Under the pieces are notes generated by a model, which saw only the letters and a list, made by a program, of their open reading frames with translations, ran no database searches and had not been told where the DNA came from. Shown piece by piece: positions 1 to 64,000 of a DNA stretch of 64,000 nucleotides. How positions within the stretch are numbered: the first letter of the stretch is position 1; the number at the start of each line of letters is the position of its first letter. The stretch is from NCBI GenBank assembly GCA_051530055.1, contig CM121342.1, positions 3,967,489 through 4,031,488 on the forward strand, read 5' to 3'. This stretch comes from Neoechinorhynchus agilis. Taxonomy: Eukaryota > Animalia > Acanthocephala. Position numbers and translations under genes: made by a program.

Positions 1-358
1 GCTCGAGAGGTTCAGTCACCTCGCCCACCGCCACCGCCGCCTTTCTTATACTATTGAACTCGCCTTCACTCACTGTTCGAATCGTTCTATTGTCAGGTTC
101 TGCAGGAACGTCGTAGGGATTCGCCATATAATGTTCTAGATCTTCACGAATCTCTTGACTCAACTGACTCTGAGTTCTTGCTCGACTTTGATAATCACCC
201 GTTCGATCGTTACTAGCTGTCTGGTAGTGCTGACGGTTCCTTGTTGATGATGACCGAGGCATTACCACCAATAAGTTGACGAGATCATCGTCATTCAAAT
301 CAGTCGGTGTATCGATGGTTTTACACTCTCTCTTTTTTCGTTCAACAAGAGCTTTTTC
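1..358 (-). CDS. LARP1: LARP1 C-terminal-region exon, running off the left edge of the window
   Basis: Not in the ORF track. After a ttttag acceptor (AG at 360-359) the frame is open to the edge: EKALVERKK...TDLNDDDLVNLLVVMPR...NDRTGDYQSRARTQSQLSQEIREDLEHY. This resembles the LARP1 motif D.DVNKILIV...GDRTG.H.SRAK.SAELAKVINDGL.YY. Confidence 0.75.
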
Positions 359-715
359 CTAAAAATATCCTTATAATAAAGAGTAAGCGACGAGTTCGTT
401 GTTATTCGAAATTTTTTTGGGACCTCAGCAGTGCTCGTTTGAAACGTTAATGCATATCGATTTTGACTCTAATAAATACAATTTATCGTGACTTTTTTTC
501 TTTTTCAAAATGTGAACTCCACTCCTCGCTCTTCATCTTGACTATGTGCCACTATTTAGAAGTACTAAATTACCCCACTGGGCCAAGCACAGCTCTCATC
601 CTTTAGAAAAGTTATTTGTCTTAGTTTTTTATTTGTTCAAAACGATTGCTTATTAGAAAAAAATCGGATAAATTCTATGCGCGTATTTATAAAAGGGCCC
701 CTACGTTCAAATTTC

Positions 716-2637
716 TTATTGATCAGATGCAAAGCCACCGCTATTACTCGTTTGTCTATTCTCGGCCTGATCTTCCTGCTGCTCCGTTTCTTGCTCTACC
801 TCGTTGTAAACCTCGGTTGGTTGTTCGGGGGTTACCTGCAGCAGTAGCGATTCCTCGTACTCTCGGATCGAATCTGGATACTCTACAGCCATCGGTGGAT
901 GCTTTATCTTGCGACCAACCTTGTATTCGTCATCGATATCAACAATATCACTCGCCTGAATCGCGTCTCGAATCTCCATTAGATTTGTACTCTCGCTCTT
1001 GATGCCATGGAAATTTGACAAAAGATACAAATGGATTCGACCATTCACGTCCAAATGTGACCGAAGATACCGATCTCGCGCAAGATTATAATCGCAAAAG
1101 TAAAACTCAACCAAAATACGAATCCGTTCAGCTGTAGTTTCTCCCTTTCGTCTCGGTGGTCGATATCTTAACACTTTGGGCCGTTCTTCAAGATTTCTAA
1201 AACAACGTATCATCGGCGGGAGATTCGGATTTCCTTCCATGGGGGGATAAGCGGTTGTCATCACGGTGCCAACGTTGGGGAGGCCGAAATCTTCTTCAAA
1301 CGGTTGATCTATTGGCTCGCTTAGCCAAATTGATTTACATTGGGGCCCAGGACCATAATAAGAATTGGAGTTGTATCCTCCTCCACTAGGGAATCCACCT
1401 AACATCGCTGCTGCTGAAATCAGCATTTCCTGTTGCTGCTGTGGATCTTGTTCATTTGGTTGTTGTTGTTGGGGTATTGCTTGTTGGGGTTGTTCTTGAC
1501 TTGTTAGTCGTTGGAACGGAGCTTGACTCTGTTGGAAAGTGATCGGAGGTGGCGGCACTTGTTGGGTCTGTGGATGTTGTTGTTGTTGTTGATGCATAGC
1601 TGCAGCCCATAGAAACGCTTGATGATTTGCTTGCATTGGTTGAGGAACGTACATAGCGGCGGCGGTAGGGAGAAATCCCGCTTGAGCAGCTTGGTGAGCA
1701 TTGAATAAAAATCCAGGATGTGGTGTAGTCGGGATGAATTGTTGTTGTGGTGGCGGCGGTGGCGGTGGCGGTGGAGGTTGTTGTGCCGCTGCTGCTGCTG
1801 CCGCTGCCGCTGCCGCCGCTGCTGCATATTGGATTGGTTGTATGAAAGGGATTCCGGCTCCTTGTTGTGGAGCCTGCGATGGAATTGTTAGGTTCGCAGT
1901 TGTTATTGGTTGTGGTGGTTGGGGTCGCTGCGAAGGATTAGAAGGTCGTGGATCGGGTCTTTGAATCGGTTGTGTGAAGCTATTGGCAGGTCTTGTAGGT
2001 CTAAAGACCTGAGCAGCGTGCCGGTTCTGCCGGTTGGCGAAAGTGTTGCTCGTTGATACAACCGCCGGATCGTTAGAAACCGATCGCTGTCTTTGATGAT
2101 GATGATGAACCGAATACTCCCATTCGGGATGTCGTTGTTGACGACGACCGCCTCGGTTGTTGTACTGACCGCGTCCTCGATTGTCCTGACGTCTCTGCTG
2201 GGGCGATTGGTTACGTGTATCGACTAATAAACACACGAAAATCAATAATATCGACTCTGTTTACTCACCGTTAACGAAATTGTTTCGACCACGACCGCGT
2301 CTCTGCGGCTGGTAAAACTGCTGTGGCTGCTGCTGCTGCTGCTGCTGCGGAGGATACCGATGACTCTGTTGTTGTTGTTGTTGTTGTGGGCGATTCGGCT
2401 CAACCTCATGACCGACTATTGGCCACTCTCGATCGTTCAAACTCAATCGTCCAAATCTTTCGGACACGTTTTCAGACTCGGCGGTGTCCCTTCGCGTTGA
2501 CATTCCGGATTGCTCTAAAAACAATTTCGGAGAAAAAACAACAACATTGATCACTAGTCGCGCTTTTAAACAAAACAAAATTCTCTTTTTGTATACAAAT
2601 AAACAACAAACTTACGATTAGTAGCATACGTATTCAT
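716..2637 (-). CDS. LARP1: La-related protein 1 N-terminal part: Q/P/A-rich low-complexity region plus La motif
   Basis: La motif IRILVEFYFCDYNLARDRYLRSHLDVNGRIHLYLLSNFHGIK resembles LARP1 (IEYYFSVDNLERDFFLR). In-frame exons: 2637-2616 (gtaagt...ttttag), 2514-2269 (45-nt gtgagt...ttag intron 2268-2224), 2223-716. Confidence 0.8.
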
Positions 2638-3043
2638 GGTCCGCAAACTGACGAGTTCAACCTCTTCAGCACACGCAAAAACTTTTAACGAGAATCCTGG
2701 GTGAAACGCAGTGTCGCTTATCGCATCTACACAAGCGCTAACGAAAAGAAAGAAGCTATTCGCCATGAAAACCAAAAGAAACACGTCATCGATTATCCTT
2801 CATACGAAATGGATCTCTCAATGGATCTTTTAAAAATTAATATGATCAATTAAAATTATTGTTTTTAATTAGAGCGAAAACGACGACCAAATCCGATCGA
2901 TTCTGTGAGCAAAATTTCAGAAAAGAGCGAAAAATCTGTCGAATTCAAGGTCACTTTATTGTTGGGCTTTATCGTTCTTGCCAATACAAAAAACGCTTAA
3001 AATGATCAAAATGAAACAAGAATTAATTGTAACAATTCTATTG

Positions 3044-3106
3044 CAGCCAATCAGCGCACAACGATGCACATAATCGTACAAACTGACACAAGTTAACCAA
3101 TCAGCT
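3044..3106. promoter_or_regulatory. Two CCAAT boxes upstream of LARP1
   Basis: AGCCAATCAGC (CCAAT 3047-3051) and AACCAATCAGC (3097-3101), exactly 50 bp apart, both matching the NF-Y consensus. Confidence 0.5.
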
Positions 3107-3540
3107 TCTAGCAAAAAGTTTAAAGATGCGACACATTACTTATTTTTTGTTAGCAAAATTTAAACGTGTGTATTTAAAGTACACTTACATTAATGAGAAG
3201 TTTGAATCATACGAGAGGTGGCAACTAAACTTCCTTGCTGAATGTGACTGAAAATTAAAATTTACGATTTATAAGTTGCCCCAAGTCTAGTGGATGTGGT
3301 GGTGGTGGTGGATTCTGGATCGGAAGCAAAGATGACGTAGCAGTGATATGTGAGCAACGAACAATATAAGAGGAGGAAAGCGGGTAGACAAAGAATAACA
3401 ACGGGCACTCTTATTAATATTGATCGTCTGCCACAGGTGAACAAAGCAGCCGCAACCGAACGATCTCCAAAAACAGTTTGTTTTTTATTGACTAATACCC
3501 ATAAAAAAATTTTTAAAGAAATAAGACACAATATCTTTGC

Positions 3541-5030
3541 CATGAGAAGATTAAGGAAGCCGCTAGGGAACTTTTTTTAAGCAAAAAATACTCAAAATTT
3601 CCAAAAATGGACAAAAATCTTTAAAGATTTGTTTTTCTAAAATATAAGAAATAAATTATTCTGTCGTTAATACGAAAAAATCAATATTCATGAGAAGACT
3701 AAGGAAGAGGCAAAGAATTCTTTTTAAGGAAAAAAGACACAATATTTCAAATAAGGACAAAGATCTTTATAGATTTGCTTTTCTTAAATATAAGAAATAA
3801 ATTATTCTGTTGTTAATACGAAAAAATCAATATTCATGAGAAGACTAAGGAAGAGGCAAAGGAATTTTTTTAAGCAAAAAATACACAAAATTTCCAAAAA
3901 AGGACAAAAATCTTTATAGGTCTGTTTTTCTAAAATATACGAAATAAATTATTCTGTTGTTAATACGAAAAAATCAATATTCATGAGAGGACTAAGGAAG
4001 AGGCAAAGAATTCTTTTTAAGGAAAAAAGACAAAATTCCCAAAAAAGGAGAAAGATCTTTATAGGTCTGTTTTTCTAAAATATAAGAAATAAATTATTCT
4101 GTTGTTAATACGAAAAAATCAATATTCATGAGAAGATAAGGAAGGGCAGAATTTTTTAAGAAAAAATACAAAATTTCCAAAAAGGACAAAAATCTTTATA
4201 GGTCTGTTTTTCTAAAATATAAGAAATAAATTATTCTGTTGTTAATACGAAAAAATCAATATTCATGAGAGGACTAAGGAAGAGGCAAAGAATTCTTTTA
4301 AGAAAAAGACAAAATTCCCAAAAAAGGAGAAAGATCTTTATAGGTCTGTTTTTCTAAAATATAAGAAATAAATTATTCTGTTGTTAATACGAAAAAATCA
4401 ATATTCATGAGAAGATTAAGGAAGAGGCAAAGAATTTTTTTAAGAAAAATACACAAAATTTCCAAAAAAGGACAAAATCTTTATAGGTCTGTTTTTCTAA
4501 AATATAAGAAATAAATTATTCTGTTGTTAATACGAAAAAATCAATATTCATGAGAGGACTAAGGAAGAGGCAAAGAATTCTTTTTAAGGAAAAAAGACAA
4601 AATTTTCAAAAAAGGAGAAAGATCTTTATAGGTCTGTTTTTCTAAAATATAAGAAATAAATAATTCTGTTGTTAATACGAAAAAATATTCACGAGAAGAT
4701 TAAGGAAGAGGCAAAGGAATTTTTTTAAGGAAAAAAGACACAATATTTCAAACAAGGACAAAAATCTTTAAAGATTTGTTTTTCTAAAATATTCATGAGA
4801 AAATTAAGGAAGAGGCTAGGGAACTTTTTTTTAAGGAAAAAGACCCCAAATTTCCAAATAAGGACAAAAATCTTTATAGATTTGCTTTTCTTAAATATAA
4901 GAAATAAATTATTCTGTTGTTAATACGAAAAAATATTCACGAGAAGATTAAGGAAGAGGCAAAGGAATTTTTTTAGGGAAAAAAGACACAATATTTCAAA
5001 TAAGGACAGAGATCTTTAGAAGTTTGCTTC
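3541..5030. repeat. AT-rich tandem array, ~146-bp unit, ~10 copies
   Basis: The motif catgag(a)agactaaggaagaggcaaag recurs at 3541, 3689, 3835, 3982, 4127, 4264 and onward. Confidence 0.95.
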
Positions 5031-5069
5031 GAAAATATTGAGCAAAATATTTTGTCGCAATGGCGAAAA

Positions 5070-5300
5070 AATATAAATAGAAAGACTAATTAAGTCATGA
5101 AAAACTTTTTAAAACAAATCCGACAAAATATTTTTGCAAGGCCGAAGATCTTTAGAAGTCTGCTTAGAAAATTTCCAATGCGAAGTATAATTTGTGGGTT
5201 TAGAAGACTAATTAAGTCATGAAAAACTTTTTAAAACAAATCCGACAAAATATTTTTTGCAAGGCCGAAGATCTTTAGAAGTCTGCTTAGAAAATTTCCT
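5070..5300. repeat. Two-copy tandem duplication of ~120 bp
   Basis: agaaagactaattaagtcatgaaaaac...aatgcgaagtataatttg is present twice. Confidence 0.9.
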
Positions 5301-6154
5301 AATGCGAAGTATAATTTGCAATAATTGTGCATTGACGAATAAGAATTCAAGAAAATAAAATGAGAATAAAGTGCAAAGGGGATCCCAGTAAATATCACGC
5401 GTATAAATTACATTTGGAATAAAAATTTAATTCACGCGATAATTGTGTTAGGGACGTATTTTTTGAGAAGAAAATCCCAAATGACTCGTTATTTAAAAAC
5501 GAAGCGAGAAGAGAAATCTCCAAAATGTCGATTTGTGAATCGTAAACACATCTCGCCTTAGATATACCCATCAAACGGTTGGATTGAATTTTATTTTCGT
5601 GTAACGCTCGAAAACATTTTACGTAAGCGAGTATTTATCTCTTTCCGACAACAAAAATGACTTTCAAGTTCACCTTCGCATTTTAGTGGAGATTTTAAAT
5701 ACGAACGAACTTTACTGGTGTTCTTCCTGCCATTTCCGTGGAAAAATAATCGAGAAAATTACACGGTAAAAAACCTTTCAAATATTCAATAAAACAGATT
5801 TTATCCGGGAGTCGGGCAAGCCGGCCAAAACTGTTTCATAGAGAAAGATATGAATTTCGGAGTGTTTTTCGGGACTTGTGAGAAGGGTTTTTAATCGTTG
5901 ACTTGGTGTAATCGCCGTGAAGAGAACACGAGTTCTTGGTGTGACGAATTTCGAGTCGTTTTTATGTTGTTGTTGACGAGGACGTCCAGAAAAAACCGTG
6001 TCGAGAAGCTTCGGTGGGTTTTTCACCTTTTTTGTGTAAACAACAACAAAATCACTTTAAAATGTTGTCGGGTTTAAACCCCTTTACGAATTGAAAATTT
6101 AGAATTAAAAATAAAGTTTTTTGGAAGCAAATGTTTCGGTGTTTTATTAGTTTA

Positions 6155-6858
6155 AAGAACTTTAGAAAGAAAATTCCACTTAAACCAGAAAAAGAAGCGG
6201 ATTTTAAATATCTTATCAACAATTTCGGTCGAAATTAAAACGTTGTCGATATTCCCTTTGAGATTTTCCAACTGGATATTTTCTACCTTTAATCATTTTA
6301 AAGAACTTTGGAAAGAAAATTCCACTTAAACCAGAAAAAGAAGCGGATTTTAAATATCTTATCAACAATTTCGGTCGAAATTAAAACGTTGTCGATATTC
6401 CCTTTTAGATTTTCCAACTGGATATTTTCTACCTTTAATCATTTTAAAGAACTTTAGAAAGAAAATTCCACTTAAACCAGAAAAAGAAGCGGATTTTAAA
6501 TATCTTATCAACAATTTCGGTCGAAATTAAAACGTTGTCGATATTCCCTTTGAGATTTTCCAACTGGATATTTTCTACCTTTAATCATTTTAAAGAACTT
6601 TGGAAAGAAAATTCCACTTAAACCAGAAAAAGAAGCGGATTTTAAATATCTTATCAACAATTTCGGTCGAAATTAAAACGTTGTCGATATCCCCTTTGAG
6701 ATTTTCCAACTGGATATTTTCTACCTTTAATCATTTTAAAGAACTTTGGAAAGAAAATTCCACTTAAACCAGAAAAAGAAGCGGATTTTAAATATCTTAT
6801 CAACAATTTCGGTCGAAATTAAAACGTTGTCGATATCCCCTTTGAGATTTTCCAACTC
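6155..6858. repeat. Tandem array, 146-bp unit, ~4.8 near-identical copies
   Basis: aagaacttt(a/g)gaaagaaaattccac at 6155, 6301, 6447 and onward. Confidence 0.95.
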
Positions 6859-6860
6859 GC

Positions 6861-9440
6861 TTCAATTTCTCACAAATCGATCAAAATATCGTTTTATAAA
6901 GTGATGAAGTGAATTCAAAGAAAATTGCGAAAATCAATACTTTTAAAAAGTGCAAAAAATCGATAAATTTCAAAGTTTTGGGTTGCAAGTTTACGCGATT
7001 GTTCTATTAAAGTTTGAAGAATTTTAAATAATTCGTGATGCTAAAACACAAAAAATCGCTTTTTTGTTCGTTTAGAAACGAATCTAGTTTTTTTCTCTTC
7101 AATTTCTCACAAACCGATCAAAATATCGTTTTATAAAGTGATGAAGTGAATTCAAAGAAAATTGCGAAAATCAATACTTTTAAAAAGTGCAAAAAATCGA
7201 TAAATTTCAAAGTTTTGGGTTGCAAGTTTACGCGATTGTTCTATTAAAGTTTGAAGAATTTTAAATAATTCGTGATGCTAAAACACAAAAAATCGCTTTT
7301 TTTGTTCGTTTAGAAACGAATCTAGTTTTTTTCTCTTCAATTTCTCACAAACCGATCAAAATATCGTTTTATAAAGTGATGAAGTGAATTCAAAGAAAAT
7401 TGCGAAAATCAATACTTTTAAAAAGTGCAAAAAATCGATAAATTTCAAAGTTTTGGGTTGCAAGTTTACGCGATTGTTCTATTAAAGTTTGAAGAATTTT
7501 AAATAATTCGTGATGCTAAAACACAAAAAATCGCTTTTTTTGTTCGTTTAGAAACGAATCTAGTTTTTTTCTCTTCAATTTCTCACAAACCGATCAAAAT
7601 ATCGTTTTATAAAGTGATGAAGTGAATTCAAAGAAAATTGCGAAAATCAATACTTTTAAAAAGTGCAAAAAATCGATATATTTCAAAGTTTTGGGTTGCA
7701 AGTTTACGCGATTGTTCTATTAAAGTTTGAAGAATTTTAAATAATTCGTGATGCTAAAACACAAAAAATCGCTTTTTTTGTTCGTTTAGAAACGAATCTA
7801 GTTTTTTTCTCTTCAATTTCTCACAAACCGATCAAAATATCGTTTTATAAAGTGATGAAGTGAATTCAAAGAAAATTGCGAAAATCAATACTTTTAAAAA
7901 GTGCAAAAAATCGATATATTTCAAAGTTTTGGGTTGCAAGTTTACGCGATTGTTCTATTAAAGTTTGAAGAATTTTAAATAATTCGTGATGCTAAAACAC
8001 AAAAAATCGCTTTTTTTGTTCGTTTAGAAACGAATCTAGTTTTTTCTCTTCAATTTCTCACAAACCGATCAAAATATCGTTTTATAAAGTGATGAAGTGA
8101 ATTCAAAGAAAATTGCGAAAATCAATACTTTTAAAAAGTGCAAAAAATCGATAAATTTCAAAGTTTTGGGTTGCAAGTTTACGCGATTGTTCTATTAAAG
8201 TTTGAAGAATTTTAAATAATTCGTGATGCTAAAACACAAAAAATCGCTTTTTTTGTTCGTTTAGAAACGAATCTAGTTTTTTTCTCTTCAATTTCTCACA
8301 AACCGATCAAAATATCGTTTTATAAAGTGATGAAGTGAATTCAAAGAAAATTGCGAAAATCAATACTTTTAAAAAGTGCAAAAAATCGATAAATTTCAAA
8401 GTTTTGGGTTGCAAGTTTACGCGATTGTTCTATTAAAGTTTGAAGAATTTTAAATAATTCGTGATGCTAAAACACAAAAAATCGCTTTTTTTGTTCGTTT
8501 AGAAACGAATCTAGTTTTTTCTCTTCAATTTCTCACAAACCGATCAAAATATCGTTTTATAAAGTGATGAAGTGAATTCAAAGAAAATTGCGAAAATCAA
8601 TACTTTTAAAAAGTGCAAAAAATCGATAAATTTCAAAGTTTTGGGTTGCAAGTTTACGCGATTGTTCTATTAAAGTTTGAAGAATTTTAAATAATTCGTG
8701 ATGCTAAAACACAAAAAATCGCTTTTTTGTTCGTTTAGAAACGAATCTAGTTTTTTTCTCTTCAATTTCTCACAAACCGATCAAAATATCGTTTTATAAA
8801 GTGATGAAGTGAATTCAAAGAAAATTGCGAAAATCAATACTTTTAAAAAGTGCAAAAAATCGATAAATTTCAAAGTTTTGGGTTGCAAGTTTACGCGATT
8901 GTTCTATTAAAGTTTGAAGAATTTTAAATAATTCGTGATGCTAAAACACAAAAAATCGCTTTTTTTGTTCGTTTAGAAACGAATCTAGTTTTTTTCTCTT
9001 CAATTTCTCACAAACCGATCAAAATATCGTTTTATAAAGTGATGAAGTGAATTCAAAGAAAATTGCGAAAATCAATACTTTTAAAAAGTGCAAAAAATCG
9101 ATAAATTTCAAAGTTTTGGGTTGCAAGTTTACGCGATTGTTCTATTAAAGTTTGAAGAATTTTAAATAATTCGTGATGCTAAAACACAAAAAATCGCTTT
9201 TTTTGTTCGTTTAGAAACGAATCTAGTTTTTTTCTCTTCAATTTCTCACAAACCGATCAAAATATCGTTTTATAAAGTGATGAAGTGAATTCAAAGAAAA
9301 TTGCGAAAATCAATACTTTTAAAAAGTGCAAAAAATCGATAAATTTCAAAGTTTTGGGTTGCAAGTTTACGCGATTGTTCTATTAAAGTTTGAAGAATTT
9401 TAAATAATTCGTGATGCTAAAACACAAAAAATCGCTTTAT
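6861..9440. repeat. Satellite-like array, ~238-bp unit, ~11 near-identical copies
   Basis: ttcaatttctcacaaaccgatc at 6861, 7098, 7336 and onward; copies differ almost only in T-run length. Confidence 0.97.
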
Positions 9441-12400
9441 TAGTTCGTTTTTATCATACAATGAAAACCTAATAAGCGAGGCGCATCGGCTATTTAAGTG
9501 TTAAACGCTTTTTAAAAATAACAAAAAATGCTTTGGCGTGAATGAAAAACAACGTGTCTTATTTTTCATTGCTTCCAGGTTGTTTCCGGAAATTTCATGC
9601 TTAAAAATGAAGTGTTGCCCGATAATCTTTATTGTTCTTGACGTAAAGTTTCAGCGAAATATTCAGTTGTTTATTTTATTGAGAATTGCATTTATGTTAT
9701 TGTTTGTTTTATGGCGGGATAAAATTGAATAGCTGAAAACAATCGGATTTAACCGAATGTCCCTCAATTTTTTGTGGACATAAAACAAACATCAGAATAA
9801 TTCAATCTTCAAACAGTTGGTCGCTTGTCAAACCCCGACAGGGATCGTTAAAGAATTTCATACTGGATTGCAGTGTTAGACAGTTTCAATTAGCGATGTT
9901 TGATTCAGAAATAGATTTATCTTCTTTTCTTCAGTCAATTGTTTCGCAAGTTTTTCACTTCAACGTCCGAAGGACTTTCTAATGATTGAAGGCTATAAAA
10001 AACTTTGCCAAAAAATCGTACGAAGAAACCATGAGTTCACAGAACAGCTTTAAAAATCACTCTTTAATTATTCAAAACTTAAAAACTAACTGGATAAAAT
10101 TGTATGCAATTTTACATTTTCTCAATCGTTGTCATTTTCTTTTATGAATCATTTCGCATCCGTATCTTTCATACAAACGAACTTCATTATAGACATGCCT
10201 TTATTTGTTTTCATCAACAATGATATGCCGGCATACAAGTGCCAAATTTCTCTAGGGATTTTATCCCATGGGACGACTACGAGAAGCCGTAACTGTACTT
10301 GCTTCTTCTTTACTTATACAATGCGCCATTCTAGCAATATTTATCCAAATTAACGCAACAGCAGCAGTCAAAAGAGCTGAATTCATTGCTTAGAGGAAAA
10401 GGCTTGTTACAATAGAATTTCTATCTAGCATCAGAAATGGGTTTTTTAACTAATTTAGCAACCCAATCGACTTTAAAGAGAGTTGGCTCTTTTTATTATA
10501 GACGCATTTTCTTTTGAACACGTTCAAGAGAAAATTCTATCACGTTTCCTTTGAAAGGGAATTTGGATTACCATTAACCAATTTTTGGACTTTTGAACTA
10601 AAAAAAGATCGTTGGAATCTATCGACAAGTCTTGAAAAAAGTAGTGTTCTCCTAATTGGATCTCAAGAAGCAAATCGCTTTCTCGTAGTTGGCTAAATGG
10701 GAGTTGTTGCCATTTAGAGAGAAACTATGCAACATCGATTCCGTGCCTATGGAACCTTTTGCAACATTATCTTCTTTTGTAATAGATTTCTGCGAGCAAC
10801 AGAAAGTTTTTCCTGCAATATTGCAAATACCGCCTAGTCTGAAAAGCGACCAATTTGACCCTTTAACACTAGAGGCCCTAAAGAGTCCACGTTTACAAAT
10901 CGTGAATATAAACCGATATTTTTTGACGAATAAATGGAGGAAACTTAATTTTAATTTGGCGCTTATACCACTGGGCCCCAATTATTTGCCTAGCTTTGGC
11001 CCTATTACGCCCTCAACGCCCAGTTGAAGCCTAGGTCTTATTTTTCAAATTAAAATTAAGACACGGGCATGGAAAATTAAAGAGCGATTCAGGCCATTAG
11101 TTACAAAACTGTTTGAAGATTGAACTATTCTGATGTTTTTTATGGCGTAAAAATTAAAGGAAATTAAAACAGATATTTCGGATCGGATTTAATCAATTCC
11201 TTTAATTTTTAAGCCATAAAAAGCTTTATTGGTGTGAATTTGGTCATGCACGAAATAATTAGTTTTAGAAAACAGAATCCAATACGAGAACTTCAGTGTT
11301 TTTTAAAGAGAGATTGGAAAATGGCAAAAAGGAAAAAATCACGATGAACATTTTGATCGCATTATCTTAAAGATCAACTTGATGATACCGTCGTGGCAAA
11401 TGTTTGATGAAGTTCTTAGACATGTCAAAGAACAAAACAACTGAGAATCTTGTTTGTCCGGGTAGTTTTATTAGACGACTAATAAAAAATTATCAAAGCT
11501 AAATTTTTAATCGAAGGCTAGTGGGTTTTTGTAGGTTCAAATCTAACGGATTTGCCATGTCATATTTAAACAAATTATTTTTGAACCAACCAAATTCCGT
11601 CATTCGAAAAATGTGTTGAATTTCTTTTATCTTGTCTAATTTCCACCCCTTTTCAAATTGAGTGAAATTTTTAATAATAGTAAATTTTCTAAACTCTATC
11701 GTTAAAAATAATCCCTTATTTTTCTTACTTTCATTTTTTCGCCGTGATTCTCTTCTGTGTCGTTCTGATCCGGATAAAATCGGCGTGTTCCATTGTTTTT
11801 TGACAGTGCTCTAAACTACAAAAAAAGAACCCCTAATTTTGATCACCGAATCTTCGATTTCGTTTCTAAGAGTTCCTTATTCAAGTCTCAAACTCACTGC
11901 CTAAAAAAAATAATTGCAAAAACCTTTATTTATCCATTCATGGCCAGAATTTAGAGTAGAACGTTTTTATGCGGGAAATAATTAGGACATGGACATCATT
12001 CGGATACGAGATTTTCTTGGATAAACCCAATTTGATGTGTTTTTTAAATTTCGGTGTTATTCTTCGTGGGTTTTTTACACTGTCGTTCTGTCGAGACACT
12101 CGAGTGCCGTTCAGTGTCGCGGCGAATGTCCTTTTACAAGCGATTGTCGAAGTAACTGAAACGAATCCGAGGTCCGCAAGACCAGGACGGCAGCTGAGTG
12201 ATCCAGAAAGGCGGTGGCTATTCCAAAAATGAAAAAATCTTCCATATTTTTGAAATTATTGTTCACGTCTCCGACGAGGTTCTCAGAACGTCTTTTTAAT
12301 CGAAAAAGAAATCATTTGCCGCGGCTGCACATCTTCATGGGGTTTTTACACTGTAATTCTGATCCGGATAAAATTGATGTGTTCCATTTCCTTGAGTTTT

Positions 12401-12621
12401 CTTTTTCGATGAATAATTATGGCTCAGATTGTTTTAATCAGTTTGGAGATTCAAAAACGTCTCGTGTTGTTCACAAAGAAATGAGTTTGACGTAACAAAT
12501 TTCTAGTTGAGAGATGTCAACAACAATTAGGTAAGGTTTTTCTACTAGAAAATAGCTAAGATCATCGTAAAAAAAGCAATCTACGATGATAAAATATTAG
12601 TTGAAATCGAAGAATGTGGTT

Positions 12622-15225
12622 CTTCTTTCGAAATAAAGTAGAATGTCGTTTATGAGGGTCCTAGATTTTAGTTTGATGTTAACATCGATTTTACCTCTTG
12701 GACAACCCAACGATTTCGGTCAGGGAAGTGTTCAATGTAAATGAGTTTGTACAAATCCCTCTGGATCCTTAGATTTTGAACCCTTTGACCACCTCGACAC
12801 TTTCTACGGAATGTACAAATCCCTAAGCTGCCGTCTTGATTTATTTGATTCCGGGTTTTGTATAACTAAATACCCTCGAATCGTCTGAGTTTCTTGGACA
12901 ATCGTTTGACCAGGGCAGAGTGTTTCGACGCCAAAGGGAACGAAATAATTGCGATTCTCAACAACGGCCATTGTTGATCCAAGAGTCGAGGTTCTTCTTT
13001 CGAAATAAAGTAGAACGTCGTTTATGAGGGTCACAGATTTTAGTTTGATGTTAACATCGATTTTACCTCTTGGACAACCCAACGATTTCGGTCAGGGAAG
13101 TGTTCAATGTAAATGAGTTTGTACAAATCCCTCTGGATCCTTAGATTTTGAACCCTTTGACCACCTCGACACTTTCTACGGAATGTACAAATCCCTAAGC
13201 TGCCGTCTTGATTTATTTGATTCCGGGTTTTGTATAACTAAATACCCTCGAATCGTCTGAGTTTCTTGGACAATCGTTTGACCAGGGCAGAGTGTTTCGA
13301 CGCCAAAGGGAACGAAATAATTGCGATTCTCAACAACGGCCATTGTTGATCCAAGAGTCGAGGTTCTTCTTTCGAAATAAAGTAGAACGTCGTTTATGAG
13401 GGTCACAGATTTTAGTTTGATGTTAACATCAATTTTACCTCTTGGACAACCCAACGATTTCGGTCAGGGAAGTGTTCAATGTAAATGAGTTTGTACAAAT
13501 CCCTCTGGATCCTTAGATTTTGAACCCTTTGACCACCTCGACACTTTCTACGAAATGTACAACCACTAAGCTGCTGTCTTGATTTATATGATTCTCGGGT
13601 TTTGGTATGTTCAAATACCCTCGAATATCGTCTGAGTTCCTTGGACAATCGTTTGACCAGGGCAGAATGTTTCGACGCCAAAGAGAACGAAATAATTGCG
13701 ATTCTCAACAGCGGCCATTACATCCAAGAGTCGAGGTTCTTCTTTCGAAATAAAGTAGAATGTCGTTTATGAGGGTCCTAGGATTTTAGTTTGATGTTAA
13801 CATCAATTTTACCTTGCACAACCCAACGATTTCGGTCAGGGAAGTGTTCAATGTAAATGAGTTTGTACAAATCCCTCTGGATCCTTAGATTTTGAACCCT
13901 TTGACCACCTCGACACTTTCTACGGAATGTACAAATCCCTAAGCTGCCGTCTTGATTTATATGGATTCCCGGGTTTTGTATAACCAAATACCCTCGAATC
14001 GTCTGAGTTTCTTGGACAATCGTTTGACCAGGGCAGAGTGTTTCGACGCCAAAGGGAACGAAATAATTGCGATTCTCAACAACGGCCATTGTTGATCCAA
14101 GAGTCGAGGTTCTTCTTTCGAAATAAAGTAGAACGTCGTTTATGAGGGTCACAGATTTTAGTTTGATGTTAACATCAATTTTACCTCTTGCACAACCCAA
14201 CGATTTCGGTCAGGGAAGTGTTCAATGTAAATGAGTTTGTACAAATCCCTCTGGATCCTTAGATTTTGAACCCTTTGACCACCTCGACACTTTCTACGGA
14301 ATGTACAAATCCCTAAGCTGCCGTCTTGATTTATATGATTCTCGGGTTTTGTATAACTAAATACCCTCGAATCGTCAGAGTTCCTTGGACAATCGTTTGA
14401 CCAGGGCAGAGTGTTTCGACGCCAAAGAGAACGAAATAATTGCGATTCTCAACAACGGCCATTGTTGATCCAAGAGTCGAGGTTCTTCTTTCGAAATAAA
14501 GTAGAATGTCGTTTATGAGGGTCATAGATTTTAGTTTGATGTTAACATCGATTTTACCTCTTGGACAACCCTACGATTTCGGTCAGGGAAGTGTTCAATG
14601 TAAATGAGTTTGTACAAATCCCTCTGGATCCTTAGATTTTGAACCCTTTGACCACCTCGACACTTTCTACGAAATGTACAAATCCCTAAGTTGCCGTCTT
14701 GATTTATTTGATTCCGGGTTTTGTATAACCAAATACCCTCGAATCGTCTGAGTTTCTTGGACAATCGTTTGACCAGGGCAGAGTGTTTCGACGCCAAAGG
14801 GAACGAAATAATTGCGATTCTCAACAACGGCCATTGTTGATCCAAGAGTCGAGGTTCTTCTTTCGAAATAAAGTAGAACGTCGTTTATGAGGGTCCCAGA
14901 TTTTAGTTTGATGTTAACATCGATTTTACCTCTTGGACAACCCAACGATTTCGGTCAGGGAAGTGTTCAATGTAAATGAGTTTGTACAAATCCCTCTGGA
15001 TCCTTAGATTTTGAACCCGTTGACCACCTCGAAACTTTCTACGGAATGTACAAATCCCTAAGCTGCCGTCTTGATTTATTTGATTCCGGGTTTTGTATAA
15101 CTAAATACCCTCGAATCGTCTGAGTTTCTTGGACAATCGTTTGACCAGGGCAGAGTGTTTCGACGCCAAAGGGAACGAAATAATTGCGATTCTCAACAAC
15201 GGCCATTGTTGATCCAAGAGTCGAA
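12622..15225 (-). repeat. Tandem array, 372-bp unit, ~7 copies, probably derived from the 3' end of a CRE-like non-LTR retrotransposon
   Basis: Identical ORFs 372 bp apart (12804 and 13176). The minus strand reads NYFVPFGVETL...(frameshift)LVKRLSKKL, like the REL-region motif F.P..VETLG seen in the element at 57.4 kb (YIFIPIAVETLG). Confidence 0.85.
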
Positions 15226-15325
15226 ATATCCTGGAAGAATGCACAATCGAAGGTCCCTGGGGGTGTGGAATCTTTAGGACACAAAATTCCTGTTTAATGT
15301 CGTTGTTTTTAAGATAATTTCGTCG

Positions 15326-18300
15326 ATGATGCACCCTTTGGTGATGGGAATCGTGTGTTTGTTCATAGGAATTCTCATGGGTGTTTTGGTGACACTGATA
15401 ATGTTCCATAACCTCAATCAGCCTCAAAAAGAGTCCGGTGACCCTCCTTTTTTCGCTGGTTCTCAATTCCAAGGAAGGCATTTGTACGTTAGTAGTCTCT
15501 TAACTCTAATATATGACTTTTTCGTTTTTTTACTAGAATGACAATGAAGCCAATTTGTCCGCGAAGGCCGTCAATGCAGTTCTTCAATTTCTTTTCCAAG
15601 AATTAAAAGATTCGGGAAAAGTGAGGCGGTACTTTATCCGCAAACTCGATGAAGACCTCCGTGAAGCAATGAAACAAAAAATGTTGGGTGCAATAATTCG
15701 TAGAATCGAAATTCGAGATTTCTCTCTTGGACAACAATCTCCAGAATTCACGCAAATCTCATTGAACACAGCCGAGTCCGATTCCACGATGAGTCTTTCT
15801 AACGTCGAAGTCGGCGTCCACATTCGATATTCATGTGGCGTTTGGCTATCGACAGCCATCGACCTCGTTCTCGATCAAAGTGCTCAAATCACAGTGAAAT
15901 TGAAAAAACTTGAAGCGGATGCGAAACTGGTTTTTCGGCGAGAACCATTCACTCATTGGTATTTGGCATTTTGTGGCGAACCAGAACTCGACGTGGACGT
16001 GGGAACACAGCTACAAGCTCGTAATTTCCCACAACTTGCAAGTCTGATCGGAAATCAGCTAAAGAAATCAATTGGACGACGACACGTATGGCCTTCGTAC
16101 TCAATTCGTTTCCGACCCTTTTTCGATTCTTCGCCAATCATAAAGTTCAAGAAAGAAGTTGCTTCCAAACCGTTTGATCTTATCCTCATCCATATCCGTT
16201 CCCTGGATCGATTGTTCACAATGAAACGTAAATGCGATCAATGCGTCGTCGGATTCCTTTTGTCGGAAAAATCAATGCAATCAATGATTGAAGAACGTCA
16301 TCGAAGTGAAGGAGATCGCGAACTTGTTGTTCCAAAGGGTCTCTACACCTCTGTTAAATTCCAAGATGTGATTCTTGTTGGAAACTCAATCACGTATATC
16401 TCTCAAGTCTTACCGCATACAATCGGTGGACCGCTACGTGAAGGACTCATTCTTACGGCCATCAATAACCAAACGGTCCAAGGAGCTGATCATGCAAAGC
16501 ATTTGTACGATAAATCGGCACCTAATGTTCTGCTTAGTCTCCAAGGAGGATATAAGGGAAAATTCGTAGATTGTGAGGACTTGGACGATTCCGACTCCGA
16601 ACAACTGGCACGAGTATCCTATCTTCTACAAGGAGATCACGTTCAACACCTCAAAACCACAAAACCAATATCCTATCGACGATTCATGGATTTTGACGAA
16701 TGTTTCGTCGTTGAGTATCGACCTGCGCTCGATAGATTTGTCAATATCTGTCTCCTTGCACTTGATGCCAGTTCAGAGAAGTCTAAACTGCTAGCGTTTA
16801 CTTCGTTTTCAATTGAGGAAATCGTGAAGGACTGCGATTTAACCTTAAGAAGGGAATGCCAGTTCTCAAGAAACCTTATTAGAGTTCTTCAATATAAAGA
16901 TGAAGATCCGGAACTGGCTAAACATCGAGGATATGACCGAATGCTTGCTAATGGGCATTTAACTGTCCGGTTCCAGTTATTAGTGGGAAGTGGCGAGAAT
17001 CCGTCATCTTCGACCATGAGTGAACCCATTGTTCGAGATACAGAAGTAAAAAATGAACCATTTGATACGAGGTGAGTCCAAAACCTTTTGGATATCTTTT
17101 AAAATCGTAAAATATTAGCGGTCATCGGTTAGAAGCTAGAAGATTAAGCGTATATACGTTCTGCGCTTTTTGCAACGGAAAGGTTTGTCTCTCAATCCCA
17201 TTCTTATTCGCCCCCCTTTTTTTTCAATTAGATATGGCTCAAAAATGCATTCGAATGTGTCAACTGCAAAATTGTATGCCACCGAAAATGCGCCCATCTA
17301 TGTTATAATTCGCCTTGTGTACCGGCTCTCAAATCAATTCAAAGAACCAGTTCGACTCAATCGTTGCCTGTTCGTGTAAATGAAAGTAGCACTTTTAGTA
17401 TTGGAGAAAACTTTGAAATGAGAAGAAAAGCCGAGGGTTTAAGTGCTTATTCGACTAAGTGCACGGAGATTTTGTATTTAATCCAAGTGGCTTTAAAAAA
17501 AGAAGAAATTAGCCTTGAAATGTATCCAAAATGATTTTAACGTTTTTGGAAAAGATTTATAGATCAAAAGGGAATGATGGCATTGAAATCAACAGCACTT
17601 TTCTATGGCTTTCTAAAGATTTCAATGAAGGGTTTTTTGTACCCAGAGATTTTGTATTTAATCCAAGTGGCTTTAAAAAAAGAAGAAATTAGCCTTGAAA
17701 TTTATCCAAAATGATTTTAACGTTTTTGGAAAAGATTTATAGATCAAAAGGGAACGATGGCATTGAAATCAACTGCACTTTTCTATGGCTTTCTAAAGAT
17801 TTCAATGAAGGGTTTTTTGTACCCAGAGATTTTGTATTTAATCCAAATGGCTTTAAAAAAAAGAAATTAGCCTTGAAATGTATTGAAAATGATTTTAACG
17901 TTTTTGGAAAAGATTTATAGATCAAATGGACACATTTTCTGAATTGCGGTCATTTTATTTATGAAAGCAAATCTTTTGATTATCTAGATTCCGCCGAACT
18001 TATCAAAATGAAAAGGTCACGTAAAAGATCCAAAATTTTAAGTTATAGTCAAAATGAGTAAGCTGCCCAGATTATGTCTTATTGGATTTAGATCTTAAGT
18101 TTGTTTGAGTGTAGAGGTAGTTTTTAAAAAAGAGCGTTGAAATTCTTGTTAGTCGTCGTATAGCTTTTGTTCTTCATAAAGAAAGAAGAAATTCTATCAT
18201 CGATCGATCAAATTCGTTCCCGTCTTCGAAATGAACTATCAATGATGGACGACAAATTCGGTACGATGGTTCGTTACACAAGTGAGCACATGCTCACTTC

Positions 18301-18898
18301 GTACCTTCGACAAGGTTTTCTCAGTCTCAAAGAATCATCTTATGTTCCAATTACACGATTGGGCATAATTGGCGATCTTATTGGACAACTTACATCGATT
18401 TGCCGATCGATTGAAGTGGACAGGCCATTTGACGAAGATCTAGAAAGTGAAGTGATCCGACTACGAACTCAGCTCATTCATTTCGGTTCCATTGAGTTGA
18501 CTCTTAGAGCGATGTTGGATATGGACGAATGTCGTTTTGCTCTGTCGTTAATGCTTGATCAACTTCAAACTGAATCCAAATCAAGGTTGTCACTAAAGAA
18601 ATTAAAGAAAAAAGAAACACAACCTATGATAACTCCGTGTACTACACAAGCGGATTCTGTGAAAAATTCATCTCAAAGCACAATGATTGGCTCAGCCTAT
18701 AAACGATATAAGGACAAAATGTTAAATTCATGGACCAAAAAGCCTTTGAGGCAATCGATGGCCGATGTAATGAATGTCGTCTACAATCGAACTCATAAAG
18801 CAGTCAGTAACGCCGGGTTTTCAACTATAGACGAAGAGGACGAAGAGGAACACTTGTTTGATTCGGTGTCCTTTCGTACTCATCGCGTTGATAAGTGA
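15326..18898 (+). CDS. PDZD8: PDZ domain-containing protein 8 (TM-SMP-C2/PDZ-C1-coiled coil), ER contact-site lipid transfer protein
   Basis: N-terminal TM helix; SMP domain (FLFQELKDS...LIGNQLKKSIGRRHVWPSYSIRFRPFF). C1 domain hidden in small exons 17119-17182 and 17232 onward (HRLEARRLSVYTFCAFCNGK|IWLKNAFECVNCKIVCHRKC). Introns 15488-15536, 17072-17118, 17183-17231 and probably 17376-18163. Confidence 0.9.
17466..17925. repeat. 180-bp tandem repeat, ~2.5 copies, in a PDZD8 intron
   Basis: gagattttgtatttaatccaa at 17466, 17646 and 17826. Confidence 0.92.
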
Positions 18899-18969
18899 GC
18901 TGGGTGAGGAAAAAAGAAAATAGTTTGTTTTAAAATAGCGTTTTCGAGTTTTTGTAATCTCACTATACT

Positions 18970-20350
18970 AATAGTCGCCAATTTGTTTTAAAAAACTTCT
19001 TATTCCGTTGTTAAATCTAAAGTCCTTTTAAAAGTAAATGTTTTTATAATAATAAATTATAAAACGTGCAATCACCACCGCCACCCGCAAAATCTTAGCT
19101 TCTCTCCTTCCTCGGGCCTCGTTGTTCTGCGAGATATTTTGTCGCAGGAATACACCTGCTCGTGAGTCGTCGGTCTCTCAATTTTTTCGAGAGATCCTGG
19201 AGCAGAGTGCCGAGCTGTGAACCCTTGCTAATTCTCTATATTTTCGTACCTTCCTCCCTTCCGCTGCACCTCCAGCGATTTCGAGAGAGTAGGGAATGTT
19301 GCTTACTGCGAGGGTCGTCCCAGAGAAGGCATTTGCCCTCCTGCCACGGAAAGACTGAAATTCCGTCTAGTCGACAAAGATGGGCGGGTTCCAGGATGTT
19401 CGGGAAGTTCGCCGTTCTAAACGCCCGAGAAATTGCGTTATTGATTTCAGAATGGCGTGAGAACCTTCCTCCTGACCTTCTGCAGACGAGACCGTGTCAC
19501 CCGAAAGCATCAACCAAAGACCCACATCGATAGCGATGGGGCGTGCATATCGGGAGACCAAGTCTTAAGGATACTGCGATCCTCGTTACCTCATCAGTAA
19601 GAAGAGTTCCCACTGATGCCAGAGGACAAAACTTTTCCCTCAGAATTTTCTTCGCTATCGGTTGACTCCCCTCCTAAGATCCAAGAAAAGCTGGGAAGGT
19701 CTAAGATACGGCGATTGGACGAATCCCACCTTCTTTTTTTGTGAGGGCACATAATGATTCTTCGAAAAATAGGTCTTTTCCAACGGGATTCAAATCCTCT
19801 CCAGTCAGGCGGTCGACTATTCGAGAAAGCGACCTTTCTAAGGAGAAAGCTGCTTCACCAGTTGTAAAGTCCTTTAGGTGCTGAGGCCTTAGCCCCGAAG
19901 CAAAAGCAATATAAATTGAAAAAAGCGCATTTTTTTGCTCCAAAAAATATCGATATTAAAAATTAGAGACTACGACAAATGGCGTTTGGCACGTCCAAAT
20001 AGTCGCCAATTTGTTTTAAAAAACTTCTTATTCCGTTGTTAAATCTAAAGTCCTTTTAAAAGTAAATATTTTTATAATAATAAATTATAAAACGTGCAAT
20101 CACCACCGCCATCGGCAGAATCTTAGCTTCTCTCCTTCCTCGGGCCTCGTTGTACTGCGAGATATTTTGTCGAAGGAATACACCTGCTCGTGAGTCGTCG
20201 GTCTCTCAATTTTTTCGAGAGATCCTGGAGCAGAGTGCCGAGCTGTCAAGCGCTCCACTACTCCAAAAGGGATAAAATAGTGGACCCTCGCTAAATCGCT
20301 ATATTTTCGTACCTTCCTCCCTTCCGCTGCACTAGCTGACCTCCAGCGAT
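18970..20350. repeat. ~310-350-bp direct repeats (18970-19279 and 19998-20350) enclosing a retroelement fragment
   Basis: aatagtcgccaatttg...cctccagcgat occurs twice, with small indels. Confidence 0.9.
19280..19930 (-). mobile_element. Decayed CRE-like non-LTR retrotransposon RT fragment
   Basis: GLRPQHLKD...LCALTKKEGGIRPIAV and VSSAEG motifs, with frameshifts. Confidence 0.75.
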
Positions 20351-21104
20351 ATTAAATATTTTGATATGTGTGATAGAAATTGAAACTTACGATTTCGTGA
20401 GCAGTGTTTCTGAAACAACTGTGCTCCGTGGAAGCTTTTTTACAAATATTTTAAACTTATACAGGTTATCAATAAGGGTTATTCGTTGTTATTCTTGGAA
20501 AAATACGTTAGGGAAACTACGAAAGCGTAAGAAGATTACTTCGGATTGGGTTTCATATCCTCGGGACCGAAAAATGCAATATAATCTGCAATTTATTCGA
20601 GTAAATTGAAAAGAAACCCAATGGGGGACAAAATAAACATGAATTACTTTACTGTCATTATGGCAAAGAAAGATCTCGAAAGGAATCTTTGACTGTTAGC
20701 AATGAATATGAATGAAAACTATGACTATATAAAATGCAGTTCGTAAGTCAAGTTTTGCCGAGAAAAGTTCATGGTTTTATGAGCTTAGATCTTCAGCACT
20801 GTCTGGAATGCGAATTTGTTTGTCGACTTGGGAACTTCGATTAGATCGCATTTGCCCTTTAAAAACGAAGCATATCTTTCACATTGTATTTTTTATTATA
20901 AAACATCTTTTCTGCGTCGCAAAATTTAATAAGCTTTTACTTTACCAACAGTCGAAAAAGTTTGAAAAACACTGTTCCACACCTTCGAAAATCAAACGGT
21001 AAACAAAGATGATTTTGCACTCACCATTTCATGCTTTATTAATGTGAAGTCCGAGGATGTTTCTCAGTAGGTCGAAATGTGCCACTTTAATTCTTAGCCA
21101 AGCA

Positions 21105-21950
21105 TTAGAACGTCTTTTACTCGGATTTTTTCCTTGTGGGCACACAGTTAATCGATATTTTACATTGGGGGAACAGAATGAAATCTGTTAGACTCTAAAA
21201 TGGATTTTGAATCCTTTTGACCCTCAATCTACCTCCTCGGGAAACCGCTTCCCAGAAGACAACAAAATTCAACACTAATCCCAAGGTATAAAAGATGGCA
21301 GAGTTTGTACATTTCGTAGTTTTGTCGAAGCGGTCCAGTGGACTTCGGTTTGAGGGTCAAAAGGATTCAAAATCCACCGTCGACTTTGACTCACAACAAA
21401 AGGAAACGAAATACCGTTCTGCAGGGAAGAGGAAACTCACTGATGAGTGTAGGATCCTCGGGAGGAGGGATCTGAGAATCCGGAGCAATTCTTTTTTTGA
21501 AAGTCTAACAGATTTCATTCTGTTCCCCTATGTAAAATATCGGTTGGATGTGTGCCCAAAGGAAAAATCCGAGTAAAAGATGTTCTACAGAAAAACCTAA
21601 ACCGCTTCCCAGAAGACAACAAAATTCAACACTAATCCCAAGGTATAAAAGATGGCAGAGTTTGTACATTTCGTAGTTTTGTCGAAGCGGTCCAGTGGAC
21701 TTCGGTTTGAGGGTCAAAAGGATTCAAAATCCACCGTCGACTTTGACTCACAACAAAAGGAAACGAAATACCGTTCTGCAGGGAAGAGGAAACTCACTGA
21801 TGAGTGTAGGATCCTCGGGAGGAGGGATCTGAGAATCCGGAGCTATTCGTTTTTTGAAAGTCTAACAGATTTCATTCTGTTCCCCTATGTAAAATATCGG
21901 TTGGATGTGTGCCCAAAGGAAAAATCCGAGTAAAAGATGTTCTAGAGAAA
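21105..21950. mobile_element. MITE-like element with ~90-bp terminal inverted repeats and an internal 357-bp tandem duplication
   Basis: 21105-21195 is the reverse complement of 21502-21590 and of 21859-21947. The duplicated ORFs at 21295 and 21652 are 357 bp apart. Confidence 0.7.
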
Positions 21951-22909
21951 CACTTAATTAACATAACCGGCTTGCTAGAAGACTTAAGTTAATTCTTAGC
22001 ATAGGATGAAAGTGATCATCGCTGTTAGACTCTTGAACACCGAGAAGGTTTGTTAGCACGCGAATAATCTTCATTGTTAGTTTTCTCAAATTTAGAATGT
22101 TTTTCGCTGGCAATTCAACGTGAAACTTTGGTAGTTCTTTTTCTCGAAATTTGTCCTTAGTGCATGTTTGGTTCTCAATTTCACAATAATAACAAGAAAA
22201 CCTTTAAATTTCGACTTTTGCACCTGAATCAAAGATGCTTGAGGTTTCATATAAGAAGGTTCATTAAGCGACAGATAACAAAATTTGTGTCTCTCCTCTG
22301 GAAAATATTAAGGCGGCTTTGTGGCGTTTCTTTTATGAGCTTAATAAATTTTCTATTGTAAAATCACGAGATTTATAGTTGAACCTTGACGAAATTGAGA
22401 GCGTGAGTAATCTATATTGAAAAGGTCCGAGAAATTTTTAATTTTCTTCAAAAAGAAACAGTTAAAAGGATAATTTGTATTTTAGAAAAAAAAAGTAAAA
22501 TGAGATTTGACAAAGATATAAAACATGTTATATTTTTCACATTATTGTCCATATTGTAAAATGTAAGAAAGACCAACAAATTTTGACGCTTACCTGCCAA
22601 TGATAATTGTTTAAATAATAAAACTGACAAATCTTGCTCATGGAAAATAAGACCAAACGAAGGAATCCTTTAAAAATGAGATCGATATTGCATTTTAGGT
22701 AATGAAAAAAATCTTTTACCGATCCAGATTCTGGTCGTTGATTATTTAGTTCGGATGATATATTAAGACGAAGAGGCCTGAACTAATCTTTTTTGTTTGA
22801 ACAATAGAAATTTATAACATTTTAAAAATTCTATCTAAGAATAGAAAGATTCAATCAATTTTTCTGGGGTATTTTAGACAACCGATCTCATTTTTAGCAG
22901 CGAAATATA

Positions 22910-23974
22910 CTAAAACAAATAATCACTCGGTTCATTTGGTTCAGATTGTTTTTGAGGCGTTAGTGTAGCGTCTCCTTCACAATCCTGCGGACCAAACAAA
23001 GAATTGAACGTGTTCCAATCGGTTCCATTATCTACATTTGTTTCGCCGTGTGCTGTGATGGCAAGTGGACGACGATCGTTTTCCTCGTCCCTTCGTTGTC
23101 CGTCATGCAATCTAGCGTCCAACTGATTGATCCATTCTACGCAATGATTACAATTCTGATTGCTACCATCATAGACTGACATTTGTGATTGGTTAAAGTA
23201 TCTCGGATCCGGCATGGGCTGCGCTGACGATCCTGGTTGACCTCCAGACTGCGAGGAATTCATTTTTGCAGTAGTTGACACAATAAAGTTCATTATAAAC
23301 GAAATAAGTCGATTTATAAGATGTTCATGTTTCTCGTGTCTCACTTGTAAACTCTTTAACTCTTTTAAAAACTCAGAATGAGCTGATTGGAAGAACTCAA
23401 GTTGGCTACACATGTACCGTTGATTGTTCTCCAAACGTTCCATCATAAGTTCAATATTTTCAAGACGACGTTGAACTGTTTGTTGACTAGTATCTTTTGT
23501 TTCACGATCACGACGTGTTATCATTTGTAGGAGATCGTGGCGACCTCGGATGAAATACGGATGAGCGAACATTATAGGACCTTCGACGTTTTGAACACTG
23601 CCGTCGAGTTCAGCTCGAGTTCGGACTGTTTTACGTCGTCTAAATCCGTATTGATTAAGTTGTCGATGAAAACTCATAAAATTTCGATGTCGAAAGTAAC
23701 CGGACATTACTCTTGAGACAAACGCACTCTCGTCCAAGATTATAAATGAGGTTCCTTGACGGTCCCATCCAATGATTGACGCATGGCTGGGGCAGTTTAC
23801 AATATTCCACAGTTTTAAAATAAAATCAGCAACGGGCTGTGAGGTGTTGTTGTTGCCGTCGACAGAGGCAGCTGGAAGGAGTTCGTATCCAGAGTGTGGG
23901 TAATCTTCCTCACCCGTTGAATCAGGCTTACTCCTTAGATGGCGATGGCTCATTCTATATGGCCCAGGAGGCAT
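22910..23974 (-). CDS. HSF: Heat shock transcription factor (HSF1-like), single exon
   Basis: DNA-binding domain FILKLWNIV...YFRHRNFMSFHRQLNQYGFRR...FAHPYFIRGRHDLLQMITRR, followed by an HR-A/B heptad region. Confidence 0.93.
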   Translation of the reverse strand: MPPGPYRMSHRHLRSKPDSTGEEDYPHSGYELLPAASVDGNNNTSQPVADFILKLWNIVNCPSHASIIGWDRQGTSFIILDESAFVSRVMSGYFRHRNFMSFHRQLNQYGFRRRKTVRTRAELDGSVQNVEGPIMFAHPYFIRGRHDLLQMITRRDRETKDTSQQTVQRRLENIELMMERLENNQRYMCSQLEFFQSAHSEFLKELKSLQVRHEKHEHLINRLISFIMNFIVSTTAKMNSSQSGGQPGSSAQPMPDPRYFNQSQMSVYDGSNQNCNHCVEWINQLDARLHDGQRRDEENDRRPLAITAHGETNVDNGTDWNTFNSLFGPQDCEGDATLTPQKQSEPNEPSDYLF

Positions 23975-25097
23975 CTATAAACAAACAAAAAGGATGGCTG
24001 AATTGTCTCATAAATTCTCTCTTAGATTAAAAACGTGTTGTCGAAAATGGACCCGGATTGTTGTTTTTGTTGATCATTTATTTTAAACATCACCAAACTC
24101 GAATCAAATTCACTCGGACGACAAAGCGATTGCTGGCTTGGTTTAAGATTCTGCATCACCACCTTACTTTTATTCGCAACAATCGATTCATTTTGCAACG
24201 AATTGTTACCTTGAAATGATGCTACAAAACATTTAAAACACCAATCTTTTGTGATGTTTTTCTGTACTGATTTCTCGTTGGTACGCCGGGACGAATACAC
24301 ACGCAACTCCTGAAGAGTTCGTATCTCTGTTGAGCTTCTAAAATCGATTCTTCAATAAACTACTTCAAAAAAAAGAATTTCGGGCTTTTTTTAAAGGAGA
24401 ACACCTTTTTTACAGGATTCGAAGAGAAAAGGATTTTATCGTTTTAAATCAAATCCAATGCAACTTTATTTACCTTTTGGTTCAAACAGAAAAAACACGA
24501 GTCGGTAAGGAAGTCAAAAAGTAAAAAAATGGCAGTCAATAAATTGCAAAGAGCGTTTGGCTATCATCAGGAGAGTTTAAGGTTGCAAAACGTACCATTA
24601 GGTGATTAAATTGTTATAAAAGTATCGTTTTTAATCAAAATCCGCGATATTTTGGTAGTTTGCCACGCAAAACAATGATATTTGTTAACTTAATTATTCC
24701 AAAAAGATTGTCGATCCAGATCATATTCATCTTCCCGTTATTAAATGCTTCGGAATCTGAGGTTTAAATTTAAAAAACGATGTACAAATCCTGCAAACCC
24801 ATCAATAGGAATAATCTTCACCGATAAGGGGGAAAATATTAGTCAACTACGAAGACCTTAAGCGAATTTATTGATTCATCTATTAAAAATTAGAATAAAA
24901 TATGAGAAAAGGGGGAAACCGGCACCCGTTTTTTGCCAATCTAAGGGACACTCGTCGACTTATGGATATTAACTTACAAAAAGGGAACGAAGGATACTAC
25001 AAAGAATTTAATTAATGGAAAGTGATTAAAAAGTTTTAATCAAATGACAGTACTTAAAACTATTAAGACCAAAGTATCGGATCCTTTATTTTGGACA

Positions 25098-28081
25098 CAA
25101 TAAATCCTTTAGGACGTAGCATCGACATTGAGCGGATCAGAATCGTCGCTAAGGAAAGAAGATTTAAAGGATCAATCAACAATAAATCCTTTAGGACGTA
25201 AGATCGATATTGAGCGGCTCAGAATCGTCGCTAAGGAAAGAAGATTTAAAGGATCAATCAACAATAAATCCTTTAGGACGTGCGATTGATATTGAACGGA
25301 TCAGAATGGTCGCCAGGGTAAGAAGATTTAAAGCATCAATAAACAATAAATCCTTTAGGACGTAAGATCGATATTGAGCCGACCGAGCCGTCGCTAAGGA
25401 AAGAAGATTTAAAGGATCAATCAACAATAAATCCTTTAGGACGTGGGATCGATATTGAGCCGACCGGAGCCGTCGCTAAGGAAAGAAGATTTAAAGGATA
25501 AATTAACAATAAATCCTTTAGGACGTGCGATTGATATTGAACGGATCAGAATGGTCGCCAGGGTAAGAAGATTTAAAGCATCAATAAACAATAAATCCTT
25601 TAGGACGTAGCATCGACATTGAGCGGATCAGAATCGTCGCTAAGGAAAGAAGATTTAAAGGATCAATCAACAATAAATCCTTTAGGACGTGGGATCGATA
25701 TTGAGCGGCTCAGAATCGTCGCTAAGGAAAGAAGATTTAAAGGATAAATTAACAATAAATCCTTTAGGACGTGCGATTGATATTGAACGGATCAGAATGG
25801 TCGCCAGGGTAAGAAGATTTAAAGCATCAATAAACAATAAATCCTTTAGGACGTAATCGAATTGAGCGACGACGTCGCTAAGGAAAGAAGATTTAAAGGA
25901 TCAATCAACAATAAATCCTTTAGGACGTGGGATCGATATTGAGCCGACCGGAGCCGTCGCTAAGGAAAGAAGATTTAAAGGATAAATTAACAATAAATCC
26001 TTTAGGACGTGATTGATATTGACGGATCAGAATGGGGGTTTGTAATAACAATAAATCCTTTAGGACGTAGCATCGACATTGAGCGGATCAGAATCGTCGC
26101 TAAGGAAAGAAGATTTAAAGGATCAATCAACAATAAATCCTTTAGGACGTGGGATCGATATTGAGCGGCTCAGAATCGTCGCTAAGGAAAGAAGATTTAA
26201 AGGATAAATTAACAATAAATCCTTTAGGACGTGCGATTGATATTGAACGGATCAGAATGGTCGCCAGGGTAAGAAGATTTAAAGCATCAATAACAATAAA
26301 TCCTTTAGGACGTAGCATCGACATTGAGCGGATCAGAATCGTCGCTAAGGAAAGAAGATTTAAAGGATCAATAAATCTTTGGACGTGGGATCGAATGAGC
26401 GCGAGCGTCGCTAAGGAAAGAAGATTTAAAGGATTCAACAATAAATCCTTTAGGCGTGGGATCGATATTGAGCGGCTCAGAATCGTCGCTAAGGAAAGAA
26501 GATTTAAAGGATAAATTAACAATAAATCTTTGGGTTGAATGAGCGACGAGTCGCTAGGAAGAAGATTTAAAGGATAATAACAATAAATCTTTTAGGACGT
26601 GGGATCGATATTGAGCGGTCAGATCGTCGCTAAGGAAAGAAGATTTAAAGGATCAATCAACAATAAATCCTTTAGGACGTGGGATCGATATTGAACGGAT
26701 CAGAATTGTCGCTAAGGAAAGAAGATTTAAAGGATAAATTAACAATAAATCTTTTAGGACGTGGGATCGATATTGAGCGGATCAGAATCGTCGCTAAGGA
26801 AAGAAGATTTAAAGGATCAATCAACAATAAATCCTTTAGGACGTGGATCGATATTGAGCGGATCAGAATCGTCGCTAAGGAAAGAAGATTTAAAGGATAA
26901 TCAACAATAAATCTTTTAGGACGTGGATCGATATTGAGCGGATCAGAATCGTCGCTAAGGAAAGAAGATTTAAAGGATCAATCAACAATAAATCCTTTAG
27001 GACGTGGGATCGATATTGACGGATCAGAATGTCGCTAAGGAAAGAAGATTTAAAGGATAATAACAATAAATCTTTTTGGACGTGGGATCGATATGAGCCG
27101 ACGAGCGTCGCTAAGGAAAGAAGATTTAAAGGATCAATCAACAATAAATCCTTTAGGACGTGGATGATATTGACGGATCAGAATGTCGCTAAGGAAAGAA
27201 GATTTAAAGGATAATAACAATAAATCTTTTAGGACGTGGGATCGATATTGAGCGGATCAGAATCGTCGCTAAGGAAAGAAGATTTAAAGGATCAATAACA
27301 ATAAATCTTTAGGACGTGGGATCGATATTGAGCGGTCAGAATCGTCGCTAAGGAAAGAAGATTTAAAGGATTAACAAACTTTGGACGTGATCGAATGAGC
27401 GCGAGTGGGGTTAATAAATCTTTAGGACGTGGGATCGATATTGAGCGACGACGTCGCTAAGGAAAGAAGATTTAAAGGATAAATTAACAATAAATCCTTT
27501 AGGACGTGCGATTGATATTGAACGGATCAGAATGGTCGCCAGGGTAAGAAGATTTAAAGCATCAATAAACAATAAATCCTTTAGGACGTAGCATCGACAT
27601 TGAGCGGATCAGAATCGTCGCTAAGGAAAGAAGGTTGGAGATTTAAGGATAATAACAATAAATCTTTTGGACGTGGGATCGAATTGAGCGGATCAGAATC
27701 GTCGCTAGGAAAGAAGATTTAAAGGATCAATTAAATCTTTAGACGTGATGATATTGACGGTGTCGTAGGAAGAAGATTTAAAGGATATAACAATAAATCT
27801 TTGGACGTGATGAATTGACGGATCAGAATGTCGTAAGGAAAGAAGATTTAAAGGATCAATCAACAATAAATCCTTTAGGACGTGGGATCGATATTGAGCG
27901 GCTCAGAATCGTCGCTAAGGAAAGAAGATTTAAAAGATAAATTAACAATAAATCTTTTTGGACGTGGGATCGATAATGAGCCGAACAGAGCCGTCGCTAA
28001 GGAAAGAAGATTTAAAGGATCAATCAACAATAAATCCTTTAGGACGTAAGATTGATATTGAGCCGACCGGAGCCGTCGCTA
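25098..28081. repeat. 82-bp satellite, ~36 copies, with unit variants and internal inverted repeats
   Basis: caataaatcctttaggacgt at 25098, 25180, 25262, 25344 and onward, with recurring variant classes. Confidence 0.95.
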
Positions 28082-28666
28082 TGGTAACCAGATGAAAAAG
28101 ATGCAAAAAACTCGATATGAACTACATTTGAGCGAATGGATGATAATTCAGGGAACACGAGTTAACAACCTGTCACTCATTGTCACCGAGATTATTGTTA
28201 AGTGCGTTGCTTGTCTTTCTTATTGAATTCTTCCGTGGTCTTTTGTACGTATTGTTTGTCATCATTGGTTCGATTATTGCCGATCTTCTTTTGTTGGGTT
28301 TGGACCCGAACGGACTTCCCCCGACCGGATATTCCCATCCTAACGGATACGCTTTTTTGAACAACTCTGAACTCGAGTATGAGGAAGCAAAGACGCGTGG
28401 GTCCTCCTATTTCTTTATATTCTGAACAATTAACGTGTTATTTTAATGGGAAAATTGCATGTGGCGAAAAAATTATATCAAAAAATGAATTATATTGAAA
28501 TATTTCGTCCAATCGCACTGGACGTCTTCAATCAGGTATTCCATTTCTGTTATATTCACACTTGGATTTCTTGGATAACTAGAGCTTTTCCTTAGTTTTT
28601 GCACGATCCAGCCGTGGGTGTTAGTTTACTAATCTATATTTCCCCCGATATTTCACTTGTCGGCAA

Positions 28667-28930
28667 ATAATTCCAACATTCCCCCCCCCCGAGGTTTGCG
28701 ATTGCTTGCAAGCTTTTAAATGTGTAAGTTCGTGTTTAAAAGCTTACAAGCAATCACAAACCTCTGGGGGGGAGAATGTTGGAATTATCCGAGAGGTCGG
28801 AGGGCGGAGAAACAAATGTTGTTGATTCAACAACAACTTTCTTCATTTCATTGATAGTTGCAACGTTTTTAACCTCCCCGATGACTGATTATCAGTCATC
28901 GGGGAGGTTAATAAGGTTGCAACTATCAAT
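28667..28930. other. Cluster of three long stem-loops
   Basis: Arms 28667-28720 / 28735-28789; 28817-28836; and 28850-28889 / 28891-28930, the last including a perfect 19-bp palindrome aacctccccgatgactgat-t-atcagtcatcggggaggtt. Confidence 0.85.
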
Positions 28931-30348
28931 AAATTGGAATTCCCCCCCCCGATTGAAATCCCTTCTCAGGATCGAAAAAACTTGCAATCCAAGGACTTCA
29001 CACACCCCCAAAGGTCGGTTCTCAGCCACACACAATCTTTCCATCGTTTTCTCGGCCGACGAAGAAATTCTTCGATGTTTCGACAAGGCACACAAGGTTG
29101 TTTGGAACGATTCCTTTCATTTGCTTCCAAAGAACCTTTTGTGATAAACGCGTACAAGATTGTGCCTTGTCGAACACAATCGGATTTTTGAAAATAAAAT
29201 CATCTTTCCAAGCAGCCGTCTCAGTTCGTCACCAGTGACAACCAAGGAAACCACCATCGCAATATTCCGCACGATCGAGAATATCCTCATTCCGGCAAAC
29301 TTGGAAATGCAGCGGAACATCCTTGAGAAACGCACGTTCGGATGACGTCCGTCGTAATTTTGTCGTCGTCGACCGTCATCCTCCGGATCCGCCATCCGCT
29401 CCAAATTCCGACTCCGTCCTTCATCTTCCTCCTTCATCCACTTCAAATTCCCCGATTCGTAGTCCACTCCAAATTTCGGATCCATCATCCACTCCAAATT
29501 CAGTGGATCACAAGGACCCAGAGGTACATGATAACTTGGTGTTATTATCTTAATTTCTACGCCACATAAAACAACCACTTTATGAACAATTCAATCTTCA
29601 AACATTTATAGAATAAGGAAAATTTGACGAGGAATCAATAGAAAACCGTGAAGCTTGTTGCGTAGACCACCAGAGCGTTTATTATGGTCATGGTTTGGGT
29701 CGAATGACTAAAAAAATATGGTGAACATTTCGATAAAGTTTCTCCTTTAAATCTGCTTAATATAATCCGTTAATTTTCAATAGAGAAAATAATTCGGGTT
29801 AGTCAAAGTATATACTTTTGATGAAAATACTCCCGGTAATAGCATATTTAATTTGGTAACCTCGCCTCATCAGTCATCTAAAAATGTTAGTGTTCGATAT
29901 GTCACCTATGTATCTACTTCTCTAGAATATAAAAAGAGGTTGGATATTGTCCAGGAATTCCACACTAATTTCGTGTCGTTAGAACTATATCCTATGTTAA
30001 AAGTATGCTTTTCATTAAAACGAGCTCTTCTAGGCAGTCTTTTAAGTGTTTTTTAGATCGTCCTTAATCTTTAAGTTTGTAGTGAACCTTTAGCCTGAAA
30101 TGTCAATTTTATTGAAAGTTGGAGGATTGATTTGACTTCCAAGAAATCATAATCCGTTAATGTCTTGGATTATCTGCTCGGCTGCCAAATTATTGTTTTC
30201 ATTTACGAACATTCATTACGAAAAAGCTACATAACTTTTTTTGAAGCATTGAGAAAACTGGAATAATCCGTTAAGGTTAGTGAACCTATTATAAAAATAG
30301 AAATCTTCCTTTTTTCCAATAGATACACACAATCACGGTTTCTTCGAT

Positions 30349-33220
30349 TCAATCATCGCGTTTCTTAATCGGTTTCATGATCGAAGCAGCTGATCGGAAT
30401 AACTTTTTCCTTTCCTTCCTTTCAGCTTTAGATTCTACATTCTTCGATTTCCTTTTCTTAATTACTTGTGGTTCAAACGTAATGACAACATTACCACCAT
30501 CTGATTGTTGTTCGTCCATACAATCACCATCGACGGCTAATTTCTTCATTCGGTCAACAAACGGCTTATCTTGCTCACTATCTGAGTCGTTTTCAGTCAT
30601 AATATCGAAATCTATGTGAATGTGAGAATCTTCAATGTCATCGGAGACCATATCGACGAATGCTTCGGTACGTTCGATTTTTTTTTCAATAGATCCAGTC
30701 GAAACCATTTTTCCTTTATTGATCATACGTTTGTAATGCTCACTCACTTCATTTGGATCGAATTGAAAATCATCGTTTTCGAATAAATCCGCAAATCTTT
30801 TGTCCTCTAAAACAGAATCCTTGGCTCGACTTTTTAGTTGTTCGTATAATTCTGAATTGACTTTTACACTGTTTGGTACACTTTCATCCTTTTTCTCTTG
30901 TACTTTTTGAACAGATTCATGTTTCAATTTTCCAAACTTAATGGCGGCTTTGTCGTAAATGGTCTTTTCCACGATGAATCCGTTACTGTGACGGCTTCAA
31001 TAAAGTATGGAATTATTATGTTTAGAAGTCTTCACCTGCGGCGGTAAATGATTATTTCGATTAAAAAGACGTTCTGCACTAGAACACGATGCGGGCGATC
31101 GATTACTTTTACCTTTAGAGAAACTTAAAAGAGATTTGAAATTAAAAACGTTTTATTTTAAGTCTTTTTTTAAGCAGTCCGTCTGAATTTAGAATTATCA
31201 TTGAACGCAAGTTCAAAACCACTCATGTGCCACCCGGCAATATTCTAATCCATAAGATGAAACGCCTTTGACAGAGACTATTGAATGTATTTGTAAAGAC
31301 GAGCAGCGATGCATAATCTTTATTGGACTAATCGCCGGGTGGCACATGAGTGGTTTTGAACTTTGTTGTTGCGTTCAATGATAATTCTAAATTCAGACGG
31401 ACTGCTTAAAAAAGACTTAAAATAAAACGTTTTTAATTAAATATTTATAATCGACATTATAGTGAATAATTGTCGGTCAAATAATTCAATTCTTGCTTTA
31501 GGTCCCGATTTTCGAACGATGATACTACCAAGGTTCGCACGTCTCTCCAGGTATAGTTTTTACGGTTTTCATTTCTCTCATGGTCCTCTTCTTTGTAAAT
31601 CAACAACTCATTGATGAGTCCCGCCTCTTCCTCGGGAGGTATCTGAGAATCTGGAGGAATGTTTCAGCGGAATATAAAGTGATTTTATGCGCTTCCCTAG
31701 ACCAGATCGGTGATCTATGTGCCCATGGGAAATTATCAGCCGTGTGATAAAAAGGCCACACATTGATACTTAATAAAAGTTACCGGCTGGTCAATCTTCA
31801 AGGAAAGGAGAGATTGTTGAGGCTGGCGGAAGATTCTCCTTTAGGTTCATTTTGGGTGCAAAAGAAGATTCCTTCCAAAACACATATTTGATAGATACGA
31901 ATCCCGTCGTAATTTCTCAATTCTTAAGGATGGAAGGCCCACGCTCAGGGCGAAAATTAATTAATCTATAATTCTTTAATTACACGCCAAATATCAATTT
32001 AAAAATGGCAAATAAATATTCAAAGACATAAAAGCCTTCACATTCTGCATAAGATAAGGATGGGCAAAGCTAGTGGACAAATACTTGCCCAAGTCCAGCT
32101 CCTCAAGTTCATTTCTACTAACAAATCTATAGCCATCATAAGCGTCGTTCCAAACGACGGATTCCTTTAGTTCTTCTACGATTGTGTCTAAATAGGAGCA
32201 CCATGTAGGCGCCGGTCCCAGATCAGGTATAAAATAAGTATGAATCTTGGGAGAATCTGTTGGGACGAATATCAAACCGGATCCGCGTTGTGGAATACAC
32301 ATTGAGTTTATTTTTTTTGTAGACGGCACAACAAGTTTTTGATGGCCATTTGTATGATTGAATATTCGCAGGTATCGTCGATCACAAGTGGCGACTTGTT
32401 GATCATGAATAAACATGGTTTCGATTACGTGTACGCCGTTGTCTTTGGAAATCAATGGATTCGATGAACGAATATCGTATATATGAACGAGTCCATTCGA
32501 TGTCCCAATAGCCATTCTATAAGGAGCTTCAGGATCGAAATCGATTGCAGTCACTGAAGGTTGTCTAAACGTTGCCGGAATCGTACATTTTGCAACCATT
32601 GTTCGTGCTCGAGGATCCCACATTTGAACATGACCCCAAGTTGTTCCAACAGCGAGAAAATTGAATTCATTGTTAAGACAACATCGTTTGCATTCGTCGT
32701 GAATGTCGAATGGTGCCATAAAACGGCCGTGTTCAAGATTAAGTCGATGTATTTTACTTTCGCCCGCAATGTATAGTTCTGCTTGTTCGGACGAGAAGAC
32801 CATATCACTCGCTACCACAGGCACTCGCATTCTAAAATATCTAAGACCGTTCACATGAAACTCAAGTCGGCGGTCTTCTAAAAGAAAAACCAGTTTGGAA
32901 AAGTCAGGAGATAGAAAACACGTCTTCACGATTTCATAATCCATTCCTTGCTCGTACTTCATCGATGTTTCCGAAAGTTCGTAACAACGAACTCGAGGCT
33001 TATATGTCCCAGCCGCGATTGCGTATCGTCCGTCCGGACTAACTTTTACTTCATGGCAAACATCGGGCATTTCAAAGTCTTGAATGAGTTGGATGTGTCG
33101 TCGAAGATCCGGATTTCGGTTGAGGTGTTTACGTTTATCAACCGAAGATAGGAATTCGGGTAAATTCACGTCCGCGTTGAGGTGGTAAATGTAAGTGCCG
33201 TTGCTAGATATTCGTTTCAT
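30349..33220 (-). CDS. NOL10: Nucleolar protein 10 / Enp2 (WD40 + NUC153), two exons separated by a ~1.06-kb insertion
   Basis: HIQLIQDFEMP...GTYKPRVRCYEL...IPDLGPAPTWCSYLDTIVEELKE. The second exon resumes T AAC GGA TTC (NGFIVEKTIY, cf. HGFFMDIRLY) and contains DKRFADLFENDDFQFD. Confidence 0.92.
31140..31438. mobile_element. MITE/foldback-like element with ~100-bp inverted arms inside the NOL10 intron
   Basis: 31140-31237 is the reverse complement of 31334-31438 (one short indel), with a ~96-nt spacer. Confidence 0.8.
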
Positions 33221-34002
33221 CTATAAACAAAATTCCGTTTTATTCAAACAAAATTTTTAAAATTTGAAGTGGTCAGAAACATCAATCGAAATAAAAATTT
33301 TCCAATGATTTTCTCGTTTATGTCATTCAAACAAATTTTAAAATAGCTTTTTTAAACATTGAATTCGAGTGGTTAAATATTTTATTATTATGCGGCCGCT
33401 TTTTTTCAAACCCCAAGAAATAATTAACAAAAAAAATGAATATTGATAAATTCAAATCAATCGAAATAAAATCCAGACGAATTTTTTAGCTCAAAATGAA
33501 TTTTAAGTTATGATATTAACTATAAAATCCAGGCGAATTCGTGCAACAAAAAACTATTTCGTTATTGACGACGAATAAAGACTTATTTTCAAATGATTTT
33601 CTCGTTTATGTCATTCAAACAAATTTTAAAAAGTTGAGTGGTTAGAAACATCAATCCAAATAAAATCTAAGCGAATTTTGATTAATGATCTCAAAATAAA
33701 ATCCAGGCGAATATTAATTAAACTATTAAAGTTTTGGAAAAATTCTTCAAAAAATTACGGTATAAAGAGCGAATTTATCTTCGTTTGCAATTCGCGTAAG
33801 AAGCACCGAAATCAACAATAGTTTCAAAGATATTGAAGCCAAAAACAAAGCAACGTTCAAAATCTGAATGGTAACGAAATAATTAGCGAAGATCTTAGTT
33901 GCAGAAAGCTGTAAAGCGTTAGAATCAATGGAAGAATCAAAATTCGTGACGTGTTTGGACATCAAAATTGAAAATATCATGAATCGAAGGAAAGGCTCAG
34001 CC

Positions 34003-37000
34003 TGTTGTAATAGCTGGCGTCAGTAGATCGAAAAATCTACTTTCGCCGAACAAAAATGGTTTTTTTATTCAACATAACACGGAAAACGTTAGCATGAACC
34101 TTATGACGTCGTTAATGTTCACTACATAGCCCCTCAAGAAGGTTCTTCCTTTTTTTGCGAGGTCTGCCTCCTTTAGGAGGTTGAGCGAGAATGACGGGTG
34201 ATGATGGATCGATATACGCTTGTTTGAGGCGGTCTATCGATACGTTCTCTGGTTTTCCACCGAGATCGATCATGAAAAACTTTTCGTTGCGATCAAGTGC
34301 TTTGTAAGGTCCGGTATCCGGCAGCTGTATAGGATTCCCATGCTGAGGGCGTTCTGCTGCCGAGGAACCTTGACGTCGTTAATGGTCACTACATAGCCCC
34401 TCAAGAAGGTTCTTCCTTTTTTTGCGAGGTCTGCCTCTTTAGGAGGTTGAGCGAGAATGACGGGTGATGATGGATCGATATACGCTTGTTTGAGGCGGTC
34501 TATCGATACGTTCTCTGGTTTTCCACCGAGATCGATCATGAAAAACTTTTCGTTGCGATCAAGTGCTTTGTAAGGTCCGGTATCCGGCAGCTGTATAGGA
34601 TTCCCATGCTGAGGGCGTTCTGCTGCCGAGGAACCTTGACGTCGTTAATGGTCACTACATAGCCCCTCAAGAAGGTTCTTCCTTTTTTTGCGAGGTCTGC
34701 CTCCTTTAGGAGGTTGAGCGAGAATGACGGGTGATGATGGATCGATATACGCTTGTTTGAGGCGGTCTATCGATACGTTCTCTGGTTTTCCACCGAGATC
34801 GATCATGAAAAACTTTTCGTTGCGATCAAGTGCTTTGTAAGGTCCGGTATCCGGCAGCTGTATAGGATTCCCATGCTGAGGGCGTTCTGCTGCCGAGGAA
34901 CCTTGACGTCGTTAATGGTCACTACATAGCCCCTCAAGAAGGTTCTTCCTTTTTTTGCGAGGTCTGCCTCCTTTAGGAGGTTGAGCGAGAATGACGGGTG
35001 ATGATGGATCGATATACGCTTGTTTGAGGCGGTCTATCGATACGTTCTCTGGTTTTCCACCGAGATCGATCATGAAAAACTTTTCGTTGCGATCAAGTGC
35101 TTTGTAAGGTCCGGTATCCGGCAGCTGTATAGGATTCCCATGCTGAGGGCGTTCTGCTGCCGAGGAACCTTGACGTCGTTAATGGTCACTACATAGCCCC
35201 TCAAGAAGGTTCTTCCTTTTTTTGCGAGGTCTGCCTCCTTTAGGAGGTTGAGCGAGAATGACGGGTGATGATGGATCGATATACGCTTGTTTGAGGCGGT
35301 CTATCGATACGTTCTCTGGTTTTCCACCGAGATCGATCATGAAAAACTTTTCGTTGCGATCAAGTGCTTTGTAAGGTCCGGTATCCGGAGCTGTATAGGA
35401 TTCCCATGCTGAGGGCGTTCTGCTGCCGAGGAACCTTGACGTCGTTAATGGTCACTACATAGCCCCTCAAGAAGGTTCTTCCTTTTTTTGCGAGGTCTGC
35501 CTCTTTAGGAGGTTGAGCGAGAATGACGGGTGATGATGGATCGATATACGCTTGTTTGAGGCGGTCTATCGATACGTTCTCTGGTTTTCCACCGAGATCG
35601 ATCATGAAAAACTTTTCGTTGCGATCAAGTGCTTTGTAAGGTCCGGTATCCGGCAGCTGTATAGGATTCCCATGCTGAGGGCGTTCTGCTGCCGAGGAAC
35701 CTTGACGTCGTTAATGGTCACTACATAGCCCCTCAAGAAGGTTCTTCCTTTTTTTGCGAGGTCTGCCTCTTTAGGAGGTTGAGCGAGAATGGGGGATGAT
35801 GGATCGATATACGCTTGTTTGAGGCGGTCTATCGATACGTTCTCTGGTTTTCCACCGAGATCGATCATGAAAAACTTTTCGTTGCGATCAAGTGCTTTGT
35901 AAGGTCCGGTATCCGGCAGCTGTATAGGATTCCCATGCTGAGGGCGTTCTGCTGCCGAGGAACCTTGACGTCGTTAATGGTCACTACATAGCCCCTCAAG
36001 AAGGTTCTTCCTTGCGAGGTCTGCCTCCTAGGAGGTTGAGCGAGAATGACGGGTGATGATGGATCGATATACGCTTGTTTGAGGCGGTCTATCGATACGT
36101 TCTCTGGTTTTCCACTGAGATCGAGCATGAAAAACTTTTCGTTGCGATCAAGTGCTTTGTAAGGTCCGGTATCCGGCAGCTGTATAGGATTCCCATGCTG
36201 AGGGCGTTCTGCTGCCGAGGAACCTTATGACGTCGTTAATGGTCACTACATAGCCCCTCAAGAAGGTTCTTCCTTTTTTTGCGAGGTCTGCCTCCTTTAG
36301 GAGGTTGAGCGAGAATGACGGGTGATGATGGATCGATATACGCTTGTTTGAGGCGGTCTATCGATACGTTCTCTGGTTTTCCACTGAGATCGAGCATGAA
36401 AAACTTTTCGTTGCGATCAAGTGCTTTGTAAGGTCCGGTATCCGGCAGCTGTATAGGATTCCCATGCTGAGGGCGTTCTGCTGCCGAGGAACCTATGACG
36501 TCGTTAATGGTCACTACATAGCCCCTCAAGAAGGTTCTTCCTTTTTTTGCGAGGTCTGCCTCCTTTAGGAGGTTGAGCGAGAATGACGGGTGATGATGGA
36601 TCGATATACGCTTGTTTGAGGCGGTCTATCGATACGTTCTCTGGTTTTCCACTGAGATCGATCATGAAAAACTTTTCGTTGCGATCAAGTGCTTTGTAAG
36701 GTCCGGTATCCGGCAGCTGTATAGGATTCCCATGCTGAGGGCGTTCTGCTGCCGAGGAACCTTATGACGTCGTTAATGGTCACTACATAGCCCCTCAAGA
36801 AGGTTCTTCCTTTTTTTGCGAGGTCTGCCTCCTTTAGGAGGTTGAGCGAGAATGACGGGTGATGATGGATCGATATACGCTTGTTTGAGGCGGTCTATCG
36901 ATACGTTCTCTGGTTTTCCACTGAGATCGAGCATGAAAAACTTTTCGTTGCGATCAAGTGCTTTGTAAGGTCCGGTATCCGGCAGCTGTATAGGATTCCC

Positions 37001-37323
37001 ATGCTGAGGGCGTTCTGCTGCCGAGGAACCTTGACGTCGTTAATGGTCACTACATAGCCCCTCAAGAAGGTTCTTCCTTTTTTTGCGAGGTCTGCCTCCT
37101 TTAGGAGGTTGAGCGAGAATGACGGGTGATGATGGATCGATATACGCTTGTTTGAGGCGGTCTATCGATACGTTCTCTGGTTTTCCACTGAGATCGAGCA
37201 TGAAAAACTTTTCGTTGCGATCAAGTGCTTTGTAAGGTCCGGTATCCGGCAGCTGTATAGGATTCCCATGCTGAGGGCGTTCTGCTGCCGAGGAACCTTA
37301 TGACGTCGTTAATGGTCACTACA
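34003..37323 (-). mobile_element. Non-autonomous Ty3/Gypsy LTR derivative amplified into a 242-bp tandem array (~13 copies)
   Basis: The unit encodes an integrase C-terminal tail (TGPYKALDRNEKFFMLDLSGKPENVSIDRLKQAY), then a GAGGGG purine tract and the LTR start TGTAGTG. Complete ~124-bp LTR at 34003-34126 with AATAAA; whole element TG...CA; 4-bp TSD agcc at 33999-34002 and 37324-37327. Confidence 0.88.
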
Positions 37324-37920
37324 AGCCTCACAAATTCTCTTGCAAATTCGAGAATTTATGAGGATCCAAAGATACATGGGTCCTTTTCTTTGTTAATTAA
37401 CAAGTAATTCCACAAGGCGGGGTTCCTGTATTTCCGGGGAGAGACGTAGAAGCGACATCGACGTTTCAGAGGAAGAAGTTTTTGTGCAGGGAAGGAAAGA
37501 GACGTTAAAAGGAAGGAACCCGTTTTCTGGGTACAAAGCTTACTAGAAATTTTTCTTCGAAAACAGTAAGTATCGGCGAACAGTCGAAGCCCAATGACGA
37601 TCGATGCTGCTTTTTTGTGGCTCAGAGGGCGTTTAAAAATGAAAGATAAAATTTTTGAAATTTATCCATAAAATAAGATAATAAGGAATCGGGTGGAAAA
37701 TGCGCCTTCCGCGTTTTAAGACATTCAGCCATTCTGGATTTATGGTCGCAGAGGGACTGAGTGTTTTTCGGTCAGGTGAAATGAATCCATCAGGCTGGTG
37801 ATTGTAGCATTTTGACAAGCTAAAAACGCTTCTTTTCCGAATACTCCATTCGCCTGATCGTTAACTCGATCCACTTTTAAATTTTAAGCAGTGAAGTGAG
37901 ACAAAGTGGAGTCACTACTT

Positions 37921-38493
37921 TCATAAATAGGATTCTCGATGAGCAGTCCTTCTTTCCTTAATTTCGTTCGCCGTCCGAACAGGAATATTGCCTTGGAAAA
38001 ATATTGGAAACACTTCTGAAATATTAATTTCCCGGTCGACATGAACGTGTCTTTGTGCCCTTTCCAAAGATCCAATCATTGATAGCATAGAAAACGATAT
38101 CCTGTAAGCATCGCTTAGACAGACATCATCGATCGTTGCAACCTCGATATCTTCTCCAGTTGAATCTTTGATAGCTAATCGTTCGGTTTCCTGCATAAGA
38201 AGGAAGTTTATCTCCTTTGGTGTTCGACTTCTCATTCTCGGACCAAGCAGAGCAGCGAATGGTGATTTCGACGGTTTCTTCATCGATACCATCGACAGAA
38301 CTTTAAATATCGATTTGTTTCTCGCTTCGTAATTGGACAAGAGACCAGCAATATTCTCACCGACGTATTTCAAAGCCTTAACGGGATCGTGATTCTCAGT
38401 CATCATATCTAACAATTCTTGAATGCAAAGAAAACATTTGACTTGATCGCTCCGTTCCAGGAGATTGTCCCATCTCTCATTCAAAGATTCGCA
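37921..38493 (-). CDS. GID8: GID8/TWA1-like CTLH-CRA domain protein, 5' (LisH) exon not located
   Basis: ESLNERWDNLL...FLCIQELLDMM...ALKYVGENIA and VLSMVSMKKPSKSPFAALLGPRMRSRTPKEINFLL resemble GID8 (TLALLAFDSPEESPFGDLL...EVNQAV). ttgacag acceptor before 38493. Confidence 0.65.
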   Translation of the reverse strand, partial: CESLNERWDNLLERSDQVKCFLCIQELLDMMTENHDPVKALKYVGENIAGLLSNYEARNKSIFKVLSMVSMKKPSKSPFAALLGPRMRSRTPKEINFLLMQETERLAIKDSTGEDIEVATIDDVCLSDAYRISFSMLSMIGSLERAQRHVHVDREINISEVFPIFFQGNIPVRTANEIKERRTAHRESYL

Positions 38494-38539
38494 CTGTCAA
38501 ATAAATTTCCGATCATTAAAACGTCTATTCTGCAACGAC

Positions 38540-40440
38540 AACTTCAGCGTTTAAAATCACTATCCCAGACTGATAAGCGAGATCACAACATCTACAATTT
38601 TATTAAATTATTCAATTCTGTGATTCACACCCTCCACTCTGACAGCACAAACGACCATTCCTTGGCCATGTCCTCCGTAACCTATATTTCCTAACTTCTG
38701 CAATATCTAAGAAATTCATTGTAATATCCAACCTTGACCCACCATGGATAACCCTTATCTTGAAACTCCTGCAAAATCAAACATATGCGTCCCATCGATA
38801 TAAATCTCCTGACTTACCCCGTTTACAAAAACACCATCCCACTTCCTTTCCTCTAAAATTCGTTCAGGTTGCAATTCAACATTGTGGTGGGCCGTCAAGG
38901 ACTCTATTGGTCTACACGAATCCTGATTCCTTCCTAATTTGACCTCCACTGAATTAAAACAGGTTCTAGACTCCATCAATCAGAACCTTTGTCCTGACTG
39001 AAATTACAATCAATGCTCCACACCAGACTCCACAAAAAACTATCACTCCCACACCTGAAACTTTTGTCAACTCGCCGATACTCCCCTTAGTTTCGTCATA
39101 TGAAGTATTACAGCATCTAAAGAAATTACGTCGAAATTAGTCCTCTAAATCCGAAATCCCAAACTGGGCTCTTCGCTGCATCATCCTCGAACTCATAGAC
39201 CCAATTGCCCACATTATAAACCACAGTTTTTTATATAGCATCTACCCCTCATGCCTGAAAACTGCTAAATTATCCTTGTTCCAAAAAATGGACATCCTAT
39301 TTCCACCGAATCATTGCGTCCAATATCCATTCTACCTGCTGTTTCAAAAATCATAGAGAAATGCTTCAAATCTCGCCTTCTTTCACTTCTCAACAACAAA
39401 TTATTGCCCCAATAATTCGGCTTCCGGCCCAAATTTTCCGCAACGGATTCCTTACTTTGCATTTATGACACGCTCCCACGAAACCTCGAAAATAATCTCT
39501 CCCACTAAGTCCGTCTCATTCAACTGGAGTTATGGAAAGTATTCGGCTTCGTGGACCATTCACTCCTTCTCCTGGCCTGCTATGATTTTAGTCTCGACTT
39601 ATGGCAGATCCACTGGCTGTCCTCTTATCTTCACAATCGCAAACAATACATTCGCTGTCGATCTACATCGTCGATCATCAAATATCTCACCGAAGGTGTC
39701 CCTCAAGGTGCTGTCCTGTCACCACTTCCTTTTAGTATTTTCCTATACGACCTTAATCCTCTCGCGTATCATTCTAAACTTTTCATAAATGCCGACGATC
39801 TCACCCCCATCACTAAATCACCACCCCACCTCTCCCTCTCCTTAAACTCTAAAGAAACCATTCACATATAAAAGATTTCTGCACCAATCACAAATTCCAC
39901 TTGAACTTCTTTAAATGCTTCGGGATGATATCCTCAATCTCCCGCAAGGTAATATCATACCATGACCTTCCAAATGACATCCAACAAGTCACCTCCCTAA
40001 GAATTATGGGTCTTTAATTTCAATCAAACCTGAAATTGGATTCGCACATTTTACTCCATCCAGCCTCCTCAAACGCCTCCTACATTTAGGAGTCCCTTTC
40101 CCTCCCAATCTTACTTCAGCTCTATTTTACCCTTCCTCACCTACGGTTATCCCGTCTTTTGCAACCTTTTCCAATCACAAATCCGTCGCTTTGAAACCTT
40201 TCATAGAAGAGCCTCTAAAATTTGCAGATTTGATTTTCCCCACCCACCAAATGCCTTCATGAGATTTTCATCAAACATTCAAAACGTTTCTCAACCTTTT
40301 CACCACAGTTTTACCACGTGTTGTCCCCTTTTCACATGAGCACAACGCTCATAATCTCAATTCGTTTCATCCTTCTGTACCTCGCAGTTGCCCAGCGATC
40401 TTATTGACCAGTTGGTTAGACATATAAATATTAATTCAGC
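38540..40440 (+). mobile_element. Decayed CR1/Jockey-like LINE reverse transcriptase
   Basis: Fragmented motifs LRPISILPAVSKIIEK, FGFRP, GVPQGAVLSP and ADDL. A 12-bp direct repeat ttctgcaacgac (38528-38539 and 40539-40550) may be a TSD. Confidence 0.85.
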
Positions 40441-40635
40441 CAATTTTATGCGCTAAGCTTTCATCAGGATCTTACACCATTCCTCGTCCGTCTTGAATCT
40501 CAAGGTGCTTCTTTTCATTTTGGAGTTCCTTAATTGTGTTCTGCAACGACCATGTTTGCATCAACTTTTGAGTTTTTGAACCAATTTTGAGTAGGCGATC
40601 TAGATGCTTGCCCCGCCGAAACAGAGCTTAATGGA

Positions 40636-41650
40636 TTGCTTTTGAAATTAACGAAACAGAAAGGTCTACCAAAAGAGGAGTATAAAAGAGTACGATATGT
40701 GAATGTCAAGACGCTGAGGATGTATTTATTAGCAAAAGTCCACAAAAATCCCATCGAAGCAAGGCCGATCATCGCTGCGCATTCGTCCTACAACTATAAG
40801 TTGTCGAAGAAATTATGCGGATGTGTCAAGCAACTTCTACCACCATCCGATCATGTGGTCACATCGGGAGTCGATTTTATTGATAGATTGGGCAAGATAA
40901 GCGAATTGAATCTCATGGTTTCGGCATATGTAAGAGCCTTGTTTTCGAAGATACCAGTGGAGGAGGTAATTGAGCTAGCCACAAGCCTATTGGTCGAAAA
41001 ATGTACAGAATGGAAGATCTCAGCCTTTAATTGTCGTCAACCTCTCCAATTCTGTACAAAATACTCAAACGTTCAGTTCGAAGGTGTAAATTATGACCAA
41101 TTGGATGGACTCGCAATGGGAAGTCCACTTTCCCCAGTATTGGCAGAGCTATGAGATCATAGGAGAAGAAACATGTGTCGAAATTGAGCGGTGTGGAGCT
41201 ATGGATACGATATGTGGATGATACTTCCTTGATCCCAACACAAGTTCAACCGAACAGCTCGAAAAAGAATTGAATAGCTTTCACCAGAACATAAGAAGGA
41301 TAATTGAAGAAGAGGAAAATGATAATTTTCCATTCTTGGATGTACGCGTACAAATTGGCAAGGGCCAGGTCGATGTTCATCAGGGCATTAAGATTTTGTT
41401 CTGATGGAAGCAGTAGTTTAACAGGGAGTGGATATCCAAAGAGATACATTGACAAATGTAAGAAGGCAGCGCAATATGTCCTTCGATTAAGAATCACCAA
41501 AGAAGCACTTCATTGAGGCACCATTCATCAGTGGTCTATAGAACTCAAAAATGGAAGCTGTAATCAACAAGATTGATATAACAAGAACGGCAGGACTGCC
41601 GAAGAATGAGGATGGTATTTCTTGTTGTGTTTACACGATCTCATCGAGTG
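40636..41650 (+). mobile_element. Decayed Penelope-like element (RT, start of GIY-YIG)
   Basis: AKVHKNPIEARPII, YDQLDGLAMGSPLSPVLA, LWIRYVDDT (another frame) and CCVYTIS, with stops and frameshifts. Confidence 0.88.
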
Positions 41651-41917
41651 CCATTCTCGACACAACTAAAAGCTTTTTAGATGACAGGCGAAGCTTTCTC
41701 GTGGTAATAATGGACTTTTCAATCACGGTGCTTTCGATCTATCAGAAATGTCATCCAACTCATTGCGGAGGTGCCAAACAGCTGAGTCAATTCCGAACAA
41801 AGAATCTTTGAAGGCATAACAATGAGAATTATGAATCACTAGAGCCGCAGGTCTTCGTTTAAAATGAGCGATGAAAACGCAATTTTTTGTGAGCTTGGTC
41901 TCGGAATTTTGATCGAA

Positions 41918-42064
41918 ATGTACTCGACTTTTTACAGCACTCCATATAGCGGATACCAATATCGATACAATTATAACTATCAGTACCAATACCCAGGATG
42001 CTCGAATTATTATTCGCCAGCTCCATATTATTACGGCAGCAACGATGGATGTTCCATATCTTAA
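41918..42064 (+). CDS. 48-aa Tyr-rich micro-protein, copy 1
   Basis: MYSTFYSTPYSGYQYRYNYNYQYQYPGCSNYYSPAPYYYGSNDGCSIS (15 Tyr); paralogue at 43714 with the frame preserved. Confidence 0.55.
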   Translation: MYSTFYSTPYSGYQYRYNYNYQYQYPGCSNYYSPAPYYYGSNDGCSIS

Positions 42065-42325
42065 AAGACTGCTTGGAAATACATTTGACCATTACTTAAA
42101 ATATGTCGTTGAACGGCAGGAACACTTTGCGCGTTAATCATAGTGGTCATTAATGTAAAACTTCTCTTCTTGGAACGAGTGATCTCGACAATTTCGCCTT
42201 TTTCTCGTCAATGTATTTTCTCTCTCTAAAAAGGGGGCATTTTACTAGTTGACCAAAGTTCGATCTCAGAGATTATCGTATGTTATTTTATTCATCCACT
42301 AAATCGATTTCTTATGTCCTTTAAG

Positions 42326-43620
42326 ATGACATCGAACTCAGAAAATGAAATTAATGTTTTCGTAAGTATTTTTAAGTTTCGTTAATTCGCTAGTTAGGCC
42401 CAAGATTTCTTGTTTATTGTTTTTCATTCGTCTAAAAAAATATTTTTGGTTTGTTCCTCAACAAATTGGTTTCCTGCAATGTTCAGTTGTTGGAAGGTCA
42501 TTTCTGAGGCCTTTAAGATCGGCAACATGTAACGGTTCCTTCCTTAATCCATCACCCGCGACGAACAAAGCAACTTAAATCTCCCTCATTTCAACCCTCC
42601 AAAATTCCCTTCCGCGCCGTAATCTACTCCAATACTCGTAGCCTCCTTCCCTAAACTACATGAAATTTCACTCAATTCATCTACCTCAAAAGCCAACGTA
42701 GTCATTTCAACAAAAACGTGGCTTACTCCCTTCAACAGCAATTCAGCCATCCTTCCCGGGTACTCTTCCTTACATACCACGAAGACCTTCCAGGAGGGGC
42801 GGTCTCAATTTACCCTCGATAATCGCTACCATATTCTTCGGCTCTCTACAAAACTCCGATCTAGAATTCATCGCAGCCTTCTTCTCAGCTCCTCTAAGAA
42901 ATGGCTTTAGAGAATTCACAATTGCTGGCGTCTACCGCCCCTTAAACAAAACGCCCAAAACGATACCACGAAGACCTTCCAGGAGGGGTGGTCTCAATTT
43001 ACGCACGATGATCGCTGCCATATTCTTCGGCTTTCTGCAAAACCCCGATCTAGAATTCATCGCAGTCTACTTCTCAGCTCCTCCAAGAAATATCCCTAGT
43101 AAAAATCACAATTGCTGGCATCTACCGCCCTCCAGCCTCTCATCCTGGGTTTGAATTGACGAGCAATTCGTTTGTATTTTATTTTTATTCTGTTATATTC
43201 TTGAATGTTTAGCGACAATAAATTGGTTTCCTGCAATGTTCAGTTGTTGAAAGGTCACATCTACGACGGTGTAAGTTCCTTCCATAAAATGAAACCGTAC
43301 GTTAAAATGTTTGAGTAGACAATCGTGATTAGATCGACGAATAAGAAATCAGACGAATATCGAATTGTCCGACCAATCAATCAGTTGTCAACGTACTCAT
43401 GGGGTTGGCCACTTCAGCAGGTAAGTAGAAAGAAGCTCTCATGGCTTCCTTTGTTTTTATCTTCAAATACACCAAACATTATTTGTGATGGAATTTTCCC
43501 AAATAGATTAATCGTTCAAGTCGCACTTTTTCGGTCATTGTGCTATCGATCCTCCCACTCATTGTTTTTAGTTCTGCGGGAATACCAAACAGGAGTCAAT
43601 TCCGAACAATGAATTTATGA
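42326..43620 (+). CDS. Putative small three-exon gene with a hydrophobic C-terminal segment
   Basis: In-frame exons 42326-42361, 43319-43420 and 43507-43620 with strong gtaagt donors. No family recognised. Confidence 0.35.
42463..43257 (+). mobile_element. LINE APE-endonuclease fragment flanked by 38-bp direct repeats
   Basis: TIAGVYRP / TIAGIYRPP motifs in an internally duplicated segment; aaattggtttcctgcaatgttcagttgttg(g/a)aaggtca at 42463-42500 and 43220-43257. Confidence 0.7.
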
Positions 43621-43713
43621 ACAAACAACGATGAGAATTCTGAATCACTAGAGCCGCGCTTAAGTTGAGCGACGAAGGTGTGACTTTTTTGTGAGCTTGG
43701 TACTCTCAATCAA

Positions 43714-43860
43714 ATGTATCCGTCTTACTACAACACTCCATATAGCGGATATCAATATGGATACAATTACAACTATTACCAAAATCCAGGATATCCTTAC
43801 TATGGTTATTCGCCAGCTCCATATTATTACGGCAACAACGATGGATGTTCCATATCGTAA
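43714..43860 (+). CDS. 48-aa Tyr-rich micro-protein, copy 2
   Basis: MYPSYYNTPYSGYQYGYNYNYYQNPGYPYYGYSPAPYYYGNNDGCSIS (17 Tyr). Confidence 0.55.
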   Translation: MYPSYYNTPYSGYQYGYNYNYYQNPGYPYYGYSPAPYYYGNNDGCSIS

Positions 43861-44111
43861 AGGACTGCTTGGAATGACATTTGACCGCAAAAATTTTAAT
43901 ATCATATTTTAAAAAAGTGATTGAACGGTTTGAACACTTTTAGTTTTAAGACTCGGCGGTGACCCGATTTATGTTGTTTTCGCTTCAAATCGAATCACGT
44001 GTTTGTTGTTCATTTGTTTTTGTTTACCAAACCCTCAAGGTTTAGAAACACGGGGAGTATCGATCTACTAAGACTACGAGCACACACTTTTTCGTTCGGT
44101 CTATCAATCCA

Positions 44112-44810
44112 ATGGATTACGAAGCTATCATTAGTAGTTGGGCACTTCGCATCCGAGCTCAAAATACAAAACACCAAGACTATATTCGATCACCTGAAGA
44201 TATGACATTTCTGATCGTTCACTGTGCTCTTTGTGAATTCGAATTTTTAGTAGTGGACAGCCATGAAGGAATATCTGATAAGATTCCGACTTATTCATGG
44301 CCTCCTTCAGGCGAAGATGCGAATCGTAAGTTTTACGCTATCAGGTATTACCGCCATGGTGTCTTCTATGAGGTTCACATGTTACACTGCCGGTTAAATG
44401 GTCGAAATCGCAATAACCGGCCTAAAGATGTTCTCATATCCATTCGTAGATCTTCGGACGGATTTACGAAAGCGTTTGTGTTCAAAGCTCATCCAAGGCG
44501 CCATATGAATACTAATGATGACGATGATGATGTGAACACTGTAGTTCATTTTCGGACTCATATCCTAATGGAATTGATAATGTTTGTCTGGTGTTACTTT
44601 CTTAATTGGCCGATTGGTCAAGTTGACGAAACCGGTAGAAGGCCAATCCTACGATCTGTTTCGATCAGTACAAGTTGGACTCGTCAGGTTGAAGTGTCTG
44701 CCATCGCAGCTTCGCGGAACCAAATGCTGCACATTAACGGAATTCGGTTAATGGATCAAGTGATGCAAGAAGTCTTAGAAAATGGCGCTATGGTGTTTAA
44801 AACTAGATAA
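44112..44810 (+). CDS. PI31/Fbxo7 (FP)-domain-like protein, paralogue A
   Basis: EDMTFLIVHCALCEFEF...IPTYSWP...FYAIRY resembles the FP domain (DALVCFLHW...LP.GW...LYVLRY); similar to the ORF at 54273. Confidence 0.55.
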   Translation: MDYEAIISSWALRIRAQNTKHQDYIRSPEDMTFLIVHCALCEFEFLVVDSHEGISDKIPTYSWPPSGEDANRKFYAIRYYRHGVFYEVHMLHCRLNGRNRNNRPKDVLISIRRSSDGFTKAFVFKAHPRRHMNTNDDDDDVNTVVHFRTHILMELIMFVWCYFLNWPIGQVDETGRRPILRSVSISTSWTRQVEVSAIAASRNQMLHINGIRLMDQVMQEVLENGAMVFKTR

Positions 44811-44926
44811 ATTCGCCTATATCAGGATTAACTGAACTGCGTGGTGCGCGATTAAACGCATAATCCACCCCCCCCCTCACCACCACCACCACCACCGCAT
44901 TTCATAAAATAAAATCAAAGTTTTAT

Positions 44927-45204
44927 TTTATTTATTATCAAAGGCCACGTACACTCATTGGTCTTGCGACATCTTCTTTGATAGCTTCGGCTATATTCCT
45001 TTTTTGAGCCTTTCGGCTAACACACAACGGAGGCGCTCAGCCGCACTCGAAGGAACAGAGCCAACCCCCTTTGGGGCCGATGGGCGATCTCAAAACCTGA
45101 CCCCACCCCTTAAAGCAGCCTCGCACACCCGTGGAACCCAGCGACCGGTGGTGTTGAACCAGCGACATATCATGAGCGCGCACACCACACGGCCACTGGG
45201 CCCC
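44927..45204 (-). mobile_element. tRNA-type SINE, full length, recent insertion
   Basis: Begins GGGGCCCAGTGGCCGTGTGG (A-box), has GGTTCAACACC (B-box), ends in an A-rich tail; perfect 12-bp TSD tcaaagttttat at 44915-44926 and 45205-45216. Confidence 0.85.
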
Positions 45205-45670
45205 TCAAAGTTTTATCTAGAGAATCGGGGTAAATATCGACGTTTATTTCTAAAAAAAAGTTTTATGTTTTTGATTTGAAAAATGAACTAATCACTAGAT
45301 CCCAGTACTTTAGCAAAATAATTCAAATTGGATTTTTAGTGATAATCCAGAAGGATTTTCATTTGATTATATAAATCAAATATTGTGTGTTGAAGTGAAA
45401 AGTTTTTTCAAGTCGGAAAATACCGATATCGTGGATTAGGGAAGCTCATTTTCCCCACAAAACGGTATTCGATTGTTCTCTAAAGCTTTACCGCTCCGTC
45501 ATACATTATTCAAAGTGTGAAATCTCTTTACCGTTACGGCAAACCTCTTTTTTTTGTACATGAGTGAATCATAAGTACAATTTCTTTTGCTTTTCCACAA
45601 GCTTCGTGAGCTGGTAAGAGACACAATCGTTGATATTTTAGGTTACACTGCCTAAAAAATTCCCGTTTAG

Positions 45671-46901
45671 ATGGCCAAAGAATCGAATGACACAGAAGTT
45701 GAAGTACCGTTAAATACTTCATGGACGTCTCGACTAAAGACTCGCACTGTCACGAAATTCGATAATTTAAAAACGTTTGTATTTAATTATGAAGAAAAGT
45801 CAGTCTTGGGACGAACTGGCAGAAGTTGGGGACTAATATCAATGTACTACGCTGGATTCTATACTTTCCTATTTGCTTACTTTGCTGTCATTTTCGCGAT
45901 CTACTATGCATTTTTAAGTAAGCATTTGCCTCACTACTATAATGTCCGCTCCGTGATGGACTACGTTGGAGTAAATCCTGGTAAGCGTTTTAAGAAGACT
46001 TAATCTCATTCTACTCACAGGAATGGGGTTTCGTCCAAATGATCCGGATTCTCCTGGAATTATAAAATTAGGATCCGCACCTCAAAACGATGCGGCATTC
46101 AATGCCTATAAACAATTTGCGACAGGTATAAAAGTGACTAAGGACTGCTCTATGAAGAACCGAAAATCGATTTAGACTATTTGGTACAGAACTTCTCACT
46201 GGAAGGTGCCGATCAGTTCAAAAAAAGTGACTGCTTAGAAAATTACGCGACACCTCTTCCTGAAGGATATTCTTGTGTTTACAATTGGGACAGTTTAATA
46301 ACGCCAGAAAATGAGTGCAGTTTTCAAAGTGGTGCTGGATATGCGACGGGAGAGCCCTGCGTTATAATAAAACTCAATAGAGTGAGTTTAAAGGACTTTT
46401 TAAGTCTTTAAATGAAATACTTTTAAGATCGTCGGATGGAATCCCAGTGGGAATTTATCAGTGCTTCCGCCCAACATCAATGTTGATAGCGGATTCGTTT
46501 ATTTCCGATGCATGGGATCGGTATGAGTAACCGAGTGTTCGAATCAAATTGCGAGTTTATGTTTATTAGCGAGCTGCGGATAATGATAACTTTGAGGTTG
46601 CCACTTACTATTCAATGGGAACTCCGGATGGAAACAATAATTACGCAAAAATTCCATTCAGTTATTTCCCTTATTTTAATGCCCGAAACTACGTACCAGC
46701 GTTCGCTGTCGTAAAATTCAGAAACATAACTCCAAATACGATCGTAAATGTGGCTTGTCTCGCCTATGCTGACAATATTGATCACAGTCCGTTATCGTAA
46801 GTTCGATTTCAAAATGTTCTATCGCATTTGCGTTTTATCGCTTTAGTGATGTCTCAAGATCTCGTGGAATGGCTCGGTTTCAACTTTTCAAAAGTCAATG
46901 A
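45671..46901 (+). CDS. ATP1B: Na+/K+-ATPase beta subunit (nervana-like), 6 exons
   Basis: LGRTGRSWGLISMYY TM segment, NPG|MGFRP, EPCVIIKLNR|IVGW, IPFSYFPY. Five GT-AG introns: 45981-46020, 46126-46175, 46382-46427, 46521-46569, 46797-46846, all in frame. Confidence 0.93.
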
Positions 46902-47258
46902 AAATTAAGTATTAGAAGTTGAAATAAATTTATCGGATTTTAGGCGTGAAGGCACTTCTTTATTTTTGTCGATTTGCTCAATACGAAAAATTGAAACTTT
47001 CTCAATTCTAAAAACCTTTCTTAAACAATTCGCTTCTCCGACGACTTCGCTGACTTTGAAGCGAGAAATAGAAGATTGAAACTTTCTCAATTTTAAGAAT
47101 CTTACTGGCACTTTATTGGTCGTCTATTTGCTAAAAGGAGCTTCGTTAATTTGATCATCGATGATGATTAAAATCCAATAGAGCTCAAAATTGTTTGAAA
47201 GGACGAATCGTTATGACAACAGGGGAAGAGATGACGAAGAGATTCTGAAACTTAAGTG

Positions 47259-47612
47259 ATGTCTGACGAAGGAGAGATAAATCCAGCAATGTTCAATGAT
47301 TTGGACAGAGACCTGACTTCTCTGATAAGTTCGTATTTGTTCAAACTTCCCCCGGAAACGACTTTAGAGGAGAATCAAATTGCCGATTTGTCAAAGATGA
47401 TTGTTTCAAAGTTAATAGAATTAAACGTCGCCTTCAAATACTGTACAATAATCGAGATCGATAAAGCAAACAAAGATGGTGGCTATGTAAAGCAAAGTAT
47501 GGTCAATCGTTTGGTGTTTGAGGAATCATTCGATTGGTCACTTTCAACGTCCATTTGCAATAATGGATTTCGTTGTGTTTTGCATGTGTTTGCGTTTTGT
47601 TTGACCGTATAA
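47259..47612 (+). CDS. Divergent Tctex-1 family dynein light chain
   Basis: IVSKLIELNVAFKYCTIIEI...FDWSLSTSICNNGFRCVLHVFAF resembles the Tctex-1 pattern FKY.V...C.V..F; ~117 aa. Confidence 0.65.
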   Translation: MSDEGEINPAMFNDLDRDLTSLISSYLFKLPPETTLEENQIADLSKMIVSKLIELNVAFKYCTIIEIDKANKDGGYVKQSMVNRLVFEESFDWSLSTSICNNGFRCVLHVFAFCLTV

Positions 47613-48384
47613 AAAGCCAGTTTACTTTTCTCAAGTAAAACGAAACGTCCACTGCTAAATTCGGAAAATTTTAACAAAAATTCTTCGTCCATTAACGACT
47701 TTTGCTTTATTGCAGTCGATTTAGCGTTTATTTGTAATTGTGTGCGATTTATGTTAATGGGGATTTAATGGCTTTTTGTTTGACCTTTAAATTAAGGCGA
47801 AAAACGGGAATTTTGTAAAATATACACAATGAATTATTCATCCAATTATAGGAAATAAATTGATGAATAATTCATTGATCGATGTGGTGTTATTCACCAA
47901 ATAAGGACACGATTCTCCTCGAGGACAATTCTTTATGAACTTTAAAAGAATAAAACGAAAGTGTAGATCATTGCTTCCTTTGTGAAAAATATCGGACATA
48001 ATAAATTTCTTCAAATTTTCCGCCTTATAAAAACGTCTCGAATTATTTTTGTTGTCAAGATTAAGTTTAAATCGAATTGTAAATTAATACAAAAAGTATA
48101 TTTGCAAATGGTTGTTCGGCTGCTCCCTTGATAGCCGCAGAGAGAGAAAAAACACATTTGCAATCAATACTGATCAATACGAATGAGTTTTTTTTGTGAA
48201 TTAACACTTTCAGCGGTCGGAGAAATGTCATGTTTTACATCGGAGTCTGATGAAACGTTAAGAGTTCGTGCATCTCTCCGGATCCTCAGATACCTCCAAG
48301 AGGGAGGGACTCAACAGTGAGTTCCTTCCTTTAGCGGTAAACAAAAAATTATCAAATCTATAAGTTCTCTTTTTCGTATAGTTT

Positions 48385-48960
48385 GTTATGATTGTTCGGC
48401 AGCTTCTTTGATGGCCGCGTTGCATCGCCGCGCTGATTCGCCGCAGCAGGAAGCTGATGGATCGCATATCGCCGGTGGCATGTTTTAGCATCCCTACCAG
48501 TCGGGAAAAAGGAAATAATCGGCTTCTTTTCCGAGACATCCCAGTGTTTCAACCGCAATCGGGATGAAAATATATTGATGCCCATCGAGCGATTCCTCGC
48601 TGAAGCTGGGCATCCCGTAAGTGGGATGTTGCGAGCGTGTTGGGGCAGGTAAAATCCCAAACGAGTATTTTCCCGGAGCACCATGGAAGGGCTCCATCGG
48701 GGCGTTTACCGTCGTTCCGGGAGAGTCCGACTGGTTCGAGTCGAGCTGGAAAAACGGCCGTTGAGAGGGCTTTCTTTGAGTGGCGAGCAGTTGAACGCTT
48801 GTAGTCAAGGCCGTGAGTTCCCGTTCACTGTCTCACCGCACCGACACGTATTTGAGCCTGAGAATTCGATGCCCAAACGAAGTCCCGCAGCTACGGTGGT
48901 GGCCTGGTCATCCAGGCCAACAGCCGTGATCGGAAAAGCCTTCAAGAAGTCGCTGGAGTG
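48385..48960 (-). mobile_element. 3' fragment of a CRE-like LINE, near-identical to 57245-57830
   Basis: GLSRNDGKRPDG, LVWDFTCPNTLATSHL and FIPIAVETLG motifs (restriction-like endonuclease region). Confidence 0.9.
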
Positions 48961-49370
48961 AGCCAAAAAATTTAAGGAAATTGTTTAAAAATCCGAAATA
49001 CAAAAAACATTGAAAGATAATCGTCAAAAGATGTCATTTTAACCGAATACTTCGTTTTCTGGAAGAATTCAACAAACTTCGGTTCACAAAAAGCTTAGCC
49101 GTGATGATTGTTTTATCATTGAAACAAAATCCTTTCCGCGAAATATCGAAATAAAGTGCTTTCTATCCGGGATACCGCGATTGATCGATTCAAACTTGTT
49201 TTTTCCTGTAAACGTTATTTGTTACCGTTTTTGTTAATATCTACTTTTTGTGTGATTTTTTCAACGACTCAAACTAAGCGCAACGCTGAATCCACTACTT
49301 TTATCCCTTTAATTGATCGGAATTTAGAATTTGTGTTTGATTTTACGAAAAACATTTTAGACCTATTGAG

Positions 49371-50042
49371 ATGCCGAAATCTCGAAAAGACAAAAAGGTT
49401 TCGCTTACATCGGTCAAACGTAAGCAAGGAAGGCAAGTAAAACTGGATTTAATTTCAAAATTTCGTCAGATGATTGACAAATACGACCGTTTATTTGTAT
49501 TTTCACTTCATAATGAAAAGAATTCCGCTCTTAAAGAAGCGAGACTCAAGTGGCGTGACTCCGGTACGATTTTCTTGGGAAAGAATAAGGTTTTGCGAGT
49601 GGCACTTGGAAAAGACGACCGTTCTGCCTATCGGACTAATAGCCATCTCGTCTCCAGCCTCTTAGTAGGCAAGATTGGAATTCTAATGACAAATAAGACC
49701 GAATCCGAGGTCCTTGATTGGTTTAAAACATTCGGAGTTACTGGGTACGCGAGAGCTGGGGACGTTTGTCCACAAGATGTCACGATCTACAATGAAGACG
49801 TCTCGACATTCGGTTACGCTGCCGTTCCTCAACTTCGAAAACTTGGACTTGATGTTGAAATGGACAATGGCGTTGTTAAGCTTTCGAGAAATGAACAGCA
49901 AATATGCAAAAATGGGGATAAGCTTGCGCCAGAGCAGGCAAACCTTCTTGAAAGATTCGGATACCAACTTTCAAGATTCCACTTAAAAGCCTTGTGTCAA
50001 TGGGAAATTAAGAATGGTGGATTTATGTTGCTTGATGAATAA
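49371..50042 (+). CDS. MRT4: mRNA turnover protein 4 / ribosome assembly factor
   Basis: MPKSRKDKKVSLT...FLGKNKVLRVALGK...YARAGD...PQLRKLGL...ICKNGDKLAPEQANLL; single exon. Confidence 0.96.
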   Translation: MPKSRKDKKVSLTSVKRKQGRQVKLDLISKFRQMIDKYDRLFVFSLHNEKNSALKEARLKWRDSGTIFLGKNKVLRVALGKDDRSAYRTNSHLVSSLLVGKIGILMTNKTESEVLDWFKTFGVTGYARAGDVCPQDVTIYNEDVSTFGYAAVPQLRKLGLDVEMDNGVVKLSRNEQQICKNGDKLAPEQANLLERFGYQLSRFHLKALCQWEIKNGGFMLLDE

Positions 50043-50389
50043 ATCATTTGATCACTCGATTGGTTTGAGTACTTTTTAAAGCCATCTTCGATGATTTGTA
50101 GAAATCAATCGACATTTAACCAACTAAACAAAATGCGGTTGAATAAAGCGATTTTCGTCGAGATGATTAAATAAATTTGGTTTCAATCAACCCTAAGACC
50201 ACAATTTCTTTCACATATCGCTCCCTTTTCACACAAACACAACACCGTTTAATCCTCCTATATATCGCACATCTCCATGCTGCCCAATCTTCCCGGATAT
50301 CAGAACTTGAAATGAACCTGAGGAAAGACCAACCTTAAAAACGCTCCTGCAAACAGACCTTCCAACACAACCAGATATTCTCAAACGAA

Positions 50390-51095
50390 CGGACGCATCC
50401 TCACCCGAACAAACCGTCCCCGACTGGATAGTTTCAACCCGAATAGACATCCCTCCGACCAGATATTACCACCAGAACGGACTTCCAACAATCGAACGGA
50501 CACATCCTCACCCGAACAAACCGTCCCCGACTGGATAGTTCCAACCCGAATAGGCATCCCTCAGACCAGATATTACCTCCCGAACGGACATCCCTCGACT
50601 GTATATTCCCATATTAACGGATTAGGACCCAAAGGTACATGGTCCTCTTGACCTTTTGTATTTTCAACCACCAACCTTCCTAACCTGATTGGATATTTCC
50701 CCGCCCGACTGGACCTGTTATAAACGCCAAAATCAACTGCCACATTCATTAAAAAAAATCAGAACTCGAGTGTTCATTAGGACCCAAAGGAAAACATGTT
50801 ATTATAACATGCGAATGGGAAATCAGTCGACAATTTACCAACTGAACAAAATGCGATTGAGTAAACTGATTTTCGTCGACAAAGCCGTAAAATTCCGAAA
50901 TATCGGTCGATAATTAATTTGTTTCAACTGCTAATTCGGTTGGAAAATCAGTCGACATCTAACCAACTGAACAAAATGCGATTGAGTAAACTGATTTTCG
51001 TCGACAAAACAGTAAAATTCCGAAATATTCGGTCGATAATTAATTTGTTTCAGCCGCTAATTCGGTTGGGAAATCAGTCGACAATTGACCAACTG
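50390..51095. repeat. Two small two-copy tandem duplications (~115 bp at 50390-50600; ~125 bp at 50815-51095)
   Basis: catcctcacccgaacaaaccgtccccgactggatag occurs twice; aaatcagtcgaca...gcgattgagtaaactgattttcgtcgac occurs twice, with a diverged copy near 50100. Confidence 0.85.
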
Positions 51096-51506
51096 TTTGC
51101 AATAGCGCTTTTTAAGTCAAAGTGAAATTTTGCAAGATTGCCATCATTGATTACCGTTGATCACTTCGTGGAATAATCAAAAGCAAACTGAACAAAAGAA
51201 ACCAATGACTCACTTGATTACACATTCGTTTGCTTTTCGGCGTCCAACCAAGTGGATCCTTGTTGTGTTTCCCTTTTATTATAACATTTTGGAATCGGAA
51301 CCAAACAGACAGTCATGGCAATTCACATTCTGGATGTATCTCACGAATCTCAACGCCCCCATGCACTTGAATCTACTCATTTTACAGCCGAAAACAATGG
51401 GCCACTATTCTCGACCACGTACTTACATTCATTGAGTGGCATTCTCAATTCGATTGGATTAGTATGGAACCTAAAGCCAAAAACAATCTGTAAACTAATT
51501 ATTTAG

Positions 51507-52782
51507 GTATCTTGTTTCTTGGGATTGATATTCTCGATCTCCGATCGAGCATCGGAGCCTACAGTAAAACAACAACTCTTGATCTTGAAAGATCGTATAA
51601 AATTAATCCGATTTTGTCCGTTAATTTTTAAAGTAGACAAAAATTCTAATCTGACGAATACTTTTGTTTTTAATTTCTATTCTACTCGCAGAATCAATCA
51701 CGTCCCAACTACCGGTCGGTCGATATCGTGAGCATATTTTGAAAAATTCAATCTCGACACCTCATTCCACGTTTTTCCAGGGTTTTTATTCGTTCTATGA
51801 ACAAGTTTTCGCTTTCGAAAATGGACACTTGGGAGAAGACTGTTTTTGGGTATAAAGAAAATCTTTACTTTCGAGCTTTCGCTATCTTACAGCGTTCTTA
51901 GAGAATCTTTAAAGGCGTGGGGAAGTCGTAAAACGGCGAAAGCTCGTCCAAGTCGTCATTTAAAAACATTTAATAATGCGGCTAAAAAGTCAAGTATTTC
52001 ATAAGACCAATCAATGAATGTTTTTTTAATGAAATTTTGATTAATTCTACTCGCAGAATCAATCACGTCCCAGCTATCGCTCGATATCGTGAGCATATTT
52101 TGAAAAATTCAACAGGCCTTTGTTGTTTCCATTTACTTTGATTTGGCAAATGTGGTGGTCTCCAAGCGTTTCCTTCGTTCAGCGGCCTAATTCGTCGCTC
52201 ACAAACAGAATTCGTTTATATTCTACTATTTTTTAAATACACGGACTGTTTTGGTCTTTGACTGTTTTCAAACAATAACGAGAATTGTTGTTGAACAAGA
52301 AGTCGGATTTAACGAATTTGCTCCGAGTGTCAATTTCGCACTGGGTCGCAATTTATATCAAACATTTACAATAATCTCAATCATATTTCTATCACTGGCG
52401 ATATTAGTGAACACATTATCATTTAAATTGTGCATTAAACTTCAAAACCGACTAGATCCAAGAATCGTAAGTTCTTCGTGAATTTTCTAAGCTTTAAAAT
52501 CTGCATTTAAAGCATTCAATCGCTCTATTCGTTCTATCTTTGACAATGTTGACAGTTTCGGGATTAATGGTGGCAACAGAGGTTAAAAAAACGATGTATA
52601 TGGCATTTTTGTTTCCATACGCACCGAGTCTTTCCTGTGGATTGAATACAATGTCAAGCGTAAGAAATCGAATGAAGAAATCAAACTAAAAGATCGTTTA
52701 GTTTTTCGGATTTGTCGCAACGTTCGTAATGTTCCAACAAGCTCTTGTCATATTTAAAAAGTATATTAAAAGTCCAAAATAA
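51507..52782 (+). CDS. Putative multi-exon multi-pass membrane protein (transporter-like)
   Basis: Hydrophobic in-frame exons with GT-AG ends: ...IISIIFLSLAILVNTLSF...LDPRI|HSIALFVLSLTMLTVSGLMV...|FFGFVATFVMFQQALVIFKK-stop. The 5' structure is unresolved. Confidence 0.4.
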
Positions 52783-53049
52783 ATCTTGCATTAGAACACA
52801 TTCTGACATCTTTTTGATTCCTTTATACTTTTGAATCATAGAATCACTAATCATCATTCAAATTTTCCCCCGAAAAAATGATAAAATATAAATCTTTTGC
52901 TCTAAAAACAAGAATACATTCATGGTCTCTAACATCGAAGAGTGCAATAAATTAAATCGCGAAACAATCCTATGGGCTCTAAACCACAAAATATTCAATT
53001 TTTAGCAAGCTTATTTTTCCGAATTCTGGTTTATTTGTGTTTACGAATC

Positions 53050-54070
53050 ATCATACAAAAATTCATGATTACAACAAAGTTCTCTTTTGTTTATGCGTTC
53101 GGAAATTTTATAATTTTTTTTGAGAAAGTTCAATCGCCCACAATGGCGATGAAGGATAATTTTCGTCTAAAGAAACTCATCCGCGAGTGTTTTAAGTATC
53201 TTAGAGAAAGGTCACAAAGTCGCTGTTGAAAACGTTTGAGAAATTCTAAAAGTCGATTTTCCGAGTACAAAAATTCATGATTACAACAAAGTTCTCTTTT
53301 GTTTATGCGTTCGGAAACCTGGTTATTTTTTTGAGTGTTCAATCGCCCAGAATGGCGATGAAGGATAATTTTCGTCTAAAGAAACTCATCCGCGAGTGTT
53401 TTAAGTATCTTAGAGAAAGGTATCAAAGTCGCTGTTGAAAACGTTCGAGAAATTCTAAAAGTCGATTTTCCGAGTACAAAAATTCATGATTACAACAAAG
53501 TTCTCTTTTGTTTATGCGTTCGGAAACTGGTTATTTTTTTGAGTGTTCAATCGCCCAGAATGGCGATGAAGGATAATTTTCGTCTAAAGAAACTCATCCG
53601 CGAGTGTTTTAAGTATCTTAGAGAAAGGTATCAAAGTCGCTGTTGAAAACGTTTGAGAAATTCTAAAAGTCGATTTTCCGAGTACAAAAATTCATGATTA
53701 CAACAAAGTTCTCTTTTGTTTATGCGTTCGGAAACCTGGTTATTTTTTTGAGAAAGTTCAATCGCCCAGAATGGCGATGAAGGATAATTTTCGTCTAAAG
53801 AAACTCATCCGCGAGTGTTTTAAGTATCTTAGAGAAAGGTATCAAAGTCGCTGTTGAAAACGTTTGAGAAATTCTAAAAGTCGATTTTCCGAGTACAAAA
53901 ATTAATGATTACAACAAAGTTCTCTTTGGTTTACGCGTTGGGAAAGTTGAAAAATAATGCAGTGTTCAATCGTACCTTAATCCCAAATAGTGATAGAGAA
54001 TAATTTTCGTCTAAAGAAACTCATGCACGATTGTTTACGGAGTCGCTGTTGAAAACGTTTGAGAAATGAA
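53050..54070. repeat. Tandem array, ~210-bp unit, ~4.7 copies
   Basis: ttcatgattacaacaaagttctc at 53062, 53274, 53483, 53691 and 53902. Confidence 0.93.
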
Positions 54071-54272
54071 TTAATCTAAAAGTCGATCGGATTCTAGCCA
54101 ACAAGCCCGAAATTCAAACACGCCCATTGTAAATGTTGCGTATCAGTTAAAAATCCATTGAACGCGTTGTTTAAAGTACCGTAGGACGGCAATTAGCCGG
54201 GCGCATTAAAAAAAGCTCATTCCATTTAAAAAAAGAATTTCAACATCTTGTATCAATCTTCATAATCTTCGA

Positions 54273-55046
54273 ATGAACCATTCATACCGGAAACGAAAAC
54301 AACTAATCGAAATGGTAAAGCTTCACGGGAACGACATTTACCGCCGTACGGATGCGGTAATGGTTCTCGTTCATTTCGTATTGTCCACAATGGGCTTCAA
54401 AGCCACCGATGAAAACGGAAATCATATTAAGAAATTGCCAAAATACGCCTGGCCGATCAACGGAAGCGAACGTGGCACAATGTACGCGATTCGGTATAAA
54501 TATTTCGATCAAAACTATGACATCCAAGCAGTTCCTCTACTTCTGACACACGATATGTGGATCCATCCTGATAGCGACCTGGTGATTTATATGATTAGAG
54601 CATCTGATGATTATTGCCAAGCTCTCTACTTAAAAACTGACGACTATGTAACAGAAAATCTACACGACATCAGTAGACTAATTTGTGCATCTGAGCTAAG
54701 CCTTTTTGAGATTTGCTTTTTCTTCTACGATTGCCTATTGCGTCCAGCTTTGGATCTCGAAACTGGCGAACCTGTACGTCAACATTCTTCAATTCTGGAT
54801 GATTCGATGTTTTCCCTTGATGTGATTACTGAACATTCATTGGACGAGTTTCCTCGATTGCGATCGCCCGACAGACGAACCGTTCGCCGATTGAAACTCT
54901 TTGAACATTTGGATTTTATTTCGTACGTGGAATTAATTGAACTATTGAACGAAGAAGGCGCAGTTGTGTTCCAAGCAAATCAACATTCCTTTTTAAATTA
55001 CGTTTTAAAAAAAATAGGGAATTCAGCACACCAAAAGGATTGCTAA
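54273..55046 (+). CDS. PI31/Fbxo7 (FP)-domain-like protein, paralogue B
   Basis: TDAVMVLVHFVLSTMGF...LPKYAWP...MYAIRY; shares a C-terminal (E/N)GA.VF motif with 44112. Confidence 0.62.
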   Translation: MNHSYRKRKQLIEMVKLHGNDIYRRTDAVMVLVHFVLSTMGFKATDENGNHIKKLPKYAWPINGSERGTMYAIRYKYFDQNYDIQAVPLLLTHDMWIHPDSDLVIYMIRASDDYCQALYLKTDDYVTENLHDISRLICASELSLFEICFFFYDCLLRPALDLETGEPVRQHSSILDDSMFSLDVITEHSLDEFPRLRSPDRRTVRRLKLFEHLDFISYVELIELLNEEGAVVFQANQHSFLNYVLKKIGNSAHQKDC

Positions 55047-55379
55047 CAACAATAGATCACATTATTGTTGTGCTCAAGTTTTAGCTAAATAAAACTTAGG
55101 AATGAACAAAAGTTGAAGAGCTGGAGATTCTGAGTGAAGTGCAAACCATCGAACATTCTCCTTTCAATAGAAAAAAAGTTCGCCGAAAACCTTACAATAG
55201 CACGTTTTATTGATAAAAGTAAAGGAACCATGTCCTCCCCCTGGGTCTTAATGAACATTTGAACCAAATGATAAGTTAAATGAATGTGGCTGTTTATTCT
55301 GGAGTGGATAACGAGTCCCGTCGGGCCCGGTCTAATGGGGGGGAAAGTTGGTGATTATTGTTTGTAAAAGAGTTTGTGA

Positions 55380-56270
55380 GGTTGGCTATTTCTTAAGGTT
55401 CATTTCGGGTGATGATATCCGATAGAAGATTGGGTAGCAAGGAAAAAGGAGCGTTGGTATAGGGAGGTTCGAGGTCGATGAAGGGTTGCGCTCGTGTGAA
55501 AATGGGAGGGAGGAGGGTAAAATAAAGCTGAAGTAAAATTTGTAGAGATCGGGTTAAGGGATTCCTAAATGTCGGAAGCGTCTGAGGAGATAAATTTTAA
55601 AGGTGTTGAGCTCGAGGGAGAGAGTGATGTGCAAGTCCCATTTCAAATTCGGTCGAAATTAGAGACCCAGAATTCTGAGGGAGGTGACTTGTTGGATGTC
55701 ATTTGGCAGCCCGAAGTAGGATGTGGGGTTGCGGGAGATTGAGGATATCATCCCGAAGCATTTAAAGTAGTTCAAGTGGAATTTGTGATTGGTGCAGAAA
55801 TCTTTTATATGTGAATGGTTTCTTTAGAGGTTAAGTAAAAATTGTGGTTCCAAGACCCAGTTTGGGATTGACGAAACTAAGGGGCATATTAAGGAGTTGA
55901 CTGAAGTGTAAGTTGCGGGAATGATAGTTTGTGTCAAGTCTAAAATGAGGCAATGATTGTAATTTCAGTCAGGACAAAGGTTCTGATTGATGGAGTTTAG
56001 AACCTGTTTTAATTCAGTGGAGGTCAAATTAGGAAGGAATCAGGATTCGCGTAGATCAATAGAGTCCTTGACGGCCAACCACAATGTTGAATTGCAACCT
56101 GAACGAATTTTAGAGGAAAGGAAGTTTTTGCGGGCAGTAAGTATTTTGTGCGATGGTGTTTTTGTAAACGGGGTAAGTCAGGAGATTTATATCGATGGGA
56201 AAGATAGGGGTTATCCATGGTGGGTCAAAGTCGGAAATCACAGAATTGAATAATTTAATAAAATTCTAGA
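55380..56270 (-). mobile_element. Internally deleted, inverted copy of the CR1/Jockey-like element at 38.5-40.4 kb
   Basis: The ORF at 55987 (MMEFRTCFNSVEVKLGRNQDS) matches the ORF at 38755; 55400-55830 matches the reverse complement of ~39830-40290. Confidence 0.85.
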
Positions 56271-56281
56271 ATTATTGAAGT

Positions 56282-56331
56282 TTTTATTGAAGACGTTTCG
56301 ACCTTCGTTGGATTCATCATCAGTTCTAAAA
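56282..56331 (-). ncRNA. Minimal type I hammerhead ribozyme of Penelope-like element type
   Basis: Minus strand ttttagaa-CTGATGA-t-gaatccaacgaaggtc-GAAA-cGTC-ttcaataaaa: core CUGAUGA/GAAA, GUC site, palindromic ACGU in place of helix III, directly downstream of a GIY-YIG fragment. Confidence 0.7.
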
Positions 56332-56334
56332 TAC

Positions 56335-56600
56335 AAGTGGTTAAATGGTTATTCCGCTCTCGTTGCGTTCACTTGCTAAAACCATTGTTTGGTCAGAGTT
56401 GACCACTATGCAGTTTGCAACTCGTTCAACGGTATATTCGATGCTACCACCTTTTGAGTCTCGGACTGTTTATGTTCTGCCAATCTCGTCTTCAGATTCG
56501 GACCGGTTTGTCCAACGTAATTCCTGTTTCATTGACCATTAGAAACTTTGTAAACAACAACCCTTTTTCTAATTCCTGGTATTTCCGGGAGAAATGAGGT
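56335..56600 (-). mobile_element. Penelope-like GIY-YIG endonuclease remnant
   Basis: VVVYKVSNGQ*NRNYVGQTGPNLKTRLAEH; not in the ORF track. Confidence 0.8.
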
Positions 56601-57244
56601 ATCCTATCAGCATTGAAGGTTGAAAATAAAATTGGCATTTTATTGGTAGACCGCTGTTCTTCACAATCCTTGAAATTTTGTCATTAGAGCTACGAAGACC
56701 AATAAATGCAATTTTAAGAATTTTATGCCAGAATAGAACTACGCGACTTTAGTGGAATGAAAGACCGTTACTATCACTTAATAAAATAGAATTTTTCAGA
56801 ATTCAGAGAAATAAAAATTAAAAACGTAGTTTATTCAAAAAAATCATTGGAATAAAATATTTTAAACCTCAGTAACAATTTTTACGTTAAAATCAATAGC
56901 ATCTATAATCGCCGAGGATTCTAAAAAATCCACATCAGTAATATCCGTCATATTTGAGGATCTAATCAATCATCAAGCGAAAATCTTTCAGGGTGACAGT
57001 GATGTGTTAATCCCGGATAGGAAATGTTTTATTGAAGATATTACGCGAGAAGTCTCGGATAATCGGTCATCCAAAACATTTTGTCTGAAGATTGAATTGT
57101 TCATGTTTTTTTAATTTTTGTGATTTTCTCAGTTCTGCTCCGTGAAACATTTTAAATAATATACAAATTTGCTAATTTTTAATTCAATAAAATTACCAGG
57201 TTCTTTGGTATCTTAATTATTTGTTTAATTTGTTGTCTTCAAAT

Positions 57245-58765
57245 GTTATGTTTGTTCGGCAGCTTCCTTGATGGCCGCGGTATTGCCGCGTGGGATCGCC
57301 GCGCTGATTCGCCGCAGCAGGAAGCTGATGGATCGCATATCGCCGGTGGCATGTTTTAGCATCCCTACCAGTCGGGAAAAAGGAAATAATCGGCTTCTTT
57401 TCCGAGACATCCCAGTGTTTCAACCGCAATCGGGATGAAAATATATTGATGCCCATCGAGCGATTCCTCGCTGAAGCTGGGCATCCCGTAAGTGGGATGT
57501 TGCGAGCGTGTTGGGGCAGGTAAAATCCCAAACGAGTATTTTCCCGGAGCACCATGGAAGGGCTCCATCGGGGCGTTTACCGTCGTTCCGGGAGAGTCCG
57601 ACTGGTTCGAGTCGAGCTGGAAAAACGGCCGTTGAGAGGGCTTTCTTTGAGTGGCGAGCAGTTGAACGCTTGTAGTCAAGGCCGTGAGTTCCCGTTCACT
57701 GTCTCACCGCACCGACACGTATTTGAGCCTGAGAATTCGATGCCCAAACGAAGTCCCGCAGCTACGGTGGTGGCCTGGTCATCCAGGCCAACAGCCGTGA
57801 TCGGGAAAGCCTTCAAGAAGTCGCTGGAGTGTGGAGCTGAGACTGCCAGGAGACGAGCTCTATCGTTGGGAGATGAGCATGAGTTGAGAAGCTGCTGATA
57901 ATATGCAGTGTGGAGCAAGGCAGTGCAACGTTTTTGGGAGTTTGTTTCCGTTGGAACGGCATGCCCAAACACTGATGTCCATGGAAGGTGCGTTTCAATC
58001 AGTTCAGGCCGTGGATGTGACTCGTGTCGAGTGTGTGGTGGGATGATTCTCAGCACCAGGTCTGAAGAGACCGAGATCGACGACGAAAAGGCAGGAATTG
58101 CTACTTCGGTGGCACTCTGGATGCCAAGACCGCCGAATCGAATGGGAAGGATCGCCTGTTTCCATGCTGTGTCGGACAGTCGTAGGTCAAGGACTTCTGA
58201 CAGGGTTGATCGAACGCAGTTGTCGAAATCCCTGGTGAGCACTGACTTGAAGCATGGAGAAGTCCTCAGAAGGTACGCAATCTTCGGTAGCGACAGACAT
58301 CGTGATAATATGAACAGAGCGTCGTGTCGAGCGATGTGCAAGAGCCTGGAGGCAGTGAGCCGCAATTGATCGATGGCTTTTGAAAGGAACGTTTCCAGGT
58401 TAGACAGGTTACCGATTGGAGACCCGAGAATGTCAGCTGAGTTGATTGCAGTTGTCTTTGCTCCGGGTAGTATGATGAGCAGTCTCGATGCATCCTCTTG
58501 GTCGTCCGAAATGATTTCGCATTTGTCCGTTCTCAGGAATAGTCCGATATCGGCACCCATTTCGGAGATGTTTTTGATGTCGCGAATGAGCTGGTCGATC
58601 TCCCCTCCAATGCAACAGTCGTCGAGGTACCAGATCGACAAATCTGACGAAGAGCTGTGGGCAAGATGATTGATCGTCAATGCGAACAGCAGAGGACCTA
58701 GAGGATCAACTTGTTGAACACCCTCTGCTGATTCGACCTGGGACTCGCCAAACAGCAGCATGCTG
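57245..58765 (-). mobile_element. 5'-truncated CRE-clade non-LTR retrotransposon (RT, zinc knuckle, REL endonuclease)
   Basis: SAEGVQQVDPLGPLLF, WYLDD, LPIRFGGLG, CRCGE, KRPDG, FIPIAVETLG; RT frame open for 361 aa, downstream frameshifts. Confidence 0.92.
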
Positions 58766-58832
58766 GACTAGTCGGCAAAAGATATCGAATTCCATCTTCA
58801 GCAAAACTTGTATTGATTTCTTTCGGTAAAGG

Positions 58833-59680
58833 GAGTTTGAGCGCTAAAAGCTCTTTTTTCTGCGCTGGCTATTCTTTAGTTTCTTTTTGGAGGGGAAAAT
58901 CGGAAAATGGTTGAAGTTCGAACGTGTCCATGGCTCGGTATTTGACTTTTTTCTAAGGCGATGGATTTGTTTATTCCGTCCTCTAAATTCGGGTTTTTCT
59001 CGTGGAGTTTGAGCGCTAAAAGCTCTTTTTTCTGCGCTGGCTATTCTTTAGTTTCTTTTTGGAGGGGAAAATCGGAAAATGGTTGAAGTTCGAACGTGTC
59101 CATGGCTCGGTATTTGACTTTTTTCTAAAACGATGGACTCGTTTATTCCGTCGTATGAGTTCCCGGTTTTTTCCCGTAGAGTTTGAGCGCTAAAAGCTCT
59201 TTTTTCTGCGCTGGCTATTCTTTAGTTTCTTTTTGGAGGGGAAAATCGGAAAATGGTTGAAGTTCGAACGTGTCCATGGCTCGGTATTTGACTTTTTTCT
59301 AAGGCGATGGATTTGTTTATTCCGTCCTCTAAATTCCGGGTTTTTCTCGTGGAGTTTGAGCGCTAAAAGCTCTTTTTTCTGCGCTGGCTATTCTTTAGTT
59401 TCTTTTTGGAGGGGAAAATCGGAAAATGGTTGAAGTTCGAACGTGTCCATGGCTCGGTATTTGACTTTTTTCTAAAACGATGGACTCGTTTATTCCGTCG
59501 TATGAGTTCCCGGTTTTTCCCGTAGAGTTTGAGCGCTAAAAGCTCTTTTTTCTGCGCTGGCTATTCTTTAGTTTCTTTTTGGAGGGGAAAATCGGAAAAT
59601 GGTTGAAGTTCGAACGTGTCCATGGCTCGGTATTTGACTTTTTTCTAAAACGATGGATTCGTTTATTCCGTCTTTAATCG
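58833..59680. repeat. ~173-bp tandem array (~4.9 copies, alternating A/B variants) ending just upstream of DDB1
   Basis: gagtttgagcgctaaaagctc at 58833, 59005, 59179, 59352 and 59525. Confidence 0.93.
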
Positions 59681-59709
59681 CGATTGATTTTTTTCAAATT
59701 CCAATAAAG

Positions 59710-62700
59710 ATGACTAACTATTTTTCTGTTTCAACAACGTCTCCGACATCTTCAGTCTCGCATGCTGCGTACATCGAAATCCCGGTATATTCCGAGCAGC
59801 AACAACGTCCTTACCCGGCACTGGTCGTCGGATCGTGCACCGATATCAATATTTACCTGATTGAAAATGGAAATCGATTGATATTGGGCGGTAATTTCGC
59901 CCTTCAAGGATCAATATGCGTCATGAATGTTTTCACATACCACAAAAATCCTTATGTATTTTTAGTCTTACGGAATCTCGAAGCGTATTTCCTAGCTCTG
60001 AAGATTAAAGACAGTCCTCCGCTATCGGTAGTGATCCGACCGATATCCCGAAGCACAATCACAAACGCCCTTGGACACAGCGATGATATCCATTGTCCAT
60101 CCCGTGTAAGTCCGGACGGAAACCTGATTGTGATGAGATTGTTCAACAATTGCCTAACCTGTATATCGGTAAAATACAGTATAGAAAGTCGATGCAGCGC
60201 TGTACAGGACGATGGCTTATTGATCATTGAACAATACACCATATTCGACGGTAACCGCCTAAAGGATTTTCAGTTTATTTCACCACAAAACGGACGACCA
60301 CGGATGATCTGTGCTCATGATGAAGGAATCAGTTTCTCAAAACTAAAGGAAACTAACCAAGAAATCATCCTGGACACAGAAGGTCTCACGCATACTGTAT
60401 TAGCGACTCTCGTCGATCTTATTGAAATTTCCGTTAAGCAACGTATGGCGAATTATATCGTCGAACACAAGTTCCCTTATTCAATCTTCAGTCACATTCT
60501 AGTACCTGCAGAACAACTTACTAAGACCACGATAAAGTACGTCGTTGTTGGCCCAAACTGCGTTGTCCTAATGAACGAAGGACAATATTCAATTTATAGA
60601 TTCCCAGAAAAAGCCGCTGTTTTATGCGCTTGTCTTCTCGAAAACGAGGAGCAAACTTCTACTTTGATCGTGGACGAATTTGGACGACTTTTGAAGGTTT
60701 GTTTAGAACACGCATCTCGGCATGCAAAGGATAAATTGACACCAGTTTAACTCCAAGTTTTTGTAGGTTTTTACAGTTGTCCCAACGAACGAAGGACTCT
60801 ATTCATTTTTTATAGATTCCCCGAAAAATCCGCTGTTTTATGCGCTTGTCTTCTCGACAACTAAAAAGTAAACTTCTACTTTTGATCGTGGACGAATTTG
60901 GACGACTTGTGAAGGTTTGTTTAGAACACGCATCTCGCCATGCAAAGGATAAATTGACACCAGTTTAACTCCAAGTTTTTGTAGGTTTTTACAGTTGTCC
61001 CAACGAACGAAGGACTCTATTCATTTTTTATAGATTCCCCGAAAAATCCGCTGTTTTATGCGCTTGTCTTCTCGAAAACGAGAAGTAAACTTCTACTTTT
61101 GATCGTGGACGAATTTGGACGACTTGTGAAGGTTTGTTTAGAACACGCATCTCGGCATGCAAAGGATAAATTGACACCAGTTTAACTCCAAGTTTTTGTA
61201 GGTTTTTACAGTTGTCCCAACGAACGAAGGACGCTATTCATTTTTTATAGATTCCCCGAAAAATCCGCTGTTTTATGCGCTTGTCTTCTCGAAAACTAAG
61301 AAGTAAACTTCTACTTTTGATCGTGGACGAATTTGGACGACTTGTGAAGGTTTGTTTAGAACACGCATCTCGCCATGCAAAGGATAAATTGACACCAGTT
61401 TAACTCCAAGTTTTTGTAGGTTTTTACAGTTGTCCCAACGAACGAAGGACTCTATTCATTTTTTATAGATTCCCCGAAAAATCCGCTGTTTTATGCGCTT
61501 GTCTTCTCGAAAACGAGAAGTAAACTTCTACTTTTGATCGTGGACGAATTTGGACGACTTGTGAAGGTTTGTTTAGAACACGCATCTCGGCATGCAAAGG
61601 ATAAATTGACACCAGTTTAACTCTTAGTTTTTGTAGGTTTTTACAGTTGTCCCAACGAACGAAGGACTCTATTCATTTTTTATAGATTCCCCGAAAAATC
61701 CGCTGTTTTATGCGCTTGTCTTCTCGAAAACGAGGAGTAAACTTCTACTTTTGATCGTGGACGAATTTGGACGACTTGTGAAGGTTTGTTTAGAACACGC
61801 ATCTCGGCATGCAAAGGATAAATTGACACCAGTTTAACTCCAAGTTTTTGTAGGTTTTTACAGTTGTCCCAACGAACGAAGGACGCTATTCATTTTTTAT
61901 AGATTCCCCGAAAAATCCGCTGTTTTATGCGCTTGTCTTCTCGAAAACGAGAAGTAAACTTCTACTTTTGATCGTGGACGAATTTGGACGACTTGTGAAG
62001 GTTTGTTTAGAACACGCATCTCGGCATGCAAAGGATAAATTGACACCAGTTTAACTCCAAGTTTTTGTAGGTTTTTACAGTTGTCCCAACGAACGAAGGA
62101 CGCTATTCATTTTTTATAGATTCCCCGAAAAATCCGCTGTTTTATGCGCTTGTCTTCTCGAAAACGAGGAGCAAACTTCTACTTTGATCGTGGACGAATT
62201 TGGACGACTTGTGAAGGTTTGTTTAGAACACGCATCTCGGCATGCAAAGGATAAATTGACACCAGTTTAACTCCAAGTTTTTGTAGGTTTTTACAGTTGT
62301 CCCAACGAACGAAGGACGCTATTCATTTTTTATAGATTCCCCGAAAAATCCGCTGTTTTATGCGCTTGTCTTCTCGAAAACGAGGAGTAAACTTCTACTT
62401 TTGATCGTGGACGAATTTGGACGACTTGTGAAGGTTTGTTTAGAACACGCATCTCGGCATGCAAAGGATAAATTGACACCAGTTTAACTCCAAGTTTTTG
62501 TAGGTTTTTACAGTTGTCCCAACGAACGAAGGACGCTATTCATTTTTTATAGATTCCCCGAAAAATCCGCTGTTTTATGCGCTTGTCTTCTCGAAAACTA
62601 GAAGTAAACTTCTACTTTGATCGTGGACGAATTTGGACGACTTGTGAAGGTTTGTTTAGAACACGCATCTCGCCATGCAAAGGATAAATTGACACCAGTT

Positions 62701-64000
62701 TAACTCCAAGTTTTTGTAGGTTTTTACAGTTGTCCCAACGAACGAAGGACTCTATTCATTTTTTATAGATTCCCCGAAAAATCCGCTGTTTTATGCGCTT
62801 GTCTTCTCGAAAACGAGAAGTAAATCACTTTGATCGTGGACGAATTTGGACGACTTTTGAAGGTTTGTTTAGAACACGCATCTCGGCATGCAAAGGATAA
62901 ATTGACACCAGTTTAACTCTTAGTTTTTGTAGGTTTTTACAGTTGTCCCAACGAACGAAGGACGCTATTCATTTTTTATAGATTCCCCGAAAAATCCGCT
63001 GTTTTATGCGCTTGTCTTCTCGAAAACGAGGAGCAAACTTCTACTTTGATCGTGGACGAATTTGGACGACTTGTGAAGGTTTGTTTAGAACACGCATCTC
63101 GCCATGCAAAGGATAAATTGACACCAGTTTAACTCTTAGTTTTTGTAGGTTTTTACAGTTGTCCCAACGAACGAAGGACGCTATTCATTTTTTATAGATT
63201 CCCCGAAAAATCCGCTGTTTTATGCGCTTGTCTTCTCGAAAACGAGGAGCAAACTTCTACTTTTGATCGTGGACGAATTTGGACGACTTTTGAAGGTTTG
63301 TTTAGAACACGCATCTCGGCATGCAAAGGATAAATTGACACCAGTTTAACTCTTAGTTTTTGTAGGTTTTTACAGTTGTCCCAACGAACGAAGGACGCTA
63401 TTCATTTTTGATAGATTCCCCGAAAAATCCGCTGTTTTATGCGCTTGTCTTCTCGACAACTAAAAAGTAAACTTCTACTTTGATCGTGGATGACTTAAGA
63501 AGGGTATTTTAGACCTCGCGCATCTCTCAAATTGAGGAATTTGTATTGTAAAATTCGGATGAAATTGAATGAGATGTCCTGTTAAAGACGGCGAGCCATC
63601 TATGATGCTAATGTGCTCTGTCGGATGTGCCGTATGTATTGTACCGATCGTCGGAACCAACAACCTCTTCTTTGGCTCCACTACAGCAGATAACGTTTTA
63701 TACGAGTACAAAAGAGCTGAGAACTCATTGGTTGAATTGGATCGTTTGGTGAACTTGGGACCGATCGTTGATATGGTCTGTGTTGAGTACGGCATCCGGT
63801 CGATCTTTGTGACATGTTCTGGAGTTCACTCCGGTGGATCCATTGGATTTTCGACCTTACCATCTCATAAAGTCCACATCGATTGCGTCGCTAATGTGAA
63901 GCATGCGAAACAAATATGGCCATTTACTATTGGTGATACCCAATACGCCGTTGTATCGATAGGAAAACGTTCCCGTTTGTTGACATTTGAAGCTGATCGA
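59710..64000 (+). CDS. DDB1: Divergent DNA damage-binding protein 1, interrupted by a tandem exon array and continuing off the window
   Basis: Starts MTNYFSVSTTSPTSSV (cf. MSYNYVVTAQKPTAV); VSPDGNLIVMRLFN; LIVDEFGRLL. An open frame at 63569-64000 has NLGPIVDMVCV...FVTCSG...GSI...KQIWP. Confidence 0.85.
60560..63490 (+). repeat. ~217-bp tandem array (~13.5 copies) of a DDB1 exon segment plus the adjacent intron
   Basis: The unit contains ...NEG..YS..YRFPEK.AVLCACLLEN....LIVDEFGRL.K-coding sequence, then gtttgt...tttttgtag; donor repeats at 60697, 60915, 61132 and onward. Confidence 0.95.

Follow-up and report, generated by a model that had tools for sequence, protein, structure and literature searches.

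We analysed a 64-kb window (contig CM121342.1 of GCA_051530055.1; one haplotype of one genome, and the sole assembly with this sequence), which carries genes for LARP, HSF, NOL10, MRTO4, PI31-like and DDB1-like proteins. Between and inside these genes, Tandem Repeats Finder (TRF) called 13 head-to-tail arrays (A1 to A13; scores 323-6210) with units of 82-372 bp in 2-36 copies, together covering 20.8 kb or 32.5% of the window (Table 1); an earlier note on this DNA had counted about ten, each with a different unit. Self-BLAST agrees that the families are mutually unrelated, with the sole exception of the neighbours at 3541 (A1) and 5082 (A2), and it adds small or long-period repeats beyond the TRF set at 42774-43130, 50816-51095 and 18970-20332 (period 1028 bp). 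No second locus was found for any array family by self-BLAST within the 64-kb window, and therefore we see no evidence of spread. Terminal inverted repeats, consistent target-site duplications or a common boundary motif were not found at the arrays in the window, and a Pfam scan of the units of A5, A7, A9, A11 and A12 returned no credible match.

Table 1. Tandem arrays and CRE-like elements of the 64-kb window (x, copy number).
Feature	Position	Strand	Unit and copies	Remarks
A1	3541-4931	.	142-bp unit, 293-bp dimer	TRF; AT-rich, older
A2	5082-5318	.	122 bp x 1.9	TRF; AT-rich
A3	6151-6857	.	146 bp x 4.84	TRF; 98.9% identical
A4	6860-9450	.	238 bp x 10.9, 475-bp dimer signal	TRF; 99.3% identical
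A5	12618-15224	.	372 bp x 7.0 exactly	TRF
A6	17466-17926	+	180 bp x 2.56	TRF; within gene
Two head-to-tail 5'-truncated CRE-like 3' ends	18970-20332	-	period 1028 bp	self-BLAST; 97.6% identical
A7	21242-21957	.	357 bp x 2.0	TRF
A8	25097-28102	.	82 bp x ~36, 245-bp trimer higher-order repeat	TRF
A9	34104-37333	-	267 bp x 12.1	TRF; 99.5% identical
A10	50382-50593	.	107 bp x 2	TRF; 92% identical; downstream of MRTO4
Small array	50816-51095	.	125-bp unit x 2.2	self-BLAST; downstream of MRTO4
A11	53054-54087	.	208 bp x 4.3 young copies + one old copy	TRF; young copies 97.6% identical
CRE-like non-LTR retrotransposon, 5'-truncated	57244-58800	-		RT C-terminal half + endonuclease region
A12	58833-59672	+	173 bp x 4.86, 346-bp dimer	TRF; alternating A-B-A-B
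A13	60562-63490 (TRF), 60562-63540 as annotated	+	217 bp x 13.5	within DDB1-like gene

Identity over the arrays ranges from 77 to 99.5%, a continuum of ages. The word 'young', applied to them in the earlier note, suits most arrays (mean pairwise identity 95.5-99.5%) but not A1 (86.6%), A8 (77-92%, the oldest, upstream of the HSF gene at 22910-23974 on the minus strand) or the degraded edge copies of several others. This spread of ages suggests a long-running, probably still active process. Copy numbers lie within 0.16 of an integer in eight of eleven arrays where ~3.5 would be expected (A5, 7.00; A7, 2.0; A9, 12.1; A10, 1.98; A2, 1.94; A3, 4.84; A4, 10.9; A12, 4.86), and TRF detects higher-order periods of 142/293, 238/475, 82/245 and 217/433 bp. 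Variants are block-shared or alternating rather than random singletons, as seen in the A-B-A-B order of A12, the C158T of A9, the nested sets of A5 and the mosaic of A13. Edge copies are more diverged than the core in A13, A11, A7 and A1/A2, with sharp edges instead in A3, A4, A5, A6 and A9. Native sequence continues on at least one flank of A13 (where an ORF crosses the junction), A6, A11 and A7. In A3, A4, A6 and A12 the last copy is incomplete and the flanks are sharp, neither of them detectably related to the unit.

A1 and A2 are both older arrays. The A1 unit, whose copies map at 66-100% against the reference copy together with those of A2, grades into the related A2 unit, a link that comes from nhmmer. 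A3 would need another 23 bp to make 5 whole copies and has neither flank related to the unit, A4 likewise needs 23 bp to reach 11, and only 2 bp (CG) separate the two. A5 has blunt junctions with 0 bp of microhomology and ends ~100 bp before the first ATG (15326) in an ORF run leading into a 506-aa ORF (15555-17075); weak 8-nt direct repeats flank both A5 (GAAGAATG) and A12 (ATTGATTT). A7 is followed, after a 7-nt gap, by a degraded partial third copy (p=0.007), and ~95 bp of its unit recur inverted at 21106-21200, 41 bp to its left. The last copy of A11 is old and full-length (53890-54087; 71% identical, E 4.6e-25), and the ATG of the PI31-like gene (54273) lies 186 bp downstream of the array end. 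A 22-nt palindromic motif is found to the right of A9 and again to the right of A10, at a distance of 30-40 bp in each case. A6 lies inside a gene: judged by the ORF and consensus signals, its unit appears to begin within the final 8 nt of an exon for a C1-like zinc finger, to include a GTATTT donor and to end in TTTTTTGTACCCAG.

A9 consists of 12 whole copies with 8 bp of the unit at its left end, where the periodicity runs on into the flank (GAACCTTA), and 23-45 bp at its right end; copies 8-12 have C158T in common. By translation, the unit comprises the final 86 codons and the stop codon of a Ty3/Gypsy pol, which make up the C-terminal tail of the integrase, and phmmer with this translation gave 981 hits, the long ones carrying RVT_1, RT_RNaseH_2, Integrase_H2C2 and rve and matching at their C-terminal end. 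The Gypsy tail named in the earlier note is thereby borne out. A local transposon source for it is not, as all 152 of 152 tblastn matches of Gypsy pols in the window lie within A9, which is an orphan because no other part of a Gypsy element occurs in the window. It is also the only array whose unit showed homology to a TE, and the only TE-derived satellite recognised here. The CRE-like elements (restriction-like-endonuclease non-LTR) are of another kind. A further copy of the 3' end of the element at 57244-58800 occurs at 48384-48960 (97.6% identical), and tblastn with protein (RT) relatives of the element matched only at 57258-58788, 48396-48960 and 19317-19895. The proposed array of CRE-like tails dissolves on this evidence, since no 82-372-bp array matches; the only tandem is the pair of truncated copies 1028 bp apart, a TE double insertion outside the 82-372-bp class.

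The last two arrays belong to the DDB1-like gene. A12, between the 5'-truncated CRE-like element and the start of the gene, stops 35 bp short of the start codon of the conserved MTNYF, in agreement with its earlier description as DDB1 upstream region; an upstream in-frame ATG context is present in each unit, and the last copy is of the ancestral type. The unit of A13 likewise proved to be what had been proposed, a DDB1 exon plus intron: it begins inside a DDB1-like exon and comprises a 135-nt in-frame piece (45 codons) and a complete ~80-nt intron with both splice signals. Copy 1, with an in-frame exon end at 60562-60696 and a GT..AG intron at 60697-60776, is the functional exon copy. Its identity to the reference copy is 91.7%, whereas internal copies reach 94.5-100%, and it differs from the array consensus at ~12 sites, with some array copies retaining its variant states. 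Copies 2-13 are homogenised (97.9% identical) and broken by frameshifts and stop codons, and copy 14 is young for ~115 bp and then passes into an old, diverged exon end and intron (63491-63574; p=0.0015). The amplification has enlarged the intron to ~2.9 kb with many decoy splice sites. The 'gttgtcc' formerly taken for junction microhomology is simply the 7 bases with which the repeated segment opens; because the intron at the older right-hand copy precedes ACGGCG, at most 1 nt of microhomology can be inferred. Weak but specific similarity to DDB1 beta-propellers points to a DDB1-like host for both arrays: the exon after A13 matches only DDB1 chains in the PDB (residues 309-414, E 0.002-0.004 for the 26 best chains), and the N-terminal ORF gives a match to PF10433 (E 7e-4) that does not reach the curated cut-off.

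These observations support a process in which arbitrary local segments were each turned into a private array, the source being in one case promoter-proximal and in others an exon-intron boundary, the coding end of a retrotransposon or AT-rich spacer. We consider it probable, with some reserve, that they are locus-specific short satellite or macro-minisatellite arrays formed by ordinary local processes. A tandem duplication of any sequence at a break or stalled fork would give two copies, with a founding junction that could be blunt, of 1 nt or of short microhomology; repeated out-of-register exchange or slippage between copies, possibly by unequal sister-chromatid exchange, gene conversion or break-induced re-copying, would then expand and homogenise the core; and edge copies would evade homogenisation and decay while small deletions trim the array ends. 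Such a process is sequence-blind, which would explain why promoter-proximal DNA, two exon-intron boundaries, the coding tail left over from a retrotransposon and AT-rich spacer are all found among the units. This standard model fits because copy numbers are near-integer, variants are nested or alternating, higher-order repeats are present, edges are diverged and four arrays run into native flanks. Some features run counter to it. The ends of A3, A4, A6 and A12 would need an extra trimming or filler event, A3 and A4 lie 2 bp apart, and the rest of the Gypsy element is absent on both sides of A9, and therefore two deletions must be assumed there. The density, with 32.5% of a genic region in at least 13 private families, is far above expectation for animal euchromatin and is left unexplained by the model; it may reflect a high rate of birth or retention in this genome.

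A mechanism given as an example in the earlier note, that short segments are excised or copied as extrachromosomal circles, amplified by rolling circle and re-inserted as concatemers at a break, seems rather unlikely to us. It would account for A3, A4, A6 and A12, which are out of phase at their ends with both flanks unlike the unit, for the Gypsy coding tail of A9 with no Gypsy nearby, and for the A3-A4 spacing, as if one break had captured two concatemers; LTR elements and satellites are reported to be common on eccDNA, and an eccDNA or rolling-circle origin has already been proposed for euchromatic satellites (PMC7403614). The signature described there, in which the truncated monomers at the two ends add up to one monomer and the flanks bear no relation to the unit, is compatible with one to three of the eleven arrays scored at their ends and is non-diagnostic in these: A5 fits (7.00 copies, blunt ends), although in-situ duplication gives the same, and A2 and A10 fit roughly. 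In A3, A4, A6, A12 and A13 the truncated monomers do not sum to a whole unit, nor are the copy numbers the integers that simple circle integration predicts. A one-step product also predicts identical copies with star-like divergence, whereas the observed sharing is nested, alternating and mosaic; native sequence runs into A13, A6, A11 and A7 from at least one side, and the 64 kb contain no donor copy of any unit at another place. Re-insertion from circles is not needed to explain the arrays, though it may have taken place. Of the earlier claim that arbitrary segments become arrays, the descriptive core is supported but the idea of an undescribed process is not, as the anatomy is what the standard model predicts.

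A lineage-specific mutator, in which a repair or replication factor was lost or changed to give a germline 'tandem duplicator' phenotype, would mean more births of 80-400-bp duplications genome-wide, possibly with filler at the first junction. The very high density and number of private families is what it would produce, and filler absorbed into the unit at founding would explain why A3, A4 and A12 each fall 23-25 bp below a whole copy number. We think it unlikely all the same: no template for the 23-25-bp segments is detectable within 150 bp on either strand, the length coincidence is not significant when the length window is freely chosen (own estimate ~0.1), and the basis is one window of one genome. 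It is very improbable that the arrays or their copy numbers are artefacts of whole-genome amplification or assembly and absent from native DNA. The organism may be small enough to have required amplification, and the most uniform arrays (A2, 100%; A4, 99.3%; A9, 99.5% identity) are poor in internal information, so that their exact copy numbers, given here as assembled, could be mis-assembled. An artefact is disfavoured because ordered variants common to subsets of copies, higher-order repeats, old degraded edge copies and a functional, in-frame A13 exon copy so different from the consensus cannot result when a single template is amplified; array ends also lack inverted chimeric junctions. The inverted part of the A7 unit, the direct repeats around A5 and A12, the palindromic motif beside A9 and A10 and partial tandems in a TE-rich block at 38.6-43.9 kb might hint at internal tandem repeats of non-autonomous transposons (Helitron/Helentron-like, MITE-like or Penelope-like partial tandems) inserted whole. 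This is extremely unlikely, given that terminal inverted repeats and consistent target-site duplications are lacking in the window, all units differ with no family recurring there, and A13 and A6 are plainly host gene sequence.

Ordinary duplication and exchange, the reading we favour, has parallels in several known systems. Tandem duplication of exons, or of exon plus intron, is known in genes, and a Rogers-type idea derives introns from tandem duplication. The in-frame 45-codon piece with complete intron in A13 and the exon end with donor site in A6 resemble it, but A13 is amplified to 13 copies and its extra copies, with their frameshifts and stop codons, are not used as exons. Minisatellites are reportedly born by slipped-strand mispairing between short non-contiguous direct repeats (Taylor and Breden 2000; Haber and Louis 1998). 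This phrase is cited in PMC3389668. The expected length, a whole multiple of the period plus short microhomology, is shown by A5 (7.00, 0 bp), A7 (2.0) and roughly by A9 (8 bp on the left, but also 23-45 bp on the right), unlike A3, A4, A6, A12 and A13; microhomology-mediated tandem duplication in situ would in addition leave native flanks on both sides. In contrast to the minisatellite model, the units here are of 82-372 bp rather than 10-60 bp, A5 lacks microhomology and most arrays end in a partial copy.

The usual sources of TE-derived satellites are LTRs, UTR tandem repeats or TIRs. A9 shares a TE origin with them, yet its unit is a coding fragment whose parent element is missing from the locus. 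The CRE-like tails at 18970-20332 resemble the substrate of the double-insertion model (PMC5932611; reviews of TE-derived satellites in PMC9659126 and PMC12628747).

Likenesses are also found in the short euchromatic arrays of Drosophila (1.688, Rsp-like; Sproul et al. 2020, PMC7403614) and Tribolium (bioRxiv 10.1101/2023.04.24.538079), which are likewise short, placed in gene-rich DNA and bounded by truncated terminal monomers; unequal exchange, movement of higher-order repeats and short junction microhomologies also belong to that picture, and eccDNA is discussed as a vehicle. There, one or a few families occupy many loci, often inside the arrays of another satellite, whereas no second locus is seen here. 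In the satellitome model, satellite DNA is born from any tandem duplication and grown by unequal crossover in cycles of amplification and degeneration (Camacho et al. 2022, PMC8822648), and the continuum of array ages fits such cycles. The arbitrary source, the stages of 2-36 copies, the young cores (97-99.5%) beside degenerating arrays (77-90%) and the higher-order repeats all agree with it. The model was drawn from abundant multi-locus families in large grasshopper genomes, while here each family is restricted to a single locus that does not exceed 3.2 kb, and arrays take up a third of a gene-dense region. The arrays look like ordinary satellite birth and turnover at unusually high density rather than the product of a novel mechanism, and the unusual feature, within this window, is the density of private families.

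Thirteen tandem arrays were found in the window by TRF (A1 to A13, numbered from left to right), and self-BLAST added three more that are small or of long period; the two sets together amount to 20.8 kb, or 32.5% of the window. The array families are mutually dissimilar except for the neighbors A1 and A2, as expected from the earlier note's description of many unrelated arrays, and self-BLAST found no second locus for any family within the window. The same note called the arrays young, which holds for most of them and fails for A1 and A8 (see the table). A3 and A4, both young and unrelated to each other, adjoin at 6857-6860 with only CG between them.

Arrays, genes, transposable-element (TE) fragments and other features in the window. 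Identity is the mean pairwise value among full copies, except for A8 (from TRF); copy numbers were derived from the periodic extents.
Feature	Position	Strand	Unit (bp)	Copies	Identity (%)
A1	3541-5318, with A2		142		86.6
A2	3541-5318, with A1		122	1.94	
A3	6151-6857		146	4.84	98.9
A4	6860-9450		238	10.9	99.3
A5	12618-15224		372	7.00, blunt junctions	96.9
A6	17466-17926		180	2.56	
A7	21242-21957		357	2.0	
A8	25097-28102		82/245		77-92 (TRF)
A9	34104-37333		267	12, plus 8 bp left and 23-45 bp right	99.5
A10	50382-50593		107	1.98	92.4
A11	53054-54087		208	4.3, plus old copy	97.6
A12	58833-59672		173	4.86	95.5
A13	60562-63540		217	13.5	97.9
A13 copy 1, exon part	60562-60696				
A13 copy 1, intron	60697-60776				
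A7 inverted segment	21106-21200 vs 21495-21587 and 21852-21944				
22-nt motif	37362-37383; 50625-50646				
LARP-type La-domain gene	716-2503	minus			
LARP-type gene, TRF matches	1458-1498; 1784-1825				
LARP-type gene, intron	2225-2268				
Gene with 506-aa ORF, then C1-like exon	15.3-18.9 kb				
HSF	22910-23974	minus			
NOL10	30349-33220	minus			
CTLH-domain gene	beside A9				
PI31-like paralogues (two, diverged)	44112-44810 and 54273-55046				
Na/K-ATPase beta subunit gene	in window				
MRTO4	49371-50042				
DDB1-like gene, very divergent	59707 to window end				
TE fragments	18.97-20.33 kb; 38.6-43.9 kb; 48.4-49.0 kb; 55.5-58.8 kb				
Mutually inverted TE fragments	38.6-40.1 kb and 55.5-56.3 kb				
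RT fragment, KVHK...RPI motif	40591-41151				
Partial tandem repeats of its block	41774-42090 vs 43585-43886; 42774-43130				
Matches of relatives of 361-aa RT fragment	57258-58788; 48396-48960; 19317-19895				
CRE-like head-to-tail pair	18970-20332				
Related CRE-like element; second copy of its tail	57244-58800; 48384-48960				
Public gene call at MRTO4	48683-50042 (L002 17964-19323)				

The DDB1-like gene carries two of the arrays. The conserved MTNYF start lies 35 bp past the end of A12, and five copies of a segment ending just upstream of the start codon stand before the gene; in A12 two copy types alternate (A-B-A-B) and the last copy is ancestral at all diagnostic sites. The periodic region of A13 begins within the long DDB1-like ORF. 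Its copy 1 is made up of a 135-nt in-frame exon part ending in GAAG and a complete intron of ~80 nt (GTTTGT...TTTTTACAG), whereas copies 2-13 contain indels and stop codons. One intron of the gene holds 13 decoy exon-intron units. Taking the second copy as reference, copies 2-13 are 94.5-100% identical to it, and copy 1 is 91.7% identical, with ~12 private differences that all lie in the exon part. Some internal copies retain states of the exon copy, making the array a mosaic. The last copy is young for ~115 nt and then continues as an old, diverged exon end and intron (exon end ...IVDDLRR, intron gtattttag...; p=0.0015), which leads into the next DDB1-like exon; in the PDB, that exon matches DDB1 chains only, at residues 309-414. 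The founding duplication of A13 would have been an in-frame duplication of 45 exon codons. The 'gttgtcc' that had been read as microhomology at the DDB1 junction is simply the 7 bases with which the repeat opens. If the old right-hand copy, in which the intron precedes ACGGCG, stands for the state before duplication, no more than 1 nt of microhomology can be deduced.

The unit of A9, read on the minus strand, translates to ...GPYKALDRNEKFFMIDLGGKPENVSIDRLKQAYIDPSSPVILAQPPKGGRPRKKRKNLLEGLCSDH followed by a stop codon. The peptide gave 981 matches when all 1.84 billion representatives were scanned with HMMER; the long matches are polyproteins with RVT_1, RT_RNaseH_2, Integrase_H2C2 and rve domains aligned at their extreme C-terminus, corroborating the identification of this unit as a Gypsy tail; a word-sharing search with the peptide returned no candidate. 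When the Gypsy polyproteins were searched back on the window, all 152 HSPs fell inside A9 and none elsewhere, and A9 is the only Gypsy sequence in the 64 kb. It lies directly between the NOL10 start and the CTLH-domain ORF, and 8 bp of its periodicity (GAACCTTA) continue into the left flank.

Several other units also lie at gene boundaries. The next ATG lies ~100 bp downstream of the end of A5 and 186 bp downstream of that of A11. The C1-like exon ends at a putative donor site; A6 begins 8 nt ahead of this donor and carries it in each unit. Every unit of A13 and A6 has consensus donor and acceptor signals (GTTTGT...TTTTTACAG and GTATTT...TTTTTTGTACCCAG, respectively), and therefore 3-13 decoy splice-site pairs lie in the host introns. 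Six-frame translations of the A5, A7, A11 and A12 units gave no credible Pfam match, a DUF4630 match of A5 being inflated by a doubled query. At A7, ~95 bp of the unit recur inverted beyond the left end of the array, at a distance of 41 bp and with 88.5% identity, which could be the footprint of a foldback or template switch, or a TE terminus. The earlier note had also listed a CRE-like tail among the array units; relatives of the 361-aa RT fragment match three places, none of which is a TRF array. The sole CRE-like tandem feature is a head-to-tail pair of 5'-truncated 3' ends of such a restriction-like-endonuclease non-LTR element, spaced by 1028 bp and with 97.6% identity, which looks like a double insertion. 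A related CRE-like element and a second copy of its tail lie elsewhere in the window. No paralogue from the same assembly appeared in the CRE-like RT search, and look-ups of the window ORFs returned matching loci only inside the window, or none.

The window is animal nuclear DNA at ~3.967-4.031 Mb of the 16.38-Mb chromosome record CM121342.1 (NCBI assembly GCA_051530055.1); its genes are compact, and it contains no Rfam families or tRNAs. The nearest relatives of NOL10 are only ~40% identical (best 42%) and come alike from molluscs, insects, echinoderms and vertebrates, which places the lineage on a long branch, for which the protein collection contains no close sequenced relative. In the LARP-type gene there are long tracts of poly-Q, poly-A and poly-P, and a clear 44-nt intron (GTGAGT...TTATTAG). 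The PI31-like paralogues lie 10 kb apart, each with a CRE-like tail a few kb downstream, and two TE fragments are mutually inverted copies with 88-89% identity; together these may represent an old segmental duplication. The RT fragment with the KVHK...RPI motif, which we take to be Penelope-like, belongs to a block that also has partial tandem repeats with periods of 1811 bp and 189 bp. In the public gene calls, NOL10 is split in two and MRTO4 is fused with an ORF from the antisense strand of the CRE-like tail into one spliced product of 318 aa. Gene callers have thus already been misled by arrays and TE fragments, and this unannotated assembly is prone to mis-annotation induced by them.

The arrays are real; the exact copy numbers given for the most uniform ones are provisional. 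Differences between copies do not behave as random singletons in the column patterns of A5, A9, A12 and A13, and TRF detected dimer and trimer periods. These shared variants and higher-order periods, the decay of copies at array edges and the departure of a functional exon copy from the array consensus jointly rule out the amplification of a single template and make an artifact very improbable. Transport by TEs is more improbable still: no TIRs or TSDs were found at the arrays when the 300-bp left and right flanks were compared for inverted and direct repeats, which yielded only weak 8-13-nt matches at A5 and A12. We also rejected structure-prone units, since DNA folding does not differ from that of controls (mean z-score -1.27 for the 13 units vs -0.80 for 26 length-matched controls, Mann-Whitney p=0.13). 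A near-palindromic motif of 22 nt, GGAYCCAAAGRTACATGGKTCC, has two occurrences, one at A9 and one at A10, in each case 30-40 bp beyond the right end of the array; no recurrence is expected by chance (100 shuffles). Its similarity ends by ~30 nt, and it was discarded as a shared boundary element.

We consider that the arrays were probably made by processes acting in situ. Tandem duplication would come first, followed by unequal exchange and conversion; ends that are out of phase could result from later deletions, break-induced re-copying that halts mid-unit, or insertion of a linear concatemer. Copy numbers lie within 0.16 of an integer in eight of 11 arrays against ~3.5 expected (binomial ~0.007, with the threshold set post hoc). 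In the flank tests, A3, A4, A5, A6, A9 and A12 have sharp edges and flanks unlike the unit, and A13, A11, A7 and A2 run into degraded copies. Variant sets are nested among the A5 copies, and A9 copies 8-12 have one substitution in common. The whole or near-whole copy counts, native flanks where these are recognizable and stepwise variants are as the standard model predicts, as are the higher-order repeats, young cores with old edges and the continuum of ages. Insertion of rolling-circle concatemers from eccDNA, a route of the kind offered as an example in the earlier note, seems unlikely to us; earlier work on euchromatic satellites has considered it and provided a sequence test (PMC7403614), which gives only an ambiguous answer for these arrays. 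Slightly less likely again is a lineage-specific mutator state, perhaps with filler-bearing junctions. To reach a whole copy number, A3, A4 and A12 would each need another 23-25 bp, a shortfall that would follow if the founding junction carried filler that was absorbed into the unit, but the 23-25-bp segments have no template in 150 bp of unit plus flank on both strands. Nothing beyond the trivial self-match pointed to filler or templated insertion, and we do not regard this coincidence of lengths as significant.

The earlier description was thus mostly accurate, with exceptions such as the CRE-like unit, the 'gttgtcc' junction and the youth of all arrays. What remains of interest is quantitative: at least 13 private families make up one third of a region dense in genes, and several sit right at promoters or splice sites. 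It is an unlikely, broader proposal that this genome has a heritable and unusually high birth or retention of 80-400-bp tandem duplications, with thousands of private families forming about one third of gene-rich euchromatin and starting preferentially near promoters and at exon-intron boundaries, owing to an alteration, peculiar to the lineage, in how breaks or forks are repaired (perhaps involving filler at the founding junctions) or to circle-based amplification. For now the finding illustrates known processes and not the undescribed one suggested earlier, because the anatomy of the arrays fits duplication and unequal exchange, a standard model already extended to 'any tandem duplication' (PMC8822648), and the circle route had been discussed before. 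If the density seen here is typical genome-wide, it would show to what extent compact genes can accommodate arrays in their promoters and introns, and the genome would be a natural laboratory for the birth of satellites from unique sequence, with many independent families of differing ages whose sources and flanks are still recognizable, early stages that are seldom kept in the satellites usually studied.

What the first reader, a model, noticed from the sequence alone, without database searches (positions are those of the whole stretch)
34003..37323. LTR retrotransposon converted into a satellite with insertion boundaries intact
On the minus strand: TSD ggct, then the first ~30 nt of the LTR, then ~13 x [integrase tail + purine tract + LTR first ~30 nt], then a complete ~124-bp LTR and TSD ggct. 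A deletion from LTR nt ~30 to the integrase tail evidently made a 242-bp unit that was amplified through LTR homology. It resembles tandem-array TRIMs, but lacks a PBS and has truncated internal LTRs. Each unit carries a plus-strand priming tract and an integrase-recognised LTR end.
Basis: partly seen in the sequence, partly recalled or inferred. Interest (0 to 1): 0.7.

Follow-up and report, generated by a model that had tools for sequence, protein, structure and literature searches.

The report
Gypsy retrotransposon remnant amplified into tandem array
A dead fragment of a Gypsy-type jumping gene, consisting of its last protein-coding piece and one very short terminal repeat, has been copied head-to-tail 12 times inside its original insertion site; this is a clean animal example of a known route from mobile element to tandem repeat.

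Summary
On the minus strand, 37323-34127 holds 12 units (not 13) of about 267 bp (not 242), 95-100% identical to each other. A 124-bp segment (34126-34003) follows and shares only its first 31 nt with the start of each unit. GGCT flanks both ends.

Each unit encodes the last ~80 codons of a Ty3/Gypsy Pol (best E = 5e-17, 977 hits). In full-length homologues the match lies at the extreme C-terminus, after the integrase core.

Four relatives show the same junction of G-rich purine tract and TGTAG, and have short LTRs (about 95-132 bp). This supports reading the 124 bp as a complete LTR.

There is no PBS, gag, RT or integrase core. No parent copy was found in the data I could search; the source genome itself could not be searched as DNA.

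All 12 units share one non-parental junction (LTR nt 31 joined to the pol tail). This fits one illegitimate event followed by homology-driven expansion.

The closest precedent is maize CRM1TR/CRM4TR, in mirror image. TA-TRIMs and tandem LTR retrotransposons are also close.

About 31% of this window is unrelated tandem arrays, so the region is generally prone to amplification.

Verdict: a new member of a known kind, of modest interest.

The parts
37324..37327 (-). Upstream copy of the 4-bp direct repeat GGCT (putative target-site duplication)
   Evidence: Read directly from the sequence. It lies immediately 5' of the first LTR start.
37293..37323 (-). Outermost 31-nt LTR stub (TGTAGTGACCATTAACGACGTCATAAGGTTC), interpreted as the truncated 5' LTR
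   Evidence: 30/31 identical to nt 1-31 of the full LTR. It is followed directly by the pol tail, with no PBS.
35989..37323 (-). Units u1-u5 (269, 267, 269, 268, 262 bp): variant block A. The tail reads ..FMLDLSG.. (u3 has the intermediate ..FMIDLSG..). The stub keeps the TA dinucleotide in u1, u3 and u5.
   Evidence: Unit alignment and translations. L/S are derived states relative to the family consensus IDxGG.
34127..35988 (-). Units u6-u12 (263, 266, 266, 267, 267, 266, 267 bp): variant block B. The tail reads ..FMIDLGG.., matching the family consensus. The stubs lack TA (29 nt).
34115..34364 (-). Example of one pol-tail segment (u12): an 83-codon ORF, SAAERPQHGNPIQLPDTGPYKALDRNEKFFMIDLGGKPENVSIDRLKQAYIDPSSPVILAQPPKGGRPRKKRKNLLEGLCSEH. 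It runs through the purine tract and ends at the TAA at LTR nt 13-15 (34114-34112).
   Evidence: Translation. Homology to Ty3/Gypsy Pol C-termini. The ORF is intact in 7 of 12 units and frameshifted by 1-7-nt deletions in u5, u6, u7, u8 and u11.
34127..34135 (-). Purine tract plus spacer (GAGGGG CTA) abutting the LTR start; candidate plus-strand primer site. It is repeated at the end of every unit.
   Evidence: Same arrangement in the relatives: L004 CTGAGGGGAGCTA|TGTAGCG, L003 CTGGGGGGAGCAG|TGTAGCG, L002 CTGGGGGGAGTAG|TATAGCG, L005 CTGGAGGGAGG|TGTGTGG. The window and L004 ORFs cross this stretch in different frames, so the conservation is at the DNA level.
34143..34156 (-). A-rich purine run AAAAAAAGGAAGAA, 17-30 nt upstream of the LTR (it codes part of RKKRKN)
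Evidence: It is not adjacent to the LTR.
34003..34126 (-). Complete 124-bp LTR (TGTAGTGA...TTACAACA), with AATAAA at nt 58-63 (34069-34064)
   Evidence: TG..CA ends with 5/6 terminal inverted repeat (TGTAGT/TGTTGT). Followed by GGCT. The length is in the range of relatives' LTRs (132 bp in L004, about 95 bp in L003).
33999..34002 (-). Downstream copy of the 4-bp direct repeat GGCT

Best explanation
This is the immobile remnant of one insertion of a Ty3/Gypsy-type LTR retrotransposon from a lineage with very short (about 100-130 bp) LTRs. The element integrated into the intergenic DNA about 780 bp upstream of the NOL10 start codon, in the same orientation, and made a 4-bp target-site duplication (GGCT).

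One illegitimate event joined LTR nt 31 to the last ~80 codons of pol. That removed R/U5, the PBS, gag, protease, RT, RNase H and the integrase core. What remained was stub(31 nt)-tail/PPT(236 nt)-full LTR, that is, a 31-bp direct repeat with 267-bp spacing.

Misaligned homologous exchange between these repeats then expanded the structure stepwise to 12 units. The exchange could be unequal sister-chromatid exchange, replication slippage or non-allelic gene conversion. Once two or more units existed, whole units could pair.

The array does nothing as a transposon. Units have no PBS and no U5 end, so they can be neither reverse-transcribed nor integrated. Copy number now changes only through host recombination and replication.

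Shown: the anatomy, the Gypsy origin of the tail, the conserved PPT/LTR-start junction, the flanking repeat, the single junction type, and the block structure of variants.

Inferred: that the deletion came first, that amplification was homology-driven, and that GGCT is an integrase-made duplication.
For: (1) There are 12 units of 262-269 bp plus a 124-bp terminal segment that shares nt 1-31 with each unit start.

(2) The unit peptide hits 977 proteins at E<=1e-3 (best 5e-17) in an exhaustive HMMER search. Long hits have the architecture RVT_1 / RT_RNaseH_2 / Integrase_H2C2 / rve. The match sits 100-130 residues after the rve domain and within 7-105 residues of the C-terminus, for example P0104 residues 896-957 of 964.

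(3) The G-rich purine tract, a 0-3-nt spacer and TGTAG/TGTGT are conserved in four relatives. In L004 pol also reads through into the LTR (stopping at the TAG of TGTAG). Its 132-bp LTR is followed by a PBS-like TGGTGACCCCGACA and the start of a DUF7041 gag.

(4) ACA+GGCT at the right end has a chance expectation of about 0.2-1.6%.

(5) Only one non-parental junction type exists in all 12 units, and the period equals the stub-to-LTR spacing exactly. A non-homologous amplification step would have created a second junction type.

(6) Variants form blocks: u1-u5 against u6-u12, with an intermediate u3 and an alternating TA/no-TA stub pattern in u1-u5. This points to several successive local duplications or conversions rather than one burst.

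(7) Seven of the 12 tails are still open and there are no nonsense substitutions, so the array is young.

(8) Precedent: the LTR-UTR~LTR model for maize CRM1TR/CRM4TR (PMC3648361), and tandem LTR elements flanked by a single TSD (PMC4717578; PMC11899658).
Against: - No parent element, solo LTR or second array was found. There is nothing else in the window. No protein in the 5.8-billion-protein collection shares three 5-mers with the unit peptide. The metagenome scans found nothing.
- The array's own ORFs are not on record either, so absence from the gene-call collection is only weak evidence.
- The right LTR boundary has no second full LTR to confirm it.
- 31 bp is short for efficient homologous exchange.
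- GGCT also occurs one nucleotide out of register at the end of every unit's purine tract (GGGGCTA), which is an unexplained coincidence.
- Roughly 31% of the window is unrelated tandem arrays. A generic, locus-independent amplification process clearly operates here.
- Copy number cannot be checked against reads.
Confidence: 0.65

Rival explanations
1. Same components, reverse order. A full-length element first acquired a tandem duplication of the contiguous parental segment [pol tail-PPT-LTR nt 1-31] at its 3' end. This could have happened by genomic tandem duplication, or by RT template switching from the start of the tail back to U3 nt 31. The duplication expanded. Recombination between the 5' LTR (nt 1-31) and an internal stub then deleted gag-pol, as in solo-LTR formation. 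The end product is identical.
For: The unit is colinear with a contiguous parental stretch, so one duplication creates the same single junction. This genome region makes tandem arrays from many unrelated sequences, about 31% of the window. LTR-LTR recombination is the standard route for loss of internal regions (established knowledge; also PMC11899658).
Against: It needs recombination on only 31 bp of homology to remove several kilobases. It needs one more class of event than strictly necessary. No full-length relative with such a 3' duplication was seen among the four 3' ends inspected.
Confidence: 0.2
2. The array was born before integration. A multimeric cDNA, made by repeated RT template switches between U3 nt 31 and the pol tail, was integrated in one step, which is why a single TSD flanks the whole array.
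For: A single TSD encloses everything. Insertion of pre-formed tandem structures has been proposed for TRIMs and tandem LTR elements (PMC11899658).
Against: Shared variants occur in blocks of adjacent units, with an intermediate unit. Independent copying from one template would instead give singletons. Twelve consecutive identical non-homologous switches are implausible. The left end lacks R-U5-PBS, which are needed to make such a cDNA at all.
Confidence: 0.04
3. GGCT is not an integrase-made duplication. The cDNA inserted by an integrase-independent, single-strand-annealing route at a site resembling its PPT end (upstream flank) and its PBS (downstream flank), as shown for Tf1. That route typically yields truncated or tandem elements.
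For: The left flank GAGGCT resembles the unit's PPT end GGGGCT(A). The right flank GGCTGAGCC loosely resembles the PBS-like TGGTGACCC of relative L004. The mechanism and its link to truncation and tandem formation are described in PMC11042837.
Against: The similarity is out of register by one nucleotide. It is not significant in an alignment of the flank against the unit end (173 of 2000 shuffles reach the score). Identical 4-mers on both sides are exactly what integrase produces. Both LTR termini are intact. The parent's PBS is unknown.
Confidence: 0.05
4. The array, or its copy number, is an assembly artefact: a long-read mis-expansion or a collapse of haplotypes.
For: Several differences between units are 1-nt deletions in short G/A runs, as expected from consensus errors. 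Reads could not be examined.
Against: There are structured, non-random variant blocks and substitutions shared by adjacent units. The unique flanks run cleanly into annotated host ORFs on both sides. Ten other arrays in the same window show similar quality.
Confidence: 0.05

Closest known systems
CRM1TR / CRM4TR tandem repeats of maize (Sharma, Wolfgruber & Presting 2013, PMC3648361)
   Same: The monomer is built entirely from one Ty3/Gypsy element. It has one illegitimate junction created by an internal deletion that leaves two LTR-homologous stretches in direct orientation. Growth follows by unequal exchange or gene conversion between them.
   Different: This is the mirror image. In maize the retained part is LTR + 5' UTR joined to the downstream LTR. 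Here a 31-nt 5' LTR stub is joined to the pol tail + PPT + 3' LTR. The maize arrays are pericentromeric, large and millions of years old, and their parents are known. This array has 12 units, lies in gene-rich DNA, keeps its flanking 4-bp repeat, and has no known parent.
Tandemly arrayed TRIMs (TA-TRIMs; Gao et al. 2016, PMC4717578) and tandem LTR retrotransposons (Morales-Diaz et al. 2025, PMC11899658)
   Same: LTR-derived and internal segments alternate, and a single target-site duplication flanks the whole array. Unequal LTR-LTR recombination or insertion of pre-formed tandems are the proposed origins.
   Different: Those arrays share complete internal LTRs, and their internal regions keep both PBS and PPT. 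Most have 2-4 internal regions. Here the internal LTRs are cut to 29-31 nt, there is no PBS, and the internal region is a pol fragment.
Satellites arising from tandem repeats inside LTR retrotransposons (e.g. Ogre 3' UTR repeats; Vondrak et al. 2020, PMC7004042)
   Same: A tandem array seeded from the 3' part of a Ty3/Gypsy element (abstract only).
   Different: There the repeats are short non-coding motifs that pre-exist within mobile copies and later expand elsewhere. Here the unit spans coding tail, PPT and LTR start, and sits within one insertion's boundaries.
TE tandem dimers expanding to arrays in Drosophila (McGurk & Barbash 2018, PMC5932611)
   Same: An animal example of a TE converting to a tandem array, with a small array (about 16 copies of hobo) as an early stage.
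   Different: Those dimers are attributed mainly to double insertion of whole elements. Here the junction is an internal deletion or duplication junction, not an end-to-end junction.

Membership tests
Ty3/Gypsy (Metaviridae-type) LTR retrotransposon, as a remnant | Pol-derived coding sequence of Gypsy type | tested here: met
   The unit peptide matches C-termini of proteins with RVT_1, RT_RNaseH_2, Integrase_H2C2 and rve domains. Best E = 5e-17, 977 hits.
Ty3/Gypsy (Metaviridae-type) LTR retrotransposon, as a remnant | LTR with TG...CA termini and short terminal inverted repeats | tested here: met
   TGTAGTGA...TTACAACA, 124 bp, 5/6 inverted termini. Only one full copy exists, so the 3' boundary rests on ACA+GGCT.
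Ty3/Gypsy (Metaviridae-type) LTR retrotransposon, as a remnant | Target-site duplication of 4-6 bp flanking the element | tested here: met
   GGCT at 37327-37324 and 34002-33999. Chance about 0.2-1.6%. The empty site was not available.
Ty3/Gypsy (Metaviridae-type) LTR retrotransposon, as a remnant | Polypurine tract directly upstream of the 3' LTR | tested here: met
   GAGGGG+CTA before TGTAG. The same arrangement occurs in four relatives, in different reading frames. Priming activity was not tested.
Ty3/Gypsy (Metaviridae-type) LTR retrotransposon, as a remnant | Primer-binding site after the 5' LTR; two full LTRs; gag, RT and integrase core | tested here: not met
   No TGG-type PBS motif in the 3321 bp. 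The 5' LTR is reduced to 31 nt. No RT or IN similarity occurs anywhere else in the window. It is therefore a remnant, not an element.
TA-TRIM / tandem LTR retrotransposon (LnI(n-1) structure) | Complete LTRs shared between successive internal regions | tested here: not met
   The internal LTR pieces are 29-31 nt of 124.
TA-TRIM / tandem LTR retrotransposon (LnI(n-1) structure) | One TSD flanking the whole array | tested here: met
TA-TRIM / tandem LTR retrotransposon (LnI(n-1) structure) | Each internal region carries a PBS and a PPT | tested here: not met
   A PPT-like tract is present in every unit, but the PBS is absent.
Retrotransposon-derived tandem repeat of the CRM1TR type (LTR-X~LTR origin) | The monomer is wholly accounted for by parts of one LTR element, with a single illegitimate junction | tested here: met
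   29-31 nt of LTR start plus 236 nt of pol tail/PPT make up the whole unit. One junction (LTR nt 31~tail) is identical in all 12 units.
Retrotransposon-derived tandem repeat of the CRM1TR type (LTR-X~LTR origin) | A parent element with the same LTR and internal sequence exists in the same genome | not testable with these tools
   No tool searches this eukaryotic assembly as DNA. The indirect searches were negative.
Satellite DNA | Long arrays and/or many loci with high genomic copy number | tested here: inconclusive
   There is one 3.2-kb, 12-unit array in 64 kb. Genome-wide abundance is unknown.

The most novel reading that the evidence does not exclude
The array was generated by the retroelement's own replication machinery rather than by host recombination. 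A concatemeric cDNA, made by repeated template switching between U3 nt 31 and the pol tail (possibly between two co-packaged RNA variants), was integrated in a single event with one TSD. Retrotransposition itself would then be able to seed a ready-made tandem array.
Probability: 0.05. Interest if true: 0.6.

Novelty: new member of a known kind. Interest (0 to 1): 0.3.

Why it matters
It captures an early and unusually legible stage of the transposon-to-tandem-repeat transition in an animal genome. Both insertion boundaries are still present, there is only one rearrangement junction, the coding fragment is still largely open, and the unit variants record the steps of expansion.

If the parent and allelic states can be found, the order of events could be read directly. 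That would show whether deletion or duplication came first, and whether expansion was by exchange, slippage or conversion.

The principle is already established in plants (CRM1TR/CRM4TR, TA-TRIMs, tandem LTR elements) and in Drosophila. The find therefore adds an example rather than a concept.

The more general point worth following is that about 31% of this gene-containing window consists of unrelated, highly homogeneous arrays of 80-475-bp units.

Tried and rejected
1. Word-indexed protein search with the 88-aa unit peptide found no candidate. Pfam on the peptide found no family. The tail lies outside curated domains, and only the exhaustive HMMER search revealed the family.

2. Exact-product look-ups of four array ORFs (53, 97 and 89 aa) found nothing on record. 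This route could therefore not reveal other arrays.

3. A metagenome DNA scan for the LTR start and a back-translated scan for the tail gave no match or no confirmed relative.

4. tblastn of long Gypsy Pol homologues against the window found nothing outside the array. A search for the LTR elsewhere in the window gave only 10-14-nt chance hits.

5. I tested whether the left flank is a degenerate unit end, which would undermine the TSD. Local and end-anchored alignments are not significant against shuffles.

6. Rfam found no RNA family in the window.

7. I tried to name the organism. The window comes from GCA_051530055.1, record CM121342.1. Its proteins are singletons at 90% identity. NOL10 is at best 42% identical to any bilaterian sequence. 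Literature look-ups of both accessions were uninformative. The source is a divergent metazoan and remains unnamed.

8. The LINE-like RT at 57676-58761 is unrelated to the array.

9. Two further relatives (P0235, P0225, P0012) were not on record for locus retrieval.
Full report
**What is there**

Tandem Repeats Finder reports one array at 34104-37327, with period 267, 12.1 copies, 98% matches and score 6210. On the minus strand the 23-nt motif TGTAGTGA[C/A]CATTAACGACGTCA occurs 13 times, spaced 262-269 bp apart. It occurs nowhere else in the 64 kb, and 0 matches are expected by chance.

Twelve complete units (u1 = 37323-37055 through u12 = 34393-34127) are followed by a 124-bp segment (34126-34003). 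That segment matches the unit start only over nt 1-31 and is otherwise unique. Pairwise unit identity runs from 94.8% to 100%, with a mean of 98.5%.

GGCT lies immediately outside both ends, at 37327-37324 and 34002-33999. The period is 267 rather than 242, and the number of tail-bearing units is 12 rather than about 13.

**Is the coding part an integrase tail?**

Each unit carries an 83-codon ORF: SAAERPQHGNPIQLPDTGPYKALDRNEKFFMIDLGGKPENVSIDRLKQAYIDPSSPVILAQPPKGGRPRKKRKNLLEGLCSDH. It runs through the purine tract and stops at a TAA at nt 13-15 of the next LTR start.

- A word-indexed search and Pfam found nothing.
- An exhaustive HMMER search of 1.84 billion representatives gave 977 hits at E<=1e-3 and 59 at E<=1e-10. 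The best was 5e-17, at 43-60% identity.
- Long hits carry RVT_1, RT_RNaseH_2, Integrase_H2C2 and rve domains. The matched stretch lies about 100-130 residues after the rve domain and close to the C-terminus. Examples are P0104 896-957 of 964, P0038 825-889 of 938 and P0053 524-590 of 615.
- The family consensus is FVRRDxHxxPLQxPYTGPYKVLxRxxKxFxIDxGGRxExxSxDRLKPAxxDPxxPVxLAQPPRRGRPP. It is found in fish, molluscs, a copepod and a nematode.

The tail is therefore a genuine Ty3/Gypsy Pol C-terminus, retained from about four residues upstream of the conserved RR..H motif to the stop.

**Is the 124-bp segment an LTR?**

There is no second full copy, so I looked at the 3' ends of the closest relatives. 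I used short flanks only (see referred step). The junctions are:

| Source | Purine tract and spacer | LTR start |
|---|---|---|
| Window | CTTCTTGAGGGGCTA | TGTAGTGA |
| L004 (61% aa identity) | ATTCTGAGGGGAGCTA | TGTAGCGT |
| L003 | CTGGGGGGAGCAG | TGTAGCGG |
| L002 | CTGGGGGGAGTAG | TATAGCGG |
| L005 | CTGGAGGGAGG | TGTGTGGC |

All four relatives show a G-rich purine tract, a 0-3-nt spacer, then TGTAG/TGTGT. In the window and in L004 the pol ORF crosses this stretch in different reading frames. The conservation is therefore of a cis-element, not of protein.

In L004 the LTR candidate is bounded on the other side by a PBS-like TGGTGACCCCGACA and the start of a DUF7041 gag-type ORF (E = 7e-4, truncated by the contig end). 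That gives an LTR of 132 bp. L003 has a 95-bp TGTAG...CTACA candidate. Both carry an AATAAA, as does the window's LTR at nt 58-63.

A 124-bp LTR is thus normal for this lineage. The right boundary (ACA followed by GGCT) has a chance expectation of roughly 0.2-1.6% over a 250-nt search range. No PBS-type motif occurs in the 3321 bp. No RT or integrase-core similarity occurs anywhere else in the window.

**How it most likely arose**

All 12 units, including the outermost one next to the flanking GGCT, carry the same single non-parental junction, LTR nt 31 joined to the pol tail. The period equals the stub-to-LTR spacing exactly. This has two consequences.

- A fragment lacking its 5' LTR that was later duplicated would not begin with an LTR stub next to a target-site duplication.
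- A non-homologous amplification step would have created a second junction type.

The most economical history is therefore one illegitimate event followed only by homologous events. Unequal exchange, slippage or conversion then expanded it.

This mirrors the LTR-UTR~LTR model proposed for maize CRM1TR/CRM4TR (PMC3648361).

An equally structural alternative starts with a tandem duplication of the contiguous parental segment [tail-PPT-LTR 1-31] in a full-length element. That duplication could be genomic or made by RT template switching. Recombination between the 5' LTR and a stub would then remove the body. The sequence alone cannot separate the two orders.

**Evidence on the mode of expansion**

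- Units fall into two blocks. u6-u12 read ..FMIDLGG.., which matches the family consensus and is therefore ancestral. u1, u2, u4 and u5 read ..FMLDLSG.., and u3 is intermediate (..IDLSG..).
- In u1-u5 the stub alternates between a form with TA (as in the full LTR) and forms without it.
- Shared derived variants in adjacent units, an intermediate unit and a dimer-like alternation indicate several successive local duplications or conversions. They do not fit a single rolling-circle or single-cDNA burst.
- Seven tails are intact. Five are broken by 1-7-nt deletions, some in short G/A runs that could be consensus errors. There are no nonsense substitutions. The array is young.

**Context**

The window is from NCBI assembly GCA_051530055.1, record CM121342.1 (16.4 Mb), near 4.0 Mb.

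The array lies between the 3' end of a CTLH-like ORF (37921-38484, minus strand) and the start of NOL10 (ATG at 33220, minus strand). It is about 600 bp from the first and about 780 bp from the second, in the same orientation as both.

The host is a metazoan whose NOL10 is at most 42% identical to any sequence in the collection. Its proteins are singletons at 90% identity. I could not name it.

About 19.8 kb of the 64 kb (31%) consists of 13 tandem-array intervals with periods of 80-475 bp and 75-99% matches. Apart from one adjacent pair near 3.5-5.3 kb, they share no sequence with each other. Tandem amplification is thus a general habit of this region. That raises the prior for the 'duplication first' order. 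It also lowers the need for anything special about LTR sequences.

**What remains unexplained or untested**

- No parent, solo LTR or second array was found.
- GGCT occurs in three places: both flanks, and one nucleotide out of register at the end of every unit's purine tract (GGGGCTA). The right flank GGCTGAGCC also loosely resembles the PBS-like tract of L004.
- Integrase-independent Tf1 insertions land at sites resembling the PPT end and the PBS start, and yield truncated or tandem elements (PMC11042837). I keep this as a low-probability alternative to a true target-site duplication.
- Against that alternative, the flank/unit similarity is not significant.

**Comparison with known systems and verdict**

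The locus works like the CRM1TR/CRM4TR class of retrotransposon-derived tandem repeats. It resembles TA-TRIMs and tandem LTR retrotransposons in being enclosed by one target-site duplication (PMC4717578; PMC11899658).

It fails the TA-TRIM/tandem-LTR definition because its internal LTRs are cut to 29-31 nt and it has no PBS. It is not demonstrably a satellite: one locus, 12 copies.

Single units carry a U3 end and a purine tract but no U5 end or PBS.

I classify it as a new member of a known kind, a tidy animal example, of modest interest (0.3).

Noticed in passing
window 3541-4898, 5082-5318, 6151-6857, 6860-9450, 12618-15224, 17466-17926, 21242-21957, 25097-28081, 50382-50593, 53054-53945, 58832-59672, 60562-63490: Twelve further tandem-array intervals have periods of 80-475 bp and 75-99% matches. 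Together with the studied array they cover about 31% of the window. Apart from one adjacent pair near 3.5-5.3 kb they share no sequence with one another, so each arose independently from local DNA.
   Followed up: partly
window 57676-58761 (-); 48384-48960 vs 57244-57831: A 361-aa ORF has a partial RVT_1 match (YLDD-type, non-LTR/LINE-like), and a 588-bp segment is duplicated at 97.6% identity 9 kb away. This is a recently active non-LTR retrotransposon family, unrelated to the array.
   Followed up: partly
window 38790-39098 vs 55869-56200 (inverted), 39841-40138 vs 55510-55835 (inverted), 18970-19269 vs 19998-20332, 41774-42090 vs 43585-43886: Pairs of dispersed ~300-335-bp repeats at 79-87% identity, possibly SINE- or MITE-like elements. 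They were not characterised.
   Followed up: no
window 26001-28000 and 38001-40000: Extreme GC skew: +0.31 over the 82/245-bp array and -0.36 in the region just upstream of the CTLH-like ORF. The 38-40 kb stretch is G-rich on the minus strand, with no array called there.
   Followed up: no
window 716-2245(-), 22910-23974(-), 30349-30972(-) + 31994-33220(-), 37921-38484(-), 49371-50042(+), 54273-55046(+): Host genes with large exons: a La-domain protein, HSF, NOL10 (N-terminal propeller exon plus a NUC153 exon), a CTLH-like ORF, a ribosomal L10/MRTO4-like ORF and a weak PI31-like ORF. NOL10 is at most 42% identical to any known homologue, so the source is a poorly sampled, divergent metazoan lineage.
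   Followed up: partly
L004 (JGI 3300040781 contig Ga0450784_533583), 501-1166: In the closest relative, a 1.2-kb contig runs pol tail, PPT, 132-bp LTR, PBS-like tract and gag start without a break. This is either a tandem element sharing one LTR or an assembler path through identical LTRs.
   Followed up: partly
window 37324-37332, 34127-34135 (and each unit end), 33994-34002: GGCT appears in both flanks and, one nucleotide out of register, at the end of every unit's purine tract (GGGGCTA). The right flank GGCTGAGCC loosely resembles a relative's PBS-like tract. This may be coincidence, or a hint of homology-guided insertion.
   Followed up: partly
window 34127-37323 (-): The commonest unit length, 267 bp, is exactly 89 codons. 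In TA-less units the pol frame therefore continues in phase from one unit to the next, interrupted only by the TAA inside each LTR stub. This is probably coincidental.
   Followed up: no
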